This document shows positions 1 to 64,000 of a stretch of DNA of 64,000 nucleotides, in pieces. Made by a program: the position numbers and the translations under genes. Below the pieces are notes generated by a model, which did no database searches, was not told the origin of the DNA, and was given only the letters and a program-made list of their open reading frames with translations. Numbering within the stretch: the first letter of the stretch is position 1; each line of letters opens with the position of its first letter. Source of the stretch: Candidatus Microgenomates bacterium (GTDB taxonomy: Bacteria; Patescibacteriota; JACPGU01). The stretch spans positions 73,045 through 137,044 of the forward strand of contig JACPGU010000003.1 in assembly GCA_016188915.1 (NCBI GenBank), read 5' to 3'.

Positions 1-35
1 TTGACAAAAAAGATTTGCCGGTGGAAGGAATGAGG

Positions 36-68
36 CTCGTTATTCTAGCTTGTAGCTAGAATAACGAG
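36..68. other. Perfect 15-bp-stem hairpin (ctcgttattctagct / agctagaataacgag, 3-nt loop) immediately upstream of tRNA-Leu
   Basis: Read directly: arms 36-50 and 54-68 are exact reverse complements. No clear T-tract follows on the + strand. Confidence 0.5.
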
Positions 69-80
69 AAATAACAAAAT

Positions 81-166
81 GCCCGGGTGGCGGAACTGGT
101 GTACGCGGCGGACTTAAAATCCGTAGCCCTTAATCGGGCTTGTGGGTTCAAATCCCACCCCGGGCA
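81..166 (+). tRNA. tRNA-Leu, anticodon UAA, type II with long variable arm
   Basis: Acceptor stem GCCCGGG/CCCGGGC plus discriminator A. Anticodon loop cTTAAAa. GGTTCAAATCC T-arm. 86 nt with a long extra arm. Confidence 0.85.
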
Positions 167-207
167 TTCTGAAAAAATATAAAACCATCCGAGTAAATGA
201 GCCATAT

Positions 208-1041
208 ATGGATAACTACAAAGGCGATATTATTGAAGAATCTTTGGAAAACAGAGATGTTCTCAAAGAAGTAAATATAATTTCAACGAAAGTTGAAAAA
301 GTTACGGAAGAACATCAAACGCCGTGGCTTTCACGATGGACTTTAGACACTATTGAAGTTGAGGAAGATAAAGCGAGTGATTTAGCTGAGAAATTAAGCA
401 AGGCGCTTGATCCAGAGCACGGCTGGTATATTGACTACCGAAATTACAAATATCATTTTGTTATTTTCAAAAATAGAGTTTTAAAACTGGATCGCAGTAA
501 AAAATCTGATTACGACGACATGATCAAATATGGTTTGTCTGTCGGCACGCCAGATTATCAGTTGCCGAACTTTGCCGATTTGCCTATTGATGTTTTAGAC
601 GCTTTCTTACGAGAGGCGAATTTGAATACTTACGCTAACGAAAATATCAAAAAAGCGTCTTCGCTCCGTCCGGGTTCCAGCGACTATCATTTTGAAAAAG
701 GCGATCTGACTTATCACGACACTTACTTTGGCGCTACTAAATTTGTTGGCGAAGAAATCGTTTATAAAAGTGGCAAACCAGCTTGGGGCATGAATTACTA
801 CGGCTTTACGCTTGATAATGAGATAAGCGAGGGCTTATTTGACGCAATTTTGCGTCCAGCCCTGATGTCTGGTTCGGGCGACAATATACCAGTTCGTGGA
901 CCGAAAGAATTCGTGAATGGAGACTGGAAATACACTTTTGACGCTGAGGGCGATTTAACAAACTTCACAGGCGTAGAGGAAATTTCTAAAAATGGCAAAG
1001 TGGTTTGTCGGTTATACTGCCACGGCGGATTTATTGAATAA
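208..1041 (+). CDS. Hypothetical two-part protein (278 aa)
   Basis: ATG at 208 is in frame with ORF 142..1041. The upstream part of that ORF overlaps the tRNA and is unlikely to be coding. No recognised motif. Confidence 0.5.
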   Translation: MDNYKGDIIEESLENRDVLKEVNIISTKVEKVTEEHQTPWLSRWTLDTIEVEEDKASDLAEKLSKALDPEHGWYIDYRNYKYHFVIFKNRVLKLDRSKKSDYDDMIKYGLSVGTPDYQLPNFADLPIDVLDAFLREANLNTYANENIKKASSLRPGSSDYHFEKGDLTYHDTYFGATKFVGEEIVYKSGKPAWGMNYYGFTLDNEISEGLFDAILRPALMSGSGDNIPVRGPKEFVNGDWKYTFDAEGDLTNFTGVEEISKNGKVVCRLYCHGGFIE

Positions 1042-1159
1042 AATCAACGGAAGATTTTTATTAGCAAGAAAGGAATTAAAAAACACCTCAACGCCCGAAG
1101 TTGGGGGAAGGATAATATCCTATGGACTTTATCGAGCAGATTTTGACAATAGTTAATAA

Positions 1160-1528
1160 ATGGATTGTATGATTGGTAAATATCATCAAGGTTTGACATT
1201 AGAAAAATGGGCCTCTTATGGCACAGACGGCATGATTGGTAATATCGGGAGTGACATTAGTCGCGCTATTTCCGCTCGAGCAAAAAACGACGAACTTCAT
1301 TACCGCGCTTCAGTCAATAGGGCGATAGAGCTGATAGAAATGACAGCGGAAGTCTTGAGAAAAAGCGCCACTCCGTGGCGCGCTAAGGAAATGGAATGCT
1401 TGCGAGAATTGGTTCTCGGCGTGGAAGATAGTAGTATGATTGATCCAGACGGGTTAGAATATGCCGACAATTATTGTATGGAGTTTGCCTTGAGGGCTCA
1501 AAAAACCTTTATTGCAAATCATTCCTGA
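1160..1528 (+). CDS. Hypothetical protein (122 aa)
   Basis: ORF track only. No recognisable motif. Confidence 0.4.
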   Translation: MDCMIGKYHQGLTLEKWASYGTDGMIGNIGSDISRAISARAKNDELHYRASVNRAIELIEMTAEVLRKSATPWRAKEMECLRELVLGVEDSSMIDPDGLEYADNYCMEFALRAQKTFIANHS

Positions 1529-1579
1529 TAAGGTTTAGTTATAATTCTTGCAACTTTACAAATAGGAGGAACGAAGCAA

Positions 1580-1747
1580 ATGTCGAGAATCCCAGAAATA
1601 AAATGTTCATTCTGCGATACTCCCATGGAATATCAAGGAGGACCGAGCGACACGAATCTTCTGATTATGCGATGCCCCAAGAAGGGCTGTGGCTATCAGA
1701 GGACATGTTATGTGGAAGGGACACTAGTGGCGACGCACTCATCTTGA
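1580..1747 (+). CDS. Small zinc-ribbon protein (55 aa), CxxC...CxxC; below the ORF-track size cutoff
   Basis: Strong RBS aggagga at 1565-1571, ATG at 1580. Translation MSRIPEIKCSFCDTPMEYQGGPSDTNLLIMRCPKKGCGYQRTCYVEGTLVATHSS has two Cys pairs typical of a Zn ribbon. Confidence 0.5.
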   Translation: MSRIPEIKCSFCDTPMEYQGGPSDTNLLIMRCPKKGCGYQRTCYVEGTLVATHSS

Positions 1748-2259
1748 GGGAAAAAGAAAGGAGCAGAGTATTGTCCAAGATACTGAATACTTTCGTGAAG
1801 GCTTCTGGTGATTTGTTGGAAAACGAGAAACTTTTAGCTTTCTTGGCGACAGTGGAGAAACAATGCCATCACTTGGTTGTCTGCGTGGGTGGCGGGAGTC
1901 AGATTAGCCAAGCGCTGGCGGAGAAAGGGATCGAAAGTCAATTCGGCCCTTTGGGGCGAGAAATTACCACCGACGAAGGCGGGGCAATAGCTTCAAGGAT
2001 TCTGAATGATAACGCTCGGGCATTTAGAGCCCGATTGTCCCAGAAAGGGATTAGCGCCGTAGTGCTGACTCCGATTTTGCAAATCGGGGGGCTCATCTGC
2101 CTTGTCAATGGCGACATCTATACTTTGAGTGCCTATCATGGCTTCAGTCAGCTTTTCGTGGCAACGCGAGCCGATCGGTTGGAGAAGAAAAGAGAGGAAT
2201 TCGCTCGCTTTGGCACGTGTCTTGCCCCGCAAGGGAAAATTGAGATTCTAGGGCTTTGA
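1705..2259 (+). CDS. Amino-acid-kinase-family-like protein, divergent/short; start uncertain (ATG 1705 or TTG 1771 after RBS aaaggag)
   Basis: LVVCVGGGSQISQAL...GREITTDEGG resembles the vVvHGGGpqI...GlRvTD core of carbamate/isopentenyl-phosphate/NAG kinases. The N-terminal KlGGS motif is missing. Overlaps the Zn-ribbon ORF in another frame. Confidence 0.35.
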   Translation: MLCGRDTSGDALILREKERSRVLSKILNTFVKASGDLLENEKLLAFLATVEKQCHHLVVCVGGGSQISQALAEKGIESQFGPLGREITTDEGGAIASRILNDNARAFRARLSQKGISAVVLTPILQIGGLICLVNGDIYTLSAYHGFSQLFVATRADRLEKKREEFARFGTCLAPQGKIEILGL

Positions 2260-2281
2260 AAAAGGAGGTGAATTTTTTACA

Positions 2282-2310
2282 AACGGCTCGTGAAAAGAGC
2301 CGTTTTTTGT
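2282..2310 (+). terminator. Rho-independent terminator
   Basis: aacggctc-gtgaaaa-gagccgtt followed by ttttttg. Confidence 0.7.
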
Positions 2311-2514
2311 TTGCTCAAACTTCCTGAAACTTCCTGTCGAGTCGTCACCCCAGCAGGGAGCTTGCCATTAATAGTGATGGTGCTCAAGAAGTCGCTTTAT
2401 GCAGGAAAAATTTGCTCTATTTGAATAAATTTGATACAATATAGGGACAACATATCGGAAAAGGGAGTCGCCCCTTAAAAACCGGCAAAATAGACGAGGA
2501 AAGGATGGAGAGCC

Positions 2515-3531
2515 ATGTCGATCGTTTCAATATTCTACTATGTTTATTTCATAAACATAGTAGCGGGATTAATTATCGGAGCAATCATTTTGCTGGATTC
2601 AGAAAATGAAGGATTTGCCCCGATTGTTTTGAGCGTTGCGTCTATGGCGCTGTCATGGCTTATTGTCTACCAAGACAGAACCTTATGGATGATTCTTGCC
2701 ACAATACTATTCACTCTTTGTTGGGGCTATTTTCTTTTGCTTGATCAACGAGGTGGCTTTTATGGCAAAGAGATTACTATTACGATGTGGATTCTTCTTG
2801 CTCTGAGCGTTTTGTGCGTCGCCAATCTGTACGGTCGCAATAGATATCTCGCCACAGAGAAGCGCATTGTGGTAGAAGAGCAACTGAAGAAGGCGGCTGA
2901 GGCCGAAAAAATAGCGGTAAAAGTGGCGGAGGAAGAAGAAAGAAAGGAGAAACCCCCCATTACCGTCGGACTACTCGAGGAAAGAGTCAAGGAAATAAGT
3001 GGCATCCGAAACAGATTGAATGTAAAAGAGCTGGAGTTCTCTAGCTTGAAGGAGGGTTTTAAAAAGGAGGTAGAAAAGCACAAAGACGAGATCAAAGAGG
3101 AGTGTAGAAAAAGAGCTCAATGTCCGTCTTCTTTCGATCAGGCATTGGCCGATATCGTTATTAGTTCTAGTCTTGCCTTGATCCAGAAAAAGCGCACCTA
3201 TATCACCGCTCTGGGCAAGCTAGAATTTCAGATAAAAAAGAGTAGCCAAGAGCTACGCTTTTTAGCAGAATCGGCGGAGGCCGATGCTCGGCTGATGAAG
3301 GTCGCAGGTAATGAGGGATCCAGGGAGTTGGTCGAGGCTATCGACAAGATCATCAAAGAGAGTATCGCCTATGACAATTTCTCCAAAGAAATGATGGAGA
3401 AAATCAGTGGTGCTAAATCTCAAAACCTCGAGCCCATTTGGAAGGAGATTTTGGCCGAAGAAGAATTTAGGATTCAAGAAGGAGAGCGAAAAAGGCAGGA
3501 AAGTGAAGATGCTTTGCTGAATACTGAATGA
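2515..3531 (+). CDS. Membrane-anchored protein: N-terminal TM helices, coiled-coil, conserved C-terminal helical domain (paralog of 4885..6051)
   Basis: Hydrophobic N-terminus. The C-terminal segment LIQKKRTYITALGKL...FLAESAEADARLMKVAG...ELVEAIDKIIKES aligns to the C-terminus of the 4885..6051 product. Confidence 0.6.
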   Translation: MSIVSIFYYVYFINIVAGLIIGAIILLDSENEGFAPIVLSVASMALSWLIVYQDRTLWMILATILFTLCWGYFLLLDQRGGFYGKEITITMWILLALSVLCVANLYGRNRYLATEKRIVVEEQLKKAAEAEKIAVKVAEEEERKEKPPITVGLLEERVKEISGIRNRLNVKELEFSSLKEGFKKEVEKHKDEIKEECRKRAQCPSSFDQALADIVISSSLALIQKKRTYITALGKLEFQIKKSSQELRFLAESAEADARLMKVAGNEGSRELVEAIDKIIKESIAYDNFSKEMMEKISGAKSQNLEPIWKEILAEEEFRIQEGERKRQESEDALLNTE

Positions 3532-3552
3532 AGAATCAAAGGGGGATGGAAA

Positions 3553-4383
3553 ATGTTTAGGAAAACGTGGGATTTTTTGAAGAATAATTTTCCAGTTTGG
3601 CTAAAGAACCTCTTGGTTTTTTCCATACTGGCGATTATCATGATTGGAATCTTCAGGTTCGGCAATGCCTTGGCCGTGTTTTTGGTCTTTCGATCAATAG
3701 CCAAAAGCATTGCTTTCAATTCGGGATTACCGGATTGGATCGCCTACTTGATGGCAATTCCTCCAGTAGCGATGCTGGCTTACGGGATGAAGATGTCTTT
3801 TTCTTTTTCGGCAAAAAAACGAAGAATAGGCTACGCCCTCTTGTGTGGTTTTTTCTTTGTCCCCATGATGATAATGGGGTTTATCAGCAAAGACCATGTC
3901 TATTATCCCGATGGCCGACCGGCGAAATGTTACGCCGCTACACTAACGGGATATGAGTATGTCTCTTGCGAATGGAAGGTTCACCCTGTTTTTGGGACGG
4001 CAGTAAAGCCTGTTGTTCCAGATATCATTCATGCTATATGGGCGCAGGAACGCCAAGTGCCGGCGGTGGAGAGAATCGTTCCAACGAAAGACACTCGTTT
4101 TTATACGACTGATGGACAACCCCTCATCTGGTTTTATCAAAGACCGGATGGCAGGATAGAACTTTTCGGTCGACCCGGCTATCATCCGCAATTTGGCAAT
4201 GTTCAATTGCAGCCGGCTACCAGTGAAATTGTTTTGAAAATTTTTGAGCATTTGGAAAAAGAAGAGAGGAATATGGTCATTTTCTCCAATGACTCAAAAA
4301 AGCAAGACGAAATCTCATCTTCCAGCACAAGGGAGCTACAAAAGCTTCGCGATCTTTTCGTCACGATTGGGGGTGATAACTAA
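3553..4383 (+). CDS. Polytopic membrane protein, hypothetical (276 aa)
   Basis: Several hydrophobic segments in the first ~120 aa, soluble C-terminal half. No motif recognised. Confidence 0.5.
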   Translation: MFRKTWDFLKNNFPVWLKNLLVFSILAIIMIGIFRFGNALAVFLVFRSIAKSIAFNSGLPDWIAYLMAIPPVAMLAYGMKMSFSFSAKKRRIGYALLCGFFFVPMMIMGFISKDHVYYPDGRPAKCYAATLTGYEYVSCEWKVHPVFGTAVKPVVPDIIHAIWAQERQVPAVERIVPTKDTRFYTTDGQPLIWFYQRPDGRIELFGRPGYHPQFGNVQLQPATSEIVLKIFEHLEKEERNMVIFSNDSKKQDEISSSSTRELQKLRDLFVTIGGDN

Positions 4384-4384
4384 T

Positions 4385-4585
4385 ATGGGCGATGACAACA
4401 GGAAAACGACGAAAGAAAAGTGGATTCTTGGCGGGCTGGTTGCCGGTGCCGGAATCTTCACTGGTTTGGCGGTTGCTCTTTTCAGAAATCCCGAAAAGGT
4501 AAGGGAGAAATACGAAGAGGGCAAGAAACTCGGACGTGACCTCATCGAAAAATTTGAAAGTACCATCAAGGGGAAGAAACCTTAA
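4385..4585 (+). CDS. Small membrane protein (YtxH-like: Gly-zipper TM + charged helix), 66 aa
   Basis: ATG 4385 in frame of ORF 4244..4585. WILGGLVAGAGIFTGLAVALF followed by a K/E-rich tail. Confidence 0.45.
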   Translation: MGDDNRKTTKEKWILGGLVAGAGIFTGLAVALFRNPEKVREKYEEGKKLGRDLIEKFESTIKGKKP

Positions 4586-4884
4586 GGCTGACCCATCGAG
4601 GGGGAAATAACCGAAGATGCCAGCACGAAACTTATCTGCCGGTCTTGAATCAGGCCAGTGGATCATTGCTCCGCTTTCTCGCTTGCGAGTAGCGGAGTTT
4701 TTTTATAGCATCTCAGACCAAATCTATGGGCGGGAAACCCATAAAGCTTCATTGAGAAGGTAAGAATATTTGCTATAATTGAACAATTTTGCTATGATAT
4801 GGTAGTTAGGTAGGAGCTACAAGTGTACTTTAATTTTTTTAAAAAAATCAAAACGCATATGTTTTGCGGAGGAGAGATTCAACC

Positions 4885-6051
4885 ATGGGGAATAAAACTC
4901 TCAGTATTCTCAAAAGCATTTTTGGCATCATTTTATTTCTTCTCTTAGACGTCGGTTTCGGTCTAATATTAGCTTTTTTGGCAGGGGCATTATTCGCTGG
5001 TCTATTCCTGGGGCTTGATTATTCCTATGATGCTCCCCTCAGTACCATGTTTATAGACGCGTGGCTGTTTTGCACAACACCTTGTAGCATGGTCCTCTTC
5101 CCTATAGTCGGATTGGCCTTCCTTGATTACGCCCAAAATTTTTTGGACAGCAGTAGTAGCAAAAGCGTGCGAAAGCAGTCCATGCGGCTTGCGGGAGTAT
5201 TCGCCATAGCCATGAGCATAATCTCTATCTTGATCTTTATTTTTTCTAGCAATCGCCTTCTTGCTACTGGCTATATAGCTATCGGTTTCTGTGTGGTCTG
5301 GATTATCTGCTCAATTATGGTTTGGCCTTATGACGGAGATTATTTTATGAAAAAAGACCGTTATCAGCAGCCGAATCAGGAAAAAATCACCTTTGACTCT
5401 TATATTAACCTCCCCAAGTGGACATGTTTTGGCATTTGTCTGGCGATGTTGGCGCTCAATATTGCCTATCCCATCAATCTCAGGTTGATACCTGAGCATA
5501 CGACCGCAAGGGTCAAAGAGGATAGGGCAGATGAAAGAGCCGAGCGTCCTCCAACTCCAGGTAGCCTAAGTGGAAAAATCCAGAATCTCGTTTCTGTTCA
5601 GAAGCAATTAGAGGCGCAACAAAAAGAGATCTCTCGCGTTAAGGGAGAATTCTTACAAGAAATCGATTCTCATAAGGCGGATGTTGATGGTAGGTGCAGA
5701 CAGACGCAATGCTCGCTGAAGTCTCCGACCACCATGAACGATCCTGTCATTAATTCTGCCTTACGCCTTATTCAGAAGAAGCGCATCTATGTTTCTGCTC
5801 TGGACAAGATGTGGTATCAAATGGAACAGGCGAGGATGGAGAATAGTTTTCTCACCGAATCGGCAAAGGCCGACTCAAAATGGCTAAAAGTTGCCAAAAG
5901 TAAGGAGTCGGCAGAATTGGTAGAAAAGATTGACAAAATTATCAAAGAAAGCGTTGTCAGCCCTGACCTTTCTACTGAGACTATGGAAAGATTAGGAGGA
6001 AAGGGGCAAAGCCTGGAAAGCATTCTCGGAGAAATACTAGGTGAGCCCTGA
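4885..6051 (+). CDS. Membrane-anchored protein with conserved C-terminal helical domain (paralog of 2515..3531)
   Basis: RBS ggagg then ATG 4885. Multiple TM helices. C-terminus LIQKKRIYVSALDKM...FLTESAKADSKWLKVAKS...ELVEKIDKIIKES matches the 2515 product. Confidence 0.6.
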   Translation: MGNKTLSILKSIFGIILFLLLDVGFGLILAFLAGALFAGLFLGLDYSYDAPLSTMFIDAWLFCTTPCSMVLFPIVGLAFLDYAQNFLDSSSSKSVRKQSMRLAGVFAIAMSIISILIFIFSSNRLLATGYIAIGFCVVWIICSIMVWPYDGDYFMKKDRYQQPNQEKITFDSYINLPKWTCFGICLAMLALNIAYPINLRLIPEHTTARVKEDRADERAERPPTPGSLSGKIQNLVSVQKQLEAQQKEISRVKGEFLQEIDSHKADVDGRCRQTQCSLKSPTTMNDPVINSALRLIQKKRIYVSALDKMWYQMEQARMENSFLTESAKADSKWLKVAKSKESAELVEKIDKIIKESVVSPDLSTETMERLGGKGQSLESILGEILGEP

Positions 6052-6094
6052 GAGTCTTAGCTCGCCTCGTTTTCCACTATTATTGTCTAGCATA

Positions 6095-6123
6095 CGCCAC
6101 TCAAATACGAGTGGTGTTTTTTT
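6095..6123 (+). terminator. Rho-independent terminator (for 4885..6051)
   Basis: ccactc-aaatac-gagtgg followed by tgtttttttt. Confidence 0.7.
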
Positions 6124-6132
6124 TAAAATAAA

Positions 6133-6186
6133 AACCGAAAATATTTTCCAAAAACTAAGAATGTTCTATGGAGAATATTTTCGGTA
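6133..6186 (-). terminator. Hairpin with T-rich tail on minus strand (terminator for 6208..6978)
   Basis: accgaaaatattttcc / ggagaatattttcggt arms (1 mismatch), ~20-nt loop. Minus strand reads into ttttattttaaaaaaaa. Confidence 0.45.
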
Positions 6187-6207
6187 TCCAGGTTTTATGA
6201 CAAGTAG

Positions 6208-6978
6208 CTATCTCCCATGTCGACCCTTCAGATCAGAGTCACTGACCACACAAAAAACTGCGTGTTTGACATCGAAAATATGATAGGCGGGGTCGACCAA
6301 AATAGGAGAAGGAACATCGATCATGGCGCAAGCATGAGTTACTTTTTTGTCATAGCAATCCCTATCGACTGTTACATATTGAGCTTTGACCCCCACCGAT
6401 CTGACAAGAACGATAAAGAGATAGGCCTGTTCTCCGCAAACTCCCTTGCCCTTGCGAAGCACTTCTTCTGCCGTATGATAGCCTTCTTTCCGGTAGGAAT
6501 ATTCGTGGTCGTAGCTAATGTTTTCTTGCATCCAATTGAAGATAAGGCGAGCCTTTTCTCGTGGAGACTTTTCTTTGCCGACTATCTTCTTTGCCAAATC
6601 ACGACCCTTCTTTGAAATGATGAAGGGATGGCTTTTCACATCGGGTATTATTTCCTCGAAAATAATTTTGAAAACTATACCCGACACTATTTGCAATATA
6701 TCGCCTTGTGCCTCAAACGATCTGAGAGAGGCCTGCCTTTTAATTTCATCCAGACTATCCCTTAGAAGCATGCGACTGTTGATATTAAGGGGTATCTCAT
6801 AATCACTGGTTATCCTATCGGCTATTATGGCGCACACGGTATTGGCGATATTGTCCAGAATCTTCACTTTTCTAACTTGTTGGCTTTTCTTTTTTAGCTC
6901 TGACGTAGAAAGAATCGCCTTTATGGTGATGCCTAAGAAGAACAAAAAAATCAGTCCGAGAAAATAAAGATAAGACAT
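6208..6978 (-). CDS. Membrane-anchored transglutaminase-like cysteine protease superfamily protein
   Basis: N-terminal TM. KGKGVCGEQAYLFIVLVRSVGVKAQYVTV...H...D is the Cys-His-Asp transglutaminase-like core. Confidence 0.6.
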   Translation of the reverse strand: MSYLYFLGLIFLFFLGITIKAILSTSELKKKSQQVRKVKILDNIANTVCAIIADRITSDYEIPLNINSRMLLRDSLDEIKRQASLRSFEAQGDILQIVSGIVFKIIFEEIIPDVKSHPFIISKKGRDLAKKIVGKEKSPREKARLIFNWMQENISYDHEYSYRKEGYHTAEEVLRKGKGVCGEQAYLFIVLVRSVGVKAQYVTVDRDCYDKKVTHACAMIDVPSPILVDPAYHIFDVKHAVFCVVSDSDLKGRHGR

Positions 6979-7177
6979 AGCTCATCTGCCTCCCCCCGAT
7001 TGAATTTGTAAAGTGCTCAAGTATATTGTATCTTATCCTAGCTATTTTTACTATAGCAATAGTTGTGGCAACAGGAGCTTCAGTTCCCAAGTGACTTATT
7101 GACGGCGGTTTTTCTGTCTGTTACTATTGAGATACCCCTACCTATGGTGGAGGTATATACAATAATTAGAAAAAACT

Positions 7178-7447
7178 ATGGATACCAAAGAAAAAACCAT
7201 CATCAATTTCAAAAAAGCCCAGAGTTCGCTCGGCAAAATCGTCAAAATGGTGGAGGACGACAAGTATTGCATTGACATCATGCAACAAAATCTTGCGGTA
7301 ATAGGTCTACTCAAATCAGCCCACCAAATGCTGATGGAGGGGCATCTTCATTCCTGTTTTCAGCAAGCTATCAGTACAAAAAATGAAAAAAAGAAACGAC
7401 TAATGACAGAAGAAATCTTGCAGGTGACTAAATTGGCTAATAAGTAA
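7178..7447 (+). CDS. csoR: CsoR/RcnR/FrmR-family metal-sensing transcriptional repressor, Cys-His-Cys (CsoR-type) fingerprint
   Basis: DUF156 signature KYCIDIMQQ...SAHQML..GHLHSC. Cys/His/Cys ligand positions fit a Cu(I)-type CsoR rather than an RcnR H-C-H-H pattern. Confidence 0.7.
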   Translation: MDTKEKTIINFKKAQSSLGKIVKMVEDDKYCIDIMQQNLAVIGLLKSAHQMLMEGHLHSCFQQAISTKNEKKKRLMTEEILQVTKLANK

Positions 7448-7458
7448 AAGGAGGTTCT

Positions 7459-7956
7459 ATGAAAAAAATAGACCCGATGATTTTGGTAGTAGCCTCTATC
7501 GCCATTCTCGTTGGCGTCGGCATTTTTTCCACATTTTTCTCTTTTGAGGGTGAAGATGCGACCCAATATCAGAGTAGCACTAGCGAAAGGCCAAAAATAG
7601 TTATTGCGGAAAAAGAATTTGATTTCGGCGATATTGCTCTCCAAGACATCAAAACAAAAGAGGTAGAGGTCAGAAACGACGGGCAGAAGCCCCTGATCCT
7701 TTCCAATTTTTCCACTTCTTGCAATTGTACCTTTGTCCAGCTAATCCAGGGCGACAAAGAAAGTCCTAGATTTTCCATGCACTATACGGACAAATGGCAA
7801 GCAGAGATTGTTCCCAATGAAAAGGCCTTGGTGCGAGTGATTTATCAACCGAGTCTGATGCCGGTGCAGGGGAAGGTGAATAGGTCTGCGGTTTTCAAAA
7901 CCAACGATCCGGACAATCCTTCTGTGGTCATCAATTTTACCGCTAATGTTCAGTAG
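7459..7956 (+). CDS. DUF1573-domain protein, N-terminal TM anchor
   Basis: FDFGDIALQDIKTKEVEVRNDGQKPLILSNFSTSCNCT matches the DUF1573 consensus FDFG..G....F.F.NtG..PL.I..v..SCgCT. Confidence 0.65.
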   Translation: MKKIDPMILVVASIAILVGVGIFSTFFSFEGEDATQYQSSTSERPKIVIAEKEFDFGDIALQDIKTKEVEVRNDGQKPLILSNFSTSCNCTFVQLIQGDKESPRFSMHYTDKWQAEIVPNEKALVRVIYQPSLMPVQGKVNRSAVFKTNDPDNPSVVINFTANVQ

Positions 7957-7958
7957 CA

Positions 7959-8636
7959 ATGCTTTACCTTGTCATCATCAATGGTCTGATCGACTCTTTC
8001 AATCCTTGCGCTATTGGCGTGCTCTTGTCGTATCTAGCAATCGCGCTTTCTTTGCGAGTCAAAAGAAGCGCCTTCATCTCTTTTGGTCTGGTTTATATCT
8101 TGGCCACCTACGCCACTTACTTTTTGATCGGGCTGGGAATGCTCAAAGTAATGCATCTTTTTGGCGTTCACAATTTCTTCGGCTGGCTGGCGGCCATCCT
8201 CATTCTCTTTCTGGGCGTCTTTCATCTCAAAGAATATTTCTGGCCGCATCTGCGCGTTCCTTTCCTTTCCGATTTTTTGAGTCGTTGCCGGATGCCGAGA
8301 TGGAATAGGGAGGTGACTATTGCCTCCGCCTTGGTTTTGGGATTTCTAATCGGTATTTGCGAATTTCCCTGTTCGGGAGGAGTGTATCTGGCCACGGTTG
8401 GCCTCTTGACTGTCAAGGCCACTTTCTGGCAGGGCATTTTTTACTTACTGGCCTACAACGCCATGTTCATCTTGCCCTTGGTAATAATCTTCGTTTCTAT
8501 TGGCAACGCGCTTGTTTTCTCCCACTTGCAAAAATTGCAGACCAGCACTTTCGCCATTGTTAAGCTCATCATGGGAATTTCCATGTTAGTTTCGGGGGGC
8601 TTGCTCCTCGCTTGGCTTTTGGCGGCCTTGGTTTGA
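7959..8636 (+). CDS. DsbD/CcdA-like (PF13386-like) thiol-disulfide transmembrane protein
   Basis: ~6 TM helices. Membrane-embedded Cys motifs FNPCAIGVLL and ICEFPCSGGVYL resemble the paired-Cys helices of CcdA/DsbD-type reductant transporters. Confidence 0.45.
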   Translation: MLYLVIINGLIDSFNPCAIGVLLSYLAIALSLRVKRSAFISFGLVYILATYATYFLIGLGMLKVMHLFGVHNFFGWLAAILILFLGVFHLKEYFWPHLRVPFLSDFLSRCRMPRWNREVTIASALVLGFLIGICEFPCSGGVYLATVGLLTVKATFWQGIFYLLAYNAMFILPLVIIFVSIGNALVFSHLQKLQTSTFAIVKLIMGISMLVSGGLLLAWLLAALV

Positions 8637-8744
8637 TGTAATATTAGATGTTCGCGATACGATTTGACTTTTTTGTTTTGCCGATAGATAATAAAAAAAA
8701 CGAACGAAGGGTCGATGCAATATCAATAATTTTCAGGAGGTTTT

Positions 8745-8948
8745 ATGGAACAGAATCTCGGAAAATTAGACAGAATATTCCGTTTCCTTTTAGCTTTTTG
8801 GTGGCTTTCACCTACTATGGCGCCGAGTTTTTCGGCCGAATGGTTGAATATTGTCGTTGCTATTGTCGGCTGGATCGCGCTAGCCGAAAGTTTCCTCGGT
8901 TGGTGCTGGTTGCACGGCATTTTCAAAATTGATAATACCAAGCAATAA
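8745..8948 (+). CDS. DUF2892 (YgaP-like) small membrane protein
   Basis: RBS aggagg. DRIFRFLLAFWW...GWIALAESFLGWCWLHGIF fits the DUF2892 pattern DR..R...G....G..CP.Y. Confidence 0.55.
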   Translation: MEQNLGKLDRIFRFLLAFWWLSPTMAPSFSAEWLNIVVAIVGWIALAESFLGWCWLHGIFKIDNTKQ

Positions 8949-8963
8949 TCAAAAAGGAGATCT

Positions 8964-9212
8964 ATGGAAAAACCGATAGGGAAAATCACTCATTTTTACT
9001 CCGGTCTCATGGTGGGGATTATTGAGCTTTCGGGTGCGTTAAAGGTGGGCGATACGATCAAAATCAAAGGTGCCAACACCGATTTCGAACAGACGGTGGA
9101 CTCGATGCAAGTGGATCACAAAGATGTCCAATCGGCCAAAAAAGGCGATGTCATCGGCATCAAGGTGGTGGAAAAGGTCCACGAAGGGAATCTGGTTTTG
9201 CTGACGAAATAA
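8964..9212 (+). CDS. Small beta-barrel protein resembling EF-Tu domain-2-like fold (82 aa)
   Basis: RBS aaggaga. VGIIELSGALKVGDTIKIKGANTDFEQTVDSMQVDHKDVQSAKKGDVIGIKV resembles standalone translation-factor-like barrel proteins. Confidence 0.4.
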   Translation: MEKPIGKITHFYSGLMVGIIELSGALKVGDTIKIKGANTDFEQTVDSMQVDHKDVQSAKKGDVIGIKVVEKVHEGNLVLLTK

Positions 9213-9228
9213 AAGGAAATTTGACCAA

Positions 9229-9262
9229 AAAAAAGACGGGTGGTGTGCCCGTCTTTTTTGAA
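9229..9262 (+). terminator. Rho-independent terminator
   Basis: aaaaaaaagacgggtggtgtgcccgtcttttttg: GC stem gacggg/cccgtc with a T-tract. Confidence 0.75.
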
Positions 9263-9571
9263 ACACTAATGAAAAACGAGATTGTCTTAACCTTTTTTCT
9301 CTGTCGCTCTGAAACGATCCTGAAAGTCGCTGTAGTTCTCGTTGCCTCCTTTTGGGTGGATGACCTTCTCGCCTTCGTTTCCAGACATGATAATTACCGC
9401 CCTCTCCAAAAGAAATTTTTATTGAAACTACGCAGGTTCGATGTGGTCTGATTGTATTTATGGGTGTAGTGAATTTTTAACCCCATCGCGGGTAGCCCAC
9501 TATCGAGCCTGCCTTGATTTTATCTCTTCCTTTCCCCGAAAAATAAGGAAAAAGAGGAGAAAATACTATCC

Positions 9572-9602
9572 AGGCCTGTCGAGGGAGCACCTCGACAGGC
9601 CT
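9572..9602 (-). terminator. Perfect 13-bp hairpin; terminator for the giant minus-strand gene
   Basis: aggcctgtcgagg-gagca-cctcgacaggcct. Minus strand continues into a T-rich run (tattttctcctctttttcc). Confidence 0.6.
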
Positions 9603-9624
9603 AAACCAGTTAATTTCAGTCTTT

Positions 9625-12600
9625 CTATAGCCCCGTGAAATTAAGCATACTGTTTTTCTTGAGGTCAAGCGTGGTGCTAGCGGGGGAGAATCTAGCGTCC
9701 ATCTTCGATACTCCTACCTGCCAAAGCCCCGCTGGCAGAGTAATCTGATAGTAGCCGTTTCTGTTCGTGTAGGCGGAGATATTGAGCGGGCCGTTGAATT
9801 TCACCGCTACCCCCTGAATGGGCGTACCTCCTTTTTTCACATAGCCGTAGGCGAGATAGGTGGGTAGAGCGGTGAAATTGATTCGCTGATCGGTGATGGC
9901 GTTGTAAGAAATGGAATTGAAATAATAGCCATTTTTTGTGGCCATCAAACGGCCGGCGCCGGTTTCTGTGGGAAGAGAATAATAACCAGAGACATTCGTT
10001 ATTGCCCTTTCTTTGTCGTTGGAGATTACGACATTCGCCAAGGCTTTTCCATAGCGGTCTTTGACGAAACCGGTGATGGTGAGTTTGCGGACGGGGGTTA
10101 AAGTGAAATCTTGCAGACGCGTTCTGCCATCAGCCATAACGATATTGGAAACCAATCCGTACAGATAGCCATTTAGGTCAACCTGCACATGATAAACGCC
10201 GGTTGGCAGATTGGCTATGGTATAAAAACCAGCATCATCGGTGGTAGCGGTGAGGGTGGCAGTTTTGAGCGTCTTGACAGTAGCTCCTTTTAGCGGTTTT
10301 TTGCTTTCTCCGTCTATCACGAACCCGGAAATAGAATTTTTGCTAGCGATAATATAGTCGGCTGTTTGCACGGGAGATACCTCTTGAGTTGTTCTGTCTA
10401 TGGTCAGATATTTAATGGCCATGGTCTTGTTGACCGCGATTGGTTTGGCTGGATCGTATTTTGCGGATTGTTTCGTCGGTGTACCACCATTAGTAGTGTA
10501 GTAGATATCTATTGCTGTGCCAGCTGAATTTTTGAAAGTGGCCGTCACTGGTTGCGGATAGGTACCGGGGGAGTGGTTCAAGGTGAGTTGGCTAGGAGAG
10601 AAAACTTTTATTTTCAGAATCTCCACATTGTCAATTTTGTCAGAAGAGACCGCATAGCCTTCTCCTAGCATATCCTGCATTTTTCTGGCAAAGGGGGCTT
10701 TGTCGGCGTTATTAGCCCAGCGAGGTTGAAAAATAATCTCGGCATTATCTTTGGTAATGCCTTTCCATTTTTCCATACCAGCGAGAGTTTTATCTGCTTC
10801 ATCCAGTCGCAGAAGTTCCCCATATTTTTTGATTTGTTCTATTTTGCCACTTTCTTCGAGGGCTTTTTTCAGGCCATCGACACTTTCTATCGGTTGATTG
10901 CCATAATATATTTCGTGCAAACGATATTCATTTTTGCCACCATTTTTGATGGTCTGTAGAATATCAATAGAGCCCTTTTTTGGCTGTCCGGTCTTTTTCC
11001 AAATGTAGCTAAAAGGTTGTTCCAATTCTTTGGTTCCGGCCGTTAAAGCATCAAAACGTTTTAACTGAAAAAGGTAAGAAGCTTTGTTGGCTACGTCTTT
11101 CGCAATATTGTCTATTACAGAGCTGATACCGGGAATATCTTTGTTTTTGGCTATGATGCTAGCAAAATCTTCTAGCTCTTTGCCTTTATAGATCTCTTTT
11201 CTGACAATAGTATCTATGCTCTCTGCTGTCGCTTTGTTTATTTTTTGGAAATGCAGAAGAGCTTCATCTAGATGGTCTAACGCTTCTTTTTTTATCTCTA
11301 CTAATGTTTTTATGGTGCCAGACAGCTCTTTATCTACTTCGTCAATGTGTGGCAAGATATCATTAGCCCATTTTTCGCCCTCTTTGACCATTCTGGAAAA
11401 TGTAGTCAGCTTTATGCTCTTTGGCAAAATCTTAATGCCTTCTTTTATCACAGGGCGAAGACTGGCTTTTCCTACAATTCCTCCGATCAAAGGTAGCCCC
11501 AAAGAGATGATAATCTCGGCCGCTTTTTCTTCGTCGCTGGCCTTGCTTGACGACAAGAGGGTGACGTCTAGCCCCCAGTAGTCAAACGTAGGCAAAATCT
11601 CTTTGGCGGCGTAGTTGTCCATACCTATCACCTCAAAGGTGACTCTGCTATTGATTTTTGTTGACAAGGGATCATTTTTTGACATTACTGAAAAAGTTAC
11701 CTCTTTTTTGGATGAGGCATCAGGGGGAACTTTGTAAAACATATCTATTTCTCTGACCTCTCCTTTTTCCAGTTCAAATTCTAATTGTCCTTGTTTGTAA
11801 TCGCCGTCCCAGAATGAGCACTCGCTTATACCAAGATACCTAAATGGACTTTTACAGACTGCTTCAGGAAAACCGAAATAGATAGACGAATCGCCATTTG
11901 AACTGATAATCGCCGTATCCTTGGAGTCTCCGGCATTTATCACCTGTATTCTGACAGCTCCGTTTTTGCCATGACGATAGGGGATGTAGCCTATTTCATG
12001 GATATTTTGAGGGAAGGTTTGGTCTATCGGCAGATTGTCGGCAGTGGCATAGACGGGGTGGCCATCGATGGACTTATTTGTAAGTAAATCTTTGATATCT
12101 AATATATCAAAGAAATAATTTATGACTTTTTGCTTAACAACGATAGTGGCCGATTTGCTACTTGCCAATCCCGCGGTGTCTTTAACGGTAAGAGTAATAG
12201 TGTGAGAGCCTGCCGATAATTTGTCGATGCTCAAAAACCCACCCGAGCCAATCCGATTGCCATTATCTTGCCAGTAGTAGTCAATAATGGGGCCTTCTGC
12301 GTCGTGGCTAGTGGTAGCATTCAGGAGGATTGGAGTATTTTCATCTGGGCTTGATGGAGAAAAAGTAAAATCGGCGATAGGTGGTTGATTGATCGGCACC
12401 GGGTCAATAGATGGGTCTAAGCAGAAATTTAGCGTGATGGAATTGGAACGAGAGGTGACAAGGTTTTGGTTCCAATCTTCCCATTCTGTCCCCGACCAGG
12501 GTTGCATTTCGGCATAGATAGGGATGTTGTAGCAAGAGCCTGCTTTGTATTTGGTTTTATCTTCAATATTGAATCCAAAATTGGCTAACGCATAAGTATT

Positions 12601-13716
12601 CCCTTTGTCTGCAGAACCAAAAGGTTTGAGATAGAATTGATCGCCGGCATAATATTTTATCGTGACAGAATTTTCTTGTTTTTTCTCTACTGTTATATTA
12701 AGGCCGATACTCCCTCGACTAGTAACCGTAACTTCTTTGAGAGTGCTTTTATCTCCTGTGGCGTAGCCGAAGTAAATATTTGTCAAAGAATTGGCACCAC
12801 CTGTTATCGGTTGTGGGGTAACGGTCGTATCGGGTGGAGGCGGAGGATTGTCGTATGTTTCTATGGTCACTTGGTCTGAAGATGTCCTCCCCAGTGTGTC
12901 TTTGACAGTAAGAGTTACGATATGTGTGCCAACGGTAGCAAAAAAGTATAATTTGTAATTACCAGAAGTAAGCGATACGCCATTTTCCGTCCAAGTATAT
13001 TCTGTTATTGGATAACGAGAGTCGTATTGGCTTTTGGTTCCATCAAATATCGCAGAAATAGTCTTAGCTATTTTTTGATCCGACCCAGCATTAGCTAGTA
13101 ATGAGATTGGTGGAGGAGGGGTTGTGTCTTCTACTTTTATATTAATGAGTTTTACATTCCATCCTTGCTGATCGGTACTGACAGTAGAGCCAGTAGCCGG
13201 ATATCTTTTGTATGTATCTGGGTTATAATTACTACGTGGCCACTTATCTTTCGCATGCATAGCTACTCTGTATTTAATAATTTGGTTGCCTGTTTGGGTT
13301 GCCCTAAATGTTAAGCTATATGAACGAGAGTAGCTCGTTAATGGATCGCCGCTTCCTTCATAAGAATATAATTTTTCGGTAGATAGTAGGTTTTGCTCAT
13401 CAGAGCCACTGTGATATAAAAGACTTGACTCTTTGTAATAAAACCATTGTCCCCCGTCACTATTTTTGTAACTGCTCTCTACGGCCAATCCTGCCGTGTA
13501 GCTAACATCAAGGAAATAAGGAGAGGCAGAACCCCCTGTATTCGAGACAGTAAAAGAGATAATTTTGGCTTTACCCTTTTCGATAGTAAAGACGGAGTCG
13601 GTATTGACTGTCACCATTGGTATCGGCTCCTCGTACGCTTTTGCTGGCAGTATCGGTGGGAAAAGAGAAGATACCATCATTCCCGTAAGCAAAAAAATAC
13701 CCGCCTTTTTAACCAT
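9625..13716 (-). CDS. Giant secreted multi-domain surface protein (1363 aa): signal peptide, 2 PKD-like domains, chitobiase/Fn3-like domain, 3 carboxypeptidase-regulatory-like domains
   Basis: Start MVKKAGIFLLTG... (ATG 13716). PKD-like segments (IADFTFSPS...HTITLTVKDTAG; ...HIVTLTVKDTLG). CHB_HEX_C-like segment (DIYYTTNGGTPT). Three CarboxypepD_reg-like repeats (ISGFVIDGES...GVYHV; ITGFVKDRYG...; YGYVKKGG...). Confidence 0.7.
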   Translation of the reverse strand: MVKKAGIFLLTGMMVSSLFPPILPAKAYEEPIPMVTVNTDSVFTIEKGKAKIISFTVSNTGGSASPYFLDVSYTAGLAVESSYKNSDGGQWFYYKESSLLYHSGSDEQNLLSTEKLYSYEGSGDPLTSYSRSYSLTFRATQTGNQIIKYRVAMHAKDKWPRSNYNPDTYKRYPATGSTVSTDQQGWNVKLINIKVEDTTPPPPISLLANAGSDQKIAKTISAIFDGTKSQYDSRYPITEYTWTENGVSLTSGNYKLYFFATVGTHIVTLTVKDTLGRTSSDQVTIETYDNPPPPPDTTVTPQPITGGANSLTNIYFGYATGDKSTLKEVTVTSRGSIGLNITVEKKQENSVTIKYYAGDQFYLKPFGSADKGNTYALANFGFNIEDKTKYKAGSCYNIPIYAEMQPWSGTEWEDWNQNLVTSRSNSITLNFCLDPSIDPVPINQPPIADFTFSPSSPDENTPILLNATTSHDAEGPIIDYYWQDNGNRIGSGGFLSIDKLSAGSHTITLTVKDTAGLASSKSATIVVKQKVINYFFDILDIKDLLTNKSIDGHPVYATADNLPIDQTFPQNIHEIGYIPYRHGKNGAVRIQVINAGDSKDTAIISSNGDSSIYFGFPEAVCKSPFRYLGISECSFWDGDYKQGQLEFELEKGEVREIDMFYKVPPDASSKKEVTFSVMSKNDPLSTKINSRVTFEVIGMDNYAAKEILPTFDYWGLDVTLLSSSKASDEEKAAEIIISLGLPLIGGIVGKASLRPVIKEGIKILPKSIKLTTFSRMVKEGEKWANDILPHIDEVDKELSGTIKTLVEIKKEALDHLDEALLHFQKINKATAESIDTIVRKEIYKGKELEDFASIIAKNKDIPGISSVIDNIAKDVANKASYLFQLKRFDALTAGTKELEQPFSYIWKKTGQPKKGSIDILQTIKNGGKNEYRLHEIYYGNQPIESVDGLKKALEESGKIEQIKKYGELLRLDEADKTLAGMEKWKGITKDNAEIIFQPRWANNADKAPFARKMQDMLGEGYAVSSDKIDNVEILKIKVFSPSQLTLNHSPGTYPQPVTATFKNSAGTAIDIYYTTNGGTPTKQSAKYDPAKPIAVNKTMAIKYLTIDRTTQEVSPVQTADYIIASKNSISGFVIDGESKKPLKGATVKTLKTATLTATTDDAGFYTIANLPTGVYHVQVDLNGYLYGLVSNIVMADGRTRLQDFTLTPVRKLTITGFVKDRYGKALANVVISNDKERAITNVSGYYSLPTETGAGRLMATKNGYYFNSISYNAITDQRINFTALPTYLAYGYVKKGGTPIQGVAVKFNGPLNISAYTNRNGYYQITLPAGLWQVGVSKMDARFSPASTTLDLKKNSMLNFTGL

Positions 13717-13819
13717 TGGCGGGTGAAACTTTCTTTTGACACAGGAGAGAGAGCCTCCTAGAATTCCCCAGATTGGATGTTTTTTTCCTGACATAAGATC
13801 TCCTTTCTTTCGGTTAGTT

Positions 13820-14080
13820 TTATTCTAATTTTTCTCCGAAAATTTTGCCGCATTCCAGATGAAAACTCCACAAGTGTTTCTGGCAATGAGGGCAGGAGCG
13901 TTCCAGAATACGGGCTTTTTTCTGGTGGCAGGCAGGACAGCTCTCTCCTTCTTTCAAATCGGTAGCCGTCGCTGTGACGCAATGGGCGACTTTGTGATAA
14001 TGGTTTTTACAAGCGGGGCAAGTAATAATATTGGTCGGTTGAGTCGGTTGTTTGCAAGTAGCGCAAAGAGTGTCGCTCAT
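13820..14080 (-). CDS. Multi-CxxC zinc-finger protein (87 aa)
   Basis: MSDTLCATCKQPT...CPACKNHYHKVAHC...CPACH...CPHCQKH. Four CxxC pairs plus His, treble-clef/PHD-like. Confidence 0.5.
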   Translation of the reverse strand: MSDTLCATCKQPTQPTNIITCPACKNHYHKVAHCVTATATDLKEGESCPACHQKKARILERSCPHCQKHLWSFHLECGKIFGEKLE

Positions 14081-14180
14081 AACGCTGATATTATTTTTTC
14101 TTCCAGTATAATGAAGCTCAAAAAGAAAACAAAGGAAAAAATAGAGAAAAAAAATCGTCCTCTTGTTGAGGGCGATTTTT

Positions 14181-16028
14181 TTAGAATTTTTCTTCAGCAA
14201 TGTATATTCCCAGTCCAGGCTCCAATTTGACCGAAAAATCAACCGCGCTACCGCTCATAGAAAGCTTCAGTTTTTTGCCTAAATGTTTCTCTAATGTTTT
14301 ATTGAGCGGACTAATGATTTTGCTTTGGAATTCGCTTCTGTCTGATGCGTAGGAAGAAGGAGGGAATTTTTTGTGAGAAACCCACTTTTTTATTTCACTA
14401 ATCAAGATGGTCAAAATAGCAATAGTTTCTCGCGAGGTGTAGATTTCTTTGGAGGTGATTTTTTTACCGCGAATGAAGATATCATTTTCACTGGCGTCCA
14501 ATACAATATCGGCGGTGGCGCGAGTGGTCTCGTATTCTTCTTTGGTTTGTGTCTGGATTTGTGTTGATCCATCGGTGGACAAATGAGTTATTTTGACCGC
14601 TCCGGCAGAAATATAATCAGAATAAATTTTGTGATCAAGACATTGTTCAATAGTTACGCCTTCTTTGCCTATGCCGTCCAGCCAAGATAGGTATTGGATG
14701 CTCAAAGTTTTTTCTTTGGTATTTTTGCGCAATTTTTCGATAATGCTGTCTATGTTATCTCTCAGCCCACGGTAGGGGGCGACGAAAAGAACAGGCCCCT
14801 TTTTGCCCGGACCGCTCATCTTGCATCCTACCGGCTCGTCTAATTTATTAGCCTCATGGAGCATAATATTGCAAATATAATTGAGTTTTTCTGATGAAAC
14901 ATTGAACAGGGCCAGAGCGTTTTGGCTGGCGTTGATGGCTTCCGCTAATTCTTTGAAATTAGGGTCTGAGGCTCCCAAGTTCAAAAGATTGTAGAGACAG
15001 ACAAAAACTTCTACGGCGGTGGCGTTGACGGCGCGGACGTAGTTCCTGAAAACGGCGTCTTTGACATCCAGGCTCCTGGCCAATAGTCCTGACGGAAAAG
15101 CATTGGCTATTTTTCCTATTTTTTTTCTAGCCGAAGAGTAGGTTTTTTCTAGTTCGTTTTCAAAATCAGCGATGGAGCGAATGACATTAGCTGCCGGCAT
15201 ATAGTCTCCGGAATAAATGATGCCAAAATCAATAGGCCAATCTCCGGAGATACCACCTAGCTCGTCAAGTGACAGGCCACGATAGGCGAATTGATCATAG
15301 AGATCTAGCGATTTGCTATAGGCGGGCAATCTTGCTCCGTGAGTCGGCGTTTCGCGACCTTCTCTTTTTTCGGTGAAAAATATGATAGGATAGGCGCTTT
15401 TGACACAAGAGGCGAAGACAGAGCTTCCCGCCGAAGCTCCACCGTGAAAAATAGCCTCAAATTTGCAAGCAAAGCGAAAAATAGTATTAAAATCTGTATC
15501 GTGAGGCAATTCGGAGACAGGGCGTTGATTGATTTCTTCAACTACGGAAGGCTCTATTTGTTTGGCAAAAAGCAAAATACTGGTTGCCAGCGTTACGGCA
15601 AAAGTGGCGGAAGTATTGTAGCCGTTGGCGACAGGAGCTTCTATGATATAAAAATATGAAAGCCCCTGATATCTATCTCCCAGGACATCTTCCAGATATT
15701 TTTTGGTGAGCGCGGAGAGTTTCTCATGGGCTTCGGCGTATAGTATTTTTGAAAGGACTATTTTGTCAAAACATTGCTTAGCGGGGTTGAAGACATAACC
15801 TCCGCCATCAGAAACGGAGCCATCATCGGTTGGTTTGAGGCCAATATACACTTTTAAGGGCACTTTTTGAAAGATGCCCAGTCCACCATATAGAATAGCG
15901 TATTCTCCCGCAATCCAAAAAGCGCCCGACGCGGAAGTGGCGATCGAGCACTTGGAAAAAAACTCCTGATATATTTCAGGAAACGATTCCTGTAAGCTTT
16001 CGCTGTTCATGGGAATACGACTTTCCAT
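14181..16028 (-). CDS. GHMP-kinase-family protein with ~200-aa C-terminal extension of unknown function (615 aa)
   Basis: Motif 1 ATSASGAFWIAGEYAILYGG, motif 2 PVANGYNTSATFAV, motif 3 CKMSGPGKKGP, matching mevalonate/galacto-kinase-type GHMP motifs. The last ~200 aa have no recognisable family. Confidence 0.6.
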   Translation of the reverse strand: MESRIPMNSESLQESFPEIYQEFFSKCSIATSASGAFWIAGEYAILYGGLGIFQKVPLKVYIGLKPTDDGSVSDGGGYVFNPAKQCFDKIVLSKILYAEAHEKLSALTKKYLEDVLGDRYQGLSYFYIIEAPVANGYNTSATFAVTLATSILLFAKQIEPSVVEEINQRPVSELPHDTDFNTIFRFACKFEAIFHGGASAGSSVFASCVKSAYPIIFFTEKREGRETPTHGARLPAYSKSLDLYDQFAYRGLSLDELGGISGDWPIDFGIIYSGDYMPAANVIRSIADFENELEKTYSSARKKIGKIANAFPSGLLARSLDVKDAVFRNYVRAVNATAVEVFVCLYNLLNLGASDPNFKELAEAINASQNALALFNVSSEKLNYICNIMLHEANKLDEPVGCKMSGPGKKGPVLFVAPYRGLRDNIDSIIEKLRKNTKEKTLSIQYLSWLDGIGKEGVTIEQCLDHKIYSDYISAGAVKITHLSTDGSTQIQTQTKEEYETTRATADIVLDASENDIFIRGKKITSKEIYTSRETIAILTILISEIKKWVSHKKFPPSSYASDRSEFQSKIISPLNKTLEKHLGKKLKLSMSGSAVDFSVKLEPGLGIYIAEEKF

Positions 16029-16149
16029 ATTACGAGCATAGCATAACTAAAAGTGAATGTAAAGGGTTCCACTTTTTCTTTTTCGCTTGATAAAGCTATT
16101 TTGGCAAAGTCGGACTTTGCCGAGGGGAACTTTGCCGAGGAGAAGGAAA

Positions 16150-16300
16150 AACCCTCTTGCTTTTTGGTAAAAATTGTGCTACATTGAATACGTTAAATCT
16201 GTCTAGGCGACAGCGAAAAACCCTGCCTCTTGTGAGAAGCGGGGTTTTTCATGTCTTATCGCTAGGACACGACGTTCGACATCGTGTCCTAGCGAGCTTC
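16150..16300 (+). promoter_or_regulatory. Structured intergenic region: promoter-like element, short transcript ending in an intrinsic terminator (16221-16249), and a 14-bp-stem palindrome (16259-16295)
   Basis: Extended -10-like tgctacatt at 16177-16185. Hairpin ccctgc-ctcttgtgagaa-gcgggg then ttttt. Perfect palindrome tcgctaggacacga-cgttcgaca-tcgtgtcctagcga. Second promoter ttgtca...tgctatgat ahead of ORF 16366. Confidence 0.35.
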
Positions 16301-16365
16301 ATCTTTTATCTTGTCAAAAGACAGCGCTTTGCTATGATGGAGATAATACAAATAAAAAAATACTC

Positions 16366-17190
16366 ATGAAAAAGATAGTTCTTTTCTCTATCGGGATTTT
16401 GCTGGCTTCAGCGTCCCTGTTTGTCGTCCCAGCCCAAGCCTATATCTCCGGTTATGCTTACGAATTCGTAGATCAGTCGGTCTATCCGACCAATCTTAAT
16501 CCTAACGAAACGACCAATGTTTGGATTGAAATAAAAAATATTGGCACTGCCACTTGGCGCAACAGCGGTGATTATCCGATTCGCCTGGGCGCCGGCTCGG
16601 AATACGGCAACGAGAATCAACAAAGAGATTATTCTTCCGAATTTTATGATTCGGCCACCTGGCTTTCCGCCAATCGTCCGACCGCTATTTTACATCCGGA
16701 GATTCGTCCAGGTTGGCACACTAGATTTCAATTCAATATCAAAGCGCCTAGTAATAATGGTACCTACAAAGCCTACTTTACTCCGGTGGTGGACGGCAAG
16801 GCTTGGATGAAAGACATCGGTATCTTTTGGCAACTTACGGTGGGTAGCACGGATAATTCTGACACTAATAATACGAATAATCAGAACACCAATAACACGA
16901 ATCAGTCGGGGGCAAATATCACGGTCACCTCTCTTACTTTGAGCCCCACCGCTCCCTTGACTATCAGAACTGGCGATACTTACAATTACACTTTGACTGC
17001 CATTTATTCTGACGGTTCCCAACAGGATGTGACGAGCATTGCGGTTTGGGATGTTTCTTATGACACTGGCACGGGCAATGTCTATCCGGCGGGTCGTTTC
17101 ATCGCCGGATCAATGGGTACTTGCTGGGTGACAGCCACATTCGGCGGGAAGAGCATAAAGTCGGCCTTGATTACGATAGCGGGGTTGTAG
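16366..17190 (+). CDS. Secreted protein: signal peptide, conserved ~130-aa N-terminal domain (paralogous to N-terminus of 21390..24941), Asn/Thr-rich linker, C-terminal Big_2 (bacterial Ig-like) domain
   Basis: Signal MKKIVLFSIGILLASASLFVVPAQA. NVWIEIKNIGTATW...RDYSSEF...ANRP.AILHPEIR.GWHTRFQF.IKAP...GTYKAYFTPVVDG..WMKDIGI.WQLTV is shared with the 21390 product. C-terminal ...YTLTAIYSDGSQQDVTSIAVW resembles Big_2. Confidence 0.7.
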   Translation: MKKIVLFSIGILLASASLFVVPAQAYISGYAYEFVDQSVYPTNLNPNETTNVWIEIKNIGTATWRNSGDYPIRLGAGSEYGNENQQRDYSSEFYDSATWLSANRPTAILHPEIRPGWHTRFQFNIKAPSNNGTYKAYFTPVVDGKAWMKDIGIFWQLTVGSTDNSDTNNTNNQNTNNTNQSGANITVTSLTLSPTAPLTIRTGDTYNYTLTAIYSDGSQQDVTSIAVWDVSYDTGTGNVYPAGRFIAGSMGTCWVTATFGGKSIKSALITIAGL

Positions 17191-17195
17191 GACTA

Positions 17196-17700
17196 CTACG
17201 AATTACGAATAAATACCGAATTTACAAATTACGAATTCATAAATTGTATACAAACATACAAATGCAGGACAAGGCATTTAGCGGTGACAAAGTAATTTAT
17301 CCCGAGCTAAGCTATGAAATAATGGGCTGTATCTTTGATGTCTATAACGAAGTTGGCCATGGTTTTTCTGAAAAACACTACTATGGCGCAATCGAAAAAG
17401 CCTTTGTCGCAAAGGGGTTTTTATGCAAAAAACAAGTATATGCCAAATTAGTTTATGATAATAATATTGTGGGTAAATTTTTTTTAGATTTTTTAATAAA
17501 TGATAAGATCGTGGTTGAATTAAAAATAGGAGAATATTATGGTAGAAAAAATATTGATCAAGTTTATCAATACTTAAGAGTTAACGATTTGCGATTGGGG
17601 ATACTTGTGAATTTTACTCGTTCTGGTGTAAGATATAAAAGAATAGTCAATATTGTTTAATTCGTAATTTGTAAATTCGGTATTTATTCGTAATTCGTAG
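17196..17700 (+). mobile_element. 505-bp cassette: GxxExxY/PD-(D/E)xK gene bracketed by perfect 42-bp terminal inverted repeats
   Basis: IR-L 17196-17237 (ctacgaattacgaataaataccgaatttacaaattacgaatt) is the exact reverse complement of IR-R 17659-17700. The cassette sits between the stop of 16366..17190 and the RBS of 17720..18337. Confidence 0.6.
17262..17660 (+). CDS. GxxExxY-family (PF13366, PD-(D/E)xK nuclease fold) protein, 132 aa
   Basis: YPELSYEIMGCIFDVYNEVGHGFSEKHY...DFLINDKIVVELKIGEYYG matches the family often found in 23S rRNA intervening sequences. The upstream part of ORF 17121.. is read-through of the IR, not coding. Confidence 0.7.
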   Translation: MQDKAFSGDKVIYPELSYEIMGCIFDVYNEVGHGFSEKHYYGAIEKAFVAKGFLCKKQVYAKLVYDNNIVGKFFLDFLINDKIVVELKIGEYYGRKNIDQVYQYLRVNDLRLGILVNFTRSGVRYKRIVNIV

Positions 17701-17719
17701 GAATAGATGGGAGGTTATC

Positions 17720-18337
17720 ATGAAACCTAACAAAGGGGACTATATTGACGGTGATGAGAATTGGATTCATACAGAAGTATTAGGGCATAAAAAAAAGAGA
17801 TCTGGGCTATTCTCTAATCTGATAGTAGCTATTGTTTTTGTGGCAGTAATAGTTTTGGTGGTTTTGGCTTTCCAGAATCTTTTTTCCAAAAACGATCTGT
17901 CTAATTTGGAAAATCTGGACAAAATAAACAAAGAAAAAACAGAGGATAAGGCGCCGGCCGAAGAGAAAAAAGAAGAACCGCAAGAATTAAGATACAAAGT
18001 AAAAGCAGGCGACACATTGGCCTCTATCGGTGCGGAATTTGCCGTAGAATGGCAAAAAATTGCTGAAAAAAATAGCCTTGCCGAACCCTACGCTCTAGAG
18101 GTGGATCAAGAGCTGATTATCCCGGGTGTTATGGCGCCAAAAGAAGAGGTAAAAACAGAACCAGCACCAGAGGAGGTAACTTCTCCCGATAATGGCAAAA
18201 CTTATACTGTCCAGCCAGGCGATACTTTAGCTGGAGTGGGTTTGACGCTTAATCTAGAATGGCAAAAAATCGCTGAGTTAAACAGTATCTCCGCTCCTTA
18301 TGCTTTAGAAGTAGGACAGGTGCTGAAATTGCCATAG
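17720..18337 (+). CDS. Membrane-anchored protein with two LysM domains
   Basis: TM helix, then YKVKAGDTLASIGAEFAVEWQKIAEKNSL...LIIP and YTVQPGDTLAGVGLTLNLEWQKIAELNSI...LKLP. Confidence 0.7.
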   Translation: MKPNKGDYIDGDENWIHTEVLGHKKKRSGLFSNLIVAIVFVAVIVLVVLAFQNLFSKNDLSNLENLDKINKEKTEDKAPAEEKKEEPQELRYKVKAGDTLASIGAEFAVEWQKIAEKNSLAEPYALEVDQELIIPGVMAPKEEVKTEPAPEEVTSPDNGKTYTVQPGDTLAGVGLTLNLEWQKIAELNSISAPYALEVGQVLKLP

Positions 18338-18391
18338 AGCTATTATCTTTTTGCTAACTATCCACTTTTAACTATCGATTCTTGTCTAGAC

Positions 18392-18928
18392 CTAAAATGT
18401 TTGTTCCGAACCTTCTTCCAGGGTCTCTCTGTCGGGCAGGTCTATAGTGCCATCGAGAGAAGTATCGGGATCCTGTTTCCCCCAATGGGGGATAGGCGAG
18501 GCATATTCGTTCTGAATAGCCAGAGCTTTGTTGAGACTGGTCAGCTGAGCTTCCAGTGATCCAATCATAATCAAAGCTTGCTCATACTGGATAAAAAGAT
18601 TATGGTAAAGCGAGCGGTAATCTATCACCGTTTCTTCATTGCGCTTGGCGATAGGAGGGGGACTCTCAGCCATGATTTCTTTAATCGGACGGGGCATTGA
18701 AGAGGCAGCGGGTAGCGTGGGTCGTACAGGAATGGCCTTATTTTTTTGATAAGGCTTCCTACCTCTTTCTGGTTTTTTCATTTGGTTAAGATTTTTTTCC
18801 TCAATTCTATATTCTTCACCCTTGGCGCCATTTACTAGGCGCGCTCTTAGGCGACCAGCTTTGATATAGCGGCGGATGCTTTTTTCCGATGTTTTGAGAA
18901 AATTGGCTGCTTGCTGGACGGTGAGCAT
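18392..18928 (-). CDS. HTH (excisionase/MerR-like HTH_17) DNA-binding protein with Pro-rich linker and C-terminal helical region
   Basis: MLTVQQAANFLKTSEKSIRRYIKAGRL is typical of helix-turn-helix_17 domains. Confidence 0.5.
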   Translation of the reverse strand: MLTVQQAANFLKTSEKSIRRYIKAGRLRARLVNGAKGEEYRIEEKNLNQMKKPERGRKPYQKNKAIPVRPTLPAASSMPRPIKEIMAESPPPIAKRNEETVIDYRSLYHNLFIQYEQALIMIGSLEAQLTSLNKALAIQNEYASPIPHWGKQDPDTSLDGTIDLPDRETLEEGSEQTF

Positions 18929-19170
18929 ACTAGAGAATTATGAGTTATGAATTATGAGTTGGGGAATGTGGATAATGAATTGTTAATTACAAATTATCAT
19001 AACCACCTTTTTTGTCTAGACTGGTTTTTTCAACAATAAATTAACGATGGACACATTGGACAGATTAAGGCTGGACAGATATAATAACCTTAGACAATTA
19101 ATTTCTAATTAACCTAACCCAGATATTTTTTAGGTCAATTAGAAATTAGATCAATTAGAAATTTTTACAA

Positions 19171-20484
19171 ATGGTCACCACGAAATCTTCCAAAAACTTG
19201 TCTATCCCTAATTTGTCTGCTGTCAAAAAACCCACGGTTGCCGTGGCGCTTTCTGGTGGGGTGGATTCTTCCGTGGCCGCTTATTTATTGAAAAAAGAGG
19301 GCTTTGATGTGATTGGAATATTTCTCAAATTTTGGGCTCCCGATCCGGACAAATTTCAGAGCAAAAGAGGCAATATGTGTTGTGACGCCTCCACTGTTTT
19401 GGCGGTGCATAAAATCGCCGCGCAACTGGATATCCCTTTGAAAATAATAGACAGCAGTGAAGTTTTCAAAAATGTAGTAGTAGATTATTACATCGAAGAA
19501 TACGAAAATGCCCGTACCCCCAATCCTTGCGTCAAATGCAATCGCTATATCAAATTTGATTTTTTATGGAAAGAAGCCAAAAAATTAGGATGCCAGTATC
19601 TGGCGACAGGACATTATGCGCGCATGGGACAAAAAATCAAGAAAACAAAAAATCAAGAAAACAAAATTAATAGCCATTCTATTTTTCGCGCGAAAGACGC
19701 AAAAAAAGACCAGACTTATTTTCTTTGGGGGATTAAAAAAGAGATTTTGCCACACCTGATCTTCCCCCTCGGAGATTTGGAAAAGTCCGAAACTAGAAAA
19801 ATCGCTCAAAAAGCAAAACTGATAACGCATAATAAAGCGGATAGCCAGGGAGTCTGTTTCGTGGACGAAGGAGAAAACGCGAAATTTATTTCTATCTTTG
19901 GTAAAAAACTCATCCGCCCAGGCGATGTATATGACCAGGCTGGACACTTTTTGGGCAGACACAGGGGACTAATTCATTATACTATTGGTCAAAAAAAAGG
20001 AGTGGAAAATGAATGGACAGTGAAGTATCTCAAATCTCAAAAAAAAGCCAGAATATCTTTGTCGCAATTATCAAGCTTGCCGCGATTGTATGTTTTGCGA
20101 CTGGACGTGGAAAAAAATAGATTGATTATTGGCCTCGACAATGAAGTTTTTGCCAAATCTTTGATCGCCAAAGATATCAATATCTTAAGTGACAAATTTT
20201 TGAAAATGATGGGTAAAAAAGTTTATGCCCAAATTCGCAGTGGACAAAAGCCACAATTGGCCTTATTGGCAAATCTCAAAACTCAAAACTCAAATCATCC
20301 ACGCTTTCAGCGGGATCCCGCCTACTATCAAACTATATTAAAGCGGCGGGACAAACAGATCTCAAAACTCAAAACTATAAAATTGAAATTTACAAAGCCA
20401 GTGCGAGCAGTGACGCCAGGGCAGAGCGTGGTTTTGTACACTAGAAAAGGAGAAATGCTGGGAGGAGGAGTGATAATAAAATAA
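19171..20484 (+). CDS. mnmA: tRNA-specific 2-thiouridylase MnmA, with internal insertion and C-terminal extension
   Basis: PP-loop VALSGGVDSSVAA. Catalytic region NPCVKCN. ATGHYAR. 437 aa versus ~360 typical. Confidence 0.8.
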   Translation: MVTTKSSKNLSIPNLSAVKKPTVAVALSGGVDSSVAAYLLKKEGFDVIGIFLKFWAPDPDKFQSKRGNMCCDASTVLAVHKIAAQLDIPLKIIDSSEVFKNVVVDYYIEEYENARTPNPCVKCNRYIKFDFLWKEAKKLGCQYLATGHYARMGQKIKKTKNQENKINSHSIFRAKDAKKDQTYFLWGIKKEILPHLIFPLGDLEKSETRKIAQKAKLITHNKADSQGVCFVDEGENAKFISIFGKKLIRPGDVYDQAGHFLGRHRGLIHYTIGQKKGVENEWTVKYLKSQKKARISLSQLSSLPRLYVLRLDVEKNRLIIGLDNEVFAKSLIAKDINILSDKFLKMMGKKVYAQIRSGQKPQLALLANLKTQNSNHPRFQRDPAYYQTILKRRDKQISKLKTIKLKFTKPVRAVTPGQSVVLYTRKGEMLGGGVIIK

Positions 20485-20558
20485 AAAATTAAGAAAGTAA
20501 AAAACTAAGAAATTAATAAATAACAAATTAGGACTTACGCACCTAGCCTTTTTCGCAA

Positions 20559-20597
20559 AGATGTCCGACATCAAAGGATGCTCGATGTCGGACATCT
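20559..20597. other. Perfect 14-bp-stem hairpin downstream of mnmA
   Basis: agatgtccgacatc-aaaggatgctc-gatgtcggacatct. No classical T-tract. Confidence 0.4.
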
Positions 20598-21389
20598 GGC
20601 TAAAAACTATCAAGCTATATTATAAAAACAAACTATATAAAGGGGACGGGACAAATAAGTTCTGTTGAAAAAACTTTTTTTCCGATTTTTCCTCCGCATT
20701 TTTTTTGCAATTTTTATGGCTCTATATGGCTCTATATATGAAGTTGTTTGACAATATTTTTTTGCACGATAGAATAATGAGAGCGATAATGAAAAATGGG
20801 TTTTACCAGGTTTAAAAAGTTTTTTTGACAGCTAGATTTTTCTTGCACAAAACCGTTGACTAGTTGTAGACAAAGTATATAATTGATGTTAAGTACGCGG
20901 TTGCAAAGAGGAAATTTGTTGCTATTTTGTTGCATTAGCTGTCTGGCTATTTATTAATTTTTTTGCTAACAAAGCCACATTAATTCGTGGTAGCACTTTA
21001 AAAAAATGTGTGGATAGATTCTTGATAAATTAGTTTTCAGGTTGTGGAAAACTAGTCAAATTGTTGTTGCATGCGCGACAGCTTTTAGCAGTTAGAAGCA
21101 AAATGAAAAATTAGACAATAAACAAATTGCGAATGCACGCCAAAGAATTTCTTTTTTCGGCAATCCAAAAGGTCGAGCCCTCTTGGAAGTTTTCAAGAGT
21201 AATGAAAAAGAAAATTCGCGGCTCTGATAATCCAATGATGAAAGAAAAATGAAAAATAAAAATATCAATAAGCCCACTTACAGCGCGTGTGAAAATATTC
21301 AAATTATTTTTTCCCGCGTCAATAATAAAAATAATAGTGGGCACTTGTTCCTTTCAAAAACGAGAGGAGCAAAGGAGGTTATAAAAATT

Positions 21390-24300
21390 ATGGCAATAGC
21401 TGAAAAATTGCGAAAGAGTATCTACGCTGTGATGGCTGTCGGGATGCTTTTGGGAGCATTTTTTGCTTACAGTGCTCCAAAAGTTCTTGCCGCTCCAGCG
21501 TATGATTACCAATTGATCACTCAATCGCCTTATCCTTCCACTCTAGCCGCTGGTGCGACTACGAATGTATGGATTGAGGTAAAAAATACGGGCACCGCTA
21601 CTTGGTCTAATACTGGCGCAAATCCAGTCAGACTAGGCGCCGGTTCCGCGTATGGTTCTTCTGCCCAGCAGAGGGACTACAGTTCGGAATTTGCGGCTAG
21701 CAATTGGGCATCAGCCAATCGTCCAGTTGCTATTCTGCATCCGGAAATCCGTTCAGGCTGGCACACAAGATTCCAGTTTGATATCAAAGCTCCAACATCT
21801 GCTGGCACCTACAAGGCGTACTTTACGCCTGTTGTTGACGGTGTCACCTGGATGAAAGACATTGGTATCTACTGGCAATTGACTGTGTCTGGCGATAATA
21901 ATAACAACAATAATAACAATAATGGTGGGAACACCACTGTTTCTGATATTACTGTTGGTGTAGCTTCCGACACACCAGCGGCCTCTACTGTGTTAAAGGC
22001 TTCTACTGGTGTGCCTGTATTGAAATTCAATGTTCAGGCTCCTACTACTGTTACAGAAATAGTAGTGAAGAGAACAGGTGTTGGAGCGGCTGGAGATTTT
22101 GACAATGTATACCTATATGATGGCGCTACTCGTCTAACGAATGGTCGTAGCGTTTCTTCGGATACGCACATGGCAACATTTACTAATCTTGGTCTGGATG
22201 CAGCCACCCAGAGAGGCTTGACCCTAAAAGCAGATATTAATGCTTCAGCTGGAACTAGCAACCAAAGTGCCTTTGAAGTTTATTCAGTTAACGGCACAGT
22301 TTTTACTGGCAAGGTTGGTAATACTTTCACTGTCGGATCATCCTCTATTTCGGCGGCTACTATAGCTGAGAATGGTACAGCCTGGAATGTCACGCTTGGT
22401 CAGTCCAATGTGGAATTGGGGAAATTCTCTTTGAATGCTTCTTCCGCAACTAACGATTTGAAGCTGAACGCTTTGACAATTCGCAACGCCGGTACCTTGT
22501 CCAATAGCTACATCAAGAGCCTGGTTTTGAAAGAAGGTAGCAATGAGTTGGCTACAACAGCGTCTCTTGCTGTCGACAAGGCTGTCTTTGTCTTGAGTAC
22601 GCCCTACACACTAACGAAGGGTCAGACCAAATACTTTACTGTATATGGTAATCTTTCTGGCGGGCGCACCAACGACACGGTTATATTCTATTTGGACGAA
22701 AAGAGCGATTTGAACTTGACTGACTCTGTCTTTGGTTTCGGTATCAACCTGACCAATAGTTGGGCTTCTGGCGATCAGACAGCAACCGCTACAGGTGGCA
22801 CTATCACTGTGGCCAACAATGGTCCAGTAGTTAAGACCTATGCTACTAACACCACTCAAAATCCTTTTATTGATGTAAATGTTTCTTCTGAAAGAAATAT
22901 TACAGTCAAGAAGGCGTTAGTAAAAATGTATCAATACAGCACAGGTACTACCTATGAAACCTTAGCGGCTGCTAACTTTGGTTATTTGAAGAATATTCGC
23001 ATTGTTGATACTGATACAGGTAATACTTTAGTCGGTCCTCTGGCTCAAGCTTCATCTGGCACTTGCGTAGAGCCTGTGGATGACTCTACCGGTAACGATG
23101 ATGGTGTTTGCGATGCTGCTGAACCAGTGTACTACCAGAAAGAGTTCACCGATCAGTTTGATATCTCTGCCGGTACGACCAAGCACCTGTCTGTTCGCGC
23201 CGACATTGATACTAGCTACACTACTTCAAACCGTGGCATCAAGCTGATACTTGACTTGTCTGGCACGAACTACTTGTATGATAATGATTCTGGACAATAT
23301 GTGGCAGCTGCTAATATTGTCCCTAGTAGCACTTCTGGTAATCGTATGACTGTAGGATCAGATTCTTTGACGGTAGCGTTAGCTGGTACTCCAGTATCGT
23401 CTACGACAGTCAAGAATACTCAAGGCGTGGCTTCGGTTGGTTACCTATTCAAATCTGGCGACACTAATTCTTCTAAGGTCACCAAATTGGTTATTACTGG
23501 TCAAGGAGATTTGACGACTGGTAGCTATACGGCAGCTGAGCTAGATGATGTTATTACTTCTGTTGACCTATATGTAGATGGAGTAAAAGTAGCTGGTCCA
23601 GTGAATGTTAATACGTCTGGCGTTGCTACTTTCAACAATTTGAGCATATCTCTATCTACCAGTCAGAGTAAAAAGATAGAAGTTTATGCTAATGTTTCTT
23701 CCAACGCTACTTCCGATGGTGGCGATGACCTCTATTGGTTGGGTATTGATGCCGCTACGGATATCACAGTAGAAAACGGCGCTGGCAGTAGTTTTAGCGC
23801 CACTGCCTCCGATGGCACATGGAGTGCTAATGAAACTAACGCTACTCCAACTGTAATAATTACGGTTCAATCAGCGGGTACTATTGTCTCTTCGCTCGAT
23901 CCTAGCTATGCTACGAATGCTAATGTGGTAGCTGGTACTTCTGGTGTGGATACATTGCGCATCAAGTACACTTCTGCTCGCGAAGCATTCACTATCAACA
24001 AGATTCGCCTCATGGTGGACCCAGACAATGGCGGGGTTGCATCTGCTGATTCTGCTTCCGACAACAACATTGGTTCAGTCGTCTTGAGCTATAAGAAATC
24101 TGGTGGTAGCGAAGTGGCTTTGTCGAATGGTACTGGTTATATCTCTGGTGGCGTAGTCACTTACACCAACTTGGGCATCCCAGTGGACAAAGACAGTAGC
24201 ACTACTGTTATCGCTAAGGTTAATTACAAGACTACAGCTGAAGGAGCTTCCTCTGGTGAAATCGTAGAATTGATCTACGATGCTAACTCTGGCTTCGAAG

Positions 24301-24941
24301 CTGTTGGTTCTGGCTCTGGTACGACTGACACCGATTCAGATACTGATGTGACCACTGGTGGTAGATTTATCGTCAGAAAGACTGTCCCTACGGTCAACAA
24401 GAACTCCTCTAGCCCAACCTCTGGTATTCCGGGTATTGGTGAAGTTCTGAGATTTGACATTGCAGCTGACGCAGCAGAAGACTTGACGGTAGAATATGTC
24501 ACCTTCAAGCTGACCAGCACTGACAATGCGGGAACTTCTTGGAATGTCAATGATGATGCTACCGGCACTATCGACACGACTGCCGCATGGAGTCTGTACA
24601 AGACAACTGACCTCACTACGGCGTTGACTGGTACATGGTCCTTGCACGCTACTGATGGTTCGACTCTAGGTGGCACTGAGACAGTAGGCTATGCTCGCTT
24701 CTTGTGGACTACGGCTGACACGGTAGGAAAGGGCACGACCACGACCTATGTCTTAAAGGTTGACACTACTGGGGCATCGTCTGTGGCCGCAACTAGAGAT
24801 TCCGTCAGGTTTGATGTCATTGGCACGGAAGATACTACTCTAACTGGAGCACATCTCCAGTGGGAGGATAATTCCGCTACCAACATTGACGCAACCAATG
24901 TCAAGAATCTCCCGGTCTACGGCAACACGATTCAGTTCTAG
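21390..24941 (+). CDS. Large secreted surface protein (1184 aa): signal peptide, conserved N-terminal domain (paralog of 16366 product), poly-Asn linker, long Ser/Thr/Gly/Ala/Asn-rich array of Ig-like repeats
   Basis: RBS aaggagg, ATG 21390. MAIAEKLRKSIYAVMAVGMLLGAFFAYSAPKVLAAPA signal. N-domain ~75% identical to the 16366 product. DNNNNNNNNNGGNT linker. Cys-poor repetitive beta-rich remainder. Confidence 0.7.
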   Translation: MAIAEKLRKSIYAVMAVGMLLGAFFAYSAPKVLAAPAYDYQLITQSPYPSTLAAGATTNVWIEVKNTGTATWSNTGANPVRLGAGSAYGSSAQQRDYSSEFAASNWASANRPVAILHPEIRSGWHTRFQFDIKAPTSAGTYKAYFTPVVDGVTWMKDIGIYWQLTVSGDNNNNNNNNNGGNTTVSDITVGVASDTPAASTVLKASTGVPVLKFNVQAPTTVTEIVVKRTGVGAAGDFDNVYLYDGATRLTNGRSVSSDTHMATFTNLGLDAATQRGLTLKADINASAGTSNQSAFEVYSVNGTVFTGKVGNTFTVGSSSISAATIAENGTAWNVTLGQSNVELGKFSLNASSATNDLKLNALTIRNAGTLSNSYIKSLVLKEGSNELATTASLAVDKAVFVLSTPYTLTKGQTKYFTVYGNLSGGRTNDTVIFYLDEKSDLNLTDSVFGFGINLTNSWASGDQTATATGGTITVANNGPVVKTYATNTTQNPFIDVNVSSERNITVKKALVKMYQYSTGTTYETLAAANFGYLKNIRIVDTDTGNTLVGPLAQASSGTCVEPVDDSTGNDDGVCDAAEPVYYQKEFTDQFDISAGTTKHLSVRADIDTSYTTSNRGIKLILDLSGTNYLYDNDSGQYVAAANIVPSSTSGNRMTVGSDSLTVALAGTPVSSTTVKNTQGVASVGYLFKSGDTNSSKVTKLVITGQGDLTTGSYTAAELDDVITSVDLYVDGVKVAGPVNVNTSGVATFNNLSISLSTSQSKKIEVYANVSSNATSDGGDDLYWLGIDAATDITVENGAGSSFSATASDGTWSANETNATPTVIITVQSAGTIVSSLDPSYATNANVVAGTSGVDTLRIKYTSAREAFTINKIRLMVDPDNGGVASADSASDNNIGSVVLSYKKSGGSEVALSNGTGYISGGVVTYTNLGIPVDKDSSTTVIAKVNYKTTAEGASSGEIVELIYDANSGFEAVGSGSGTTDTDSDTDVTTGGRFIVRKTVPTVNKNSSSPTSGIPGIGEVLRFDIAADAAEDLTVEYVTFKLTSTDNAGTSWNVNDDATGTIDTTAAWSLYKTTDLTTALTGTWSLHATDGSTLGGTETVGYARFLWTTADTVGKGTTTTYVLKVDTTGASSVAATRDSVRFDVIGTEDTTLTGAHLQWEDNSATNIDATNVKNLPVYGNTIQF

Positions 24942-24972
24942 AAGATATAGTTTTTAGGTAGCATAAACCTAA

Positions 24973-25015
24973 CACAAGCCCCGCCTCTTAAAATAGGCGG
25001 GGCTTTGTGTTGAAA
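24973..25015 (+). terminator. Terminator hairpin after large surface protein gene
   Basis: cacaagccccgcct-cttaaaat-aggcggggctttgtg then ttg. Confidence 0.6.
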
Positions 25016-25056
25016 AAACATTGAAAAAGATAAACAATATATTATAAAATTAGACT

Positions 25057-25716
25057 ATGAATATTATTGAAAAACGTAAAATAATTATATTGTTGGCTAT
25101 TGTTTTAATAGCAGTAATTTTGATGGGGGCTGTCTATGCTTTAATTTTTTTTGGTTATTTTGAGAAACGTTCAATAAGAGAACTAGAAGGGAATGCGCAA
25201 GCTCAAATTTTTATTGAAAGCCTTAAAAGAATAGAAAAAAAACCTTATAGACAATGGAACGCTGGAGATTATCTTGATTTAGGTAATATTTACAATAATT
25301 TACAGTTATATGAAAAAGCTTCTTTTTTTTACAAAAAAGCGGCTTTTAATTATGGTCGTAGCAATATTGCCTTAATCAACCTCGCTAATACGGAGGTTCT
25401 TTTAGGGAATTTTAAAAAAGCTGAAATATATTACCTGACTAGTCTTGACGCTGATTCTAGGCAACCAGAATTGTATATTAAACTGGCAGAACTTTACCAA
25501 AGATCTTGGCGTGGAAAAATTTTTGATTCAGTAAGCATCTTGCAAAAGGGGCTAGCAAGCAATAAAGAACATCCTAATATTCTGATATCTTTGGCTCAAT
25601 ATTATCAAGAAACAGGCAATAGATTAGAAGCGATAAAATATTTCAAACGGTCGCTTATGTCTTACCCCGATAATCAAGCTGTTAAAGATGAGATAGCAAG
25701 ATTGGAAGCTTTTTAA
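25057..25716 (+). CDS. Membrane-anchored TPR-repeat protein
   Basis: N-terminal TM (IIILLAIVLIAVILMGAVYALIFF) followed by TPR-like repeats (YLDLGNIYNNLQLYEKASFFYKKAAF...). Confidence 0.6.
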   Translation: MNIIEKRKIIILLAIVLIAVILMGAVYALIFFGYFEKRSIRELEGNAQAQIFIESLKRIEKKPYRQWNAGDYLDLGNIYNNLQLYEKASFFYKKAAFNYGRSNIALINLANTEVLLGNFKKAEIYYLTSLDADSRQPELYIKLAELYQRSWRGKIFDSVSILQKGLASNKEHPNILISLAQYYQETGNRLEAIKYFKRSLMSYPDNQAVKDEIARLEAF

Positions 25717-25728
25717 TATTGGTCTCAT

Positions 25729-25762
25729 AATAAAGCCCCTCTTTTCAAAGGGGCTTTATAAT
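25729..25762. terminator. Hairpin between convergent genes (aaagcccct...aggggcttt)
   Basis: 9-bp GC-containing stem with tttata tail. Confidence 0.45.
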
Positions 25763-25777
25763 CGTTGAGGTCTCTTT

Positions 25778-27892
25778 TTATGGCTTAAATACTTGGAGAC
25801 CGATAGAGCTATCCAGGATAAAGAGTCTGGGATTGTCCGAGATTGGCTCAAAATCTACACTCATCGGATTGGTAAGATTGCCATCTGGGACAGAGGCGAT
25901 CTCCCAATCTAGAATTATTGATGCTCCGTCGTCAAAAAGCCCAACTACACGATCTCGTTCGTTGTCAGCGTAGACAACTTGTGTGCCGTTGGATAATTTT
26001 CGGACGGTTATGCTGGTGCAGTCAGCACTAATATTATAGCTTCTTTGCCAATTGCCTGCACGATTGAACTTTTTGATTGCGCGGTTGCCTCGATCTAGAA
26101 CCCAGACACTATCTTCAGTAACGCCTACTCCGATTGGTTCTTTGAGCTGAGCGTCATTGGTGCCAAAGGTGCCGATAATCTCGCCGGTGGTTTTACCGTC
26201 AGATTCGTAGAAAACAATTATGCGACCGTTTTTTGAATCAGCGGCAAAGATTTTGCCGCTTTCTCCAGTGCAATCTATGCCTGCCGGATCGTTTAACCCG
26301 ACTGATATGCCCATCGTCATTTTCCAGGTCATGGTTCTGTAGTCTACCTTGACTTTAATTATTCGATCCTTGTTTTGATCGGTAATATAAAGATGGTTGT
26401 TACAGAAGCCAAGATTATTGGGGTTAGTGATAGTCTCTGGCAAATCGACGATAGCAGAAGAATCCAGACTGACCCAATCATTAAGATTGGAACCGCCGGT
26501 AGTTCGTAAATGCATCCCATTGCCATCTAAAATCGCTAGTTGCTCATCGAACTCATAGACTAGATTAGTGCCGGAGACGGAGACTTTGTTGACGAAGGTC
26601 GGACGAATGTTACTACCGCCCATATTCTCTCCTCCCCCTCCGCTTGTCACCACCGTAATCGTGGTCGTGCAGGTATTGCTTCCGCCGGTGCCGGTGACAG
26701 TGCCGGTCGCCGTGTAGGTGCCGGTCGCCGTGTAGGTCTTACTCGTGCTTCCGCTCGAACTTGAGCTGGAGTACGAATTCGACCCGTCGCCGAAATTGAT
26801 GGAAATCCCCGTGAACCCCGAGCCGCTCACCGACCAGCTGATGCTGGTGGATGAATTGACATTGGGGTTGCTGGGACTGGCGGACAAACTGCAGGTTGGC
26901 GCGGACGGATTGGTGGTCGTTCCATAATAGATGGAGGTGGAGACCTTGGTCTGCGAGTTGTTCGGATCTTCCGAACTCCAGCCCGCGTCATCCACGCACC
27001 AAAGCTTGACAGTGTTATCGCCAGAGGCAAGGGTTATTTCTCGCTCCCAGGGGATCCATGTGTCCTGCCCGATCTTGTCAGGGTCGTCGTAATCCACCAT
27101 TTTCGCCGTATCTGAACCCACCTGCACCCACAGGTTGCAATCAGGGCGTTTGCTCCCCCCAATTATCGGGGTGGAATCGGTGGTTGGCGACTCCACCGTA
27201 TCAATGATAGGCGGAGCCGGCCTGGTGGTGTCCAACATCGTGTCAAAAACCGTCCCACCACTGGGTCTGTTGGACGAATCGCGACAGACAAAAATGTGAT
27301 GGTTCGGTCCTTCCACTAGGGTCAAAGAATAGGTGGACTGGGTGGACCCGTCGCGATTGACGATAATCTCCTGGCCGTCCATCTCCAGCGTCGGGCAATT
27401 GCTCCCCGTTTTGAAGGTGACGGTCATGGGCGAAGTAGTGACTGTGGCCGGAATGGTGCCGACAAATCCAGGCGCCGAAGGACCTCCTTCAGGGCGATCG
27501 TTGACGATGACGGTGGCCGTATAAGGGCCGGCGGCGTTTGTGCCGTCCGTCAAAGTCACCGAGATGCCGAAGGTGCCGGTCTGCGAGTAGAGGTGGTAAT
27601 TGCTGCAAGTCACCCCTTCGTTTTTCGCGCCACCGCCCCAGCTGAAATTGCAGAACAAAGAAGCACCTTGTCTGCCCCCTGACGGTGTGCCGGAGCAACG
27701 GACGGAGTCGTTCTGGTAAATCGTGGTCGGTTCACAGCCCCAATTGAGGAGTTTCAAGGGCTTCTCTTCCGTGGGGGGCGGAGCCGAAGTGCCTCCTCCT
27801 CCGCCACAGCCGGTCAGAAACAGGGAAAAAACAATCGTCAAAATGCCCGCGACCCGGGCAGGGTTCCAACCACAAAGGTTGAATTTTCGCAT
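25778..27892 (-). CDS. Lipoprotein with PKD-like domain(s), Gly/Ser/Thr-rich linker and C-terminal NHL-repeat beta-propeller
   Basis: Lipobox LFLTGC. TYTATGTYTATGTVTGTGG linker encoded by an 18-bp tandem repeat at ~26702-26737. NHL-like repeats (GKIFAADSKNGRIIVF; VWVLDRGNRAIKKF). Confidence 0.6.
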   Translation of the reverse strand: MRKFNLCGWNPARVAGILTIVFSLFLTGCGGGGGTSAPPPTEEKPLKLLNWGCEPTTIYQNDSVRCSGTPSGGRQGASLFCNFSWGGGAKNEGVTCSNYHLYSQTGTFGISVTLTDGTNAAGPYTATVIVNDRPEGGPSAPGFVGTIPATVTTSPMTVTFKTGSNCPTLEMDGQEIIVNRDGSTQSTYSLTLVEGPNHHIFVCRDSSNRPSGGTVFDTMLDTTRPAPPIIDTVESPTTDSTPIIGGSKRPDCNLWVQVGSDTAKMVDYDDPDKIGQDTWIPWEREITLASGDNTVKLWCVDDAGWSSEDPNNSQTKVSTSIYYGTTTNPSAPTCSLSASPSNPNVNSSTSISWSVSGSGFTGISINFGDGSNSYSSSSSSGSTSKTYTATGTYTATGTVTGTGGSNTCTTTITVVTSGGGGENMGGSNIRPTFVNKVSVSGTNLVYEFDEQLAILDGNGMHLRTTGGSNLNDWVSLDSSAIVDLPETITNPNNLGFCNNHLYITDQNKDRIIKVKVDYRTMTWKMTMGISVGLNDPAGIDCTGESGKIFAADSKNGRIIVFYESDGKTTGEIIGTFGTNDAQLKEPIGVGVTEDSVWVLDRGNRAIKKFNRAGNWQRSYNISADCTSITVRKLSNGTQVVYADNERDRVVGLFDDGASIILDWEIASVPDGNLTNPMSVDFEPISDNPRLFILDSSIGLQVFKP

Positions 27893-28144
27893 TACAAGCC
27901 TCCCGCCGGCAAGCCGGCATTTTTTTGGTTTTTCTCGCTTATAAAAGGGCGAGCGAGAGGGGCAGAAGCCTTCTCTCCTTTTCGTGGCTTAATTTAGCAT
28001 TTTTTTATAATTTAGTCAATGATTTTTGTCTGCTACTGACACATCCGACCAAACAATGGAACATCGCCAAGAAAAATATTGTCTTTCGCTACTTTTTCTT
28101 TGGCGCCAGGAGTGCTATAATCAGGTTAAGACTAAAAAATACAA

Positions 28145-30406
28145 ATGAATATTAATCGTCTAGAAAAAATACTTGTTTTTGTTATCAAAACCCTTTCTTT
28201 TGGAGTTCTAATTACTCCTCTTTTGCCAGCAATTTTGTTTCAGGTTTTTCTTTTTCCCCATGCTTTTGGCAAGATGATTTTTGCTCAAGGATTGATAGGG
28301 GTTATTCTCACACTATATCTTATTCTATGTTTCTTTTGCGCTGAATATAGGCCAAAATTATTTTTCTCTTCCAAGAACAGAATTAGAAAGAAGTATAATT
28401 GGGTGCTTATTATTGCCACTTTATTTGTTTTAGCCCTAGGGATAACGACATTTTTTAGTATTGACCCCTCGGTCAGTTTTTGGGGAACACTAGGGTGGAA
28501 TAATGGATTATTAACCATATTATACTGTTTTTCATTTTTTATAGTCCTTTTATCGCTTTTGCCTGAAAGAAAATTTCTTAAAAATTTCTTAAAAATTAAT
28601 TTTTATGTCGGCGTACCCATTATTCTCTACGGATTAGCGGAATACATGGGGTTTTTTGGATTACAGGTAGGTGAAGGAAGAGCTATCTCAACATTAGGTA
28701 ATGCTATATATTTTTCTTCTTATACCATATTCCCCATATTTGCTTCTTTCGCTTTAGGATCTTTGGAAAAAAGAACAAAAAAACGCTATTTGTATTTAGT
28801 GATAGGGATATTGGAAATAGTGATGGTAATTATTTCTAGCCAAACAAGGGCTTTTATAATAGGGCTGGTTATTAGTTTTATAACGGTTATATCTATTTAC
28901 GGCTTTTTTCGTCTGAATAAGACTTGGAAAAAAACATTTATTGTTACTAGTTTTTTACTTCTGGCGATTGTAGTTATTGGCGTTTGGCAAGGTCTAAATT
29001 CTGGATCTGTTTACAGATATGCTAATCGCTATCAAACAATAAAAACTCGCATAGTTGCTTGGCAGATAGCTTGGCAGGGGGTTAAGGAAAAACCTTTAAT
29101 TGGCTGGGGTATAGAAAATTTCAACGCACCTTTTGAAAAATATTTTGATTATAATTTTTATACTCCTAATGCCGATGGTACGCTGTCAGAGCCCGGGGTA
29201 GACTTTCCTCATAATAAAATTTTAGAAGTAGCGGTGTCAAACGGAATCTTTTCTGTAACTCTATATCTGGCTTTATTTATTGTTTTATTCTCAGCCCTTG
29301 TTTTTTATTATAAAAAAACACGACGCATTTTCTTTTTAGCCATTTTAGGGCTTTTTGTGGCATATTTCGTTCAAAACCTTTTTGCTTTTGATTCTTTTGT
29401 ATCTTATCTTCTTTTTTTCTCTTTTTTGTCTATAGTTGGTTCTTTAGACATTGTTGATTATGAGGGAAGAACACTATTTAAAAAAATAAATATAATGTTT
29501 TTGACGATTTTTTCTATAACCATCATGGGTCTTAGTGTTTTCTTGTTTTACTTTGTGACGATCAAACCAATTATAGCTAATTATTGGGCATCAAAAAGTT
29601 ATAGTGCTTACACCCAAAATAATTATAATCTTAGCCTTAGTTATTTAAAAAATATGGATAATTTAGGGATAGACTTTGTTAGCGATCGACTAAATATGCA
29701 GTTAGCTTCATCTGTCAGTAGCCGCCTTGCTGGCGCTAGTCAAATTTCTCCAGAAGAAGAAATTTATGTTATTGATATAACAAGTAGATTAGAAAAAATG
29801 ATTAGCAAGCGCCCGTATAGGATAGACAATTATACTTTGCTCGGACGCCTATACATTATTTTGGGCTATAAAGATAAAGAATATGCAATAAAAGGATTGG
29901 CAATTAGTGATAAGGCTTTTGAGGCGGGGTCTAGGAGGCTACAGACATATAACAATAAGGCTGTTTCTTTTTTTCAATTAGGTCAAAAAGAAGAAGGATT
30001 GAGTATTTTGGATCAGGCTATAGTTCTCAAGCCAGATTATGGCTTGCCGTACACATTAAAAGCACAAGCTCATCTATCATTCGGAGAAAAGGATCTGGTC
30101 TTAATCAATTTAGAAAAAGCATTTGCTTTGGGGTATATTAAACGATCTAATCTTGAGGTTTATGCTCAGATACTTTTTGATTATGGAAAAAACAATGAGG
30201 CGATAGAGGCATTGACAAAAATAGTTGATTTATCTGGGAGCGATGCTAAATCTTTATATTATCTTGCTGATGGATATAAGAGAATTGGAGATAAAGAGAA
30301 AGCAAAAATTATTATAGAGAATATGACGGAAAAATTTCCAGAATATAAAGTGCAGGGGGATATCTTTTTGCAAGCTTTAGAGAAAGAGAGTAGAACAAAA
30401 AAATGA
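28145..30406 (+). CDS. O-antigen-ligase-like (Wzy_C) polytopic membrane protein with C-terminal TPR repeats
   Basis: More than 10 TM helices. Wzy_C-like loop region. C-terminal TPR-like repeats (YTLKAQAHLSFGEKDLVLINLEKAFALG...). Confidence 0.6.
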   Translation: MNINRLEKILVFVIKTLSFGVLITPLLPAILFQVFLFPHAFGKMIFAQGLIGVILTLYLILCFFCAEYRPKLFFSSKNRIRKKYNWVLIIATLFVLALGITTFFSIDPSVSFWGTLGWNNGLLTILYCFSFFIVLLSLLPERKFLKNFLKINFYVGVPIILYGLAEYMGFFGLQVGEGRAISTLGNAIYFSSYTIFPIFASFALGSLEKRTKKRYLYLVIGILEIVMVIISSQTRAFIIGLVISFITVISIYGFFRLNKTWKKTFIVTSFLLLAIVVIGVWQGLNSGSVYRYANRYQTIKTRIVAWQIAWQGVKEKPLIGWGIENFNAPFEKYFDYNFYTPNADGTLSEPGVDFPHNKILEVAVSNGIFSVTLYLALFIVLFSALVFYYKKTRRIFFLAILGLFVAYFVQNLFAFDSFVSYLLFFSFLSIVGSLDIVDYEGRTLFKKINIMFLTIFSITIMGLSVFLFYFVTIKPIIANYWASKSYSAYTQNNYNLSLSYLKNMDNLGIDFVSDRLNMQLASSVSSRLAGASQISPEEEIYVIDITSRLEKMISKRPYRIDNYTLLGRLYIILGYKDKEYAIKGLAISDKAFEAGSRRLQTYNNKAVSFFQLGQKEEGLSILDQAIVLKPDYGLPYTLKAQAHLSFGEKDLVLINLEKAFALGYIKRSNLEVYAQILFDYGKNNEAIEALTKIVDLSGSDAKSLYYLADGYKRIGDKEKAKIIIENMTEKFPEYKVQGDIFLQALEKESRTKK

Positions 30407-31734
30407 TCTATCGCGACAAATTACTTTGGAAAAAAATGATAGTTTTGGGAGGAGATTTTTTGTGGCTTTTTGTAGCACTTTTTGCCGCTCTTTTCGTCCG
30501 TCGTGGGCATTGGCCGGAAGAAGCGATTTGGGCTGGGCACTTTTGGAGCTTTCTGCCAATATTTTTGCTTTGGGTAGCAATTTTTTTTATTATTGACCTT
30601 TACCATTACAAGATTCTCCAAAACCTCTACAGGACGCTTTTTAGCCTTTTTGGGGGCGTATTGATTGCTACTTTTCTGACAGCGATATTTTTTTACATTT
30701 TTTTGCCAATTACCGTTATCAGTCCAAAGGTTACTCTGATTTTAGTATCTGTGGTTAGTTTTACCATCTTGGGATCTTGGCGAGGATTTTGCTATCTTGT
30801 TTTTTTTAGAAAAATATGGCGACAAAATGTTCTTATCTTGACAAACGACGATGGTGCCGATAGATTTCCTTTCGGAATGGTTAAATCAGGGGGAATAGAA
30901 TATGATATTTCTGTTCTCCCACTCAATAGTTTTGATATTGGACAAATTGTCAAAGAGCAAAAGATAGACGAAATTGTGGTCGCCTTTGATTATAAAAAAG
31001 ATTACAATTTAGCGCGCGATTTGGTCAAAATAGCGAGTAGTGGAGTCAAAATATTGGAATGGCCACTTTTTTACGAAAAAATTTATGCCAAAATACCGGT
31101 GGCTGAGATTGATCATTTTTGGTTTTTGCATCACACTGACGAAGCGGAGAAGAAAGGCTATGAACGCTTCAAAAGATTTTTGGATATATTCCTCTCTTTT
31201 TTTCTATTGATTTGCTTTTCTATCCTTTTACCATTTCTCGCCCTGAGCATAAAATCTTCCAAAGGACCGATTTTTTATCGACAAAAAAGAGTAGGCAAGA
31301 ACGGAAAGATCTTTACTCTGGTCAAATTAAGAACAATGAAGGAGGGGGCAGAGGAAAATGGGGCGCAATGGGCTGAAGAGAATGATCCTAGAACGACTTG
31401 GTTTGGCAGGTTTCTTCGCCGAACCAGATTAGATGAAATACCCCAACTTTGGAATATTCTGAAGGGAGAGATGAGCTTGGTTGGCCCGCGACCAGAAAGG
31501 CCTGAATTCACGGCTGCTTTAGCTGAAAAAATACCATTCTATAATCATCGCCATATTGTTCGTCCGGGGCTAACTGGACACGCGCAAATTGTCCATCCTT
31601 ACGCTGCATCCATAGAAGACAGTCTTGAAAAAGTGGCTTATGACCTGTATTATATTAAAAATAGGTCACTATTTCTTTATTGCAAAATAATTCTTAGAAC
31701 AATAAAAAGTATTCTAATCTTTCAGGGACGATAA
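30403..31734 (+). CDS. Polyprenyl-phosphate glycosyl-phosphotransferase (WbaP/PglC 'bacterial sugar transferase' family), priming enzyme
   Basis: C-terminal catalytic domain KLRTM....GRFLRRTRLDEIPQLWNILKGEMSLVGPRPERPEF. N-terminal TM helices. Confidence 0.8.
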   Translation: MIYRDKLLWKKMIVLGGDFLWLFVALFAALFVRRGHWPEEAIWAGHFWSFLPIFLLWVAIFFIIDLYHYKILQNLYRTLFSLFGGVLIATFLTAIFFYIFLPITVISPKVTLILVSVVSFTILGSWRGFCYLVFFRKIWRQNVLILTNDDGADRFPFGMVKSGGIEYDISVLPLNSFDIGQIVKEQKIDEIVVAFDYKKDYNLARDLVKIASSGVKILEWPLFYEKIYAKIPVAEIDHFWFLHHTDEAEKKGYERFKRFLDIFLSFFLLICFSILLPFLALSIKSSKGPIFYRQKRVGKNGKIFTLVKLRTMKEGAEENGAQWAEENDPRTTWFGRFLRRTRLDEIPQLWNILKGEMSLVGPRPERPEFTAALAEKIPFYNHRHIVRPGLTGHAQIVHPYAASIEDSLEKVAYDLYYIKNRSLFLYCKIILRTIKSILIFQGR

Positions 31735-31743
31735 GACGATACT

Positions 31744-32499
31744 ATGGAAAATTTCAAAGATTTATTATTTGAGTTCGTCAAAGCTGACTTCAAGCTTCGC
31801 TACAAAAATTCAGCACTTGGTTTTATTTGGGTACTTTTGAAGCCATTTTTGATGTTTTTGATTTTATATTTGGTGTTCAACTTTATTTTTAAATCTCAAG
31901 ATCCCAATTATGCCCTAAACCTTCTCCTGGGAATTATTATCTTCTATTTTTTTTCTGAGAGTACTATGCGAGGGCTGACTTCGCTTTGGGATAGATCCAG
32001 CATCATTCTCAAAGTTAATTTTAATCGACAATTAGTCATTTTTGCCCCCATTATTAATGCCTTTATAAACTTTTTCTTTAGTATGACGATCTTTTTCATT
32101 TTCTGGTTTTTTGCGCCCACCCCTATCACTTGGTGGTGGCTTATCTTTCCTGTCTATATATTAATTTTGGCATTATTTATTTTAGGTTTTTCTTTCTATG
32201 CCAGTGTTTGGTATGCTAGGGCACGAGATCTAGCCAATATCTGGGAAGTCGTCCTATCTTTGCTTTTTTATGTCACCCCCATCGTTTATCCCATTAATAT
32301 AATCCCAGCTCAATATCATTCGATGATGAACATTAATCCTCTTACCTCAATAATTCGTGATAGTCGTCTTATCTTGATCTATGGTCATATGCCGGGACTT
32401 TATTCAATAATCTATGTTGGAGGTGTCGGTTTATTTTTGGCTATCACTGGTTGGTTCTATTTTAAAAAGAGCATGAAGAAGATAGCGGAGGAGTTGTGA
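31744..32499 (+). CDS. ABC-2-type polysaccharide exporter permease (Wzm/TagG-like)
   Basis: FKLRYKNSALGFIWVLLKPFLMFLILYLVF and a 6-TM topology. Confidence 0.75.
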   Translation: MENFKDLLFEFVKADFKLRYKNSALGFIWVLLKPFLMFLILYLVFNFIFKSQDPNYALNLLLGIIIFYFFSESTMRGLTSLWDRSSIILKVNFNRQLVIFAPIINAFINFFFSMTIFFIFWFFAPTPITWWWLIFPVYILILALFILGFSFYASVWYARARDLANIWEVVLSLLFYVTPIVYPINIIPAQYHSMMNINPLTSIIRDSRLILIYGHMPGLYSIIYVGGVGLFLAITGWFYFKKSMKKIAEEL

Positions 32500-33221
32500 T
32501 GGGAGATAATATTGCAATAAAAATAGAAGGTGTCTCCAAAACATTTTGGATACCAAAAGAGAAAAGAATAACCCTCAAAGATCGTTTTTTGAGCTTTTAT
32601 CGTCGCAATAATTATGAAAAATTTGTAGCACTTTCTGACATCAGTTTTGAAGTAAAGAAAGGCGAGTCAGTAGGGATAGTGGGTCCGAACGGGTCTGGTA
32701 AGTCCACTTTACTCAAGATATTGGCTGGCATTTACGCGCCAGATTCTGGCAAGGTGGCTGTACATGGCAAAATAGTTTCTTTTTTGGAGCTGGGGGTGGG
32801 ATTCAACTACGAACTTACAGGGAGAGAAAATATCTATCTAAACGGGGTTATCTTGGGGCTGAAGAAGAAAGAGATTGACACAAAGTTTGATAGCGTAGTT
32901 ACTTTTTCCGGGATAGACAGGAGATTTCTCTCTACTCCGATAATGCATTATTCTTCTGGTATGATAGTTCGCTTGGCTTTCGCAGTAGCAGCGCATATTG
33001 AGGCCGATATTTATGTGATGGATGAGGTGCTGGCAGTTGGGGATGTAGAATTTCAAGAAAAAAGTATTACTTTTTTTAGAGAAAAACTTTCTTTGGGAAG
33101 AACACTTGTTTTCGTTTCCCATGATCGAAATGCAGTAGATAAATACACCAACAGAGTGCTGTCGCTACGGAATGGGCGATTAGTATCCGTAGATAATCAG
33201 AATATGACGGGTGGTATCTAA
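32496..33221 (+). CDS. ABC transporter ATP-binding protein (Wzt/TagH-like)
   Basis: Walker A GPNGSGKST. Signature YSSGM. Walker B MDEVLAVGD. Start overlaps the permease stop. Confidence 0.8.
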   Translation: MMGDNIAIKIEGVSKTFWIPKEKRITLKDRFLSFYRRNNYEKFVALSDISFEVKKGESVGIVGPNGSGKSTLLKILAGIYAPDSGKVAVHGKIVSFLELGVGFNYELTGRENIYLNGVILGLKKKEIDTKFDSVVTFSGIDRRFLSTPIMHYSSGMIVRLAFAVAAHIEADIYVMDEVLAVGDVEFQEKSITFFREKLSLGRTLVFVSHDRNAVDKYTNRVLSLRNGRLVSVDNQNMTGGI

Positions 33222-33266
33222 CATAAAGCATGGGATGATTTTGGGTATATTCTTAACTAATACCAT

Positions 33267-33959
33267 ATGTCTATAGAGCAACAGCTCAATTTAAAATTTC
33301 CGATTTACTGGAATGACTCGGCGGTAGAAGAGAAATATCTCATCTATCTAATTTACAAAATTATTGTCAATAGACCAATAAATATTGTTGAATTGGGCAG
33401 TGGCATCTCTTCTTTGGTGATTATAAAGACATTAGAAAAATTAGGATATTCATATAATTTTTTTTCAGTAGATTCTGACGCATTATTTTTGGAAGAGACA
33501 AAAAAAATGCTTATTTCTGAAGGTGTTTATGACGAGAAGAAAGTAAAATTAATATTTTCACCCATAACAGATATTACGATCGACGGAAATATTTATAAGT
33601 GGTACCGTTGGTCTGATTTTAATTTTAATTTTGAAAGAATTGACCTATTATTTGTGGATGGACCACAGGGGTCGTTATGTAAAAACGCACGCTATCCTGC
33701 GATGCATATTTTGGGCAAATATCTAAAAAAAGGTAGTATGGTTTTACTTCACGATGCTAAAAGAGAAGATGAAACTGAGATCGTCGAATCATGGGAAAGA
33801 GAAAATCTAATAGTTTCTAGGGTATATAAGATAGAGACCGAAAGAGGTGGTGCAGAGTTGCATTTTGATAAGCCCAGGCAAAATCATGAGAAGGCCACTG
33901 TATTTTTAGACGAGGATAACCAATACAAGAGTGAAAAACACAATAAAGCAAAAAATTAG
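33267..33959 (+). CDS. Putative class I SAM-dependent methyltransferase (TylF/CmcI-like)
   Basis: IVELGSGISSLVI Gly-rich loop and LLFVDGPQGS resemble O-methyltransferase family-3-type motifs. Weak. Confidence 0.35.
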   Translation: MSIEQQLNLKFPIYWNDSAVEEKYLIYLIYKIIVNRPINIVELGSGISSLVIIKTLEKLGYSYNFFSVDSDALFLEETKKMLISEGVYDEKKVKLIFSPITDITIDGNIYKWYRWSDFNFNFERIDLLFVDGPQGSLCKNARYPAMHILGKYLKKGSMVLLHDAKREDETEIVESWERENLIVSRVYKIETERGGAELHFDKPRQNHEKATVFLDEDNQYKSEKHNKAKN

Positions 33960-36900
33960 GGTTGTCTTTATATCTCACTCTGCAGGAATGGCAGGGGCTG
34001 AAAGATCTCTTCTCGAACTTCTCGATGGGCTAAAGTCAAGAGGGATTGTTTGCTATGTCGTTCTTCCCGCAGAAGGTATCCTTGAAGATGAATTGAAGAA
34101 AAGATTAATTCCCTATAGTATATCGCCGTATAGATTCTGGGTGATGGATGAAAACGAGAAGAAAGAAGAAGTTGAAGATGAAATAAGCTCGCAAGCAATT
34201 GAACTGGCGAGATTATTGGACTCGGTAAAGCCCGATATAATATATACTAACACATCGGTCATAAACGTAGGCGCATTAGTGGCGAGAATGCTTGGCAAGC
34301 CACATATTTGGCACATAAGGGAGTTCGGAGAGCCGAGCTATAAGCTTATACTCCCCATAAAGGAGCGTTCCAAATTTGTGCACGAGAATTCTGAGTGCGT
34401 CATATACAATTCAAAGGCCGTAAAAGAATATTATGATGGCGATAAGGATAAGGGTATTGTTATCTATAACAATATTAGCGTTGACTCCTTTTCTTCCGAT
34501 GATGATATAAAGAAAATGGGAAGGGTATTCAAAAACAAAGAATCATATAAATTGGCCACCATAGGGTCCGTTAGTGTTGGAAAAAATCAAGAAGATATAA
34601 TATTCGCAGTAAGAGATCTCGTTCGCGAGGGTATTGATATCGAGCTAGTTATTGCGGGGGATGAAGAAAGTGTATATGCCGAAAAACTAAGAAAAATTGT
34701 TTCTGATAATAAATTAGAGAATAATATTAGGTTTTTGGGATATATACATAAGCCATACCGTATTTTATCTGAAACCGATGTTTTGGTTGTTTGTTCAAAA
34801 AACGAAGCTTTTGGGAGAACTGTGGTTGAGGGGATGTTAGTGGGAAAACCGGTTATAGCCACCAGAGTTGGGGGTATACCAGAAATCATCACCGATGGTA
34901 TTAATGGATTATTATATGTTGCGGGAGACCACGGGGAGCTTTCAGAAAAGTTAAAATTTCTTTTCAATAATATTAGCAAGGCAGATTTATATGCAATAAA
35001 TGGGTATGAATTTGCCATAAAAAATTTTAATGACGACAAATATTCCGGGAAAGTGATCGAAGTATTGAGCGATCTTAACGATTTTACCATATCGGGATTT
35101 AACTCTTTGTGGGCAAATGTATGGAAACTCCAAAAGAGAGATATTGATAAAAGAAATGATGAGATTTTTAGCTTGACTAAGTCTATCCAAGAAAAAGACA
35201 AAGTGATCCTTTTACAGGAAAAATATTTGCATGATAAAGAGGATATTATCCAAGAAAAAGACAAAGTGATCATTTTACAGGAAAAATATTTGCATGATAA
35301 AGAGGATATTATCCAAGAAAAAGACATTTTAATTAAAAATAAAGACGTAGAGTTAGCCCAACATATTAAGCTGGTTCATGGGTTATTTATTTCGACGAGC
35401 TGGAGAGTGACTAGGCCATTTCGATTTATCTCAACAGTATTAAAAAGAATGTCATTGTTATTTATAAAAACATTATTCCGCCTCGCAAAGAGAGTGACCC
35501 CGGCGCTTATTAAGAAGATAATAAAAAGATGGTTTTTACTTTTTATAAAAAAAATAAAGGAAAAACACGAAGATTCATCTTGCGATGGGTCAACAGAGAC
35601 AGGAGACACCGATAATCTGCCAGTCATCTACAATGATAATTCCTTGAAGTCCGTTTATTATATCTCCAGTGTTGAGTCTGGCGGCACAAAGAAATATATT
35701 GACGATCTGCTTGATACTTTTGCCACCAAGGATATGAATTTCGTGCGAATAAAGAGTAGGGATGATTTGTTTTTTTATGAAAAATATTTCAAAGAAAGTG
35801 ATATATTATTATTTCAATATCTTCTCTACACCGATATTGAGTTTGAAGATATTATAAATATCAAAAAAGAAAAATCTTTAAAATTGGTGGTGCCAGTACA
35901 TGACTTTTATTTTTTCGGAGAAAAAAAGAATGAATTTTATGAATTTAGTCCCAAGGTGCATACCATTTATAGTAAAGAAGTTCTTTCTTTTTCACCTTTG
36001 GTTTTTGAACTATTGAATTTAGCAGATATTATTATCTATCCATCAAATTTTGTAAAAAATATTTTTGACTCGGTCTATTGTTTTAAAACTGCTCGGCTCT
36101 CTGGCCATATCGATAATAGAAATGTTAATCATGCAGCTATCTCCAACGAAGACGCGGTATCGGAAAAAATAATAAACATAGGCATAATCAATGATGCCTA
36201 TCCCCATAAAGGCGGTAGCTATTATCCCAATCTTTTTCGCCTTTATGAATATAAGGGGTACAAGATTTTTTATCATATATTCGGACATAGCAAGCTAGAT
36301 GCTCCTAACGTTATTTTTCATGGTCCCTACAGGGAGGATGAAATCTATTCTCTGTTACAGGAGAACGAGATACATGGGCTGGTCTTTCTCAATGAATATG
36401 CTGAAACCTACAGTTATTCCCTGACTAAGGGCATCAACACTAGGCTTCCCGTCCTTTATTCAAAGATAGGCGCCTATACGGAGAGGATGAGAGATAAAAC
36501 GAATTCTTTCCCACTCGGAGATATTGCCAGTATTCAAACAGAGGCATGTAAGATGTTTGACTTGATTATAAATAATCAGTGCCACGCTTTTGGTAATTCT
36601 GACATGGTTTTAGAAAAAGATATTCCAAATCTGTATCAAGAACTATTTTTAGTTGACTACGACAAGATGCTTGATGATAAATATCACAAGAACAAAAAAT
36701 ATTACGATTATCTGTTTAAAATCGTGGAGCCATACGCCATATATTTCCCCCAATTCCACGCTTTGAAGGAAAATAACAGAACATTTTATGAGGGCTATCA
36801 TGATATGGTGAACCTACAACAAGCGAAAAAAGAGGATTCTTCTTTGGAAACACCAATCAAAAACTATCTTGGATACTATAATTTAAAGAACGATCCCAGC

Positions 36901-37815
36901 ATTATTGAAAGACAGATATTGTTAGCAAAAACCCATGGCTTCAAGGGATTTGGCATTTACTATTATTGGTTCAGCCATAATTCAATAACAGGCAATGATA
37001 TGCTCATGAAGGATGTTGTCGATAAATTTTTTGAAGATAATTTTGATAGCTTTGATGTTTTTTTCATCTATGCTAATGAAAGTTGGAGCGACAATCCTGC
37101 CTTCAACCAATATACTAACGGATGTTTGATCACTAACAAATATTCCAAGGAGGAAATCATTAAAAATTTTGAGAATCTAGTGCCTTACTTCAGGCATCCA
37201 AACTATAAAAAAATAGATAATAAGCCAGTTTTTCTGATCCACCATCCACATGAGATGACAGACAGTGAAATCCGGCTCTTTGTTTCTGTTGGTGATGAAA
37301 TTGTTAAAAGTAATGGTTTTTCTGGGCTAGAGCTAATAATTAACGAAATAAAGGGAGGTAGACATTTTGGGATAACAAATTATTCTCACCACCCTGATTA
37401 TAAAGATACTACTACTCCCGTAGCTGTTGAAAATGGCATAAGATATATTGATTATCAAAAATATGTTGATGATTACTTTCCTAATACTCCTTCTCGTTTT
37501 CGCAATATCCAAACCGTTTTTTATAATTTTGATAATACTGTTCGGTATTTCAACCATAAGAATAAACAGATTTTAGTGACCAAGACAAAAAACAACAATA
37601 TTGAGTATTTCAAAAAGTTTTTGATTTCTTCGCTTAATACATATAAGCACAGAGATAAATCCCAAAAGATATTTTTGATGAATTCTTGGAACGAGTGGGG
37701 TGAGCAGATGGCTCTTGAGCCAAGTAGCGAATCTGGCTTCAGGTTGCTTGATGCTTTCTGTGAAGTAATCTTAGATTTTGCAAAAGAAGACAATCACAAA
37801 GATACAAATGATTAA
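33931..37815 (+). CDS. Giant tri-domain glycosyltransferase (1294 aa): N-terminal GT4, 21-aa tandem-repeat coiled-coil linker, central unknown domain, C-terminal WbsX-like (PF14307) domain
   Basis: GT4 EAFGRTVVEGMLVGKPVIATRVGGIPEII. Repeat IQEKDKVILLQEKYLHDKEDI twice. C-terminal GFKGFGIYYYWFSHNS resembles the WbsX YHYWF motif. GTG start at 33931 (alternative ATG 33988). Confidence 0.65.
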   Translation: MKNTIKQKIRVVFISHSAGMAGAERSLLELLDGLKSRGIVCYVVLPAEGILEDELKKRLIPYSISPYRFWVMDENEKKEEVEDEISSQAIELARLLDSVKPDIIYTNTSVINVGALVARMLGKPHIWHIREFGEPSYKLILPIKERSKFVHENSECVIYNSKAVKEYYDGDKDKGIVIYNNISVDSFSSDDDIKKMGRVFKNKESYKLATIGSVSVGKNQEDIIFAVRDLVREGIDIELVIAGDEESVYAEKLRKIVSDNKLENNIRFLGYIHKPYRILSETDVLVVCSKNEAFGRTVVEGMLVGKPVIATRVGGIPEIITDGINGLLYVAGDHGELSEKLKFLFNNISKADLYAINGYEFAIKNFNDDKYSGKVIEVLSDLNDFTISGFNSLWANVWKLQKRDIDKRNDEIFSLTKSIQEKDKVILLQEKYLHDKEDIIQEKDKVIILQEKYLHDKEDIIQEKDILIKNKDVELAQHIKLVHGLFISTSWRVTRPFRFISTVLKRMSLLFIKTLFRLAKRVTPALIKKIIKRWFLLFIKKIKEKHEDSSCDGSTETGDTDNLPVIYNDNSLKSVYYISSVESGGTKKYIDDLLDTFATKDMNFVRIKSRDDLFFYEKYFKESDILLFQYLLYTDIEFEDIINIKKEKSLKLVVPVHDFYFFGEKKNEFYEFSPKVHTIYSKEVLSFSPLVFELLNLADIIIYPSNFVKNIFDSVYCFKTARLSGHIDNRNVNHAAISNEDAVSEKIINIGIINDAYPHKGGSYYPNLFRLYEYKGYKIFYHIFGHSKLDAPNVIFHGPYREDEIYSLLQENEIHGLVFLNEYAETYSYSLTKGINTRLPVLYSKIGAYTERMRDKTNSFPLGDIASIQTEACKMFDLIINNQCHAFGNSDMVLEKDIPNLYQELFLVDYDKMLDDKYHKNKKYYDYLFKIVEPYAIYFPQFHALKENNRTFYEGYHDMVNLQQAKKEDSSLETPIKNYLGYYNLKNDPSIIERQILLAKTHGFKGFGIYYYWFSHNSITGNDMLMKDVVDKFFEDNFDSFDVFFIYANESWSDNPAFNQYTNGCLITNKYSKEEIIKNFENLVPYFRHPNYKKIDNKPVFLIHHPHEMTDSEIRLFVSVGDEIVKSNGFSGLELIINEIKGGRHFGITNYSHHPDYKDTTTPVAVENGIRYIDYQKYVDDYFPNTPSRFRNIQTVFYNFDNTVRYFNHKNKQILVTKTKNNNIEYFKKFLISSLNTYKHRDKSQKIFLMNSWNEWGEQMALEPSSESGFRLLDAFCEVILDFAKEDNHKDTND
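35188..35340 (+). repeat. 63-bp in-frame tandem repeat (~2.4 copies) inside the giant glycosyltransferase gene
   Basis: caagaaaaagacaaagtgatc...gaggatattatc recurs at 35188, 35251 and (partial) 35314. Confidence 0.8.
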
Positions 37816-39736
37816 AAAACCAAGGTTATTTCGAAATATACACCTTTCTCTTGGAGGGCTGGTAATCTATCTGACAATACTAGTAGTTGTGAGTGTTTTT
37901 CTTTTTGGTATTCGTTCGAGCGTCAGCGATAAGATGTTTATCTATGTCCAAAAAGAAAAACCAGATTTCTTACAAGTATTTTTCCCCATAGATGGCTTAT
38001 ATAGCGAAGAAAATAGTCAAAGATCAGAACTTTTTGACAATACGAAAAATGTTGTCGAAATAGCATTGCCATTGAGATCATTTGATCATATTCGTATTGA
38101 CCCTATTAATGAGGCCTCAGAGGTTGTTATAACCAAGATAGAGGTAAAGACCATGTTTGGCACAGAAACTCTAATGCCGAGCGATATAATAGCCCACGCG
38201 AAGCCTTTGCAGATGATTGACAGGCTAGAGATAGTACCTTCCGGCCTACTCATTCGTTCAACAGGAAACGATCCTTTTTTTGAATTGCAACTGGAAAAAT
38301 CTTTCAATTTTTCTCAGCTCATCGTCTTTGGTGTTGTTGGTCTTCTCTTATCTCTTCTAATATTCTTTGGCGGAAAAAAGATTTTATGCCTGAAGATTCC
38401 AAAAAAGGGTAGAACTTTTTGTTTGCTGGCGATTCCTTTATTTATTTCTGTTGGAATCGCAGCTTTATTCTACCCGGGGTTTATGTCTTATGATACGCTG
38501 CATGCTCTTCGAGGGGCTAGAAATGGTGTGGTTGATTCTGTCTGGCCACCAATGGTTAGCTATGTCTGGCGTGTTGTTGATATGGTATCTACCAACCCCT
38601 CGGCGATGCACTTCTCGCAAGTATCTCTGCTCATAGGGTCTATTTTTGGCATAGTAGTCTTCTTTACAAAGAGGATAAAATATGCGAGCGTATTTCTGGT
38701 CTTGTATCTGGCAATTCCTGTTATACTTGGCACCGTATCAGTCATTTGGAAAGATGTTCTGATGGCCTCTTTCTTTTTAGCTGGTTTTGCCGTTGTTTTG
38801 TACATGAAGCCCACAATGAATAAGTGGAAATTTGTTCTCTTGGCAGTGTTAGCAGGGATTTTGATATTTCTTGGAGTATGTTCACGGCACAACGCTATTT
38901 TCGGTGCTGTACCACTAGTTTTCTACATGGCTCTTGTCTTGTGCTCGCGTATATCTCGTGGCTCTACCAAAAAATTACTTTTCGGCACTATCTTGGTGGG
39001 GATTGTCCTTACGAGCTTACTCTTTGCTTCAAAGACCGTACTCGACAATCATATACTTCCTAGCTTTAAAAAACTGGAGAATAATACTGATGGTTTTCTA
39101 TGGGCCGTTCGGAACTTTGATGTGGCGGGCGCGAGCTTGTGTGTAGGCAAAAATCTTTTTGCTGATATGGCACCAGATTTAACGGTAGCTGAAATAGGAC
39201 GTATTTATAATCCAAAACACGTGAACCTGTCGGCAGGATTATCAGCAAAGGTCGGTGTCGATAGTAGGATAGACAAAATATGGCTGGATGTCGCTCTCCG
39301 TCATCCGATTTGTTTTTGGAATAACAAATTTCAGATGACCAAATATATGCTTGGTGCAAATCGCGGTGAGCAATTTATTATTACAGCACCGGCTATTAGT
39401 GAAAACGAATATGGCTACAAACTGCCAAAATCACCACTACGAGATGTCGCTGTGGGCTATATAATAAAAGCTTCAAATTGGCTATTTTTTAGACCTTGGT
39501 TTCTGTATTTTCTTTCAATCATAGCTTTCGTTTATATGCTACGAGTGAGAGCATTAAAGGCAGATCTTTCAGCTCTCTTTCTGTCTGGTCTATTTTATCT
39601 TGCGAGTTTAATTTTGTTCGGTAACGCAGCCGACGCTCGATTACCTTTCTATACAACAACTGCTCTGTTAATATTAACTTTCGTTGCGGCAATAAAGCTC
39701 TGGAAAAGATGCGGTGAGAAGAGGATAAAAGATTAA
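37808..39736 (+). CDS. Polytopic membrane protein, possible GT-C-fold glycosyltransferase
   Basis: ATG 37808 overlaps the upstream stop (ATGATTAA). ~190-aa N-terminal soluble region, then more than 10 TM helices. No firm family assignment. Confidence 0.4.
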   Translation: MIKKPRLFRNIHLSLGGLVIYLTILVVVSVFLFGIRSSVSDKMFIYVQKEKPDFLQVFFPIDGLYSEENSQRSELFDNTKNVVEIALPLRSFDHIRIDPINEASEVVITKIEVKTMFGTETLMPSDIIAHAKPLQMIDRLEIVPSGLLIRSTGNDPFFELQLEKSFNFSQLIVFGVVGLLLSLLIFFGGKKILCLKIPKKGRTFCLLAIPLFISVGIAALFYPGFMSYDTLHALRGARNGVVDSVWPPMVSYVWRVVDMVSTNPSAMHFSQVSLLIGSIFGIVVFFTKRIKYASVFLVLYLAIPVILGTVSVIWKDVLMASFFLAGFAVVLYMKPTMNKWKFVLLAVLAGILIFLGVCSRHNAIFGAVPLVFYMALVLCSRISRGSTKKLLFGTILVGIVLTSLLFASKTVLDNHILPSFKKLENNTDGFLWAVRNFDVAGASLCVGKNLFADMAPDLTVAEIGRIYNPKHVNLSAGLSAKVGVDSRIDKIWLDVALRHPICFWNNKFQMTKYMLGANRGEQFIITAPAISENEYGYKLPKSPLRDVAVGYIIKASNWLFFRPWFLYFLSIIAFVYMLRVRALKADLSALFLSGLFYLASLILFGNAADARLPFYTTTALLILTFVAAIKLWKRCGEKRIKD

Positions 39737-39754
39737 GAGCAAAATCAATATACC

Positions 39755-40975
39755 CTACTTAATTGATAGAAATTCAACAAATCTTTCCTTCAGATATTCC
39801 ATCTGATCATCATTGAGCCCCTGATGACAAGCAACGACAAAGCCATTTTTCATGATATGCTCGGTGTTGGGAAACTCTGTTTTTGTTTCTTTCCTTTGAA
39901 TATTCTTAAAAGCAGGCTGCTTCAAGATGTTTCCGGTGAAGATAGGTCGTGTTTGGATATCGTTATTTTCCAGATACGTGACTAATTCTAGACGCGTGAA
40001 AGGCGCGTTTGGCTTAATAATGAGCGGGAAGGCAATCCAAGCCGTCTCGGTTTTCGGAGTTTGATTTGGCAAAGTGAAATATTTATTATTTTTCTTGAAA
40101 AATTCGTAAAGTGAGTTAAAATTCTTTCTCCTCTTCTCAAGGAAATCAGGCAATCTTTTTAATTGCTCTAAGGCAAAAGCAGCGGAAATCTCAAGGGGCA
40201 GGAAATTGTATCCTATTTCGCTAAAAATAAATTTATTATCGTATGGTATACCGTCTAATTTTGCTCGGAAACGATTTTCTAAAAGTTCAGAATTTGCTTT
40301 TTCGCCGAAAAGCGATGATTGTCTACCCCAGCCACGCATGACCACGAGCTTGTCTACCCACTTTTGGCTATTTACGCAAATCATTCCTCCTCCTCCCGCG
40401 CCGTTTATAATATGAGACCCATAGAAGCTTGTTGTTGAGATGTCAGAATAAGTACCAGAGGGTTTTCCGTTGTATGTTCCGCCGAGCGTGTCGCAAGAAT
40501 CTTCGATGAAAAAGAGATTATGTTTTTTTGCAATCTCGACCAATCTTTCCATATTTGGGATGTTGCCCATCAGAGAAGGAATCATTAATAGTTTTGTCTT
40601 TGAGGTTATAGCTTTTTCGATATCTTCTGGATTGATAATATAGGTATCGGGATCAACATCAATAAAAACAGGAACAATTCCCTTTTGGATGAGCGGCGCC
40701 ACTGTGGTGGCGAAAGTCAGAATAGGGGTAATCGCCTCACTCCCCTTTGGTAGGTCAAGAATTTCCAGAGCTAACAGATTGGCCGATGAACCAGAATTGA
40801 CCATCACACCATATTTTTTACCAAACATTTTGGCTATTTTTTCTTCAAATTCTTTTGTTTTGTCGCCTAGCGCTGTATTGCCTTCCAGAATCTTTACGAC
40901 CGCATCTATTTCTTCTTGCCCATGGACAGAATAACCATACGGGACTCTTATATTCGTTTTTTTTGCTTTTCGCAT
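39755..40975 (-). CDS. rfbH: DegT/DnrJ/EryC1/StrS-family PLP/PMP enzyme, RfbH/DdhC-like (CDP-6-deoxy-D-xylo-4-hexulose 3-dehydrase E1-like)
   Basis: IRVPYGYSVHGQEEIDAVVKIL...VNSGSSANLLALE...TSFYGSHIINGAGGGG closely follows the RfbH pattern. Confidence 0.7.
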   Translation of the reverse strand: MRKAKKTNIRVPYGYSVHGQEEIDAVVKILEGNTALGDKTKEFEEKIAKMFGKKYGVMVNSGSSANLLALEILDLPKGSEAITPILTFATTVAPLIQKGIVPVFIDVDPDTYIINPEDIEKAITSKTKLLMIPSLMGNIPNMERLVEIAKKHNLFFIEDSCDTLGGTYNGKPSGTYSDISTTSFYGSHIINGAGGGGMICVNSQKWVDKLVVMRGWGRQSSLFGEKANSELLENRFRAKLDGIPYDNKFIFSEIGYNFLPLEISAAFALEQLKRLPDFLEKRRKNFNSLYEFFKKNNKYFTLPNQTPKTETAWIAFPLIIKPNAPFTRLELVTYLENNDIQTRPIFTGNILKQPAFKNIQRKETKTEFPNTEHIMKNGFVVACHQGLNDDQMEYLKERFVEFLSIK

Positions 40976-41079
40976 ATTTTTTCGTTATATTTATATGATT
41001 AGCACTCATAATACTAGCATTTTACCTCTCTGGCGTATAGACTATACCCTCGTCAAAGTTTAACCATCTAACTTTTTTT

Positions 41080-42072
41080 ATGAAAATAGATTTTGATATA
41101 ACTGAAGAATGGAACAGATATGTTGCTAAAGGACTAATCAAAAATGTCTTCGAAAGCCATAATGGCAAAATCGAAGCAGGGTTACGATTGGGTCCAAACG
41201 GTCCAGAACAATATGTTGTTGATCTTGCTACCGGCAGAGATATCAGTGAGCCGCCGATATGTAAGCATTGCGATAACGGCATTGATTTTTTATATGATCA
41301 TTTCGGTGGTTTAAAACCCCATACTCCTTCCAAGTCCCCTGGAAAACAAGATGATCTACTCGAAGATGCCGATTCGTGTATCTTTGCATGTCAGAATCAA
41401 AATGTCCCACATTCTGTTTTGAGACGTACACCGCTATTACAAGTAGAACTACCCGGCTCTAAATGGTTTGCATTTCCAAATCTTACCCCGTGGGAATCGC
41501 GCGGGCTTTTATTGTGGGTTCCTGTGGTGCCAGATGGCGTTACGACTACTTTTCCACATAGACCCCAAGGATTAACTCGAGCTAGCATAGAGGATTTTCT
41601 GGAAATATCCCAATCAAGAAAAGATCTAGTCACTTTTTTTAACTCGCTTCACGGAGGTGCTTCCGTTAACCATCTACATTTCCAGAGTGTCTATTCTGAT
41701 CACAAAATGGCCGTTGAATTAGCAGCACTGGTTAAATGGGAAAAATATACTCTAGTTGATGGATATTTTGCTCCTGCTCTCTTTTTCGCGCTAGATTCTG
41801 ATATCGAGAAAATATGGGAACCAATTGAAAAAATTCAACAAGCCGGTATCCCCTATGATCTGATAGCACTTTCGAGCGGCACCTACCTTTTCATCAGAAA
41901 CATTAATCACGAAATTGTCGAAGAATTTCCCGGCAGAGGATTGGGCGGGATCAATTTTGCCGGACTGATTATCACAGCCGATAAAAAAGATTTTACGCGA
42001 GTAACAGAACAGGTAATTCGGTCTGCTTTTGCTAAAGCAACAATTGATCCTCGGAAACTTGATTTTTTGTAG
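41080..42072 (+). CDS. HIT-superfamily GalT-branch (HxHxQ) nucleotidyltransferase/phosphorylase-like protein, VTC2-like
   Basis: VNHLHFQSVY (His-x-His-x-Gln) and FAFPNLTPWESRGLLLWVP resemble the GalT / GDP-L-galactose phosphorylase family. Confidence 0.45.
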   Translation: MKIDFDITEEWNRYVAKGLIKNVFESHNGKIEAGLRLGPNGPEQYVVDLATGRDISEPPICKHCDNGIDFLYDHFGGLKPHTPSKSPGKQDDLLEDADSCIFACQNQNVPHSVLRRTPLLQVELPGSKWFAFPNLTPWESRGLLLWVPVVPDGVTTTFPHRPQGLTRASIEDFLEISQSRKDLVTFFNSLHGGASVNHLHFQSVYSDHKMAVELAALVKWEKYTLVDGYFAPALFFALDSDIEKIWEPIEKIQQAGIPYDLIALSSGTYLFIRNINHEIVEEFPGRGLGGINFAGLIITADKKDFTRVTEQVIRSAFAKATIDPRKLDFL

Positions 42073-42119
42073 CAGGGATGATAGAGTTAAGGTGAAAAAT
42101 CCAATGAGGAGGATGAGAA

Positions 42120-42932
42120 ATGCGACTTTTCGATGAGTATGGGAGGCGAATTCCGCTTCCGTGGATGAGGGTCTATAGTCAGATTTCCAGAAGATATTTT
42201 CAGCTGAACCAACCAATAATTGATTTTAGCGATGTTTATCGTCGCACTGTAAAGTATCTGGGATTGGGAGATCTGCCATTTTCCGACCAGCACTTTAAAA
42301 AAAAGTGTGAAGATTTATTACAGGGCTTACATGAAGACGGTGAGATTAGTGATATCGCCAAAGGTGTTCGTGTGCCATTCCTTTGCCCACCTCTACCGTC
42401 AGACACAAAAAGGGGCGAAGAACTAGTGAAACTAGCTGTAGCTGTCGAGAGATCTTTTAAAGATCGATTCCTCGAGTACGAGTTTTACAATCGCGTAGAG
42501 CCACAATTTCTGGCAGGAGATAATGTGGTGCTCGCGGTCGATTCTCGTTATGAGCGTTTCGAAGAAGCAAGGCGTCAAGGAGTGGTAGTCGGGTGGTACT
42601 TTCCTAACTGCCTTTCTGAATATGATCTAGCTTCACAACGCTCTCAGATGGCGACCTTGCCGATCTTCCATGGACATTTTGTTTTGAGTGGCGGGGTGGA
42701 GACAGCAACAGCACTAATTGGGTGTCCCGATCTACTTATGAATCGAGACGCTTATCCGCATCATCTCTGCCTATCGGCGCTTCAGGATATCGACGAGCGG
42801 TTTTTTTACTCTTTCGAGGCCTATGGGCTTAATCTGGTTTTCAATCGTCGCAGTAATGTACTGACTCCGAAGGTAGCGCAACTCTCGGAACAGTTTGCTG
42901 GTGGGCTCACAGTATTTACATCTTGGGAATAA
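42120..42932 (+). CDS. Hypothetical protein (270 aa)
   Basis: ORF only. RBS ggagga upstream. Co-directional and tightly spaced with its neighbours. Confidence 0.45.
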   Translation: MRLFDEYGRRIPLPWMRVYSQISRRYFQLNQPIIDFSDVYRRTVKYLGLGDLPFSDQHFKKKCEDLLQGLHEDGEISDIAKGVRVPFLCPPLPSDTKRGEELVKLAVAVERSFKDRFLEYEFYNRVEPQFLAGDNVVLAVDSRYERFEEARRQGVVVGWYFPNCLSEYDLASQRSQMATLPIFHGHFVLSGGVETATALIGCPDLLMNRDAYPHHLCLSALQDIDERFFYSFEAYGLNLVFNRRSNVLTPKVAQLSEQFAGGLTVFTSWE

Positions 42933-42943
42933 AGGAGAGACAG

Positions 42944-44071
42944 ATGGAAATAACGAATACGGCTCAATTGACACCGAGCCAGATCAAAGAAAGAGCCAAG
43001 TTGGAACAACGCTGGCCAAGGTCGTACGAAAAGCAACAGCGATTTGATGCCAACGCAGTAAACGGAGTTATCTCTCCAATTCTACGGCTATGTTGGAGTT
43101 TCCTCTGCAATTTTCATTGCGAACACTGTTGCGCCGAACACTATATGGATCGGCATTTAGTAAAAGTGACAGGATCAAAAGAGCAGAGGAGAGAACTCAA
43201 TCTCGATGATGTTCGTGATATCTCTCGTCAAGCAGATGAATATGGGATCTATCGATTTGTTTTGACTGGTGGAGAACCGACAACATGGAAAGACCTTTTT
43301 GCGGTGATCGAAGCGGTAGATCCGGCGAAACATTTAGTAATTCTCGATTCCAATGCATGGCTTCTTGATGAGAAGTTTGCCAGACGGCTCGCAGACGCAG
43401 GTGTTTATAAAATGCAGATTAGTTTGGACAGTTTCATTGAGGCAGAACATGATCTTTTCCGAAGTAAGCCAGGATCATACAGGCGCGTGATGCGAGCCAT
43501 TGAAGCGGTTCAGGAGACAGACATGAAGCTCATGCTTTCTACCTGTCTTATTCGTGGTAGAGCATCTACTCCGGAGTTCGAAAACCTGTGTAGGTTTGCA
43601 ACGGAACAGGGTATCATGCTTTATGTCACTTATGCGAAACCAGTTGGCACGCTCAAGGTCAATCACGAGGATTTCGTCATTACGAAAGAAGATGCCGACC
43701 ATGTGCGGGAGCTTGAGAAGCGCTATAATGTTACGACCCACATGACGCCTGCGTATATGCGAGGACAGGATGGGGTCCTTGGGCACTATGACGGCTGTAT
43801 CACGGTCAAGGGGATTAATACGATTACTTCTACGGGGGAGATCGTTCCTTGCCCCTACATGGACATGTCTATCGGCAATGTCCTTCGTGAGCCACTGGCT
43901 ACAATTCTTGATCGTGGCATGCGCAACAAATTTTTAGGACCGCACCGCAAGGACTGTCTGATCGGTGAAGACGCTGAATTCATAGAACGTCATAATCAAG
44001 CAGTTGAGGGTCGAGTCCAGCTTCCCGCGCCATACGGAGAAGGGTTCTCCGACAAGGACTTAATCGTTTAA
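42944..44071 (+). CDS. Radical SAM enzyme (CxxxCxxC) with C-terminal Cys-containing auxiliary (SPASM/twitch-like) region
   Basis: RBS aaggagaga then ATG 42944. CNFHCEHCC cluster. FVLTGGEPT glycine-rich motif. Late Cys residues (CITVKG...VPCPYMD). Confidence 0.7.
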   Translation: MEITNTAQLTPSQIKERAKLEQRWPRSYEKQQRFDANAVNGVISPILRLCWSFLCNFHCEHCCAEHYMDRHLVKVTGSKEQRRELNLDDVRDISRQADEYGIYRFVLTGGEPTTWKDLFAVIEAVDPAKHLVILDSNAWLLDEKFARRLADAGVYKMQISLDSFIEAEHDLFRSKPGSYRRVMRAIEAVQETDMKLMLSTCLIRGRASTPEFENLCRFATEQGIMLYVTYAKPVGTLKVNHEDFVITKEDADHVRELEKRYNVTTHMTPAYMRGQDGVLGHYDGCITVKGINTITSTGEIVPCPYMDMSIGNVLREPLATILDRGMRNKFLGPHRKDCLIGEDAEFIERHNQAVEGRVQLPAPYGEGFSDKDLIV

Positions 44072-44082
44072 CCTACCAATTT

Positions 44083-44127
44083 AATGGGGCTTTCTGCTTT
44101 GAGCAGTTGAGCCCCATAATTTTTTTC
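44083..44127 (+). terminator. Rho-independent terminator after the radical SAM gene
   Basis: tggggct...agcccca stem followed by taattttttt. Confidence 0.6.
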
Positions 44128-44240
44128 GCTATTTGTGCTAGATTGACACATTGCCATAAAAGAAGTAACCTTATCTCATGCAGATAGCCCCATAATGGCT
44201 CGCAATACTAGGAAATTATGAAAACTATATTTTTTGACGT

Positions 44241-45221
44241 ATGTCTGATTTTTACAAAGACAAGAAAACTATTTCGGTGGTAACTTCCTGCTTTAACGAA
44301 GAAGAGAATGTAGAAGAGTTATTTAGATCTATAGAAAAGGTGTTTCAGGACAATCCGAGATATATGTTTGAAGTTATCTTTATGGATAACGCATCAACGG
44401 ACTCAACGGCTAGTGTTCTTAGAAGGATAGCGAGTAGTGATAAGCGAGTAAAGGTGATTCTTAATGCGAAAAATTTTGGTCATATTCGCTCCCCTTATCA
44501 CGGATTACTTCAAACGAAAGGTGACGCTGTAGTTATGATGGCTTCTGACCTACAGGATCCACCAGAAATGATCGCTGATTTCGTCAAGGCATGGGAGAAT
44601 GGGGCCGATATTGTTGTTGGTATCAAAGATAAGAGCAAAGAAGGTCCGTTAATGTTTCTAGTTAGAAGAGTGTTTTACTACCTGAGCCACAAGATGTCTG
44701 AAACCGATTACATAAAAAACTTTACTGGTTTTGGTTTATACGATAAGAAGTTTGTCGATGTTCTGCGAGGACTAGATGAGCCATACCCTTACTTGCGAGG
44801 GTTAGTAGCGCAATTTGGCTCCAATATAGAAAAAATAAGGTTTACCCAACCGAAAAGAAAGGCAGGGAGGACAAAAAACAATTTCTATACTCTTTACGAT
44901 ATGGCTATGCTTGGTTTCGTGAATCATTCTAAGATCCCCATTCGATTAGCCAGCTTTATCGGCTTTACTGGCGCTTTTATGAGCTTTATGGTTGCAATTG
45001 CCTATTTCGCATACAAGCTAATTTATTGGAAAAGTTTTGAGGCAGGAGTTGCCCCTCTTGTTATTGGGTTTTTCTTTGTTTCGTCCATCCAACTGCTCTT
45101 TATCGGCATTATAGGAGAATATATTTCCTCTATTTACACTCAAGTAAAAAATCAACCACTAGTAATCGAAAAGGAGAGAATTAATTTTGAAGAAACTGAT
45201 ACAAAAACTTTGGGCCAATAG
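44241..45221 (+). CDS. GT2 polyprenyl-phosphate sugar synthase (DPM1/ArnC/GtrB-like) with C-terminal TM helices
   Basis: ISVVTSCFNEEENV, DNASTDSTASVL, DLQDPPE motifs plus two C-terminal TM segments. Confidence 0.75.
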   Translation: MSDFYKDKKTISVVTSCFNEEENVEELFRSIEKVFQDNPRYMFEVIFMDNASTDSTASVLRRIASSDKRVKVILNAKNFGHIRSPYHGLLQTKGDAVVMMASDLQDPPEMIADFVKAWENGADIVVGIKDKSKEGPLMFLVRRVFYYLSHKMSETDYIKNFTGFGLYDKKFVDVLRGLDEPYPYLRGLVAQFGSNIEKIRFTQPKRKAGRTKNNFYTLYDMAMLGFVNHSKIPIRLASFIGFTGAFMSFMVAIAYFAYKLIYWKSFEAGVAPLVIGFFFVSSIQLLFIGIIGEYISSIYTQVKNQPLVIEKERINFEETDTKTLGQ

Positions 45222-45609
45222 GTTTCTTCGTTTTCTGGTTGTTGGTTTTTTTAATACCGTATTTGGGTATTCCATCTTTGCGCTATTTATTTTTGTTGGC
45301 TATAATTATATTGTAGCTGCCATGCTCGGGACTATCGGCGGGATACTGTTTAACTTCAAATCGGTTGGCGTAATTGTATTTAAAAGTCATAATAATGCCC
45401 TGATATTCAGATTTTTTGCGGTTTATGGCGTTGTCTATTTATTCAATCTTACAGGCATCAAAATCTTTGCTGATTATGGAATTGGTAGTTACATTGCGGG
45501 TGCAATTTTGGTCTTACCTGCCGCAGCAATCGGCTATCTCCTCAATAAAAAATTTGTTTTTAATCGGACCCCGATAGACATAAAAGAAGATGAACATATC
45601 TCGGCCTAA
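45187..45609 (+). CDS. GtrA-family membrane protein (polyprenyl-sugar flippase-associated)
   Basis: FLRFLVVGFFNTVFGYSIFALFIF is GtrA-like. 4 TM helices. Confidence 0.7.
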   Translation: MKKLIQKLWANRFLRFLVVGFFNTVFGYSIFALFIFVGYNYIVAAMLGTIGGILFNFKSVGVIVFKSHNNALIFRFFAVYGVVYLFNLTGIKIFADYGIGSYIAGAILVLPAAAIGYLLNKKFVFNRTPIDIKEDEHISA

Positions 45610-45670
45610 CCGCCAATCCATTTGTTCTGTCTGGAAAATGTGCTATTCTAAGTAAAATATATTTTGTTTT

Positions 45671-46441
45671 ATGAAAACAATAATTCTTTGTGGAGGGCAA
45701 GGGACAAGAATGAAAGAGGAGACCGAATTCAAGCCAAAACCATTGGTTCTTATTGGCGGTAAGCCGATTTTGTGGCATATCATGAAAATCTACTCACACT
45801 ACGGTTTTAACGAATTTATCCTGGCATTGGGATATAAGGGCAATATGATTAAGGAATATTTCCTTAATCAAAGGACTTTTTTAAATGACTTCACCCTAAA
45901 TACCAAAGACAATAAGATCACTTTCCACAACAACGATCACGGTGACTTTAAGATTACTTTTATTGACACTGGCCTTGAAACATTGCCTGGAGAACGGATT
46001 TTACGTTGCAAACCATATATCCCAAAGGAGGATACTGATTTTATGGTCACCTACGGCGATGGCGTGTCTGATATTAATATCGACAATTTACTAGAATTTC
46101 ATCGTCGACAAAAAACTATTGGGACAATCATGGGGATAAATCCTCGTTTCAAATTTGGAACAGTATTGGTAAAACCAGACAATAAGATCTCAAAGTTTTC
46201 GGAAAAACCGGTCTTGGAGGATTGGATTAATGGAGGATTTATGGTTTTTAACAAAAAAGTATTTTCCTATATCAATCCCGGTGAGACAGAACATGCCGCG
46301 CTCAAGAGATTGTCGAGAAAGGGTGAACTTTCGTTATTTAGACACAATGGTGCTTGGGCGTGCATGGATACACACAAAGAACATGCGGAACTCAATAAAC
46401 GCTGGCTCAAAGATCCCTTTTGGAGAGTATGGGAAAAATAA
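45671..46441 (+). CDS. rfbF: Glucose-1-phosphate cytidylyltransferase
   Basis: MKTIILCGGQGTRMKEETEFKPKPLVLIGGKPILWHIMKIYSHYGFNEFILALGYKGNMIKEYF is near-canonical RfbF/DdhA. Confidence 0.85.
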   Translation: MKTIILCGGQGTRMKEETEFKPKPLVLIGGKPILWHIMKIYSHYGFNEFILALGYKGNMIKEYFLNQRTFLNDFTLNTKDNKITFHNNDHGDFKITFIDTGLETLPGERILRCKPYIPKEDTDFMVTYGDGVSDINIDNLLEFHRRQKTIGTIMGINPRFKFGTVLVKPDNKISKFSEKPVLEDWINGGFMVFNKKVFSYINPGETEHAALKRLSRKGELSLFRHNGAWACMDTHKEHAELNKRWLKDPFWRVWEK

Positions 46442-46443
46442 TC

Positions 46444-47412
46444 ATGGCTATAATGAAAAATCATTTTGCAAAGAAAAATGTCTTAATTACGGGCGCAACT
46501 GGTTTGGTTGGTGGTCATATCGCAGACAAATTAGTCGAGCAAGGCGCCAACGTGTTCATCACCTATCGTTCCCATAATCCCAAGTCGTTTTTTGTCCAAA
46601 AAGAATTGAGAGACAAAGTTGTGAGCGCTAAGTGTGATATCAAGGATTATCACCGGGTATTTGACGTTGTCTCTAAATATGAGATTGGTTATATATTTCA
46701 TGTCGCCGCCCAACCTATAGTACCCACCGCCTACATCAACCCAAAAGAGGCCCTAGAGGTCAATATATTAGGTACAGTCAATATTTTGGAGGCGACAAGA
46801 CACTGCTCGCAAGTCAAAGGGGTGGTTGTTGCTTCTTCCGATAAGGCGTATGGTAAAAAGTGCGACAACGCTACAGAGGAAGAACCAATGGCAGGAGATC
46901 ATCCTTATGATGTTTCCAAATCATGCGCTGATCTTATAGCTAGAGCGTATGCCAAGACCTACCACCTACCGGTTGCCGTGAGTCGTTTTGGCAACATCTA
47001 TGGACCAGGGGATTTGAATATCAATCGGATTATTCCTGGTATTATGAAAGCGCTTATTCATAATGAGATCATTGAGATTCGCAGCGATGGCTCATTTATC
47101 CGCGACTATGTTTATGTCAAAGATGTGGCCGATGGCTATCTTGCGCTGATGGAAAATATAGAAAAAAATAAAGGAGAAGCCTTTAATTTTAGCAGCGGTC
47201 ACAATTTCTCCGTATTAGAATTAATCGAGAAGATTTCAAAAATTGTTGGCAAAAAATGTAAGTACAAAATATTAGATAATCAAAAAAATGAGATTCCAAA
47301 ACAAAGTTTGAATTTTGATAAAGCGAAAGAGCTTCTTAACTGGAAGCCAAAATATACTTTTGAAGAGGGGATTAGGGAAACATTTGAGTGGTATAAGAAT
47401 TTTTATAAATAA
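46444..47412 (+). CDS. rfbG: CDP-glucose 4,6-dehydratase
   Basis: VLITGATGLVGGHIADKL Rossmann motif. HVAAQPIVPTAYINPKEALEVNILGTVNILEATR matches RfbG/DdhB. ATG 46444 follows the rfbF stop; alternative upstream TTG 46420. Confidence 0.8.
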   Translation: MAIMKNHFAKKNVLITGATGLVGGHIADKLVEQGANVFITYRSHNPKSFFVQKELRDKVVSAKCDIKDYHRVFDVVSKYEIGYIFHVAAQPIVPTAYINPKEALEVNILGTVNILEATRHCSQVKGVVVASSDKAYGKKCDNATEEEPMAGDHPYDVSKSCADLIARAYAKTYHLPVAVSRFGNIYGPGDLNINRIIPGIMKALIHNEIIEIRSDGSFIRDYVYVKDVADGYLALMENIEKNKGEAFNFSSGHNFSVLELIEKISKIVGKKCKYKILDNQKNEIPKQSLNFDKAKELLNWKPKYTFEEGIRETFEWYKNFYK

Positions 47413-47425
47413 CTCAAAAATATTT

Positions 47426-48955
47426 ATGAAAAAAAGTTTCGATTTTGCAAGAAATTTTAATTCATCTGATGGCCAACCCATTTTTATACTAGAAATGGCT
47501 AATAATCATATGGGAGATGTGGATCATGGCCTGAGAATTATTGAGGAAATGAGCAAAGTTACAAAAAAATATGACTTCCTCTTTGCCTTTAAATTTCAAT
47601 ATCGCGATCTTGAAACTTTTATCCACCCTGATTATAAGAAACGAATGGACTTGAAATATGTTAAAAGATTTTCCGAAACTCGTCTTTCCGAAAAAGATTT
47701 TTTGATCCTAAAAGCAGAAGCTCAGAAGCTTGGTTTCATTACTATGTGTACACCGTTTGATGAGGTATCGGTTGATATGGTGGTCAAGCATGATTATGAT
47801 ATTCTAAAAGTGGCGAGTGCATCTTGTGGCGATTGGCCATTATTGGAAAAGATAGTGTCCACCGATAAGCCGATTATTTTCTCGACCGGTGGGGCAAAAC
47901 TTGAAGAAATAGACAAAATTGTCAGTTTCTTAGAGCATAGACAGAAGACCTTTGCTCTGGAGCATTGTGTGGGCGAATACCCAACATTGGCAAGAAATCT
48001 TCAGTTGAATCAGATAGATCTGCTCAGAAGAAGATATCCCAATACGACTGTGGGTTTTTCCACACACGAAGAACCAGACAATGTCGAGGCCGTCAAAATC
48101 GCTATCGCCAAAGGCGCGCGTATTTTCGAAAAACATGTTAGTGTTAGAACTGATAAATACGAGATGAACGCCTATTCGGCTAATCCAAAGCAGGTTGATA
48201 AATGGTTACAGTCGGCCAAAGAGGCATATGAAATGTGCGGAATTGTCGGCGAACGAGCACCTTCATCAGAAAAAGAACTGGCTGATATTCGACAGTTTCA
48301 GCGAGGTGTCTTCGCCAAAGATGTAATCAGAAAAGGAGAGAGAGTCGACACAAAAAATACATTTTTTGCTTTTCCGAATCAACCTGGGCAGATTTTAACC
48401 AATGATTTGTCGAAATATTCTGTTTTTACGGCTTTGAAGCAAATTAAAAAAAATGATCCAGTGATAGATGTCAGCAGAGTGGATACAAGAGATAAGGTAT
48501 ATGAGATAGTAGTCAAATCAAGAAATATGTTGGCGGATGCCAAGATTTCCGTTTCCAATCAGCTTGACTTTGAGATCAGCCATCACTATGGCCTCGATAG
48601 ATTTTACGAAGTGGGGGCGGTTATTATCACTTGCGTAAATCGCGAATACACCAAAAAATTAATTATCGTTTTTCCTGGTCAATCACACCCGTCTCATGGG
48701 CACAAACAAAAAGAAGAGACGTTCCATGTTTTGTCTGGAACTATCATTTTTATACTAGATGGTAAGGAACGAGAAGCAAAAGCTGGAGATGTAGTGGTAG
48801 TAGAAAGAGGTGTTAAACATTCATTTTATTCCAAAGAGGGGAGTATCTTTGAAGAGGTTTCCACTACCCATATCAAAAGCGACTCATTCTATGAAGATGA
48901 AAGTATTTCGAAAAACAAAAACAGAAAAACAGAACTCACTTATTGGGTTGATTAA
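47426..48955 (+). CDS. NeuB-family PEP-dependent (ulosonic) acid synthase with SAF domain and extra C-terminal cupin domain
   Basis: IFILEMANNHMGDVDHG, FITMCTPFDEVSVDMV, IIFSTGGAKLEEID, HCVGEYPT follow the NeuB/PseI pattern. C-terminal VFPGQSHPSHGHKQKEETFHVLSGT is a cupin motif. Confidence 0.65.
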   Translation: MKKSFDFARNFNSSDGQPIFILEMANNHMGDVDHGLRIIEEMSKVTKKYDFLFAFKFQYRDLETFIHPDYKKRMDLKYVKRFSETRLSEKDFLILKAEAQKLGFITMCTPFDEVSVDMVVKHDYDILKVASASCGDWPLLEKIVSTDKPIIFSTGGAKLEEIDKIVSFLEHRQKTFALEHCVGEYPTLARNLQLNQIDLLRRRYPNTTVGFSTHEEPDNVEAVKIAIAKGARIFEKHVSVRTDKYEMNAYSANPKQVDKWLQSAKEAYEMCGIVGERAPSSEKELADIRQFQRGVFAKDVIRKGERVDTKNTFFAFPNQPGQILTNDLSKYSVFTALKQIKKNDPVIDVSRVDTRDKVYEIVVKSRNMLADAKISVSNQLDFEISHHYGLDRFYEVGAVIITCVNREYTKKLIIVFPGQSHPSHGHKQKEETFHVLSGTIIFILDGKEREAKAGDVVVVERGVKHSFYSKEGSIFEEVSTTHIKSDSFYEDESISKNKNRKTELTYWVD

Positions 48956-49022
48956 AGAATGGAATTATGTTTTATTGATATAGATTTAGAGGTTCGTTAA
49001 CAATTCGAAAAATAAGGAGGCC

Positions 49023-50732
49023 ATGATGCCAACCGCTTTGGAATTAGTAAAAGAAGAAAAAGATCGAGGAGCGCTGCTAACACCCGCGCATCAGGATAGG
49101 ATTTTGTTTGTGGTCCCACCCAACATCACTTACGAGAACTATGTCAACCCACCCAGTAATGTCAAGGGGGTGATGAGTAAATCAAAGCAACTAGGTACGG
49201 TAGTGACCGATATGCCACTAGGTCCGTTGTCGCTTTCTGCCTATGTCAAGGAGCACACCAGAGCCCAGACAGGAATGGTTGATTTCAATGTTGTTTTAAA
49301 CAGGATCCAAGATTTTGATTACGGATCGTTTACGGAGCTTTTTAGGACTGTTTTCTCTGATACAGAGTGGGTAGAATTTAACCCGACCATTATTGGTATA
49401 TCAGCTCTTTTCTCTCCATCCTACCACAACGTCTTGGATATTGCGGAGTGTTGTCGCAAACTCTTCCCGGAATCAATAATTTTGGGAGGTGGTTTTTTGC
49501 CAACCAACGCCTATGAAAGGATTTTCCAGGATTGCCCCCACTTTGACGGACTCTGTTTCGGTGAAGGGGAGCTGGCATTAACACGTCTTGTTAAGGCGGA
49601 AGATAAGAAAAAGCATCTAGAGAGTGATCCTGTATGGATCACACCGAGAAAAGCCAAATGTGAGGCGAAATTTGGCTTCGATTTTGTCTGGAAATTGGAT
49701 GAGATTCCTTTTCTTGACTACCGCCTTGGCGACCCCAAGGGCTACGCACTCAATCCAACTATCGCGGCATATCCTGCAATTCGCAAAACTGGTCATGATT
49801 TTCACGTTATGACGTCGCGAGGATGCGTCTTTCATTGTGCTTTCTGTGCGCAACATACGGTCCATGGCAGGAAAATGCGTGCATATAGTATTGAAAGGAT
49901 CGAACAAGATTTCCGGCGGCTTCAGAATGAATTCGGTGTCCAGACGATTATTGTCGAAGACGACCATTTCATGTGGGATAAAGATCAAGCTCACAGGATA
50001 TTGGATATCATGATAGAGCTACAATTAAGTGCTTTTTTCCCGAATTCGCTAGCGCTCTACGCGCTCGATCGAAAGATGCTGGAGCAGCTGAAGCGAGTCG
50101 GAGTGAATCAGTTGGTCTTGGCGGTGGAGTCGGGCAGTAGGGAAGTATTGAATAAGATTATGCACAAGCCACTGAAGCTGGAAATCATTGCCAGGGTAGC
50201 CAAGGATTGTCGAGAGATCGGCATCTATACTGACTGTAATATTGTCATGGGACTACCGGGCGAGAGAGAGGAACACTTCGCTGAATCAAGGGAGTTTTTG
50301 AAAACCACCTATGCTAATTGGTTTCGGATCAATATCGCAACCCCCATTGTTGGGAGTGAAATGCTTGACATCTGTCTAGCCAATGATTATCTTGAAGGCG
50401 ATTTCAATGGATGTGACTACAAGAGGGCAATCGTCAGTACTCCGGATTTTACTGCCGAAAGAATTCAGAAATTAGCTTATCTCATGAATCTGGAGTTGAA
50501 TTTTGTGTACAATTCCGATTTCCGACTAGGTGATTATCAGACGGCACTCATGGGTTTCGAGAACGCCATCAAGGCAAAAAGTGATCATGCGCTAGCTCAC
50601 TATTATGCAGCGCAATGTCATCTGAATCTTAACAATCCGTCGAAAGCTAATGAGCATTTAAGGATAGCCAAAGAGGCAGCCAAAAATCCTTTTTGGCATG
50701 ATTATGTAGAAATGTTCGGCATTGCGATTTAA
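49023..50732 (+). CDS. B12-binding-domain radical SAM protein (class B radical SAM, methyltransferase-like) with C-terminal TPR-like tail
   Basis: RBS aaggagg. N-terminal B12-binding-like region. TSRGCVFHCAFCAQH CxxxCxxC cluster. Confidence 0.65.
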   Translation: MMPTALELVKEEKDRGALLTPAHQDRILFVVPPNITYENYVNPPSNVKGVMSKSKQLGTVVTDMPLGPLSLSAYVKEHTRAQTGMVDFNVVLNRIQDFDYGSFTELFRTVFSDTEWVEFNPTIIGISALFSPSYHNVLDIAECCRKLFPESIILGGGFLPTNAYERIFQDCPHFDGLCFGEGELALTRLVKAEDKKKHLESDPVWITPRKAKCEAKFGFDFVWKLDEIPFLDYRLGDPKGYALNPTIAAYPAIRKTGHDFHVMTSRGCVFHCAFCAQHTVHGRKMRAYSIERIEQDFRRLQNEFGVQTIIVEDDHFMWDKDQAHRILDIMIELQLSAFFPNSLALYALDRKMLEQLKRVGVNQLVLAVESGSREVLNKIMHKPLKLEIIARVAKDCREIGIYTDCNIVMGLPGEREEHFAESREFLKTTYANWFRINIATPIVGSEMLDICLANDYLEGDFNGCDYKRAIVSTPDFTAERIQKLAYLMNLELNFVYNSDFRLGDYQTALMGFENAIKAKSDHALAHYYAAQCHLNLNNPSKANEHLRIAKEAAKNPFWHDYVEMFGIAI

Positions 50733-50897
50733 CAGGCAATAGCAACAAGCTCGCAGAAGCAGAGAGAATTTTCTCTGCTTTTTTTGTTACTGAGCAACAT
50801 ATGGATAAGTTGCTATACTCCATGTAGTGATATATAATTTAGTCACTATCTTATCACGTTATTTAAGTGATTTATTACCTAATGTCATCGAAATTAA

Positions 50898-52085
50898 GTG
50901 AATAGTATCAAAAACGCCAAAAAAAGCAGCGTGAAGAATACAGACACATCCCAAGCGAAGTGCAGGGTTTGTGGTTGGGAATTATTTGGAAAACCGCTTT
51001 TGGAGTACGACAATATGCCTAGCGTCGCACAACATTTGCCAGACACAGATTCTCTCAAAGATGATAATGGTGTTGATCTGAGAGTTTATCAATGCTCTGG
51101 ATGCGGCGTGGTGCAACTAGATAGTAAACCAGTACCATATTATAAAGAGGTGATTCGCGCTTCTGGTTTTTCTCAAGAGATGAAAGATTTTCGGCTGAAG
51201 CAATTCAGGGACTTTGTCGCTAAATTTTCTCTTAAAGATAAAAATATTCTTGAAGTGGGGTGTGGAGGAGGAGAATACCTGTCTCTAATGAAAGAGTGCG
51301 CAGCAAATTCCTCGGGCATAGAATATTCCGATAGTTTAGTAAAAAAATGCGCAGAAGGTGGTCTTAATGTCTCGAAAGGATTTGTTGAGGATAGCAGTTA
51401 TATTGTAAACAATGCTCCCTTTGATGCATTTTTTATGATAAGCTCTCTAGAACATTTGCCAGATCCGAACAAAACACTTCGAGGAATATATAATAATTTG
51501 ACTGATGGGGGGGTGGGGATTGTCGAAGTGCCAAATTTTGATATGATTTTGCGCAACAACCTTTTCTCCGAATTTATGCGTGATCATTTATTTTATTTCA
51601 CCAGAGAAACTCTTGTCGTCTTACTCAATTTGAACGGATTTGAAGTCATTAAGTGTAATGAAGTATGGCATGACTATATTATTTCAGCGATTGTGAGGAA
51701 AAGAAGTAATCTGGATCTTACGCTTTTTTCGGAAAATCAAAATAAACTAAAAAAAGAAGTTAATAACTATATTGGAAAATTCGAAAAAAATAAAGTAGCT
51801 ATCTGGGGCGCTGGTCACCAGGCCTTTGCGATCATGTCATTATTCGATCTAGGAGGGAAGATCAAATACGTTGTTGATTCTGCACCCTTCAAACAAGGGA
51901 AATTTACGCCAGCAACCCATATTCCTATCGTTTCTTCGGATAAACTACATTCGGATCCGGTTAGCGCTATTATTGTTATGGCAGGTAGCTATTCTGATGA
52001 AATCGTCAAAATTGTCAGAGAAAATTATCATCAAGATATGAAAGTAGCTATTTTGAGGGACTTTGGGTTAGAAATAATCTCATAA
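50898..52085 (+). CDS. NDP-hexose C-methyltransferase (TylCIII-like: Zn-binding N-domain, SAM MTase, C-methyltransferase C-domain)
   Basis: CRVCGWEL...YQCSGCGVVQLD Zn-binding domain. VLEVGCGGGEYL SAM motif. C-terminal domain like PF08484. Confidence 0.65.
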   Translation: MNSIKNAKKSSVKNTDTSQAKCRVCGWELFGKPLLEYDNMPSVAQHLPDTDSLKDDNGVDLRVYQCSGCGVVQLDSKPVPYYKEVIRASGFSQEMKDFRLKQFRDFVAKFSLKDKNILEVGCGGGEYLSLMKECAANSSGIEYSDSLVKKCAEGGLNVSKGFVEDSSYIVNNAPFDAFFMISSLEHLPDPNKTLRGIYNNLTDGGVGIVEVPNFDMILRNNLFSEFMRDHLFYFTRETLVVLLNLNGFEVIKCNEVWHDYIISAIVRKRSNLDLTLFSENQNKLKKEVNNYIGKFEKNKVAIWGAGHQAFAIMSLFDLGGKIKYVVDSAPFKQGKFTPATHIPIVSSDKLHSDPVSAIIVMAGSYSDEIVKIVRENYHQDMKVAILRDFGLEIIS

Positions 52086-52089
52086 TACT

Positions 52090-53142
52090 ATGTCTGTACT
52101 ATCAACCGATCTTTGTCACATTCTCGATTTGACTCGTGAGTCATGGGAAGATCTCCGAGGAAAACGGCTATTCATGACCGGGGGAACCGGTTTTTTTGGC
52201 AGTCATCTTTTAGAAAGTTTCGCATTTGCCAATAAAGAGCTAAATCTCAACGCCTCTGTCCTTGTGCTGACTAGGGATATAAAGAATTTTAAAAAAACAG
52301 CGCCTCATTTAGTAAAAAATTCGGCTATCAAATTTCATCTCGGCGATGTGAAGGACTTCAATTTCCCTGATGGCGAATTTTCTCATATAATTCATGCGGC
52401 TGCCACATCAGCTGTTGAAACTTTCAATAGAGAAGATCATCTAGCAAAATTCGATACTCTCGTCGGCGGGACGAGGCATGTACTCGACTTTGCCGTTCAT
52501 TGCAAAGCGCAGAAATTTCTTTTTACCAGTTCCGGAGCTGCTTATGGCAAACAACCAGCCGATATGACCCATATTTCAGAAGAATATCTTGGGGCGCCAA
52601 ACCCTCCAGACCCCAATTCTGCATGGGGCGAAGGTAAGCGGGTGGCTGAATTTCTTTGTGGCTATTATTCAAACAAGTATGGTATTGAGACAAAAATAGT
52701 GCGATGTTTTAGCTTCGTTGGTCCATATTTACCCATAGATATTCATTACGCTATAGGGAATTTTATCCGAGACGCTTTAAAAGGGGGGCCTATTATCGTC
52801 AGTGGCGATGGGTCTCCGGTAAGATCCTATCTCTATTCATCTGACCTTGTGGTCTGGCTCTGGACCATTCTTTTCAAAGGAAAGACCCGCAGAATATATA
52901 ATATTGGTTCAGGAGAGAGTATTACTATCGCGGAATTAGCTAATGTCGTGGCACAATCATTGGGACCCAACATTGAAGTGAAGATAGAAAAAACGCCCGA
53001 CCACAATAAAGTACTGGAAAGATACATTCCGGACATTAGTTTGGTGAAAAAAGAATTAGGGCTGGTACAAACGATAGATCTGAAGACCGCTATTAAAAAA
53101 ACAGCAGAGCACATCCAGAAAAATAATAAGTTATATCACTAA
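52090..53142 (+). CDS. NAD(P)-dependent sugar epimerase/reductase (SDR extended family)
   Basis: LFMTGGTGFFGSHLLE Rossmann. YGKQPADMTH...K catalytic Y-x3-K. Confidence 0.7.
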   Translation: MSVLSTDLCHILDLTRESWEDLRGKRLFMTGGTGFFGSHLLESFAFANKELNLNASVLVLTRDIKNFKKTAPHLVKNSAIKFHLGDVKDFNFPDGEFSHIIHAAATSAVETFNREDHLAKFDTLVGGTRHVLDFAVHCKAQKFLFTSSGAAYGKQPADMTHISEEYLGAPNPPDPNSAWGEGKRVAEFLCGYYSNKYGIETKIVRCFSFVGPYLPIDIHYAIGNFIRDALKGGPIIVSGDGSPVRSYLYSSDLVVWLWTILFKGKTRRIYNIGSGESITIAELANVVAQSLGPNIEVKIEKTPDHNKVLERYIPDISLVKKELGLVQTIDLKTAIKKTAEHIQKNNKLYH

Positions 53143-53151
53143 ATAATTCTT

Positions 53152-54822
53152 ATGAAACTCAGTGATTATGTTGTCAAATTCATAAAAGACGAGGTGGCTG
53201 ATTCGGTTTTTGTATTATCGGGTGGAGGAATAATGCACATTATTGATTCGTTGGGCAAATCAAATATTAACACATACTGCTGTCATCATGAACAAGGGGC
53301 AGTTATAGCCGCCGAAGGATATGGTCGGATAAGAAACCATCCCGGGGTAGCCGTGGTTACGACTGGTCCTGGTGGGACCAACGCCATCACCGGTGTTGCC
53401 GGAGCGTGGCTCGACAGTGTACCGATGATGGTGATATGCGGTCAGGTAAAAACAGATAACATTACCCCTAGAAGTAATGGGATCCCAGCGCAAAGAGCAA
53501 TAGGTCTCCAGGAACTAAATAATACAGATATTGCGCGTCCTATAACTAAATATACCGTAACCGTCACCGATCCAGATTCAATAAAATACCACCTTCAAAA
53601 AGCTCTACATATTGCCATATCTGGACGTCCCGGTCCTGTTTGGATTGAAATACCTCTCGATATTACGACGGCAGAAATTGACCCAGAGAAATTACAAGGA
53701 TATAAACCAAAGCCGTTATCGGAATTTGTCGAACCCAAGATACCGATGGATATTATTATCGAAAAGCTAAAAAAAGCAAAAAAGCCATTATTGATGGCAG
53801 GATATGGTATCCGTCTGGCTGGTGGAGTGCAAGTTTTAGAAAAAATATTGAAAAAATACGAATTTAACGTGGTAACCCCAATTTTTACCGCGGACGATCT
53901 GGTAACACATGATTATGTAAAATATTTAGGTAGGCAAGGCATGCCAGGGAATTATTCCGCAAATTACGCTGTCGACAATTGTGACGTGCTCTTGGTTGTT
54001 GGCGAAAGGATACAATTAACGCAGACATCATTTGACTACAAAAATTTTGCTATCCAGGCGACAAAAATAATGGTTGATATAGACGAATCAGAGCTTTACA
54101 AAAAAACTCTAGCCATAGATATTCCAGTCCATTGTGATGCAAAAATATTTCTTGAAGAGCTTTTGAAATATGACTTTAAGCTAAATAAATGGAATGTGGA
54201 ACGCGACAAAATCAATCTGGCTGATTATTCTTGTGGCAAAAAATATCTCAATGTCTATAAATTTATCGACGAAATCGAAAAATACTCTGGTCTTATGCCT
54301 ATCTCCACGGCCGATGGCATGGCGAGCTTGGTTCCTCACCAAGCTTTGAGAATTCACAAAAGACAACGTTTTATTACAAATGCTGGCCTTGGGCACATGG
54401 GGTCTGGACTTCCAATGGCCATTGGAGCGTGTATTGCCGAAGGTAAAAGACCAACAATTTGTTTCGAGGGAGATGGTTCGATAATGCTTAATATTCAAGA
54501 GCTTCAAACGATTATTTATCACAAACTACCGATTAAGATCTTCATTTTCAGCAACGATGGTTATTATTCAATCAGAGGTACTCATACGCGATTCTTTAAT
54601 AAGGTTTTTGCTGCCGATCCATCCTCTGGTGTGGGGATGCCAGACTTTTCGAAATTAATCCTCGCGTGGGGACTGAAGTATGAAAAAATCGCAAGTGATG
54701 ACGAGCTGATAAAATTAAAATCAGTAATGGATTACGAAGGACCGATTGTTTGTGAATTAATGATATCTCCCAACCAGCCAATGCTACCAAAATGGACAGC
54801 GGGACAATTAAGAGATAAATAA
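53152..54822 (+). CDS. Thiamine-diphosphate-dependent enzyme of the acetolactate-synthase large-subunit family (YerE-like candidate)
   Basis: Three-domain TPP-enzyme layout. C-terminal ThDP-binding GLGHMGSGLPMAIG...FEGDGS...N motif. Confidence 0.7.
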   Translation: MKLSDYVVKFIKDEVADSVFVLSGGGIMHIIDSLGKSNINTYCCHHEQGAVIAAEGYGRIRNHPGVAVVTTGPGGTNAITGVAGAWLDSVPMMVICGQVKTDNITPRSNGIPAQRAIGLQELNNTDIARPITKYTVTVTDPDSIKYHLQKALHIAISGRPGPVWIEIPLDITTAEIDPEKLQGYKPKPLSEFVEPKIPMDIIIEKLKKAKKPLLMAGYGIRLAGGVQVLEKILKKYEFNVVTPIFTADDLVTHDYVKYLGRQGMPGNYSANYAVDNCDVLLVVGERIQLTQTSFDYKNFAIQATKIMVDIDESELYKKTLAIDIPVHCDAKIFLEELLKYDFKLNKWNVERDKINLADYSCGKKYLNVYKFIDEIEKYSGLMPISTADGMASLVPHQALRIHKRQRFITNAGLGHMGSGLPMAIGACIAEGKRPTICFEGDGSIMLNIQELQTIIYHKLPIKIFIFSNDGYYSIRGTHTRFFNKVFAADPSSGVGMPDFSKLILAWGLKYEKIASDDELIKLKSVMDYEGPIVCELMISPNQPMLPKWTAGQLRDK

Positions 54823-54823
54823 T

Positions 54824-55474
54824 ATGAAATATACCAACATTATCTTTGATTTCGATGGGACATTAGTTGATACGAGACCCGGGATAATAAAGGCTTTTTA
54901 TGCTGTCATGACTGATATGGGTATAGAGCCGGCCGATGAAAAGACTATTGGTGAGCTAATAGGAGTCCCATTATCTCAATTTCTTGAAGTTCTCCTAAAA
55001 ACTAATGATGCCAAAATCATTAAGAAAGGGTCAGAATTATTCAAAAAACATTATGATAGAGAATATTCTTCTGACAATATTTTGTATCCCGGTATTCCGG
55101 AGTTACTAGAAAATATTAAGGAAAACTCTGGTAGCAGTTTTGTTGTTAGTAATAAAATAGATGCTTTCTTGAATAAAATATTAGAACAGCATGATATTAG
55201 AAAATATTTCCAATCCACCAAGGGAACTGATGGGACAGGAAGAGGCTCTCAAAAATCTGATTACGTCAGGGATTTGGTTGAAGAAAATAATCTAGATCGA
55301 GCTATAACTGTCATTGTAGGTGATAGGAGAGATGATGTAGTAGCAGGAAAAGACAACCTGATACATACTGTAGGCATAACCTATGGCTATGGCTCAAGGG
55401 AAGAATTAGAGGAAGTGGGAGCTGAGATTGTAGTCAGAGATGTTGAGGGCCTGAAGAGTGTTTTGATGGAATAA
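54824..55474 (+). CDS. HAD-superfamily phosphatase
   Basis: IIFDFDGTLVDT motif I. Later GDRRDDV motif. Confidence 0.7.
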   Translation: MKYTNIIFDFDGTLVDTRPGIIKAFYAVMTDMGIEPADEKTIGELIGVPLSQFLEVLLKTNDAKIIKKGSELFKKHYDREYSSDNILYPGIPELLENIKENSGSSFVVSNKIDAFLNKILEQHDIRKYFQSTKGTDGTGRGSQKSDYVRDLVEENNLDRAITVIVGDRRDDVVAGKDNLIHTVGITYGYGSREELEEVGAEIVVRDVEGLKSVLME

Positions 55475-55499
55475 AGGCTTATTTTATAAGATTGAAAGA

Positions 55500-57449
55500 A
55501 TGTTAAAGAATTTTTATCGTAAACTGCCCTTGAAATATCGTCGAGATATAAAATTTTTTTATTACTCTTTTTTTAGGTTTACGGAAAGCTTAAAGAAAAA
55601 ACCAAAATTGCGGGATATACCTGATGGGCCGAAGATTTCTGTGGTGGTGCCGGTTTTTCGGCACGAAAGGTATTTGCGGGAGTGCATAGATTCTATTCTA
55701 AGCCAAAGCTATACGAATTTTGAATTAATTTTAGTGAACGACGATCCTGATAATAAGGAGATAGAGAAAATCTTACGAGAGTACGAGAACAATCTTAGGG
55801 TAAAAATTTTGCACAATGAGAGTAATATCCATGTTTCCGAGAGCTTAAACAGGGGCATCAGAAAATCTACTGGAGAGTACGTCGCTTTTGTGGACTGTGA
55901 TGATGCTTTGTGCCCGTATAGTTTGCAAGAAGTGGTAAAATATATTTTGGAAAACGGCTCTTGGCCAGATTTTATTAGCACGAAATACGTGGTTATCAGC
56001 GAAAAAGGGCGACTGATTTGTTGTTATAATAGACCGAAAAACCCTAATATTTTTCAAAATATGTGGGCGAGTCATTTAAAGGTGATAAGACGAGATGTTT
56101 TTGAAAAGATTGGCTATTTTGACCCAAAATGGAGCGGTATTCAGGACTATGAATTTGCTTTGCGGGCAGAAAAAAATGGTTGCCAGATCCATTATTTACA
56201 AAAATATTTATACAAATACAGGGAGCATGCCGAAACCTATACTACGCAAAAATTGAAATCGCAGTATGAAAGGTCGGATGCCCTGAAAGAACTTTACGCA
56301 CTGGATAAGAAGCTAAAAATCCTCTATCTAATCACGCAATCCGAGTGGGGTGGGGCACAGAGGTATGTCTACGATCTCGCGACAAATATGGTGCGTGATT
56401 TTGAAGTGGTGGTGGCGGGAGGGGGGGAGGGGCATTTGTCGGAGAGACTGGAACAGACGGTAGTGCGGTTTGTGGCCTTGAAGCATTTGATTCGTCCTAT
56501 TAGACCCTTTCGCGATTTGCTGGCGTTTTTTGAAATATTAACGCTTTTACGGCGGGAAAAGCCGGATATTCTGCATCTTAATTCCAGCAAGGCAGTAGTT
56601 TTGGGATCTTTAGCGGGACGTCTTTCTCGCTTCCGGCCAAAGATCATCGCCACTGCGCACGGTTTGGCATATCATGAACCAGGCTCAATATGGAAAAAAC
56701 AATTTTATAAACTTTTTGAAAAAATCGGTTTTGGTTTGGCGGATAGGATAATTTGTGTTTCCCGTTTTGATTATGGCAGTGGAATAAAAAATCATGTTTT
56801 TAAGGCCTCAAAAGCTACCATTATCTATAACGGTCTACTTGCGAAGGTGTCACCTTCGCAAGTAGACGTGAAGGCCAAGTTTTTGCATAAAGATGAAGCA
56901 TGTGTAGTTGGCACTATCGCTAATTTTTATCCCAACAAAGGCCTGGAGTATTTATTGCGAGTAGCCAAACTGATTCAAGACAAGCGTTCTGATATTAGCT
57001 TTGTTGTAGCTGGAGATGGAGTAGGGAGGCGAGACATAGAATCGCAAATCGCAGAATTGGGACTGAAAAATGTGAAGCTTATAGGATTTATCGACGATAC
57101 GGAAAAATTTCTGCAAGAATGCGACATCTTCGTCTTATCATCGCTCAAAGAAGGTTTACCTTATGTTATTTTAGAGGCGATGGCGATGGGCTTGCCTATT
57201 GTAGCAACAAAAGTCGGAGGAGTGCCGGAGATGGTGGACGACAATGTAGCCGGGTTTCTTGTCTCCCCGGCCGATTCAGAAGCACTGGCTGAAAAAATAG
57301 AAATATTAGCTAATGATTCTTCGCTCTGTCTTCGTTTCGGCCAAAGTGGCGCTAGAAAATTGCGGATTCAATTTACCCCAGACAAGATGCTTTGCGACAC
57401 AAAAAGTATCTACATAAAACTACTTGCGAAGGTGACACCTTCGCAATAA
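55500..57449 (+). CDS. Bifunctional GT2 (N-terminal) - GT4 (C-terminal) fused glycosyltransferase; carries two in-frame REP-like palindrome insertions
   Basis: GT2 ISVVVPVFRHERYLRECIDSILSQSYTNFELILVNDD. GT4 EGLPYVILEAMAMGLPIVATKVGGVPEMV. REP copies at 56824-56856 (encoding LLAKVSPSQVD) and 57419-57448 (encoding the C-terminal LLAKVTPSQ). Confidence 0.7.
   Translation: MLKNFYRKLPLKYRRDIKFFYYSFFRFTESLKKKPKLRDIPDGPKISVVVPVFRHERYLRECIDSILSQSYTNFELILVNDDPDNKEIEKILREYENNLRVKILHNESNIHVSESLNRGIRKSTGEYVAFVDCDDALCPYSLQEVVKYILENGSWPDFISTKYVVISEKGRLICCYNRPKNPNIFQNMWASHLKVIRRDVFEKIGYFDPKWSGIQDYEFALRAEKNGCQIHYLQKYLYKYREHAETYTTQKLKSQYERSDALKELYALDKKLKILYLITQSEWGGAQRYVYDLATNMVRDFEVVVAGGGEGHLSERLEQTVVRFVALKHLIRPIRPFRDLLAFFEILTLLRREKPDILHLNSSKAVVLGSLAGRLSRFRPKIIATAHGLAYHEPGSIWKKQFYKLFEKIGFGLADRIICVSRFDYGSGIKNHVFKASKATIIYNGLLAKVSPSQVDVKAKFLHKDEACVVGTIANFYPNKGLEYLLRVAKLIQDKRSDISFVVAGDGVGRRDIESQIAELGLKNVKLIGFIDDTEKFLQECDIFVLSSLKEGLPYVILEAMAMGLPIVATKVGGVPEMVDDNVAGFLVSPADSEALAEKIEILANDSSLCLRFGQSGARKLRIQFTPDKMLCDTKSIYIKLLAKVTPSQ
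56824..56856. repeat. REP-like palindrome copy 1 (perfect 16-bp arms, 1-nt spacer), inside the GT2-GT4 gene
   Basis: tctacttgcgaaggtg-t-caccttcgcaagtaga. Confidence 0.8.
57419..57448. repeat. REP-like palindrome copy 2, at the 3' end of the GT2-GT4 gene and 11 bp upstream of the RAYT start
   Basis: ctacttgcgaaggtg-a-caccttcgcaataag. Confidence 0.8.
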
Positions 57450-57458
57450 GATAAAATC

Positions 57459-58157
57459 ATGCAACGGCAAATAGAACAAAAACAAAAAAATGCCGATTAT
57501 GGCATATTTCATATCTATAATCGTGGGACAGAAAAAAGAGATATTTTTTTAGATATGTACGATTTTAAAAGATTCTATGATGGTATACGGGAATTTAATA
57601 CTACTATACCGGTTGATCTACGTGAAAGAATACGGGAAAAAAAGAAACGCGAAGGTGACACCTTCGCAAATAGTGGGCTAGCAAGAGGAGAAAGGCTGGT
57701 AGATGTGTTGTGTTTTTGTTTAATGCCCAATCATTATCATCTTATTTTAAAGCCCCTCATAAAGAATGGTGTGACTGTATTTATGCGTAAATTAGCCACT
57801 GGCTATTCATCTTATTTCAATCGTAGATATGAAAGAAGTGGTAGACTATTCCAAAATGTTTTTAAAAATAAGGAGATAGATTCTGACGAATCATTTTTGT
57901 ATGTCTCTGCCTATCAACACATCAATCCTATAGCTGCTAAGTTGGCGAAAAAACCATCAGATTGGCTATGGTCTAGCTATAAACACTTTATCGGGGTAAG
58001 GAATGATGATATACTGCTAGGGGTAGAAAAAATATTGAGCGTTACATCACTTGAGTATAAAAAATATGTTGAGGGATTAATAGATGAAAATTGGTTTAGC
58101 AACCATAAAAAAAATTTACTTTTAGAGACAGACGATGATTACTACTTGCGAAGGTGA
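57459..58157 (+). CDS. IS200/IS605-family Y1 (HuH) transposase, REP-associated type (RAYT)
   Basis: YGIFHIYNRGTEKRDIF N-terminal strand. HuH motif LMPNHYHLIL. C-terminal Tyr-containing helix SAYQHINP. An internal REP copy encodes an inserted loop KKREGDTFANSG. Confidence 0.65.
   Translation: MQRQIEQKQKNADYGIFHIYNRGTEKRDIFLDMYDFKRFYDGIREFNTTIPVDLRERIREKKKREGDTFANSGLARGERLVDVLCFCLMPNHYHLILKPLIKNGVTVFMRKLATGYSSYFNRRYERSGRLFQNVFKNKEIDSDESFLYVSAYQHINPIAAKLAKKPSDWLWSSYKHFIGVRNDDILLGVEKILSVTSLEYKKYVEGLIDENWFSNHKKNLLLETDDDYYLRR
57646..57670. repeat. REP-like palindrome copy 3 (shorter arms gcgaaggtg/caccttcgc) inside the RAYT ORF
   Basis: aacgcgaaggtg-a-caccttcgcaaatag. Confidence 0.7.
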
Positions 58158-58175
58158 CACCTTCGCAAGTAATAA
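58139..58175. repeat. REP-like palindrome copy 4, overlapping the RAYT stop codon and lying just upstream of alaS
   Basis: ttactacttgcgaaggtg-a-caccttcgcaagtaataa. Confidence 0.8.
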
Positions 58176-58188
58176 AATGGGTATTTTT

Positions 58189-60228
58189 ATGACATCGAAA
58201 GAATTGCGACAGAAATTTTTGGATTTTTTTGAAAAGAAGGGTCATATAATTATCCCTTCAGCTTCTTTGATTCCGGAAAATGATCCGACGACGCTCTTTA
58301 CTAGCGCCGGCATGCAGCCAATGATGCCGTATTTGCTTGGCGCCGAGCATCCGGGCGGTAATAAAGTAGCGGACTCACAGAAATGTTTTCGCACGCAAGA
58401 CATCGACGAGGTTGGAGATCAGCGCCATACGACTTTTTTTGAGATGCTTGGTAATTGGTCATTTGGTGAATATTTTAAGCGTGAGCAGATACAGTGGATG
58501 TCGGAATTTCTTTTCGATGAATTGATGCTTGACCCAAAGCGGGTGTATGTGACGGTCTATCGTGGCAATACCGAGATAAATATCGGAAAAGACGAAGAGT
58601 CGGCTGAGTTGTGGCAAAAAACATTTGAGGAGCGAGGTGTCGATGCCGAGATCGCTGATATGGCTGAAGAGGATGGCATGAGTGGTGCCCGTATTTTTTA
58701 TTATGGTGATAAAAAAAATTGGTGGTCTCGAGCAGGTGTGCCACACGATATGCCACTCGGTGAACCAGGTGGACCCGACAGCGAGATGTTTTGGGATTTC
58801 GGTGAGGATCTCGAGCTTCATGAAAGATCGCCATACAAAGACCAAGTCTGTCATGTGAACTGTGATTGCGGAAGGTTTTCCGAGATTGGCAACAATGTCT
58901 TTATGCAGTATGTAAAGGTTGGTACGGGTTTTGAGCCACTATCAAAGAAAAACGTGGACTTTGGCGGGGGGCTGGAGCGCATGACGGCTGCTACGAACGA
59001 CTTGCCGGACATCTTCATGATCGATGTCTTTGATGCTGCGCGGGAAAAGCTTGAGGATATAAGCGACAAAAAGTATGGAGAGAACGAGGAAGAAACGCGC
59101 GCCTTTCGGGTGATCTTGGATCACATTAGGGCCGCGATGTTTTTGGCAGCAGATGGTGCGGTGCCGTCCAACAAAGACCAGGGCTACTTCACTCGTCGCC
59201 TCATCCGTCGTGCGATCCGATATGGGCATCAACTGGGTATTTCCGATAGTTTTTGTGGTGATATCGTAGACGCATTTATCACTACTTACGGCGAAGCATA
59301 TCCAGATATTGGCACAAATAGGGACACGATTGTTGAAGAAGAAGAAAAGTTTAATCGCACTATAGTTGAAGGACTCAAGGTGGCACACAAGATGTTTGCC
59401 GAGAAGACACCGATAGAAAAATCCAAATTCCATAAATTCATGTTGCTTCATGACCACACTCAGATTTTGAAAGAATTATGGAAAAAGAAAAGAGGAGGGG
59501 AGGATTATTCTATTCAGAAAGCGAACATAACCCAAGGGGAGATCGACAATGCGATAATAACCGGAGAAGAAGGGTTTTTGCTTTATCAATCATATGGTTT
59601 CCCGATGGAGATGATTATTGAGTTGGCGACAGAGGCACGACTCTTTTTTCATCGCGGTGAATTTCGTCGTGAACTCGAAAAGCATCAAAACTTATCTCGT
59701 AGTGCTTCAGCGGGGAAATTCAAAGGCGGGTTGGCGGATAATTCCGAGGAAACGACGAAGCTTCATACTGCCACGCACCTTCTCCTCAAATCTTTGCGGA
59801 CGGTTTTGGGCGACGAAAATATCAATCAAAAAGGCAGTAATATCACGGCTGAAAGATTGCGGTTTGATTTCAATTTTCCCCGCAAACTAGAACCGGATGA
59901 GCTGAAAAAAATAGAAGAAATGGTTAATGAGCAAATTAAACGCGATCTCAAGGTAGAGCGGCTGGAAATGTCGTATGATGAAGCAAAAAAAATGGGGGCG
60001 ATAGGCGTTTTTGAAAATAAATATGGAGAAAATGTTTCAGTTTATAAAATGGGGGGTGATCCCTCGACTCCCGATGGTCGCTCGGGACAAGCTTTCAGCT
60101 TGGAGCTTTGTGGCGGTCCACACGTGGAGCATACGGGACAGCTCGGGAGCTTCAAAATAATCAAAGAAGAGGCCTCTTCGGCCGGGGTTAGGAGGATTAA
60201 AGGGACACTAGGAGGGGGTAAGAAATAA
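58189..60228 (+). CDS. alaS: Alanine--tRNA ligase, short form (catalytic + tRNA-binding + editing domains; lacks C-Ala domain)
   Basis: MTSKELRQKFLDFFEKKGH. FTSAGMQPM. VADSQKCFRTQD. Editing-domain HTATHLLLKSLR. 680 aa. Alternative ATG at 58177. Confidence 0.8.
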   Translation: MTSKELRQKFLDFFEKKGHIIIPSASLIPENDPTTLFTSAGMQPMMPYLLGAEHPGGNKVADSQKCFRTQDIDEVGDQRHTTFFEMLGNWSFGEYFKREQIQWMSEFLFDELMLDPKRVYVTVYRGNTEINIGKDEESAELWQKTFEERGVDAEIADMAEEDGMSGARIFYYGDKKNWWSRAGVPHDMPLGEPGGPDSEMFWDFGEDLELHERSPYKDQVCHVNCDCGRFSEIGNNVFMQYVKVGTGFEPLSKKNVDFGGGLERMTAATNDLPDIFMIDVFDAAREKLEDISDKKYGENEEETRAFRVILDHIRAAMFLAADGAVPSNKDQGYFTRRLIRRAIRYGHQLGISDSFCGDIVDAFITTYGEAYPDIGTNRDTIVEEEEKFNRTIVEGLKVAHKMFAEKTPIEKSKFHKFMLLHDHTQILKELWKKKRGGEDYSIQKANITQGEIDNAIITGEEGFLLYQSYGFPMEMIIELATEARLFFHRGEFRRELEKHQNLSRSASAGKFKGGLADNSEETTKLHTATHLLLKSLRTVLGDENINQKGSNITAERLRFDFNFPRKLEPDELKKIEEMVNEQIKRDLKVERLEMSYDEAKKMGAIGVFENKYGENVSVYKMGGDPSTPDGRSGQAFSLELCGGPHVEHTGQLGSFKIIKEEASSAGVRRIKGTLGGGKK

Positions 60229-60270
60229 AAAAGGACGCTGGTGCAAAATGCGCGCAAGCGTCCTAATGGA

Positions 60271-60297
60271 CGGCCTACTTGCGTAGGCCGGTTTTCC
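60271..60297 (+). terminator. Terminator hairpin after alaS
   Basis: cggcctac-ttgc-gtaggccg followed by gttttcc. Confidence 0.55.
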
Positions 60298-60301
60298 CTG
60301 T

Positions 60302-61552
60302 TCAGGTAATGGGTATCATGCCGATTCCGAGGAAGCGAATCCTGGGGATATTGTTTTCGGTACCCGATCCGTGGACTGAGTAGTTCGGATCGTCGCACCC
60401 ACCCCTGGTGGCCATGATTTCTTCGAGCAACCCTTTTGTTGCAAGACCCAGCTCACTGCTGTGTCCTTCCGGTGACGCTTGGTTGGCATTCACGATCGCG
60501 GTTACATCGAGGTCTTGAACATTACCTGCTTTCGCGGCATCGACGATGGCAATCTTCGTCTCGCCGGAGAGAGCGCCTTCGTATTCTTTCACGCATGACG
60601 CCAGTTTCACGGCATCTTCCTGGCTCTGAATGCCCCATCTTCCGACGAACGCTCGCAGAAAAGCATTTCGGGACCTGCCCGTCCGAAACTTTTTGACGAA
60701 TTTCACCGCAGGATCGATAAGACCGATTCTCTCGAGGACAAGGGTATTGAGATAATCCTCGGCAGCCGCCACGCGCCCGACTTCTGCTTCTTCGGCGGCC
60801 AAAAGATATGCAATGTTTTCCAGCTCCTCGACTGGCGTATCCGTATTGCAGCGCACGATGCGCGCCTCCGCCGCACCGAAGATGGCGGTCAGTGCCTCGA
60901 TGCCGCCAAATTCCGTTGTTTGCACGAGCTTGGCGAGTTTGACCAGTTCTTCCGTCAGAAGTTCTTCATTCCATTTATGGGCTTGTAGGAAAATTCTGAT
61001 GGTGCGATGAATCCCCGTTCTGGTCAGGAAAGCGTTCGCCAGCATTATCGCGTCTTCAGTGGTGGTCAGGAGACCACTCGCTCGTGCGAGTATTGCCTCC
61101 TCGAGGATGTCGGACCCACGCCCATCACAGAAAGGATCGCGCACTTGTTCCGCCAGTTCGCAGAGATCGGCGAGCGTCAAGCCGGGTGGCAGATCGAGAT
61201 TGTTCTTGAATGCTTCTTTGATAACCGCAATCGTTTCGTTGACCCTATCTTTGCTGTCCTCTTCGTCCACCATTCCGATCAGATCGCAGTAGTTCTCGAG
61301 ATCCAATGCTACATTCGAGTTCCTGGTCACTCTTCGGAGCCATTCGTTTCTTACTGCCGGCGACCGGAGGGCTTGAACAAGTTGCTTTGTATCGTTCTTT
61401 CTGTGCCAGACAGCAAACGCCCTCTCGATGATGGCACTTTCGTGTGCCGCCCGATGCTCGTCGTCCTTGAGCTGGTTCGCCAATTCGCACAACTCATGAA
61501 TCGTTGACGATCCCCGAATCTTCTCCCCAAACGTTTTCGGCCAAAAGCTCAT
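60302..61552 (-). CDS. Hypothetical alpha-helical protein (416 aa) encoded by a GC-rich (~55%) compositionally foreign gene
   Basis: Long ORF, ATG at 61552 (MSFWPKTFGEK...). Base composition clearly differs from the ~38% GC of surrounding genes. No recognised motif. Confidence 0.5.
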   Translation of the reverse strand: MSFWPKTFGEKIRGSSTIHELCELANQLKDDEHRAAHESAIIERAFAVWHRKNDTKQLVQALRSPAVRNEWLRRVTRNSNVALDLENYCDLIGMVDEEDSKDRVNETIAVIKEAFKNNLDLPPGLTLADLCELAEQVRDPFCDGRGSDILEEAILARASGLLTTTEDAIMLANAFLTRTGIHRTIRIFLQAHKWNEELLTEELVKLAKLVQTTEFGGIEALTAIFGAAEARIVRCNTDTPVEELENIAYLLAAEEAEVGRVAAAEDYLNTLVLERIGLIDPAVKFVKKFRTGRSRNAFLRAFVGRWGIQSQEDAVKLASCVKEYEGALSGETKIAIVDAAKAGNVQDLDVTAIVNANQASPEGHSSELGLATKGLLEEIMATRGGCDDPNYSVHGSGTENNIPRIRFLGIGMIPIT

Positions 61553-61759
61553 TTCTTTCGTACTCCTCGGTAGATATTTTGTCGCAACGCGACGGACTCG
61601 CAAGAGCGAGTATTCGACCTGGCATTTTGTTAAACGACAATCTGTCGCCTATCTTACTGCTTTTTTGTACTAATGTCAATATATCGCTCAAATAAGCTGT
61701 TTCAAGGTAGCGCTGGGTTTGTTCTTCCGTTCTCTCGCTGTTGCGGATATAATATATCC

Positions 61760-63016
61760 ATGAGTTTTCTTGATCGCCTCTTGGGCTACAATGAGCTAAA
61801 TCACCACGCTATTGCGCTGGATGTGGGAACGGAGTTTGTCAAAACTTTGGTTTTTCGAGTAGATCAGGGCAAAGCCTATATTTTGGGTGCCTCGAGAACA
61901 CGCCAGGAGCTCAAAGATATGCAGGGGGGAGCGATTACTGATATTTCCGGAGTAATCAAAAATTGTCTCAAATCCCTAGAAGAAGCCTGCGATATGGCCA
62001 AAATTACTCCAGATAAAGTAATCATGGGCATTGCCGGTGAATTGGTCAAAGGAGCAACCACAACTATTTCCTATACGAGAAAAGAGCCGGCTAAAAAAAT
62101 TGACGCCAAAGAATTAGACAATATTATAAAAAAAGTCCAAGAAAAAGCCTTCGGTCAAATTCATCACCAAATCGCCTGGGAAACGGGTAAGGACGATATT
62201 GACATTCATCTAGTTAACGCGGCGATTGCCGATGTCAAAATAGACCGCCATCCGGTAAGTAGTCCTATCGGGTTTACGGGTAAAAATATCGTTGTTTCAG
62301 TTTATAATGCCTTTTCGCCAATGATTTATCTGGGAGCTTTGGAGTCGGTGGCCGAAAACCTAGGGCTAAATCTCATCGGTATCGCGGCTGAACCTTATGC
62401 CGTGGCTAAATCCATGGGATTGTCTCAGGGTCAGGATTTTTCCGCTATTTTCATGGACATTGGTGGCGGGACGACGGATATCGCGGTTGTTCGTGGTGGC
62501 GGTTTGGAGGGGACTAAGATTTTTTCTATCGGCGGGAGAGCTTTTACCAAAAGAATAGCCAGAGAGATGAATACTAATTTTGCTAAAGCGGAAGAAATGA
62601 AACTGGCTTACGCTAATAATGACTTGGCCGAAAAAGAAAAGCAGGCAGTAGGCGAGATACTGCAGGAAGATGTTTCTATTTGGCTGGAGGGTGTTAAAAT
62701 GGTCTTAAAAGAATTTGGCGATGAGCAGATGCTGCCTTCTCGAATTTTACTCTGTGGCGGCGGTTCTCTTTTGCCTGAAATAAAAAAATCTTTAGAAAAA
62801 TCAGATTGGGCTAAAGATTTAGCCTTCGCTAAAAAAGCCAATATCACTTTTATCAAACCCAAAGATGTGGAAAATGTGATAGATCAAACGAAATTATTGG
62901 ATAGCCCATCGGATATTACGGCTATGGCTTTGGCCAATCTTGCGATAGAATTGGTAGAGGGATTGAGCCCGATGGCAGAAATGTTGCGCAAAACAGCGGA
63001 AGGCATTACACATTAG
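61760..63016 (+). CDS. ftsA: Cell division protein FtsA (actin-like ATPase)
   Basis: IALDVGTEFVKTLVF phosphate-1. IMGIAGELVKG. MDIGGGTTDIAVV phosphate-2. ILLCGGGS adenosine motif. Confidence 0.8.
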   Translation: MSFLDRLLGYNELNHHAIALDVGTEFVKTLVFRVDQGKAYILGASRTRQELKDMQGGAITDISGVIKNCLKSLEEACDMAKITPDKVIMGIAGELVKGATTTISYTRKEPAKKIDAKELDNIIKKVQEKAFGQIHHQIAWETGKDDIDIHLVNAAIADVKIDRHPVSSPIGFTGKNIVVSVYNAFSPMIYLGALESVAENLGLNLIGIAAEPYAVAKSMGLSQGQDFSAIFMDIGGGTTDIAVVRGGGLEGTKIFSIGGRAFTKRIAREMNTNFAKAEEMKLAYANNDLAEKEKQAVGEILQEDVSIWLEGVKMVLKEFGDEQMLPSRILLCGGGSLLPEIKKSLEKSDWAKDLAFAKKANITFIKPKDVENVIDQTKLLDSPSDITAMALANLAIELVEGLSPMAEMLRKTAEGITH

Positions 63017-63025
63017 AAATTTTTA

Positions 63026-64000
63026 TGGAAAAAATACTCTATCTAGAGCCAGATGAAGAAATAACCAGCATTATTGATCGTTTGAAAAAAGAAGATGAGC
63101 CTTCTTTGATCGCGGTGGTGCCACCAGGAGCAGCGCTTTTGTCTAGTAATATCAATTTGCGTCTTTTAAAAGAAAAAAGTGAATTTTTGAACAAAAATCT
63201 TTCTTTGGTGATGGCCGACAAAACTTTTGAAAAAGTAGCTAATCAAATGGGATTTAGAGTTTATGAAAGTATTACTGATGCTAAAAAAGATTTGAGCATC
63301 AGTACAGAAATAATCGGAGGAGGCGAAGAAGAATTGCCGGCAGGACCGGCAGATAAAGAAGCAACGAAAGAAAACATCACAACCTCTTTTGAAGAAGAAA
63401 AAGAGATGATTTTTCGTTCTCAAGAAAAAGCTGATATTTTTACTGATGAAGATAGACCGCGCCACAAAAGCTTTAAAAACAAACCTAATATCAAACCCAA
63501 AACTATTGCCCTGGTCGGTGGAGTGGTCATTATTTTGTGGATTTTGGCGACTTTTTTATTTCCGCAAGCGACAGTCTATCTGACAGTTTACTCTCATGAA
63601 GAAGAATTACTTTTGCCTTTTCGCGTAGCTACTTCTGCCAAGACGGCAGAGAAAAAAGACCAATTTATTCTTCCGGCCGTCTGGGAGGACACGGAGAAAA
63701 TTACCAGCATAGAATTTACTTCAACTGGCGAAAAAAATATGGGCGACAAAGCACACGGAACTTTAAATATCTATAATCGCTCTGGACGAATTTATTCTTT
63801 TCCAGCCGGTACGGAATTCATCTCTCAAGAAAAGATTTTTACAAATAAAGAGACGGTGACGGTGCCGGGGGCCCTGGTTTCAGATTTTGGCGAATTGGTG
63901 CCAGGCAAGGCCTCTTTTGAAGCGGAGGCCAAAGAAGGAGGCTCGTCTTACAATATAAAATCTGGCCGTTTTTCCATCCCCTTGATCAAGGATGTAGCGG
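63026..64000 (+). CDS. Hypothetical membrane-anchored protein, partial (runs off window end); not FtsZ
   Basis: ATG 63026, open to 64000 (325 codons). One TM (TIALVGGVVIILWILATFLF). No tubulin GGGTGTG motif. Confidence 0.5.

Follow-up and report, generated by a model that had tools for sequence, protein, structure and literature searches.

A GxxExxY nuclease gene between inverted heptamer arrays in an operon spacer of a Candidatus Microgenomates bacterium: an example of a shared, cargo-agnostic cassette design

The window analyzed here is the whole 64,000-nt stretch of contig JACPGU010000003.1 (positions 73,045 to 137,044) from a Candidatus Microgenomates bacterium. The element under study occupies positions 17196-17700 of the window, in the spacer between the genes for a secreted Ig-like protein and a LysM protein. 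The features of the locus, in window coordinates, are as follows.

16366..17190, + strand: upstream host gene, secreted Ig-like protein with a weak N_BRCA1_IG match; stop codon TAG at 17188-17190
17196..17244, + strand: left arm, pairing perfectly with the right arm over 17196-17237 and imperfectly over 17238-17244
17262..17660, + strand: GxxExxY / PD-(D/E)xK nuclease gene, 132 aa; start codon ATG at 17262, stop codon TAA at 17658-17660
17652..17700, + strand: right arm, reverse complement of the left arm, perfect over 17659-17700; covers part of the ORF stop at 17658-17660
17709..18337, + strand: downstream host gene with its RBS, LysM protein (17720-18337); GGGAGG at 17709-17714, ATG at 17720

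The two arms are exact reverse complements over 42 nt (17196-17237 and 17659-17700) and, when extended to 17244 and 17652, are 94% complementary over 49 nt. The 42-mer occurs at only these two sites in the 64-kb window and has 0 matches in 100 dinucleotide shuffles. The left arm is composed of five units reading inward with a core spacing of 7-11-8-7, namely TACGAAT at 17197, 17204 and 17230, TACCGAAT at 17214 and TACAAAT at 17223. It begins 5 nt past the stop codon of the Ig-like gene, the right arm finishes 8 nt ahead of the GGGAGG of the LysM gene, and the stop codon of the enclosed ORF shares 2 nt with the right arm. Without the cassette, the operon spacer would measure about 24 nt. The preliminary description of this DNA had reported exact and internally repetitive 42-nt repeats, a unit wedged between the upstream stop and the LysM RBS and an ORF stop within the right repeat, all of which is upheld on re-check.

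The 132-aa product matches the TIGR04256 GxxExxY profile (97.8 bits, cut-off 35, profile positions 1-116 of 116) and PF13366 PDDEXK_3 (96.3 bits, cut-off 22), in agreement with the family assigned earlier. Its GxxExxY motif corresponds to G34-E37-Y40, and residues E37, D76, E86, K88, Q100 and Y104 are invariant across 30 homologues. Because homologues begin near position 17262, the true start is taken to be ATG 17262 rather than TTG 17121, and the 179-aa entry starting from the latter in the ORF track is an artefactual N-terminal extension across the left arm, as had been suspected. No Shine-Dalgarno sequence is visible upstream of the nuclease ATG. The protein is predicted to adopt a restriction-endonuclease-like alpha/beta fold: the best Foldseek matches of its AF2 model (pLDDT 91.7), at a TM of about 0.5, are Cas4 SSO0001 (E = 1e-5), lambda exonuclease and tRNA splicing endonucleases. 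A sequence search of PDB chains returns 0 matches, and the nearest protein relative is only 55-57% identical. The PADLOC defence-system models yield 0 families at E <= 0.1, while tblastn yields 0 matches among 50,697 phage records and only 4 among plasmids. For the proteins of two related cassettes (L014 and L022), dN/dS is 0.06, and sequence comparison indicates strong purifying selection on the nuclease, whose catalytic residues are intact. The function of PDDEXK_3 is given as 'Unknown' by Steczkiewicz et al. (2012).

The GC content is 27-31% inside the unit and 41-49% in its surroundings. RNA folding closes the arms into a 42-bp stem around the ORF, as the preliminary description had envisaged, with an MFE of -144 kcal/mol compared with -102 kcal/mol for shuffles (z = -7.7). 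The low GC content together with the highly stable RNA stem makes the unit look real and foreign. A promoter scan of the arms on the + strand finds no convincing promoter, an Rfam search of 17100-17800 gives nothing above threshold (one chance-level match, E = 0.095), and no target-site duplication is visible at 17196/17700. Further copies of the 42-mer, for which the preliminary description had proposed a search, are not found elsewhere in the window with up to 3 mismatches allowed, and neither of two large collections, one of metagenome contigs and one of viral contigs, contains the 28-nt arm core. The word TACGAAT occurs outside the arms at roughly chance frequency in the window, where it has no dispersed copies.

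That the unit is an assembly artefact or a piece of a misassembled rRNA operon is hardly credible. The source is a metagenome-assembled genome, and chimeric joins can make inverted repeats; against this, the identical upstream gene, followed by 30 nt of the same arm, recurs in two independent Logan assemblies, and the same design is found at about 60 other GxxExxY loci, including one in an isolate draft genome (L059). The window is also without rRNA similarity: Rfam yields a single tRNA, and a blastn comparison of the E. coli rrn operon with the window and with 172 loci, including 80 GxxExxY loci, detects no rRNA. The misassembled rRNA fragment considered in the preliminary description can be set aside on these grounds. 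The Logan contigs with the identical upstream gene end inside the arm and give no view of the empty site.

The gene order Ig-like, LysM, HTH_17 (on the - strand), continuing to MnmA, is kept in relatives without the cassette ORF, in which the Ig-like orthologues lead straight into the spacer of the LysM gene. An empty site in relatives had been proposed as a comparison, and this is borne out in part: the ORF is missing from the spacer in three syntenic relatives, but these spacers are not plainly empty and hold ORF-less repeat hairpins with other words. Their folding is significantly better than that of shuffles in two of the three (L089, z = -3.2; L090, z = -2.5) and not in the third (L087, z = -1.25). 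Either in-situ turnover or insertion into a pre-existing hairpin may have taken place at this spacer.

Heptamer-array arms around the gene are a property of the GxxExxY family across phyla. Arms were called at an arm score of at least 24, with neighbour ORFs and mismatched flank pairs as controls, and are present at 61 of 77 GxxExxY genes (79%, many phyla), compared with 10 of 197 neighbour ORFs (5%) and 6% of mismatched flank pairs. Each arm contains 3-5 copies of a 7-8-nt word, and the spacing 7-11-8(-7) recurs in many elements. Two complete replicons of cultured strains have weaker, single-word repeats around the GxxExxY gene. The type of word tracks the protein clade across host phyla, and a single Saccharibacteria contig (L034) with two protein clades has two different words, a link that co-inheritance alone could produce. 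The A-rich polarity of the left arm was considered as strand-specific evidence and dropped, because an inverted repeat reads alike from both strands.

The same vehicle is used by a second protein family. Genes for the four-helix-bundle '23S rRNA IVS protein' (PF05635; IVS, intervening sequence) that lie outside rRNA have similar inward-pointing arms in 62 of 74 cases, and the word points inward in both cargo families. Since a non-nuclease four-helix bundle is found within the same arms, the design cannot depend on the nuclease in cis. In the window unit this one cassette design, shared and cargo-agnostic, is seen in clean form. The literature covered on GxxExxY, PDDEXK_3, IVS proteins and heptamer repeats contains no paper that ties these genes to repeat-array cassettes.

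Comparison of the arms across the family indicates that they are conserved as sequence words and not as a duplex. Complementarity between the arms is 96% in the word cores and 68% in the spacers (Fisher p = 1e-38). Mismatches between arms have no G·U excess (57 versus 47, p = 0.38, G·U versus A·C test) and so give no positive sign of selection on an RNA duplex. In one orthologous pair (L009 and L020), the arms are 87-88% identical though synonymous sites are saturated (pS = 0.86). Units also have more of their variant positions in common within an element (0.74) than between elements (0.53; 0/2000 permutations).

These observations bear on a reading in which the unit is purely an RNA-level analogue of an rRNA IVS, with arms that only form a duplex, RNase III freeing the ORF RNA and separating the cistrons, and heptamers arising as a by-product of slippage. 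The perfect 42-bp stem of the window unit, with its z of -7.7, speaks for such a reading, as do the flush placement of cassettes in the orientation of the flanking genes, the precedent of ORF-bearing 23S IVSs cut by RNase III and the occurrence of the same arms around the IVS protein family. It is nevertheless rather unlikely. Pairing is kept in the word cores far more than in the spacers, there is no G·U bias, and many ORF-less hairpins fold as helices of 6-8 bp split by internal loops, which would make poor RNase III substrates. A duplex has no need of identical helices, yet the units are homogeneous in each element and conserved past synonymous saturation. Since conservation attaches to the word and not to the pairing, and a G·U bias is absent, the processed stem put forward in the preliminary description is incomplete as the whole explanation.

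Across the family, cassettes lie flush between co-directional genes and in the same orientation, without target duplications. Neighbours are co-directional in 48 of 53 cases downstream and 48 of 56 upstream, and the median gaps are 2.5 nt from the upstream stop to the arm and 6.5 nt from the arm to the downstream start. Boundary windows share 3.70 nt on average, compared with 3.49 nt in mismatched controls. Some cassettes are located within essential operons, either following rpsG or separating genes for POR subunits, and further sites lie between dprA and topA, between pilT and pilC and between the Ig-like and LysM genes.

The arms and ORF travel as one unit, the ends of which are the outer arm ends. 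The L014 and L022 cassettes are 87% identical and have unrelated flanks, with homology ending exactly at the outer arm ends, and the same is found for the related cassettes of L071 and L072, which come from different phyla. Near-identical cassettes in unrelated flanks, together with the absence of the ORF from three relatives, fit the earlier proposal of a small cassette that colonised a protein-coding locus. ORF-less derivatives with cassette termini also exist: two hairpins on the Saccharibacteria contig (L034:66-155 and 548-622) have termini that match those of that contig's two ORF-bearing cassettes, and in its pilus operon an array occupies every spacer. Extra arrays of the same word are located at most 3 kb away from 9 of 37 cassettes. 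Identical GxxExxY or four-helix-bundle proteins, where found on many contigs, are always at a single locus each; these cassettes are mostly sedentary. Recent movement of the window copy is unsupported, since no second copy of its arm core is found in the window, the metagenome contigs or the viral contigs.

A conventional IS or MITE-like transposon with its transposase encoded elsewhere would likewise have terminal inverted repeats, and the ORF-less derivatives and the relocation of cassettes to unrelated flanks are in line with it. This origin is very improbable, given that the family shows no target-site duplication (the 3.70 versus 3.49 nt above), that the ORF matches no transposase family, PF01797 (Y1 HUH) included, that the element is single-copy in the window with its arm core absent from both large collections, and that the strong orientation and position bias of the family is unlike random transposition. 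We know of no precedent for a nuclease of 132 aa that serves as a mobility enzyme on its own.

The orientation bias also bears on an invertible DNA switch, in which recombination between the 42-bp arms would invert the ORF and so limit its expression to the orientation that matches the operon. Perfect inverted repeats around a promoterless ORF have the required form, and short-read graphs break within the arm; any perfect repeat that exceeds the k-mer would cause such a break. The orientation of the neighbours is shared by about 90% of family members, no recombinase is adjacent, and the HTH_17 gene is syntenic in relatives without the ORF, all of which makes a switch even more improbable than a transposon of the conventional kind.

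A further alternative takes the arms as host sequence, an operon-punctuation hairpin for mRNA stability or translational control that captured an ORF in its loop. The spacers of the two relatives that fold better than shuffles (L089, L090) agree with this, as do the array in every spacer of the L034 pilus operon and the heptamer direct repeats before start codons in other phyla (PMC4679880). The homology between L014 and L022 takes in both arms, however, and ends at their outer ends with unrelated flanks beyond. Across phyla, word type goes with protein clade, two cassettes of one genome have different words, and the arms are low in GC like the ORF and unlike the host flanks. Capture of a host hairpin is accordingly a distinctly unlikely account.

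The closest comparison is with the ORF-bearing 23S IVSs of Coxiella burnetii and Leptospira (PMC4990558), whose origin, like that of rRNA IVSs in general, remains an open question (PMC4990558). Both they and the window unit are about 430-500 nt long and carry a promoterless ORF of ~120-130 aa in the sense of the host transcript. In both, complementary termini close a long stem, of 28 bp in the Coxiella IVS and 42 bp in the window unit, and heptamer repeats in the arms are accompanied by a sporadic distribution, suggestive of horizontal transfer. In the Coxiella IVS, tandem GACAGAT heptamers lie ahead of the ORF, in the 5' stem region (PMC4990558). The likeness to ORF-bearing rRNA IVSs drawn in the preliminary description is well founded in the complementary heptamer arms, the Coxiella layout and the PF05635 genes within the same arms.

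The two also differ. The window unit lies between protein-coding genes and carries a PD-(D/E)xK nuclease (PF13366), while the 23S IVS lies in an rRNA helix and carries a four-helix bundle (PF05635). Constraint in the cassette family sits on the repeated words and not on the duplex, and excision by RNase III is a property of 23S IVSs that would extend to the window unit by analogy only. The statement that GxxExxY proteins are typical of 23S IVSs finds no support: none of the 80 GxxExxY loci has rRNA similarity, and a survey of rRNA insertions in CPR bacteria names LAGLIDADG, GIY-YIG and 23S_rRNA_IVP ORFs, with no mention of PDDEXK (PMC11270868).

Several other known systems resemble the cassette in part. 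A REPtron (a RAYT gene with inverted REPs) similarly consists of one gene between inverted, presumably cognate repeats, wedged among host genes, and is mostly single-copy and sedentary. Its further repeat copies without an ORF, in other spacers of the genome, have a counterpart in L034 and none in the window. It differs in that the window protein is a PD-(D/E)xK nuclease and not a Y1 HUH enzyme, and in that the cassette arms are 3-5 short words and not one palindromic hairpin. A canonical REPtron is present in the same window, with a RAYT gene at 57459-58157 (PF01797 match) and palindromes at 57420-57451 and 58141-58171. The Correia elements of Neisseria are MITEs co-transcribed with genes, whose arm duplex is a substrate of RNase III; they have no ORF, a TA duplication and hundreds of copies. 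Like the cassette, they are small, bounded by inverted repeats, placed in spacers and transcribed with flanking genes, but the cassette family is without duplication, and its member in the window has one copy and a conserved ORF. Free-standing homing endonuclease genes include a PD-(D/E)xK type (I-Ssp6803I) and target one conserved site. They share with the cassette a small selfish nuclease gene, a non-disruptive position and a patchy phyletic distribution, whereas cassettes are found at many unrelated sites and have arms of their own. The first of these differences led to the rejection of homing at a fixed site. An integron gene cassette was also rejected, the arms being inverted on both sides, the position being between housekeeping genes and no integrase being found among the four profile-scanned ORFs (16366-18928).

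The STRR heptamers of cyanobacteria are unexplained intergenic repeats of similar length. Direct repeats of the heptamer TAACTGA in Beggiatoaceae, Cyanobacteria and Bacteroidetes, which end about 1 nt before start codons, are likewise unexplained (PMC4679880). Such arrays resemble the cassette arms in having 2-6 copies of a 7-nt word, an intergenic position and a fixed orientation a few nt before the downstream start. Descriptions of them speak of direct repeats that lack an inverted partner and enclose no gene, and the text of PMC4679880 reports no link to GxxExxY or four-helix-bundle genes.

The explanation favoured here, with a likelihood judged slightly better than even, is that the window unit is an IVS-type single-gene selfish cassette whose arms are arrays of putative recognition sites, probably read by its own protein. 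The cassette would have no promoter of its own and be transcribed by read-through of the host operon. Its arms would pair in the operon transcript, where the perfect 42-bp duplex of the window unit would be long enough for RNase III, and their pairing would place the upstream stop close to the downstream start again. It is proposed that the insertion is tolerated for this reason, as an IVS is in rRNA. The repeated words would be recognition sites for the cassette's own protein. The nuclease might then act on its own arms and on ORF-less copies, in the way a REP-associated transposase acts on flanking REPs, and such action would explain both spread and maintenance. RNase III cutting and the mobility chemistry are inferred.

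A broader proposal is offered tentatively, as possible but doubtful: that GxxExxY cassettes form a previously unrecognised class of mobile element, in which a PD-(D/E)xK nuclease of ~130 aa reads a 7-nt word, uses the arm arrays as transposon ends and mobilises or maintains ORF-less hairpins. ORF-bearing 23S IVSs, four-helix-bundle genes and intergenic heptamer arrays would then be forms of the same vehicle, tolerated through arm pairing in the transcript.

The GxxExxY / PDDEXK_3 and four-helix-bundle '23S rRNA IVS protein' families are very large and patchy, and have had no known function since the 1990s. For genome annotation, their arms give rise to false N-terminal extensions and break short-read assemblies, and cassettes have to be expected inside essential operons, with examples following rpsG and in spacers of POR subunit and pilus genes. 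If the shared cassette design holds, rRNA IVSs would be one particular form of an operon-spacer element that is far more common, the word arrays would be concrete candidate substrates for both protein families, and an explanation would be offered for the enigmatic intergenic heptamer repeats.

The GxxExxY nuclease gene of the window lies between two inverted arms that occupy the spacer between an Ig-like gene (16366-17190, +) and a LysM gene (17720-18337, +). The components of this cassette are as follows.

Components of the window element
17196-17237: left arm, 42 nt, exact reverse complement of the right arm
17262-17660, + strand: GxxExxY / PDDEXK_3 gene, 132 aa, matching TIGR04256 and PF13366
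17659-17700: right arm, 42 nt, exact reverse complement of the left arm

Alignment of the arms confirms the exact inverted repeats reported in the preliminary description, which extend inward to 49 nt at 94% complementarity. Their internal repetition is likewise borne out, with five TACGAAT-type units in the left arm (in order TACGAAT, TACGAAT, TACCGAAT, TACAAAT and TACGAAT) at a core spacing of 7-11-8-7. Within the 64-kb window, the 42-mer has no further match with up to 3 mismatches allowed (0 in 100 shuffles) and, beyond the arms, their word shows no enrichment. The assignment of the ORF to the GxxExxY family holds at 97.8 bits against TIGR04256 'GxxExxY' (cut-off 35) and 96.3 bits against PF13366 PDDEXK_3 (cut-off 22). 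An alignment of 30 homologues shows that the real start is ATG 17262, in agreement with the suspicion that the 179-aa entry in the ORF list, which begins at TTG 17121 and reads through the left arm, has a spurious N-terminal extension. The stop codon reaches into the right arm, as had been noted, and shares 2 nt with it; the unit is as tightly fitted as described, with 5 nt between the upstream stop and the left arm and 8 nt between the right arm and the GGGAGG of the LysM gene. RNA folding recovers the proposed 42-bp stem enclosing the ORF (-144 kcal/mol versus -102 shuffled, z = -7.7). Excision of 17196-17700 leaves a 24-nt spacer with the ribosome-binding site unbroken, and GC content is 27-31% within the unit versus 41-49% in both flanks. 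Two independent Logan assemblies carry an identical upstream gene and end 30 nt inside the left arm, as a perfect repeat exceeding the k-mer length would predict; they give independent support for the junction of upstream gene and left arm. The protein has an identical record from 'Candidatus Microgenomates', and its next relatives are just 55-57% identical.

Three further structures lie near the element. Two successive hairpins (16215-16250 and 16259-16295) that separate a convergent upstream gene from a promoter-like site of the Ig-like gene are probably terminators. A tandem 14-nt direct repeat at 18935-18962 (GAATTATGAGTTAT / GAATTATGAGTTGG), directly upstream of the divergent HTH_17 gene (18392-18928, -), is a possible operator. 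Shortly before the mnmA start (19171), the stretch 19099-19163 comprises a hairpin of TAATTTCTAATTAACCTAA with TTAGGTCAATTAGAAATTA and then a second TTAGATCAATTAGAAATT; it may be an ORF-less repeat hairpin like those in relatives.

The arm-bracketed arrangement is a property of the GxxExxY gene family. The first three homologues, at unrelated loci (ATP-grasp/polA, NTP-transferase/SBP and dprA/topA), all lie between inverted arms of TACAAAT, TACGGAT or TACGAAT units. The family sample comprised 80 loci on one-genome-per-species contigs from CPR, Bacteroidota, Planctomycetota, Chloroflexota and others, and each locus received an arm score by aligning the 130 nt upstream to the reverse complement of the 130 nt downstream.

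Sequences with an arm score of at least 24
GxxExxY genes: 61/77 (79%)
Neighbouring ORFs: 10/197 (5%)
Mismatched flank pairs: 6%

Scores of GxxExxY genes and neighbours differ at p = 5e-27 (Mann-Whitney). Each arm repeats a 7-8-nt word 3-5 times; left-arm copies read forward, and right-arm copies are its reverse complement. Words vary by element (TACGAAT, TACAAAT or TACTAAT; CACGAAT; CACAGAT; ACAGGAT; ACGCTGAT; CACGGAT), and the window spacing of 7-11-8(-7) is found again in many TACNAAT elements. On a further contig, L021, a 96-aa GIY-YIG nuclease gene (4500-4790) lies between inverted repeats of another kind (CCTTCTCGTCATTCTGGCTTGGCCAGAATC with its complement), which suggests that further small nuclease families also inhabit repeat-bracketed cassettes.

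The orthologous region was compared in three relatives whose upstream protein is 54-58% identical to that of the window and which all keep the order Ig-like, LysM, HTH_17 (-), ..., MnmA. None of the three has a GxxExxY ORF in the Ig-like/LysM spacer, and therefore the cassette is not an ancient, fixed part of this locus. The expectation of an empty site held for the ORF but not for the spacers, which measure 145-314 nt and contain ORF-less repeat hairpins of other words.

Ig-like/LysM spacers of relatives
L087: words GTTAAAAAT / ATTTTTAA; fold z = -1.25 (weak)
L089: words ACAAAT / ATTTGT; fold z = -3.2
L090: words CCTGCCTTGC x7 versus GGCAGGCGGGC x4, nested in ATCAAA / TTTGAT; fold z = -2.5

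The L090 spacer (4830-4945) has its seven CCTGCCTTGC in tandem, then the four GGCAGGCGGGC, as a GC-rich hairpin (-74 kcal/mol) enclosed by the AT-rich ATCAAA/TTTGAT arrays; a 53-aa ORF from the annotation pipeline overlaps part of it.

GxxExxY had been taken as typical of 23S rRNA intervening sequences (IVSs), but the known IVS protein belongs to the four-helix-bundle S23p family, PF05635 (PMC4990558, PMC11270868). The possibility of a misassembled rRNA fragment finds no support, with no rRNA similarity in the window or in 172 loci. The element is thus neither located in rRNA nor built around the IVS protein family, but the analogy is real, as PF05635 genes share the arm design. In L087, the spacer immediately preceding the Ig-like gene contains a PF05635 gene enclosed by ACAAAT/ATTTGT arms, and two more such genes were found among the high-scoring 'neighbours' of GxxExxY genes. 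Arm scores reach at least 24 in 62 of 74 metagenome PF05635 genes, but also in 48% of mismatched flank pairs, because this set shares a single word type. The arms of the 62 genes are period-8 NCNAAAT arrays, and inward word polarity and neighbour co-orientation are common to both kinds of cassette. In the Coxiella IVS, the 5' stem region contains GACAGAT heptamers in tandem (PMC4990558), and this word also flanks GxxExxY genes (L051). A single vehicle therefore serves two unrelated cargo proteins, and IVSs in rRNA look like a rare, special form of it; we class the window element as an IVS-type cassette outside rRNA with nuclease cargo. In L087, the right arm of the four-helix-bundle cassette is followed immediately by a candidate tRNA-like sequence (3735-3830) whose variable arm is long.

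Cassette ORFs are co-directional with their downstream (48/53) and upstream (48/56) neighbours, and the median distances are 2.5 nt from upstream stop to left arm and 6.5 nt from right arm to downstream start. Cassettes therefore fill operon spacers so tightly that a promoter or terminator of their own would not fit, and essential operons are among the sites. Most cassettes are sedentary: an identical GxxExxY gene downstream of rpsG (eight samples) and an identical four-helix-bundle gene between two POR subunit genes (many samples) are always at a single locus. Movement is shown indirectly, by sequence comparison. The cassettes of L014 and L022 are 87% identical in unrelated flanks, with homology bounded exactly by the outer ends of the arms, and L071/L072, from different phyla, show the same pattern. 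Target-site duplications were absent from cassette borders across the family loci examined. At L174 (1726-2196), a GxxExxY gene directly follows rpsG, and its TACTAAT arms occupy spacers of 37 and 43 nt. At L182 (1961-2433), a four-helix-bundle gene separates two 2-oxoacid:ferredoxin oxidoreductase subunit genes; the six contigs L182-L187 are base-for-base identical over 1901-2500, cassette included.

All spacers of a type IV pilus operon from Saccharibacteria (L034, 1-3900) are occupied, either by a GxxExxY cassette or by a hairpin of word arrays. Two cassettes bear ORFs, with the words TACGAAA and CGCTGA, and short hairpins at 548-622 and 66-155 match them in arms and terminal sequences. The L034 cassette at 1706-2185, its ORF truncated to 77 aa, is probably a pseudogene. 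Extra same-word arrays lie within 3 kb of 9 of 37 cassettes. REP-associated transposases and REPs show the same autonomous/non-autonomous pattern as cassettes and ORF-less hairpins. The window itself contains a canonical REPtron (56834-58171), in which a 232-aa IS200-like Y1 transposase (RAYT, PF01797; 57459-58157) is flanked by ~30-nt palindromes (CTACTTGCGAAGGTGTCACCTTCGCAAGTAG) at 57420-57451 and 58141-58171. Two additional copies fall within ORFs, one (56834-56865) in the 3' end of a glycosyltransferase-like ORF (55500-57449) and the other (57649-57674) in the RAYT ORF.

With word cores defined from the left arm alone, right-arm complementarity is 96% at core positions versus 68% at spacer positions between cores (p = 1e-38). 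Transversions form the majority of arm mismatches, and G·U-compatible mismatches are not in excess over A·C types (57 versus 47), giving no positive sign of RNA-level selection. ORF-less hairpins are predicted to fold into 6-8-bp word/anti-word helices with internal loops between. Arms of the orthologous pair L009/L020 are 87-88% identical despite saturated synonymous sites (pS = 0.86), and agreement at variable word positions is 0.74 within versus 0.53 between elements (0/2000 permutations). Because cores outlast spacers and synonymous sites, G·U bias is absent and units are homogeneous within an element, these alignments indicate that selection acts on the word sequence of every unit in both arms. 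Such constraint exceeds the needs of a duplex alone, which points to a sequence-specific reader. Word type tracks protein clade irrespective of host phylum, and one Saccharibacteria contig has two cassettes of different protein clades with different words; both argue against a single host reader, and co-inheritance of arms and ORF could be an alternative source of the link. The GxxExxY protein is clearly functional, judging from dN/dS = 0.06 for L014/L022, the invariance of E37, D76, E86 and K88 in the 30-homologue alignment, and a confident structure model (pLDDT 91.7) like Cas4 and lambda exonuclease, with a weaker likeness to tRNA splicing endonucleases.

Given cassette orientation, the flush fit between genes and the lack of promoter-like sites in the window arms, we infer that read-through of the host operon transcribes the cassette. 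By the precedent of IVSs (PMC4990558), arm pairing in the transcript would reunite the host stop and start codons, and the duplex of the window arms would be long enough for RNase III. The repeated words may be sites for the cassette's own protein, and the nuclease may act on the arms of its cassette as well as on ORF-less copies, bringing about relocation without duplications; conserved cores, the word-clade link, L014/L022, the L034 hairpins, L009/L020 and unit homogeneity suggest these steps. Weak points of the proposed mechanism are that non-nuclease cargo carries the same arms and that most cassettes stay at one locus.

The function of PDDEXK_3 was given as unknown by Steczkiewicz et al. 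(2012), and intergenic heptamer arrays stopping just short of start codons have been reported without explanation or a tie to GxxExxY or PF05635 genes (PMC4679880). Placement of GxxExxY genes in cassettes with repeat arrays is not described in the accessible literature, and curators' database comments may mention such contexts. The broader cassette pattern merits follow-up beyond the window element.

Follow-up and report, generated by a model that had tools for sequence, protein, structure and literature searches.

YerE, the founding member of a family of ThDP-dependent carboligases, uses pyruvate as its donor, and a survey of more than 200 YerE-like clusters was reportedly made by Krug et al. 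in 2024. The yersiniose A pathway of Yersinia pseudotuberculosis (DdhA-D, YerE, YerF), like the locus described here, brings together a cytidylyltransferase, a 4,6-dehydratase, a PMP-dependent 3-dehydrase, a ThDP-dependent branching enzyme and an SDR in one locus. [quoted passage not shown] These loci share with ours the genes for CDP-4-keto-3,6-dideoxyglucose, a YerE-like carboligase, an SDR, a putative maker of a 2-keto-3-deoxy-4-hydroxy acid and the likely destination of the sugar, a surface glycan.

We analysed a 64-kb stretch of DNA (the window) from a candidate-phyla-radiation bacterium and found in it a 16-kb operon, in which 13 genes of the + strand follow one another head to tail and no gap exceeds 170 bp. 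The same gene set, with its order kept, occurs in dozens of unrelated genomes, from Pseudomonas to archaea. This arrangement is not a matter of chance: the cassette is conserved, widely distributed and probably horizontally spread, and not a one-off combination. All seven enzymes named in a preliminary description of this DNA are encoded where it placed them and have strong family scores; it had left unmentioned a NeuB-cupin fusion, a HAD phosphatase, a radical SAM/SPASM enzyme, a HIT-type protein, a 270-aa protein and a delivery set of a GT2 glycosyltransferase, a GtrA-family protein and a candidate GT-C. We counted conservation over 49 loci of GTDB genomes in which the NeuB-cupin gene is flanked by 6 kb or more in both directions. 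Around this gene we found the ThDP enzyme in 48 loci, the 4,6-dehydratase in 43, the E1 homologue and a phosphatase in 41 each and the cytidylyltransferase in 39. The usual order is E1, NeuB-cupin, phosphatase and ThDP enzyme, and the ThDP gene usually starts 0–950 bp 3' of NeuB-cupin; often the phosphatase gene is all that separates the two. The operon probably directs the synthesis of a methylated, carbon-branched cell-surface sugar of unusual size.

The acceptor side comprises a glucose-1-phosphate cytidylyltransferase-like protein (RfbF-like; 45671..46441, +; TIGR02623, 268 bits over the full length, cut-off 300), a CDP-glucose 4,6-dehydratase-like SDR (RfbG-like; 46420..47412, +; TIGR02622, 222 bits, cut-off 278) with an intact YxxxK motif (PYDVSK), and an E1/RfbH-like, PMP-dependent sugar 3-dehydrase of the DegT family that lacks the [2Fe-2S] site (39755..40975, −; Pfam E 1e-81; top NCBIfam model RfbH, 360 bits against a cut-off of 423). 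The RfbF, RfbG and RfbH assignments made earlier thus hold as best matches, but all three proteins score below the equivalog cut-offs, and as far as their sequences go the nucleotide and the hexose could differ from the canonical ones. In Pseudomonas capeferrum WCS358 (locus L084), however, the three upstream genes score above the equivalog thresholds of the NCBIfam models RfbF, RfbG and RfbH (positional orthologues: RfbF-like 476, RfbG-like 483), and both His220 and the four cysteines of the cluster are conserved in every other E1 homologue of the cassettes. These two observations point to the canonical CDP-4-keto-3,6-dideoxyglucose route on the acceptor side.

The window DegT protein resembles E1 (DdhC/AscC, which works with E3), ColD and SpnQ in its fold and in the histidine that replaces the PLP lysine (SFYGSH aligns with SFYPAH220 of E1). 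E1 is its best PDB match (3BCX/3BB8, 264 bits), followed by ColD (201 bits), whereas aminotransferases reach at most 174 bits; this bears out its earlier placement among the 3-dehydrases. Cys251, Cys253 and Cys261 of E1 are replaced by Ser, Gly and Leu; of the four, just the counterpart of Cys193 remains. The protein therefore lacks three of the four [2Fe-2S] cysteines, as do ColD and SpnQ, yet is closer to E1. It belongs to a large clade of E1-like proteins of about 407 aa, so far found in Patescibacteria, in which the cysteine pattern is the same in 120 of 120 members and which elsewhere adjoins split transketolase genes (L089, L090). An E3/DdhD-like gene was not found within the 64-kb window, in agreement with the preliminary description. 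We interpret this absence as a result of the loss of the Fe-S cysteines, so that E3 need not lie elsewhere in the genome.

The carboligase of the cassette is a three-domain, YerE/JanthE-like ThDP-dependent enzyme (53152..54822, +; TPP_enzyme_N/M/C) with HEQ and GDG motifs. Its closest solved relative, as for the ThDP enzyme of cassette L075, is JanthE, a YerE-like orphan enzyme of Janthinobacterium sp. HH01 that takes ketones as acceptors and long keto acids as donors and carries CDG where the window enzyme has the canonical GDG. The structure 8RPH is that of JanthE, for which pyruvate and C4-C6 keto acids are donors in vitro (PMC12188165). The window enzyme matches 8RPH with 343 bits, 5AHK with 253 and true AHAS with about 200–213, and the L075 enzyme scores 417 bits with JanthE against 277 with AHAS. 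That the protein might be a genuine AHAS of branched-chain amino acid synthesis, a neighbour of sugar genes by chance, is suggested by its top NCBIfam names, which are acetolactate synthase large subunits; we regard this as extremely improbable, since it reaches 339 of the 538 bits required by the best of these models and falls still further below the others, matches JanthE far better than any AHAS (at most 213 bits) and is encoded inside a conserved sugar operon, with neither ilvN nor ilvC found within the 64-kb window. The sub-cut-off scores, the proximity to JanthE and the sugar-operon setting effectively refute an AHAS identity. Two findings had been named beforehand as contrary to a sugar pathway, clustering of this enzyme with AHAS in an ilvN/ilvC context and grouping of the RfbH-like protein with aminotransferases; we looked for both in the window and found neither.

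Directly upstream of the carboligase gene lies that of an extended SDR (52090..53142, +; Pfam Epimerase 3e-37; top PDB match UDP-glucuronate decarboxylase, 113 bits). An SDR is thus present as proposed, but its description as a YerF-like reductase fits poorly, as the catalytic Tyr is replaced by Trp (AWGEGKR in place of YxxxK). In P0037, an orthologue with 64% identity forms the N-terminal part of a fusion with NeuB-cupin, a link between the two halves of the operon. Compared with the yersiniose A locus, the window therefore lacks E3/DdhD, the Fe-S cysteines of E1 and the catalytic Tyr of the SDR, and has in addition NeuB-cupin, a phosphatase and methylating enzymes.

What we regard as the key gene of the operon encodes a fusion of a PEP-dependent synthase of the NeuB family with a cupin of the D-lyxose/D-mannose-isomerase type (47426..48955, +; Pfam NeuB 4e-42, Cupin_2 6e-14), the proposed maker of an α-keto-acid donor. 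The NeuB domain matches PDB 3G8R with 347 bits over residues 16–348; the cupin profile matches 2Y0O (E 4e-13) and 7NZO (2.6e-11) and its HxH...E motif is conserved. The fusion is 50–83% identical across phyla. The HAD phosphatase gene (phosphoglycolate-phosphatase-like; 54824..55474, +; Pfam HAD_2 6e-28) fills a slot occupied by three different families in the 41 phosphatase-containing loci (NT5C 24, HAD 14, Cof 3), which indicates that phosphatase activity itself is what is selected.

Nonulosonic and KDN acid loci (NeuB, PseI, LegI, KDN-9-P synthase with phosphatase) resemble the window in that a phosphatase and an NDP-hexose 4,6-dehydratase accompany a TIM-barrel synthase of the NeuB family whose metal histidines are conserved. 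The window synthase nevertheless falls far below the equivalog cut-offs (NeuB 134 against 400 bits, PseI 130 against 340 bits), bears the C-terminal cupin and is paired with a ThDP enzyme (48/49 loci), and the window lacks a CMP-synthetase, an N-acetyltransferase and a hydrolysing 2-epimerase. Neither an aldolase nor a CMP-ulosonate synthetase was found in the window or in four Pfam-annotated related loci.

We give an even chance to a pathway in which the cassette makes a CDP-activated, 4-C-acyl-branched 3,6-dideoxyhexose whose long, sugar-derived side chain comes from a NeuB-made donor. On family assignment, the RfbF- and RfbG-like enzymes would convert glucose-1-phosphate into CDP-4-keto-6-deoxyglucose, and the E1-like enzyme would remove the 3-OH to give CDP-4-keto-3,6-dideoxyhexose without an Fe-S cluster or E3, possibly in a ColD-like mode, with PMP regenerated by transamination, or in a SpnQ-like mode with a general reductant (step 1). 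Domain families and gene linkage suggest that the phosphatase and the cupin isomerase domain turn a ketose or ketose phosphate into a manno/lyxo-type aldose (step 2), which the NeuB domain would condense with PEP into a 3-deoxy-2-ulosonic acid, an α-keto acid (step 3). The ThDP enzyme would then decarboxylate this acid and attach the resulting acyl-anion equivalent to the CDP-sugar at its C4 ketone, as ErwE, MMAR_2332 and MyGE do with their aldolase-made acids (step 4); with its SDR lacking the catalytic Tyr, the window has no clear YerF-type reductase for this step. The case for a long α-keto-acid donor is that no other genes are linked to the ThDP gene as tightly as NeuB-cupin and the phosphatase (48/49 loci). 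By analogy, the predicted NeuB product shares its 2-keto-3-deoxy-4-hydroxy pattern with the aldolase-made donors of erwiniose, caryophyllose and gastriose. In those pathways the keto acid comes from a class II pyruvate aldolase and has C5-C8, whereas here a PEP-dependent NeuB-cupin with a phosphatase is proposed to supply a full sugar acid of C8-C9; the window also adds a C-methyltransferase and two radical SAM enzymes. Two points count against the NeuB-made donor. Ulosonic acids are mostly pyranoses, so that their use by a ThDP enzyme requires the open-chain form, and the in vitro range of JanthE leaves room for a short donor.

It is conceivable, if rather doubtful, that the ThDP enzyme instead uses pyruvate to install a two-carbon acetyl branch on a C-methylated, yersiniose-like sugar, with NeuB-cupin and the phosphatase serving a separate sugar of the same glycan, such as a KDN-like acid. 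The founding enzyme of the family uses pyruvate, JanthE accepts it, and the C-methyltransferase and B12 radical SAM enzyme could supply further carbons. In nearly all 49 loci, from many phyla, however, NeuB-cupin adjoins the ThDP gene or is separated from it by the phosphatase alone; the CMP-ulosonate synthetase needed for a free acid is missing from the window and the related loci; and the yersiniose cluster of Pseudomonas WCS417 is described as ddhA-D with yerE and yerF, with no mention of a NeuB gene. The donor is thus probably not pyruvate, unlike in yersiniose A: the YerE-like assignment made earlier is upheld (343 bits with 8RPH against at most 213 with AHAS), but the two-carbon branch proposed with it overlooked the linkage to NeuB-cupin and the phosphatase.

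NeuB-family enzymes such as PseI and LegI typically use 6-deoxyhexoses released from NDP-sugars. Following this Leg/Pse logic, a HIT or NUDIX protein would cut a CDP-deoxyhexose to a sugar-1-phosphate, which would be dephosphorylated, isomerised or epimerised by the cupin and joined to PEP by NeuB, giving a deoxy-nonulosonic acid that is either the final, ThDP-modified sugar or the ThDP donor to a second CDP-keto sugar. The window encodes a HIT branch III protein, many related loci contain a NUDIX gene, and a phosphatase is nearly always present, joined in some loci by PfkB or AAA_33 kinases. We nonetheless consider this route unlikely: although an aldose released from the CDP-sugar fits the nucleotide-sugar-cleaving candidates of NUDIX/HIT type, these occur in only 26 of the 49 loci, against a near-universal phosphatase and cupin; the D-lyxose-isomerase-type cupin suggests a ketose precursor and not a released aldose; and a CMP-activating enzyme is absent, whereas delivery by GT2 and GtrA calls for an end product that is activated by a nucleotide.

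The HIT protein (41080..42072, +; Apa2/GDPGP1/VTC2-like, branch III) has an NHLHFQ motif and a weak DUF4922 match, and its homologues carry GDPGP1_N/GDPGP1_C domains. Foldseek matched its AF2 model (pLDDT 89) best to the Ap4A phosphorylase of yeast (4I5T; E 1e-8, TM 0.55–0.61). The protein is a candidate NDP-sugar phosphorylase or nucleotidyl transferase.

Judging from their architectures, several enzymes may tailor the branched sugar. The NDP-ketosugar C-methyltransferase (50898..52085, +; Pfam Methyltransf_13/23/14) is of the TcaB9/TylC3/KijD1 type, with an N-terminal Cys4 zinc ribbon (CRVC...CSGC), an 83-bit match to TcaB9 in the PDB, further matches to the sugar 3-C-methyltransferases 5T6B and 4RV9, and homologues in 21/49 loci. 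The B12-binding radical SAM enzyme (49023..50732, +; Pfam B12-binding 3e-10, Radical_SAM 8e-20) carries a C-terminal TPR (TPR_19) and CxxxCxxC at residue 268; its top NCBIfam models, Sden_1168 P-methyltransferase (127 bits) and HpnJ (104), remain far below cut-off, and homologues occur in 13 loci. The TylCIII-like and B12 radical SAM architectures recognised earlier are thereby confirmed. A radical SAM enzyme with a (partial) SPASM domain (42923..44071, +; Radical_SAM 3e-19, SPASM 5e-5; CNFHCEHC at residue 62) has homologues in 33 loci. The 270-aa protein encoded next to it (42120..42932, +) has no Pfam, NCBIfam or PDB match, and gene linkage marks it as the enzyme's partner: a homologue lies beside the radical SAM gene in L075, L057 and L087, and in L073 the two form a single 630-aa ORF.

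For delivery, the operon encodes a GT2 polyprenyl-phosphate sugar synthase (44241..45221, +; PgfS/ArnC/GtrB-like; Pfam Glycos_transf_2 4e-26) with two C-terminal TM segments (NCBIfam PgfS 173 bits, ArnC-type 106 bits, both below cut-off) and a small GtrA-family membrane protein, its putative flippase partner (45187..45609, +; GtrA_DPMS_TM 8e-13; four TM segments); the pair recurs in L002, L011, L087 and others. A 652-aa polytopic membrane protein (37778..39736, +; about 11 hydrophobic segments by Kyte-Doolittle) gave no Pfam or NCBIfam match, and an MptA_B-family GT-C occupies the equivalent place in L002 and L087; we infer that it may accept the lipid-linked sugar as a candidate GT-C glycosyltransferase. 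The Gtr (GtrA/GtrB/GtrV), ArnC/ArnT and PgfS systems are built alike, from a GT2 whose C terminus forms TM helices, a member of the GtrA family and a large, polytopic protein of the membrane. Compared with this three-component periplasmic glycosylation, the window donor would be a CDP-sugar and the GT-C candidate has no recognisable family. By analogy with Gtr, Arn and Pgf, GT2 would load the sugar on polyprenyl phosphate, GtrA would flip it and the GT-C-like protein would add it to a polymer that the upstream Bac_transf and Wzm/Wzt genes make and export. A bifunctional GT2+GT4 glycosyltransferase (55500..57449, +; Glycos_transf_2 5e-27, Glycos_transf_1 2e-44) ends the operon. The upstream portion of the same surface-glycan locus (28145..37815, +) contains genes for an initiating transferase (Bac_transf) and an ABC exporter (Wzm/Wzt), together with those for a TPR-bearing protein that resembles Wzy_C/O-antigen ligases, a Methyltransf_24 protein and a GT4+WbsX transferase of 1294 aa.

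The surface-glycan locus spans ~28.1 to 57.4 kb of the window and encloses the interval (39755-55474) previously described as a CDP-3,6-dideoxyhexose core with carbon-branching enzymes. The upstream part of the locus encodes a Wzy_C-type ligase-like protein, a Bac_transf initiating transferase, a Wzm/Wzt exporter, a methyltransferase, a 1294-aa GT4+WbsX protein and a 652-aa protein with ~11 TM segments. A DegT/RfbH-like gene (39755-40975, - strand) is divergent from a run of 13 head-to-tail ORFs on the + strand (41080-57449, gaps of at most 170 bp), among which are genes for a GT2 protein with two C-terminal TM helices and a GtrA protein (44241-45609), and for a GT2+GT4 transferase (55500-57449). 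Profile searches of the window recovered all the enzymes named in the preliminary description, including a three-domain ThDP enzyme (TPP_enzyme_N/M/C; 53152-54822), an extended SDR (52090-53142), a C-methyltransferase (50898-52085) and a B12-binding radical SAM enzyme that ends in a TPR tail (49023-50732). They also brought out genes that the preliminary description does not name: those for a NeuB-cupin fusion, a radical SAM/SPASM enzyme, two proteins with no significant family match (41080-42072 and 42120-42932), the GT2 and GtrA pair, a HAD phosphatase and the GT2+GT4 transferase. The RfbF, RfbG and RfbH calls stand as best family matches, but the scores fall under the equivalog cut-offs: 268 bits (cut-off 300) for the RfbF/DdhA-type glucose-1-phosphate cytidylyltransferase-like protein and 222 bits (cut-off 278) for the RfbG/DdhB-type CDP-glucose 4,6-dehydratase-like protein, both full-length matches, and 360 bits (cut-off 423) for the DegT protein, whose best NCBIfam match is RfbH. 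The earlier observation is confirmed and its interpretation partly supported. The most interesting content of the locus lies beyond it: the linkage of a NeuB-cupin protein to the ThDP enzyme, the wide distribution, and a clade of E1-like proteins that lacks the Fe-S cluster.

The ThDP enzyme carries the catalytic HEQ and GDG motifs and is encoded among CDP-4-keto-3,6-dideoxyhexose genes. In comparisons with the PDB, it is closer to YerE-like enzymes, represented by 8RPH (343 bits) and 5AHK (253 bits; which we take to be PpYerE), than to the plant, yeast and E. coli acetohydroxyacid synthases (AHAS; 195-213 bits). A reading as AHAS, grouping with IlvB in an ilvN/ilvC context, is ruled out by these closer matches and by NCBIfam scores under cut-off (339 bits against TIGR00118, cut-off 538, the other AHAS models being lower still relative to their cut-offs); the 64-kb window holds no ilv genes, ilvN and ilvC included. 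We predict, with good confidence, YerE-type branching of a CDP-4-keto-3,6-dideoxyhexose by acyl-anion addition. ThDP-dependent acyl branching of CDP-ketosugars is already known. The closest structure, 8RPH, is JanthE, a YerE-like enzyme (PMC12188165) whose physiological substrates are not known according to a 2025 review, which also puts the YerE-like clusters detected in silico at more than 200, mostly without a known product.

The gene at 47426-48955 encodes a NeuB domain (PF03102, 145 bits) fused to a cupin. The metal-binding His residues conserved in the NeuB family are present, with H214, E215 and H237 invariant across 22 homologues. When searched against the PDB, the N-terminal 350 residues score 347 bits with 3G8R, a structural-genomics entry named "SpsE", and just 85 bits with Neisseria NeuB, and the protein falls far under the NeuB and PseI equivalog cut-offs, which argues for a NeuB-family PEP-condensing enzyme rather than one dedicated to sialic or pseudaminic acid as such. 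Used as a profile, the C-terminal 165 residues align across the entire domain with the Bacillus subtilis D-lyxose ketol-isomerase 2Y0O (E 4e-13) and with 7NZO, a D-lyxose/D-mannose isomerase (E 2.6e-11); the metal site HxH...E...H (H77, H82, E87, H121) is invariant. The cupin domain is accordingly of D-lyxose/D-mannose-isomerase type and is a predicted ketose-to-aldose isomerase. Its fusion to a synthase makes chemical sense because the irreversible PEP condensation would pull an unfavourable isomerisation forward; manno-type aldoses are preferred by NeuB enzymes. The protein shares 58-83% identity with its top 120 database matches, mostly from Patescibacteria, and a tblastn search of the PLSDB plasmids returned no match.

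The locus represents a single copy of a widespread, conserved gene cassette. When each GTDB species was searched through one genome, at least 565 NeuB-cupin relatives were detected, the best 80 of which are full-length fusions with 51-70% identity. The carriers among these 80 belong to the Patescibacteria, Nitrospirota, Desulfobacterota, Omnitrophota, Verrucomicrobiota and Bacteroidota, and include a Dolichospermum cyanobacterium, archaea (Methanoperedens, Nanoarchaeia), cultured Pseudomonas (P. capeferrum WCS358 and others), Pseudoxanthomonas jiangsuensis and a Stenotrophomonas MAG. The proteins of the window were searched against every ORF of these loci, of which 49 extend for 6 kb or more to either side of the NeuB-cupin gene. 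A homologue of the ThDP enzyme is found at 48 of these 49, accompanied by the 4,6-dehydratase (43), the E1-type DegT protein (41), a phosphatase (41) and the cytidylyltransferase (39); less frequent partners are the radical SAM/SPASM enzyme (33), a NUDIX or HIT-type protein (26), the TcaB9-type C-methyltransferase (21) and the B12 radical SAM enzyme (13). Most commonly the genes run in the order cytidylyltransferase, dehydratase, E1, NeuB-cupin, (phosphatase), ThDP enzyme, and the ThDP gene starts 0-950 bp past the NeuB-cupin gene in most loci. The phosphatase, a HAD protein in the window (54824-55474), is of NT5C type at 24 loci, HAD at 14 and Cof at 3, which suggests that the activity is conserved rather than a particular protein. 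Searching metagenomes with the ThDP enzyme yielded five loci, and both of those with enough flank carry NeuB-cupin, numbers too small for a reverse co-occurrence statistic. A Sulfurimicrobium locus contains every element of the window, including a 270-aa protein described below. In a Nitrospirae MAG (locus L006, 1-1107 and 6475-19304), the cassette lies directly beside flagellin, csrA and fliW genes, which suggests flagellin, rather than O-antigen, as the glycosylation target in that lineage.

The DegT protein resembles the dehydrase E1 (3BCX; 264 bits) more closely than ColD (201 bits) or aminotransferases (at most 174 bits). E1 is the CDP-6-deoxy-L-threo-D-glycero-4-hexulose 3-dehydrase, and 3BB8 is its deposited H220K mutant. 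The window sequence SFYGSH aligns with SFYPAH220 of E1, placing a His at the position of the PLP lysine; as 3BB8 fixes the identity of this residue, the lysine is replaced by His, as in PMP-dependent dehydrases. This substitution rules out an aminotransferase, the alternative that the preliminary description had weighed against its RfbH-like assignment. The [2Fe-2S] ligands of E1, which we take to be C193-X57-C251-X1-C253-X7-C261, agree in position with the 3BCX sequence. Only the C193 equivalent is kept in the window protein, with S, G and L at positions 251, 253 and 261 (E1 DCYCAPGCDNTC corresponds to QSSLFGEKANSELL). The protein belongs to a very large clade of ~407-aa proteins, found here in Patescibacteria, and all of its top 120 matches retain His220 and have zero cysteines in the Fe-S region, whereas the other cassette E1 homologues retain His220 and all four cluster cysteines.

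The absence of an E3 gene, already remarked on in the preliminary description, holds: no DdhD-type flavin/[2Fe-2S] reductase is encoded among the scanned window ORFs of at least 150 aa, and the related loci annotated with Pfam likewise lack the domain. With the Fe-S cluster lost from the window protein, an E3 partner would be pointless. In ColD, PMP is regenerated by transamination, and SpnQ uses general cellular reductants; by analogy, the cluster-less enzyme presumably works in one of these two manners. The clade bears on how deoxysugars are made without E3 in the reduced genomes of Patescibacteria. At other loci (L089, 8001-9224; L090, 8001-9227), genes of the cluster-less clade have as neighbours an NTP-transferase, a 4,6-dehydratase and an SDR, together with a split transketolase (Transketolase_N plus Transket_pyr/C), and a TylC3-type C-methyltransferase is sometimes also nearby. 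The split-transketolase neighbourhood is another ThDP sugar-branching context, which speaks for a continued role of the clade in supplying a 4-keto-deoxysugar; CPR bacteria would then have a second sugar-branching cassette, one based on transketolase.

The positional orthologues in P. capeferrum pass the equivalog cut-offs (RfbF 476, RfbG 483, RfbH 739). Together with the intact His220 and cysteines of E1 at other loci, these scores identify the acceptor side of the cassette as the canonical CDP-4-keto-3,6-dideoxyglucose route, of which the window carries a divergent version.

In the erwiniose, caryophyllose and gastriose pathways, an aldolase makes a 4-hydroxy-2-keto acid, which a YerE-like enzyme decarboxylates and adds to CDP-4-keto-3,6-dideoxyglucose before a YerF-like reductase finishes the branch (Steitz et al., PMC9306805). 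A NeuB product is likewise a 2-keto-3-deoxy-4-hydroxy acid, but the cassette differs from these pathways in having no aldolase; a CMP-ulosonate synthetase is also absent from it. On the basis of these two absences and the shared keto-acid pattern, we propose that NeuB-cupin and the phosphatase make the keto-acid donor, and we judge the case for the NeuB product being the donor of the ThDP enzyme to be evenly poised. The ThDP enzyme would then ligate the donor to the CDP-sugar to give a product that keeps its CDP activation; the GT2 protein could load this sugar onto polyprenyl phosphate, GtrA could flip it, and the 652-aa GT-C-like protein may attach it to the exported polymer. In the elaborated version found in the window, tailoring of the sugar would fall to the C-methyltransferase and to both radical SAM enzymes, the B12-binding one and the SPASM one, the latter acting with its 270-aa partner. 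With confidence short of even, we tentatively extend this scheme to an undescribed class of higher-carbon sugars (~C13-C15), in which ThDP-dependent decarboxylative ligation joins two whole sugars, a 3-deoxy-ulosonic acid of the kind made by sialic-acid-synthase-type enzymes and a CDP-4-keto-3,6-dideoxyhexose, by a C-C bond, elaborated versions such as that of the window being tailored by the C-methyltransferase and two radical SAM enzymes; such sugars may commonly decorate the surface of organisms as diverse as Patescibacteria, Nitrospirota, Desulfobacterota, Pseudomonas and archaea, with 80 species-level genomes as a minimum and several hundred as the probable number.

The aldose used by NeuB could possibly be released from a CDP-sugar, following the logic of the Leg and Pse pathways, a source compatible with the HIT-type protein of the window and the NUDIX proteins of other loci. 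The 330-aa HIT-type protein (41080-42072) has no significant family match in profile searches; it contains an NHLHFQ motif, and it has homologues with GDPGP1_N and GDPGP1_C domains. Sequence searches of the PDB gave no match, and a fold search alone succeeded, aligning the predicted model (pLDDT 89) with the yeast Ap4A phosphorylase Apa2 (E 1e-8, TM 0.55-0.61). Motif and model together indicate a predicted HIT branch III nucleotide phosphorylase or transferase. The HIT and NUDIX proteins are not simple mutual substitutes, as both occur in one related locus (L087).

Among the putative tailoring enzymes, the assignment of a TylCIII-like C-methyltransferase is borne out by architecture: the protein has Methyltransf_13/23/14 domains and, at the N-terminus, the Cys4 zinc motif CRVC...CSGC, and TcaB9 is its best PDB match. 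Relatives of the TcaB9/TylC3 type methylate the carbon adjacent to a 4-keto group. The B12 enzyme likewise has the announced B12-binding and radical SAM architecture (PF02310, 40 bits, cut-off 32; PF04055, 72 bits; CVFHCAFC motif), but methylation is just one possibility for it, the nearest named NCBIfam families being a P-methyltransferase and HpnJ, both far under cut-off. SAM-cycle genes lie inside some related clusters (L004/L005, 7674-9886; L088, 4626-6925), where one cluster has S-adenosylhomocysteine hydrolase together with a PfkB kinase, and another has SAM synthetase together with MTHFR; such genes would fit a high demand for methylation.

The proposal of a YerF-like reductase fared less well. 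The SDR has the GGTGFFG motif and the catalytic Lys, but, judged by motif, its triad is incomplete, with Trp (W179) for Tyr (AWGEGKR replaces YxxxK). Among 33 cassette homologues, the corresponding residue is W or L in 15 and Y in 18; W or L is typical of close relatives of the window SDR, and Y of cassette SDRs further removed from it (Pseudomonas, Dolichospermum). The structures that best match the window SDR are of UDP-glucuronate decarboxylases, and one 863-aa protein (P0037; L002, 10001-12592) combines an orthologue with NeuB-cupin in a single chain. The Trp substitution, these relatives and the fusion make a plain YerF-type role doubtful for this copy.

The 270-aa protein (42120-42932) has no significant family match: neither NCBIfam nor Pfam (at E<=1) gave a match, a profile of five sequences found none in the PDB, and its single-sequence AF2 model (pLDDT 32) has no usable fold. 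It always adjoins a particular subtype of radical SAM/SPASM enzyme, encoded at 42923-44071 in the window, and is fused to that enzyme in an uncultured proteobacterium MAG (L073, 16267-18159).

Our literature search, Krug et al. 2024 and Lanza et al. 2024 aside, found no paper tying a NeuB-family synthase to YerE-type branching pathways. If the model holds, the "unifying scheme" of acyl-branched sugars gains a new and much more widespread donor-forming module, a family of very large C-C-linked sugars, not known to have been isolated, is predicted, and JanthE and other orphan YerE-like enzymes, which attract interest as biocatalysts that make tertiary alcohols, acquire a testable physiological donor. 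The minimal cassette is carried by P. capeferrum WCS358, a strain that is in culture and amenable to genetics; its O-antigen elicits induced systemic resistance in plants, and the composition is called unresolved in the literature.

Outside the glycan genes, an Rfam scan of the window identified one tRNA only. The very large ORFs comprise a 1389-aa ORF (9625-13794, -) with PKD, CarboxypepD_reg and CHB_HEX_C domains, which is probably a surface protein, and ORFs of 1230 aa (21249-24941, +) and 615 aa (14181-16028, -) with no Pfam family at E<=1e-5. Two stretches with a G+C content of 0.51-0.53, against a background of ~0.40, may have been acquired horizontally: a gene for a PKD/NHL-repeat surface protein (25778-27892, -) and the region 60001-62000, which contains a 433-aa ORF (60302-61603, -) with no family match. 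Directly after the glycan operon, an ORF (57459-58157) is similar to REP-associated tyrosine transposases (Y1_Tnp), scoring 52 bits in NCBIfam (cut-off 80), and runs into the beginning of the ORF for alanyl-tRNA synthetase (58135-60228).

What the first reader, a model, noticed from the sequence alone, without database searches (positions are those of the whole stretch)
41080..44127. Three-gene higher-GC insert in the glycan locus: HxHxQ GalT/VTC2-like HIT protein, unknown protein, radical SAM enzyme, own terminator
Genes 41080..42072, 42120..42932 and 42944..44071 are co-directional, tightly spaced and end in a strong intrinsic terminator. By eye they are ~46-48% GC against ~35-38% for the flanking glycosyltransferase genes. 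The first carries VNHLHFQ, the His-x-His-x-Gln variant that distinguishes GalT / GDP-L-galactose phosphorylase (VTC2)-type nucleotidyltransferase-phosphorylases from canonical HIT hydrolases. This is rarely annotated in bacteria. The radical SAM has CxxxCxxC plus late Cys residues (a possible auxiliary cluster). The middle protein has no recognisable family. This looks like a self-contained, possibly horizontally acquired sugar-nucleotide modification module.
Basis: partly seen in the sequence, partly recalled or inferred. Interest (0 to 1): 0.55.

Follow-up and report, generated by a model that had tools for sequence, protein, structure and literature searches.

The report
Sugar-nucleotide trimming enzyme plus radical-SAM pair
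Three adjacent genes in a cell-surface glycan locus are scattered parts of a larger, uncharacterised rare-sugar pathway found in many uncultured bacteria: an enzyme that probably strips the nucleotide handle off an activated sugar, and a radical-SAM enzyme with an obligate partner protein that matches no known family or solved fold.

Summary
The three ORFs, their spacing, the HxHxQ and CxxxCxxC motifs and the terminator are real. The GC claim holds only in part. g1 is 41.2% GC, equal to the window mean. g2 and g3 are 46-47%, about +1 sd against all window genes, and the excess is mostly at first codon positions.

g1 is a GalT-branch HIT protein: its model matches yeast Apa2 (E 1e-8) and 20 of 21 family members hit DUF4922, the GDPGP1/VTC2 domain. 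g2 has no Pfam, NCBIfam or PDB match despite a pLDDT 95.8 model. g3 is a radical SAM enzyme with four further invariant Cys.

The trio is not a self-contained module. g2 and g3 are the real unit: they are adjacent in nearly all loci and fused in one protein (P0229). They travel with a C-methyltransferase and an SDR, and usually with CDP-glucose genes, a NeuB-cupin fusion and a YerE-like ThDP enzyme. All of these lie at 45.6-55.5 kb in this window.

g1 occurs in only one clade. Every other locus carries a Gmm-like NUDIX in the equivalent position. I infer that g1 replaced that NUDIX and cleaves a CDP-sugar. The chemistry of the g2-g3 pair is unresolved.

The parts
39755..40975 (-). DegT-family PLP/PMP enzyme, divergent from g1. 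Probably a ColD/E1-type CDP-4-keto-6-deoxyglucose 3-dehydratase rather than an aminotransferase.
   Evidence: Pfam DegT_DnrJ_EryC1 at 1e-81. Best NCBIfam hit is RfbH, 360 bits against a cut-off of 423. The translation reads SFYGSHII where aminotransferases carry the Schiff-base Lys, and has only 3 Cys. The assignment of that motif position is from my own knowledge of the family.
41080..42072 (+). g1: GalT-branch HIT protein, GDPGP1/VTC2- and Apa2-like. Proposed CDP-hexose phosphorylase or nucleotidyl-transferase.
   Evidence: Invariant NHLHFQ (H198, H200, Q202) plus invariant C100, C104, H160, Q163. AF2 pLDDT 89.3. Foldseek top hits are yeast Apa2 4i5t/4i5v/4i5w (E 1e-8, TM 0.55-0.61), then a GalT-like uridylyltransferase 6k5z. 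DUF4922 is hit by 20 of 21 family members. Precomputed GDPGP1_N and GDPGP1_C hits on homologues.
42120..42932 (+). g2: obligate partner of the radical SAM enzyme. No described family and no fold match.
   Evidence: No Pfam, NCBIfam or PDB-profile hit. AF2 pLDDT 95.8 with no Foldseek match in PDB or BFVD (best E 0.74 and 0.78). 597 clusters at 50% identity in 1.8e9 representatives. Fused to a g3 orthologue in P0229. The N-terminal LFDxxGRRIP is conserved, so the start is 42120; the public annotation (255 aa) starts 15 codons too late.
42944..44071 (+). g3: radical SAM enzyme with a Twitch-like or partial SPASM C-terminal domain.
   Evidence: Radical_SAM 70 bits and SPASM 23.9 bits, both above cut-off. 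No NCBIfam equivalog: best is NirJ2 at 96 bits against a cut-off of 500. Nearest solved structures are BlsE 7vob (E 5e-10) and MoaA 1tv7 (2e-8). Invariant C55/C59/C62 plus C216/C285/C303/C338, with mean column identity 68%.
44084..44127 (+). Intrinsic terminator ending the g1-g2-g3 transcription unit.
   Evidence: 14-bp bulged stem followed by T7. dG -22 kcal/mol, z = -4.9.
44241..45609 (+). GT2 (ArnC/GtrB-like) and a GtrA-family membrane protein. Likely route of the finished sugar onto polyprenyl phosphate (inference).
   Evidence: Pfam Glycos_transf_2 and GtrA_DPMS_TM. The same pair flanks the trio in L001 and also occurs in L017 and L036.
45671..47412 (+). Glucose-1-phosphate cytidylyltransferase-like and CDP-glucose 4,6-dehydratase-like genes, the entry to CDP-sugar chemistry.
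   Evidence: TIGR02623 at 268 bits (cut-off 300) and TIGR02622 at 222 bits (cut-off 278). Relatives are present in most related loci.
47315..48955 (+). NeuB-family synthase fused to a cupin domain.
   Evidence: Pfam NeuB plus Cupin_2. 48-73% identical orthologues in 13 related loci.
50898..53142 (+). TylC3-type sugar C-methyltransferase and an SDR (here called Epim2). Together with g2 and g3 these form the near-universal core.
   Evidence: Pfam Methyltransf_13/23/14 and Epimerase. Both are present with g2-g3 in most adequately sampled loci.
53152..55474 (+). Three-domain ThDP enzyme (acetolactate-synthase/YerE-like) and a HAD phosphatase.
   Evidence: Pfam TPP_enzyme_N/M/C and HAD_2. NCBIfam acetolactate synthase hit at 339 bits, below cut-off. 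Fits the YerE/ErwE scheme in PMC9306805.

Best explanation
The three genes are components of a conserved, uncharacterised pathway that builds a modified, C-methylated and probably acyl-branched or chain-extended deoxysugar from CDP-glucose for a surface glycan.

Shown by homology and context:
- RfbF-like and RfbG-like enzymes and a ColD/E1-like DegT would make CDP-4-keto-(3,)6-(di)deoxyglucose.
- A TylC3-type C-methyltransferase and an SDR tailor it.
- A NeuB-cupin fusion, a YerE-like ThDP enzyme and a HAD phosphatase accompany them in most loci.

g2 and g3 form one two-component radical SAM enzyme. g3 uses the CxxxCxxC cluster and SAM to abstract a hydrogen atom from the sugar intermediate, and a second cluster on the four extra invariant Cys acts in substrate binding or electron transfer. 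g2 is physically coupled to g3 and either binds the substrate or processes the radical product, in a MoaA/MoaC-like division of labour. The partnership is shown. The chemistry is inferred.

g1 is a GalT-branch HIT enzyme that attacks the alpha-phosphate of a CDP-sugar through His200. It releases sugar-1-phosphate and passes the nucleotidyl group to phosphate, acting as a phosphorylase, as GDPGP1/VTC2 do with GDP-hexoses. It took over, in a single clade, the role played elsewhere by a Gmm-like NUDIX: removing the nucleotide from a pathway intermediate. The freed sugar may then feed the NeuB-type condensation, by analogy with nonulosonic-acid pathways. This last step is speculative.
For: g1 fold and motif: with Pfam names. 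HxHxQ as the GalT-branch signature and the phosphorylase mechanism of GGP and GDPGP1 come from PMC10069634 and PMC7041677.

g2-g3 unit: the two are adjacent or in the same cluster in all adequately sampled loci. P0229 is a full-length fusion, 54% identical to g3 and 36% to g2.

Pathway context. Co-occurrence tables. Literature scheme for CDP-4-keto-3,6-dideoxyglucose plus alpha-keto acid plus ThDP enzyme plus reductase plus SAM methyltransferase: PMC9306805.

HIT/NUDIX displacement:
- A 173-aa NUDIX lies next to the C-methyltransferase in all 13 g1-less loci, and is also flanked by the SDR in most of them.
- Its best NCBIfam hit is GDP-mannose mannosyl hydrolase in 4 of 4 tested.
- It is absent from the window and from all 9 other g1-bearing loci by tblastn. 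A profile HMM finds nothing in 9 of these 10, and in L001 hits only the divergent 212-aa NUDIX-like protein.
- g1 lies directly beside the SDR in L002, L004, L007, L010, L025, L028 and L031.
- HIT-bearing loci form one clade in the g3 tree.

More distant g1 homologues (about 32-37% identity) again sit with RfbF, a 4,6-dehydratase and sugar C-methyltransferases or with NeuB-cupin, ThDP enzyme, RfbF and RfbG (L036).
Against: No enzyme here has been assayed, and no glycan structure is known from any carrier, all of which are MAGs or SAGs.

The window's own g1 scores below the DUF4922 gathering cut-off (20.3 against 23.6 bits).

The HIT/NUDIX exclusivity reduces to one evolutionary swap, so it is a single event and not 23 independent observations. 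L001, L007 and L036 also carry a second, divergent NUDIX-like protein.

L009 and L018 have the NUDIX but no NeuB or ThDP gene within about 20 kb. Nucleotide removal therefore cannot be solely a preparation for NeuB.

The RfbF, RfbG and RfbH assignments are all below NCBIfam equivalog cut-offs.

Nothing identifies the g2-g3 substrate or reaction type. A quality-control role for g1, as proposed for GDPGP1, fits the same data.
Confidence: 0.55

Rival explanations
1. One reading: a self-contained three-gene sugar-nucleotide modification cassette acquired horizontally as one unit with its own terminator.
For: The three genes are contiguous and terminated here and in L001. g2 and g3 are GC-richer than the surrounding glycan genes.
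Against: g1 has window-average GC and low GC3. In L002, L004, L010, L025 and L028 the three genes are interleaved with the C-methyltransferase and SDR. Thirteen loci have g2-g3 without g1. Distant g1 homologues occur without g2-g3. No flanking repeats were found.
Confidence: 0.08
2. g1 is not on the pathway. It is a quality-control or pool-regulating enzyme that destroys mis-made or surplus CDP-sugars. This is the role proposed for GDPGP1 with GDP-glucose, and for the NUDIX Gmm/WcaH in colanic-acid loci.
For: GDPGP1 is described as a nucleotide-sugar quality-control phosphorylase (Adler et al. 2011, cited in PMC7041677). The protein g1 replaces is Gmm-like. Both are dispensable in the sense that either one suffices. 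NUDIX-bearing loci L009 and L018 lack NeuB, so removal is not always followed by a condensation step.
Against: One or the other enzyme is present in every adequately sampled locus (10 plus 13), embedded between or next to the C-methyltransferase and the SDR, sometimes with overlapping stop and start (L004, L018). That pattern is more typical of a pathway step. This is only weak evidence, because gmm is also conserved inside its operon (my own knowledge).
Confidence: 0.25
3. g1 works in the GalT direction. It exchanges CMP from CDP-glucose onto a novel sugar-1-phosphate, so it activates a sugar rather than stripping one.
For: [quoted passage not shown] Kinase-like (AAA_33) and phosphatase genes occur in some loci.
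Against: The enzyme it replaces is a NUDIX hydrolase, which cannot activate sugars. RfbF is retained alongside g1. No sugar-1-kinase is conserved across the loci.
Confidence: 0.1
4. g2-g3 is a peptide or protein maturase, like most SPASM/Twitch enzymes, that merely happens to lie in glycan loci. g2 would be its substrate or a recognition protein.
For: g3's NCBIfam neighbours include several RiPP maturases, such as PqqE, MftC and sactisynthases. SkfB is among the PDB hits.
Against: g2-g3 co-occurs with a sugar C-methyltransferase, an SDR and CDP-glucose genes in most related loci spanning at least 7 distinct lineages. g2 is a 270-aa, well-folded, highly conserved protein and not a precursor peptide. 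The best solved relatives act on nucleoside-sugar or nucleotide substrates (BlsE, MoaA).
Confidence: 0.05

Closest known systems
GDP-L-galactose phosphorylase (VTC2/GGP) and GDP-D-glucose phosphorylase GDPGP1 (Pfam DUF4922, GDPGP1_N, GDPGP1_C)
   Same: HxHxQ motif in an almost identical context (NHLHFQ). DUF4922 and GDPGP1_N/C profile hits across the family. Two-domain GalT-branch fold. The expected reaction is NDP-hexose plus Pi giving NDP plus hexose-1-P.
   Different: The family is bacterial and rare: 24 clusters at 90% identity in 5.8e9 proteins. The window protein scores below the Pfam cut-off. It is embedded in CDP-sugar, not GDP-sugar, glycan loci. It has an invariant CxxxC...H...H set (C100, C104, H160, H198) reminiscent of the GalT zinc site; that comparison is from memory and was not tested.
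Yeast Ap4A phosphorylase Apa2 (PDB 4i5t, 4i5v, 4i5w) and GalT-type uridylyltransferases (6k5z)
   Same: Best structural matches: E 1e-8, probability 1.0, TM 0.55-0.61. Weak ATP_transf and Ap4A_phos_N profile hits in family members.
   Different: Only 11-13% sequence identity. No dinucleoside-polyphosphate context. PDB sequence and profile searches find nothing.
GDP-mannose mannosyl hydrolase Gmm/WcaH (NUDIX) of colanic-acid loci
   Same: This is the functional analogue that g1 appears to have displaced. A small NUDIX whose best NCBIfam hit is Gmm sits beside the SDR and C-methyltransferase in all g1-less versions of the pathway. Both enzyme types strip the nucleotide from an NDP-hexose.
   Different: Unrelated fold and mechanism: hydrolysis against phosphorolysis through a covalent His-NMP intermediate. 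The Gmm similarity of the NUDIX is weak (16-32 bits against a cut-off of 146) and its Nudix box is degenerate.
MoaA/MoaC (GTP 3',8-cyclase and its partner) and other Twitch radical SAM enzymes acting on sugars or nucleosides (BlsE, BtrN)
   Same: CxxxCxxC plus a C-terminal CX12GX4C-type motif with few extra Cys. MoaA and BlsE are the nearest solved relatives. A dedicated non-radical partner is encoded next door and sometimes fused. MoaA-MoaC fusions are known from my own knowledge.
   Different: Scores are far below every equivalog cut-off. g2 is unrelated to MoaC and to any solved fold by Foldseek. Substrate and reaction are unknown.
Acyl-branched sugar pathways (yersiniose YerE/YerF; erwiniose, caryophyllose, gastriose)
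   Same: CDP-glucose genes, a 3-dehydratase, a three-domain ThDP enzyme, an NAD(P)H reductase and a SAM methyltransferase lie in one glycan locus, as in the scheme of PMC9306805.
   Different: Here a NeuB-cupin fusion stands where those clusters have a class II pyruvate aldolase. None of the described clusters is reported with a radical SAM/g2 pair, a HIT or a NUDIX. L009 and L018 carry the core without the ThDP enzyme.

Membership tests
HIT superfamily, GalT/Apa/GDPGP1 branch | HxHxQ in place of HxHxHxx, with the second His as nucleophile | tested here: met
   VNHLHFQ at 196-202. H198, H200 and Q202 are invariant in 21 sequences down to 32% identity. The motif definition is from PMC10069634.
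HIT superfamily, GalT/Apa/GDPGP1 branch | Single-chain two-domain GalT/Apa2-type fold | tested here: met
   AF2 model with pLDDT 89.3 and pTM 0.90. Six Apa2 chains match at E 1e-8 to 5e-8, probability 1.00, TM 0.48-0.61. The next hit is the GalT-like 6k5z at E 3e-3.
GDPGP1/VTC2 family (Pfam DUF4922, GDPGP1_N, GDPGP1_C) | Score above the Pfam gathering threshold | tested here: inconclusive
   The window protein scores 20.3 bits against a cut-off of 23.6. Homologues P0003 (25.3) and P0023 (30.7) pass. 20 of 21 members hit at E<=1. Precomputed GDPGP1_C hits are unmarked (E<=1e-5) for P0022 and P0023.
GDPGP1/VTC2 family | NDP-hexose phosphorylase activity through a covalent nucleotidyl-His intermediate | not testable with these tools
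   Needs an enzyme assay.
Radical SAM superfamily | CxxxCxxC cluster motif and the Radical_SAM domain | tested here: met
   C55-x3-C59-x2-C62 is invariant. PF04055 scores 70.2 bits against a cut-off of 29.5.
SPASM subfamily (two auxiliary clusters, 7-Cys motif) | CX9-15GX4C followed by CX2CX5CX3C...C | tested here: not met
   The SPASM HMM scores 23.9 bits against 21.5, but only four extra Cys are invariant (C216, C285, C303, C338). C285-x12-G-x4-C303 fits only the first half of the motif, and there is no CX2CX5CX3C. This is Twitch-like, with at most one auxiliary cluster. The motif definition is from my own knowledge.
Any named radical SAM equivalog (NirJ, AhbD, MoaA, BlsE, PqqE and others) | Score above the NCBIfam curated cut-off | tested here: not met
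   Best is NirJ2 at 95.6 bits against 500. MoaA scores 84 against 284 and BlsE 42.8 against 400.
Any described protein family, for g2 | A sequence-profile or fold match | tested here: not met
YerE-type acyl-branched CDP-sugar pathway | Co-located genes for CDP-4-keto-3,6-dideoxyglucose, a ThDP carboligase, a reductase and a keto-acid-forming enzyme | tested here: inconclusive
   All gene classes are present. However, RfbF, RfbG, RfbH and the ThDP enzyme all score below equivalog cut-offs, and the keto-acid maker would be a NeuB-cupin fusion, which no described example uses.

The most novel reading that the evidence does not exclude
g2-g3 is a previously undescribed two-component radical SAM system. 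Its partner protein has a new fold. It performs a new C-H or C-C transformation on a CDP-deoxysugar, or on the sugar once freed, within a widespread and unrecognised pathway to a higher-carbon or branched C-methyl sugar. Carriers range from CPR bacteria to Acidobacteria, Methylophilaceae and Prochlorococcus. In one clade the pathway recruited the first bacterial GDPGP1/VTC2-type phosphorylase as an on-pathway nucleotide-removal step, replacing a Gmm-like NUDIX.
Probability: 0.35. Interest if true: 0.75.

Novelty: new variant of a known kind. Interest (0 to 1): 0.6.

Why it matters
GDPGP1/VTC2-type enzymes are known from plants and animals, where they act in ascorbate synthesis and GDP-glucose quality control. 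A bacterial relative wired into a CDP-sugar glycan pathway, and interchangeable with a NUDIX, would give a concrete and testable physiological role for this branch in bacteria.

The g2-g3 pair defines an unannotated family with about 600 sequence clusters for g2 and more than 900 close g3 relatives. The model is confident, no known fold matches it, and a natural fusion shows that the two proteins work together. That makes it a clean target for discovering new radical sugar chemistry.

The surrounding gene set predicts an undescribed rare sugar on the surfaces of many uncultured bacteria, including reduced-genome CPR lineages and marine picocyanobacteria. This bears on phage and grazer recognition and on glycan diversity.

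Tried and rejected

PDB sequence searches. Neither the single-sequence nor the profile search gave a meaningful hit for g1, and the profile search gave none for g2.

Plasmid collection. No relatives of g1 or g2 were found.

Literature. Searches for a radical SAM enzyme in CDP-sugar, O-antigen or caryophyllose biosynthesis found nothing relevant to g2-g3. One query was rejected for syntax.

Context of the distant g2 subfamily with an N-terminal extension. The only contig carrying P0265 is 1.9 kb long.

Mobile-element signatures around the trio. Only short chance repeats were found. The duplicated 11-mer AGCCCCATAAT is not significant, since 38 of 100 shuffles reach 2 matches at one mismatch or fewer.

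Non-coding RNA in 38-47 kb. The only hit is a sub-threshold eukaryotic snoRNA match, which I take as chance.

Remote g1-like proteins (24-30% identity over the C-terminal 140 residues; L044-L103). None of the 25 long loci carries g2, g3, the C-methyltransferase or the SDR, so they were set aside as a different subfamily.

A RiPP-maturase reading of g3 was considered and rejected on context (see the rival explanations).

Full report
OBSERVATION

They are separated by 47 and 11 bp, and Shine-Dalgarno-like GAGGAGG and AAGGAG precede g2 and g3. After g3 a bulged 14-bp hairpin at 44084-44117 is followed by seven T. It folds at -22 kcal/mol against -10.0 +/- 2.5 for shuffles (z = -4.9).

The composition claim holds only in part.
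- The window is 41.2% GC. g1 is 41.2% with GC3 0.317, g2 is 46.1% and g3 is 47.2-47.3%.
- Against the other 39 large ORFs (mean 41.3%, sd 5.1) the z-scores are 0.0, +1.0 and +1.2.
- Against the 18 genes of the AT-rich glycan locus (mean 38.3%, sd 3.1) g2 and g3 are +2.5 and +2.9 sd.
- The excess sits mainly at first codon positions (0.59 and 0.56). GC3 of g2 and g3 is matched by neighbouring genes.
- The sliding profile places the rise from about 42250 to the terminator, which excludes g1.

No flanking repeats or non-coding RNAs were found.

WHAT EACH PROTEIN IS

g1 has only 24 relatives (clusters at 90% identity) among 5.8 billion proteins. The identical entry is an unnamed protein of a 'Candidatus Microgenomates' MAG. 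Twenty-one family members down to 32% identity share invariant C100, C104, H160, Q163 and NHLHFQ (H198, H200, Q202).

The window protein hits Pfam DUF4922 just below threshold (20.3 against 23.6 bits). Two homologues pass, and 20 of 21 hit at E<=1. Three members each also show weak hits to the Apa2 families ATP_transf and Ap4A_phos_N. Precomputed annotations name GDPGP1_N and GDPGP1_C. DUF4922 is the domain of plant GGP/VTC2 and animal GDPGP1 (PMC7041677). HxHxQ is the GalT-branch signature, with the second His as the nucleophile (PMC10069634).

An AlphaFold model (pLDDT 89.3) matches yeast Ap4A phosphorylase Apa2 at E about 1e-8 and TM 0.55-0.61, and then a GalT-like uridylyltransferase.

g3 is a radical SAM enzyme with a weak SPASM hit. 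It reaches no NCBIfam equivalog. Its nearest solved relatives are BlsE and MoaA. Besides C55/C59/C62, four Cys are invariant (C216, C285, C303, C338), and C285-x12-G-x4-C303 fits only the first half of the SPASM motif. This is a Twitch-like domain with at most one auxiliary cluster. The family is large: 916 hits at E<1e-20.

CONTEXT AND CO-OCCURRENCE

The window's locus from 28 to 57 kb encodes the following:
- an O-antigen-ligase-like protein;
- an initiating phosphoglycosyl transferase;
- a Wzm/Wzt-type ABC exporter;
- large glycosyltransferases.

Downstream of the trio it encodes a further set:
- a GT2 and a GtrA-family protein;
- glucose-1-phosphate cytidylyltransferase-like and CDP-glucose 4,6-dehydratase-like genes;
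- a NeuB-cupin fusion;
- a B12-radical SAM protein;
- a TylC3-type C-methyltransferase;
- an SDR;
- a three-domain ThDP enzyme;
- a HAD phosphatase.

The divergent DegT upstream of g1 scores best against RfbH. It carries His where aminotransferases have the Schiff-base Lys (SFYGSHII). I read this as a ColD/E1-type 3-dehydratase.

I collected 43 related loci that are informative here (L001-L043), plus 60 remote ones, from contig look-ups, a GTDB scan with the g2 profile and a metagenome scan with the g1 profile. I tabulated homologues by tblastn. The results:

(i) g2 and g3 are together in every adequately sampled locus, usually adjacent in either order. P0229 is a single 632-aa protein made of a full-length g3 orthologue (54% identity) followed by a full-length g2 orthologue (36%).

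(ii) The C-methyltransferase and the SDR accompany them in most adequately sampled loci. NeuB-cupin and the ThDP enzyme are present in most loci, and CDP-glucose genes in many.

(iii) g1 is found with g2-g3 only in the window, L001, L002, L004, L007, L010, L025, L028, L030 and L031. These form one clade in a g3 tree. Only in the window and L001 are the three genes contiguous.

(iv) Carriers span CPR (Microgenomates, Doudnabacteria), Ignavibacteriales, Acidobacteria, Beta- and Gammaproteobacteria and Prochlorococcus. All are MAGs or SAGs.

THE HIT/NUDIX SWAP

In all 13 g1-less loci a 173-aa NUDIX protein sits next to the C-methyltransferase, and in most of them the SDR flanks it on the other side. 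Its best NCBIfam hit is GDP-mannose mannosyl hydrolase in 4 of 4 tested, though weakly, and its Nudix box is degenerate.

tblastn finds no such gene in the 64-kb window or in any other g1-bearing locus. A profile HMM built from the 13 sequences finds nothing in 9 of the 10 g1-bearing loci. Its only hits belong to a second, divergent NUDIX-like subfamily in L001 and in L036, which carries only a 33%-identity g1 homologue. L007 also carries a NUDIX-like protein, detected by Pfam.

g1 itself lies directly beside the SDR in seven of the ten loci, with overlapping stop and start in L004.

I read this as an in-situ non-orthologous displacement. Two unrelated enzymes whose known relatives both strip the nucleotide from an NDP-hexose occupy the same slot of the same pathway. 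Because the HIT loci are monophyletic, this is one event, not many.

More distant g1 homologues (about 32-37% identity) are again embedded among RfbF, a 4,6-dehydratase and sugar C-methyltransferases, or among NeuB-cupin, ThDP enzyme, RfbF and RfbG (L036). This supports a CDP-sugar substrate.

MECHANISM: SHOWN AND INFERRED

Shown:
- g1 has the fold and catalytic motif of GalT-branch nucleotidyl-transferring enzymes.
- g2 and g3 are a physical and functional pair.
- All three belong to a larger conserved CDP-sugar gene set.

Inferred:
- g1 phosphorolyses, or otherwise transfers CMP from, a tailored CDP-hexose to release sugar-1-phosphate. A HAD phosphatase is present in every locus type.
- One attractive use of the freed sugar is PEP condensation by the NeuB-cupin enzyme, as in nonulosonic-acid pathways where a hydrolase precedes NeuB. 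The resulting 2-keto acid could then serve the YerE-like ThDP enzyme as a donor, extending the published scheme for acyl-branched sugars (PMC9306805). L009 and L018 lack NeuB and the ThDP enzyme, so this cannot be the only use.
- For g2-g3 I favour hydrogen abstraction from a sugar carbon by g3, with g2 binding the substrate or processing the product, in a MoaA/MoaC-like arrangement. The reaction type is not determinable from sequence. It could be oxidation, epimerisation, dehydration or C-C formation.
- GT2, GtrA and the 652-aa multi-pass membrane protein upstream suggest that the sugar is delivered through a polyprenyl-phosphate carrier.

HORIZONTAL TRANSFER

In this window there is no convincing compositional anomaly. 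In L001, L004, L011 and L014, however, g2-g3 are 10-17 GC points and up to 0.35 GC3 units above their neighbours, while g1 is host-like. In very AT-rich hosts g2-g3 are fully host-like. The g2-g3 pair therefore does seem to be exchanged between lineages. L004 remains unexplained, because there a host-like C-methyltransferase lies between two GC-rich genes.

VERDICT

The family call for g1 is right. The 'self-contained acquired three-gene module' is not. What is there is more interesting than an insert. It comprises an unannotated radical SAM/partner system with a partner that matches no solved fold, a bacterial GDPGP1-type enzyme that replaced a NUDIX, and a widespread pathway to an unknown rare sugar.

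I rate it as a new variant of known kinds (HIT phosphorylase; two-component radical SAM; branched-sugar pathway), with interest 0.6. Confidence in the composite explanation is 0.55.

Noticed in passing
window 47315-48955: A NeuB-family synthase is fused to a C-terminal cupin instead of the usual SAF domain. Orthologues at 48-73% identity sit beside a YerE-like ThDP enzyme in 13 related loci. It may make the keto-acid donor for sugar branching.
   Followed up: partly
window 49023-50732: A B12-binding radical SAM protein with C-terminal TPR repeats. Its best NCBIfam hits are a P-methyltransferase family (127 bits against a cut-off of 575) and HpnJ. It is present in only some related loci (L007, L008, L016).
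   Followed up: no
L018 1276-1797, L009 12808-13329 and 11 other loci: A conserved 173-aa Gmm-like NUDIX with a degenerate Nudix box (G-x5-E-x7-KVAESELG) always lies next to the C-methyltransferase. It is mutually exclusive with g1.
   Followed up: yes
L001 5377-6015; L007 11145-12341; L012 and L013 near 12.0-12.6 kb; L036 3667-4700: A second, divergent NUDIX-like subfamily, tandemly duplicated in L007 and L036. It occurs in both HIT-type and NUDIX-type loci but not in the window.
   Followed up: partly
L004 16435-19714; also L001, L011, L014: g2 and g3 are strongly GC3-rich (0.65-0.76) in AT-rich host loci. The C-methyltransferase lying between them in L004 is host-like (0.40). This is not explained by a single insertion.
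   Followed up: partly
window 42120-42164: The public annotation of g2 (HYV44_03255, 255 aa) starts 15 codons downstream of the conserved N-terminus LFDxxGRRIP.
   Followed up: yes
window 39755-40975: The DegT-family protein has His in place of the Schiff-base Lys and only 3 Cys. This suggests a ColD-like 3-dehydratase that needs no E3 reductase, and no E3-like gene is evident in the locus.
   Followed up: partly
window 33931-37815: A 1294-aa multi-domain glycosyltransferase (GT4 plus WbsX) with an internal tandem repeat, IQEKDKVILLQEKYLHDKEDI, between the domains.
   Followed up: no
window 57459-58157: An IS200-like Y1 transposase ORF lies at the downstream edge of the glycan locus, immediately before alaS.
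   Followed up: no
window 37778-39736: A 652-aa multi-pass membrane protein with no Pfam hit lies next to the DegT gene. It may be a GT-C-type transferase for a polyprenyl-phosphate-linked sugar. Related loci carry PMT_2, GT87 or MptA_B proteins.
   Followed up: no
window 25778-27892 (-) and 60302-61603 (-): These are the two most GC-rich ORFs of the window (52.7% and 53.7%). The second has no Pfam hit. The first was not examined and could be a spurious antisense ORF.
   Followed up: no
L003 and L005/L006: Distant g1 homologues (32-37% identity) sit with RfbF and two or three sugar C-methyltransferases and no radical SAM/g2. L003 adds an SDR (Epimerase/GDP_Man_Dehyd), SAM synthetase and MTHFR genes. 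L005 adds a 4,6-dehydratase and a DAO-family oxidase. These are different CDP-sugar pathways using the same HIT enzyme.
   Followed up: partly
window 44110-44120 and 44186-44196: An exact 11-mer, AGCCCCATAAT, forms the 3' arm of the terminator and recurs 76 bp downstream. It is not significant against shuffles.
   Followed up: yes
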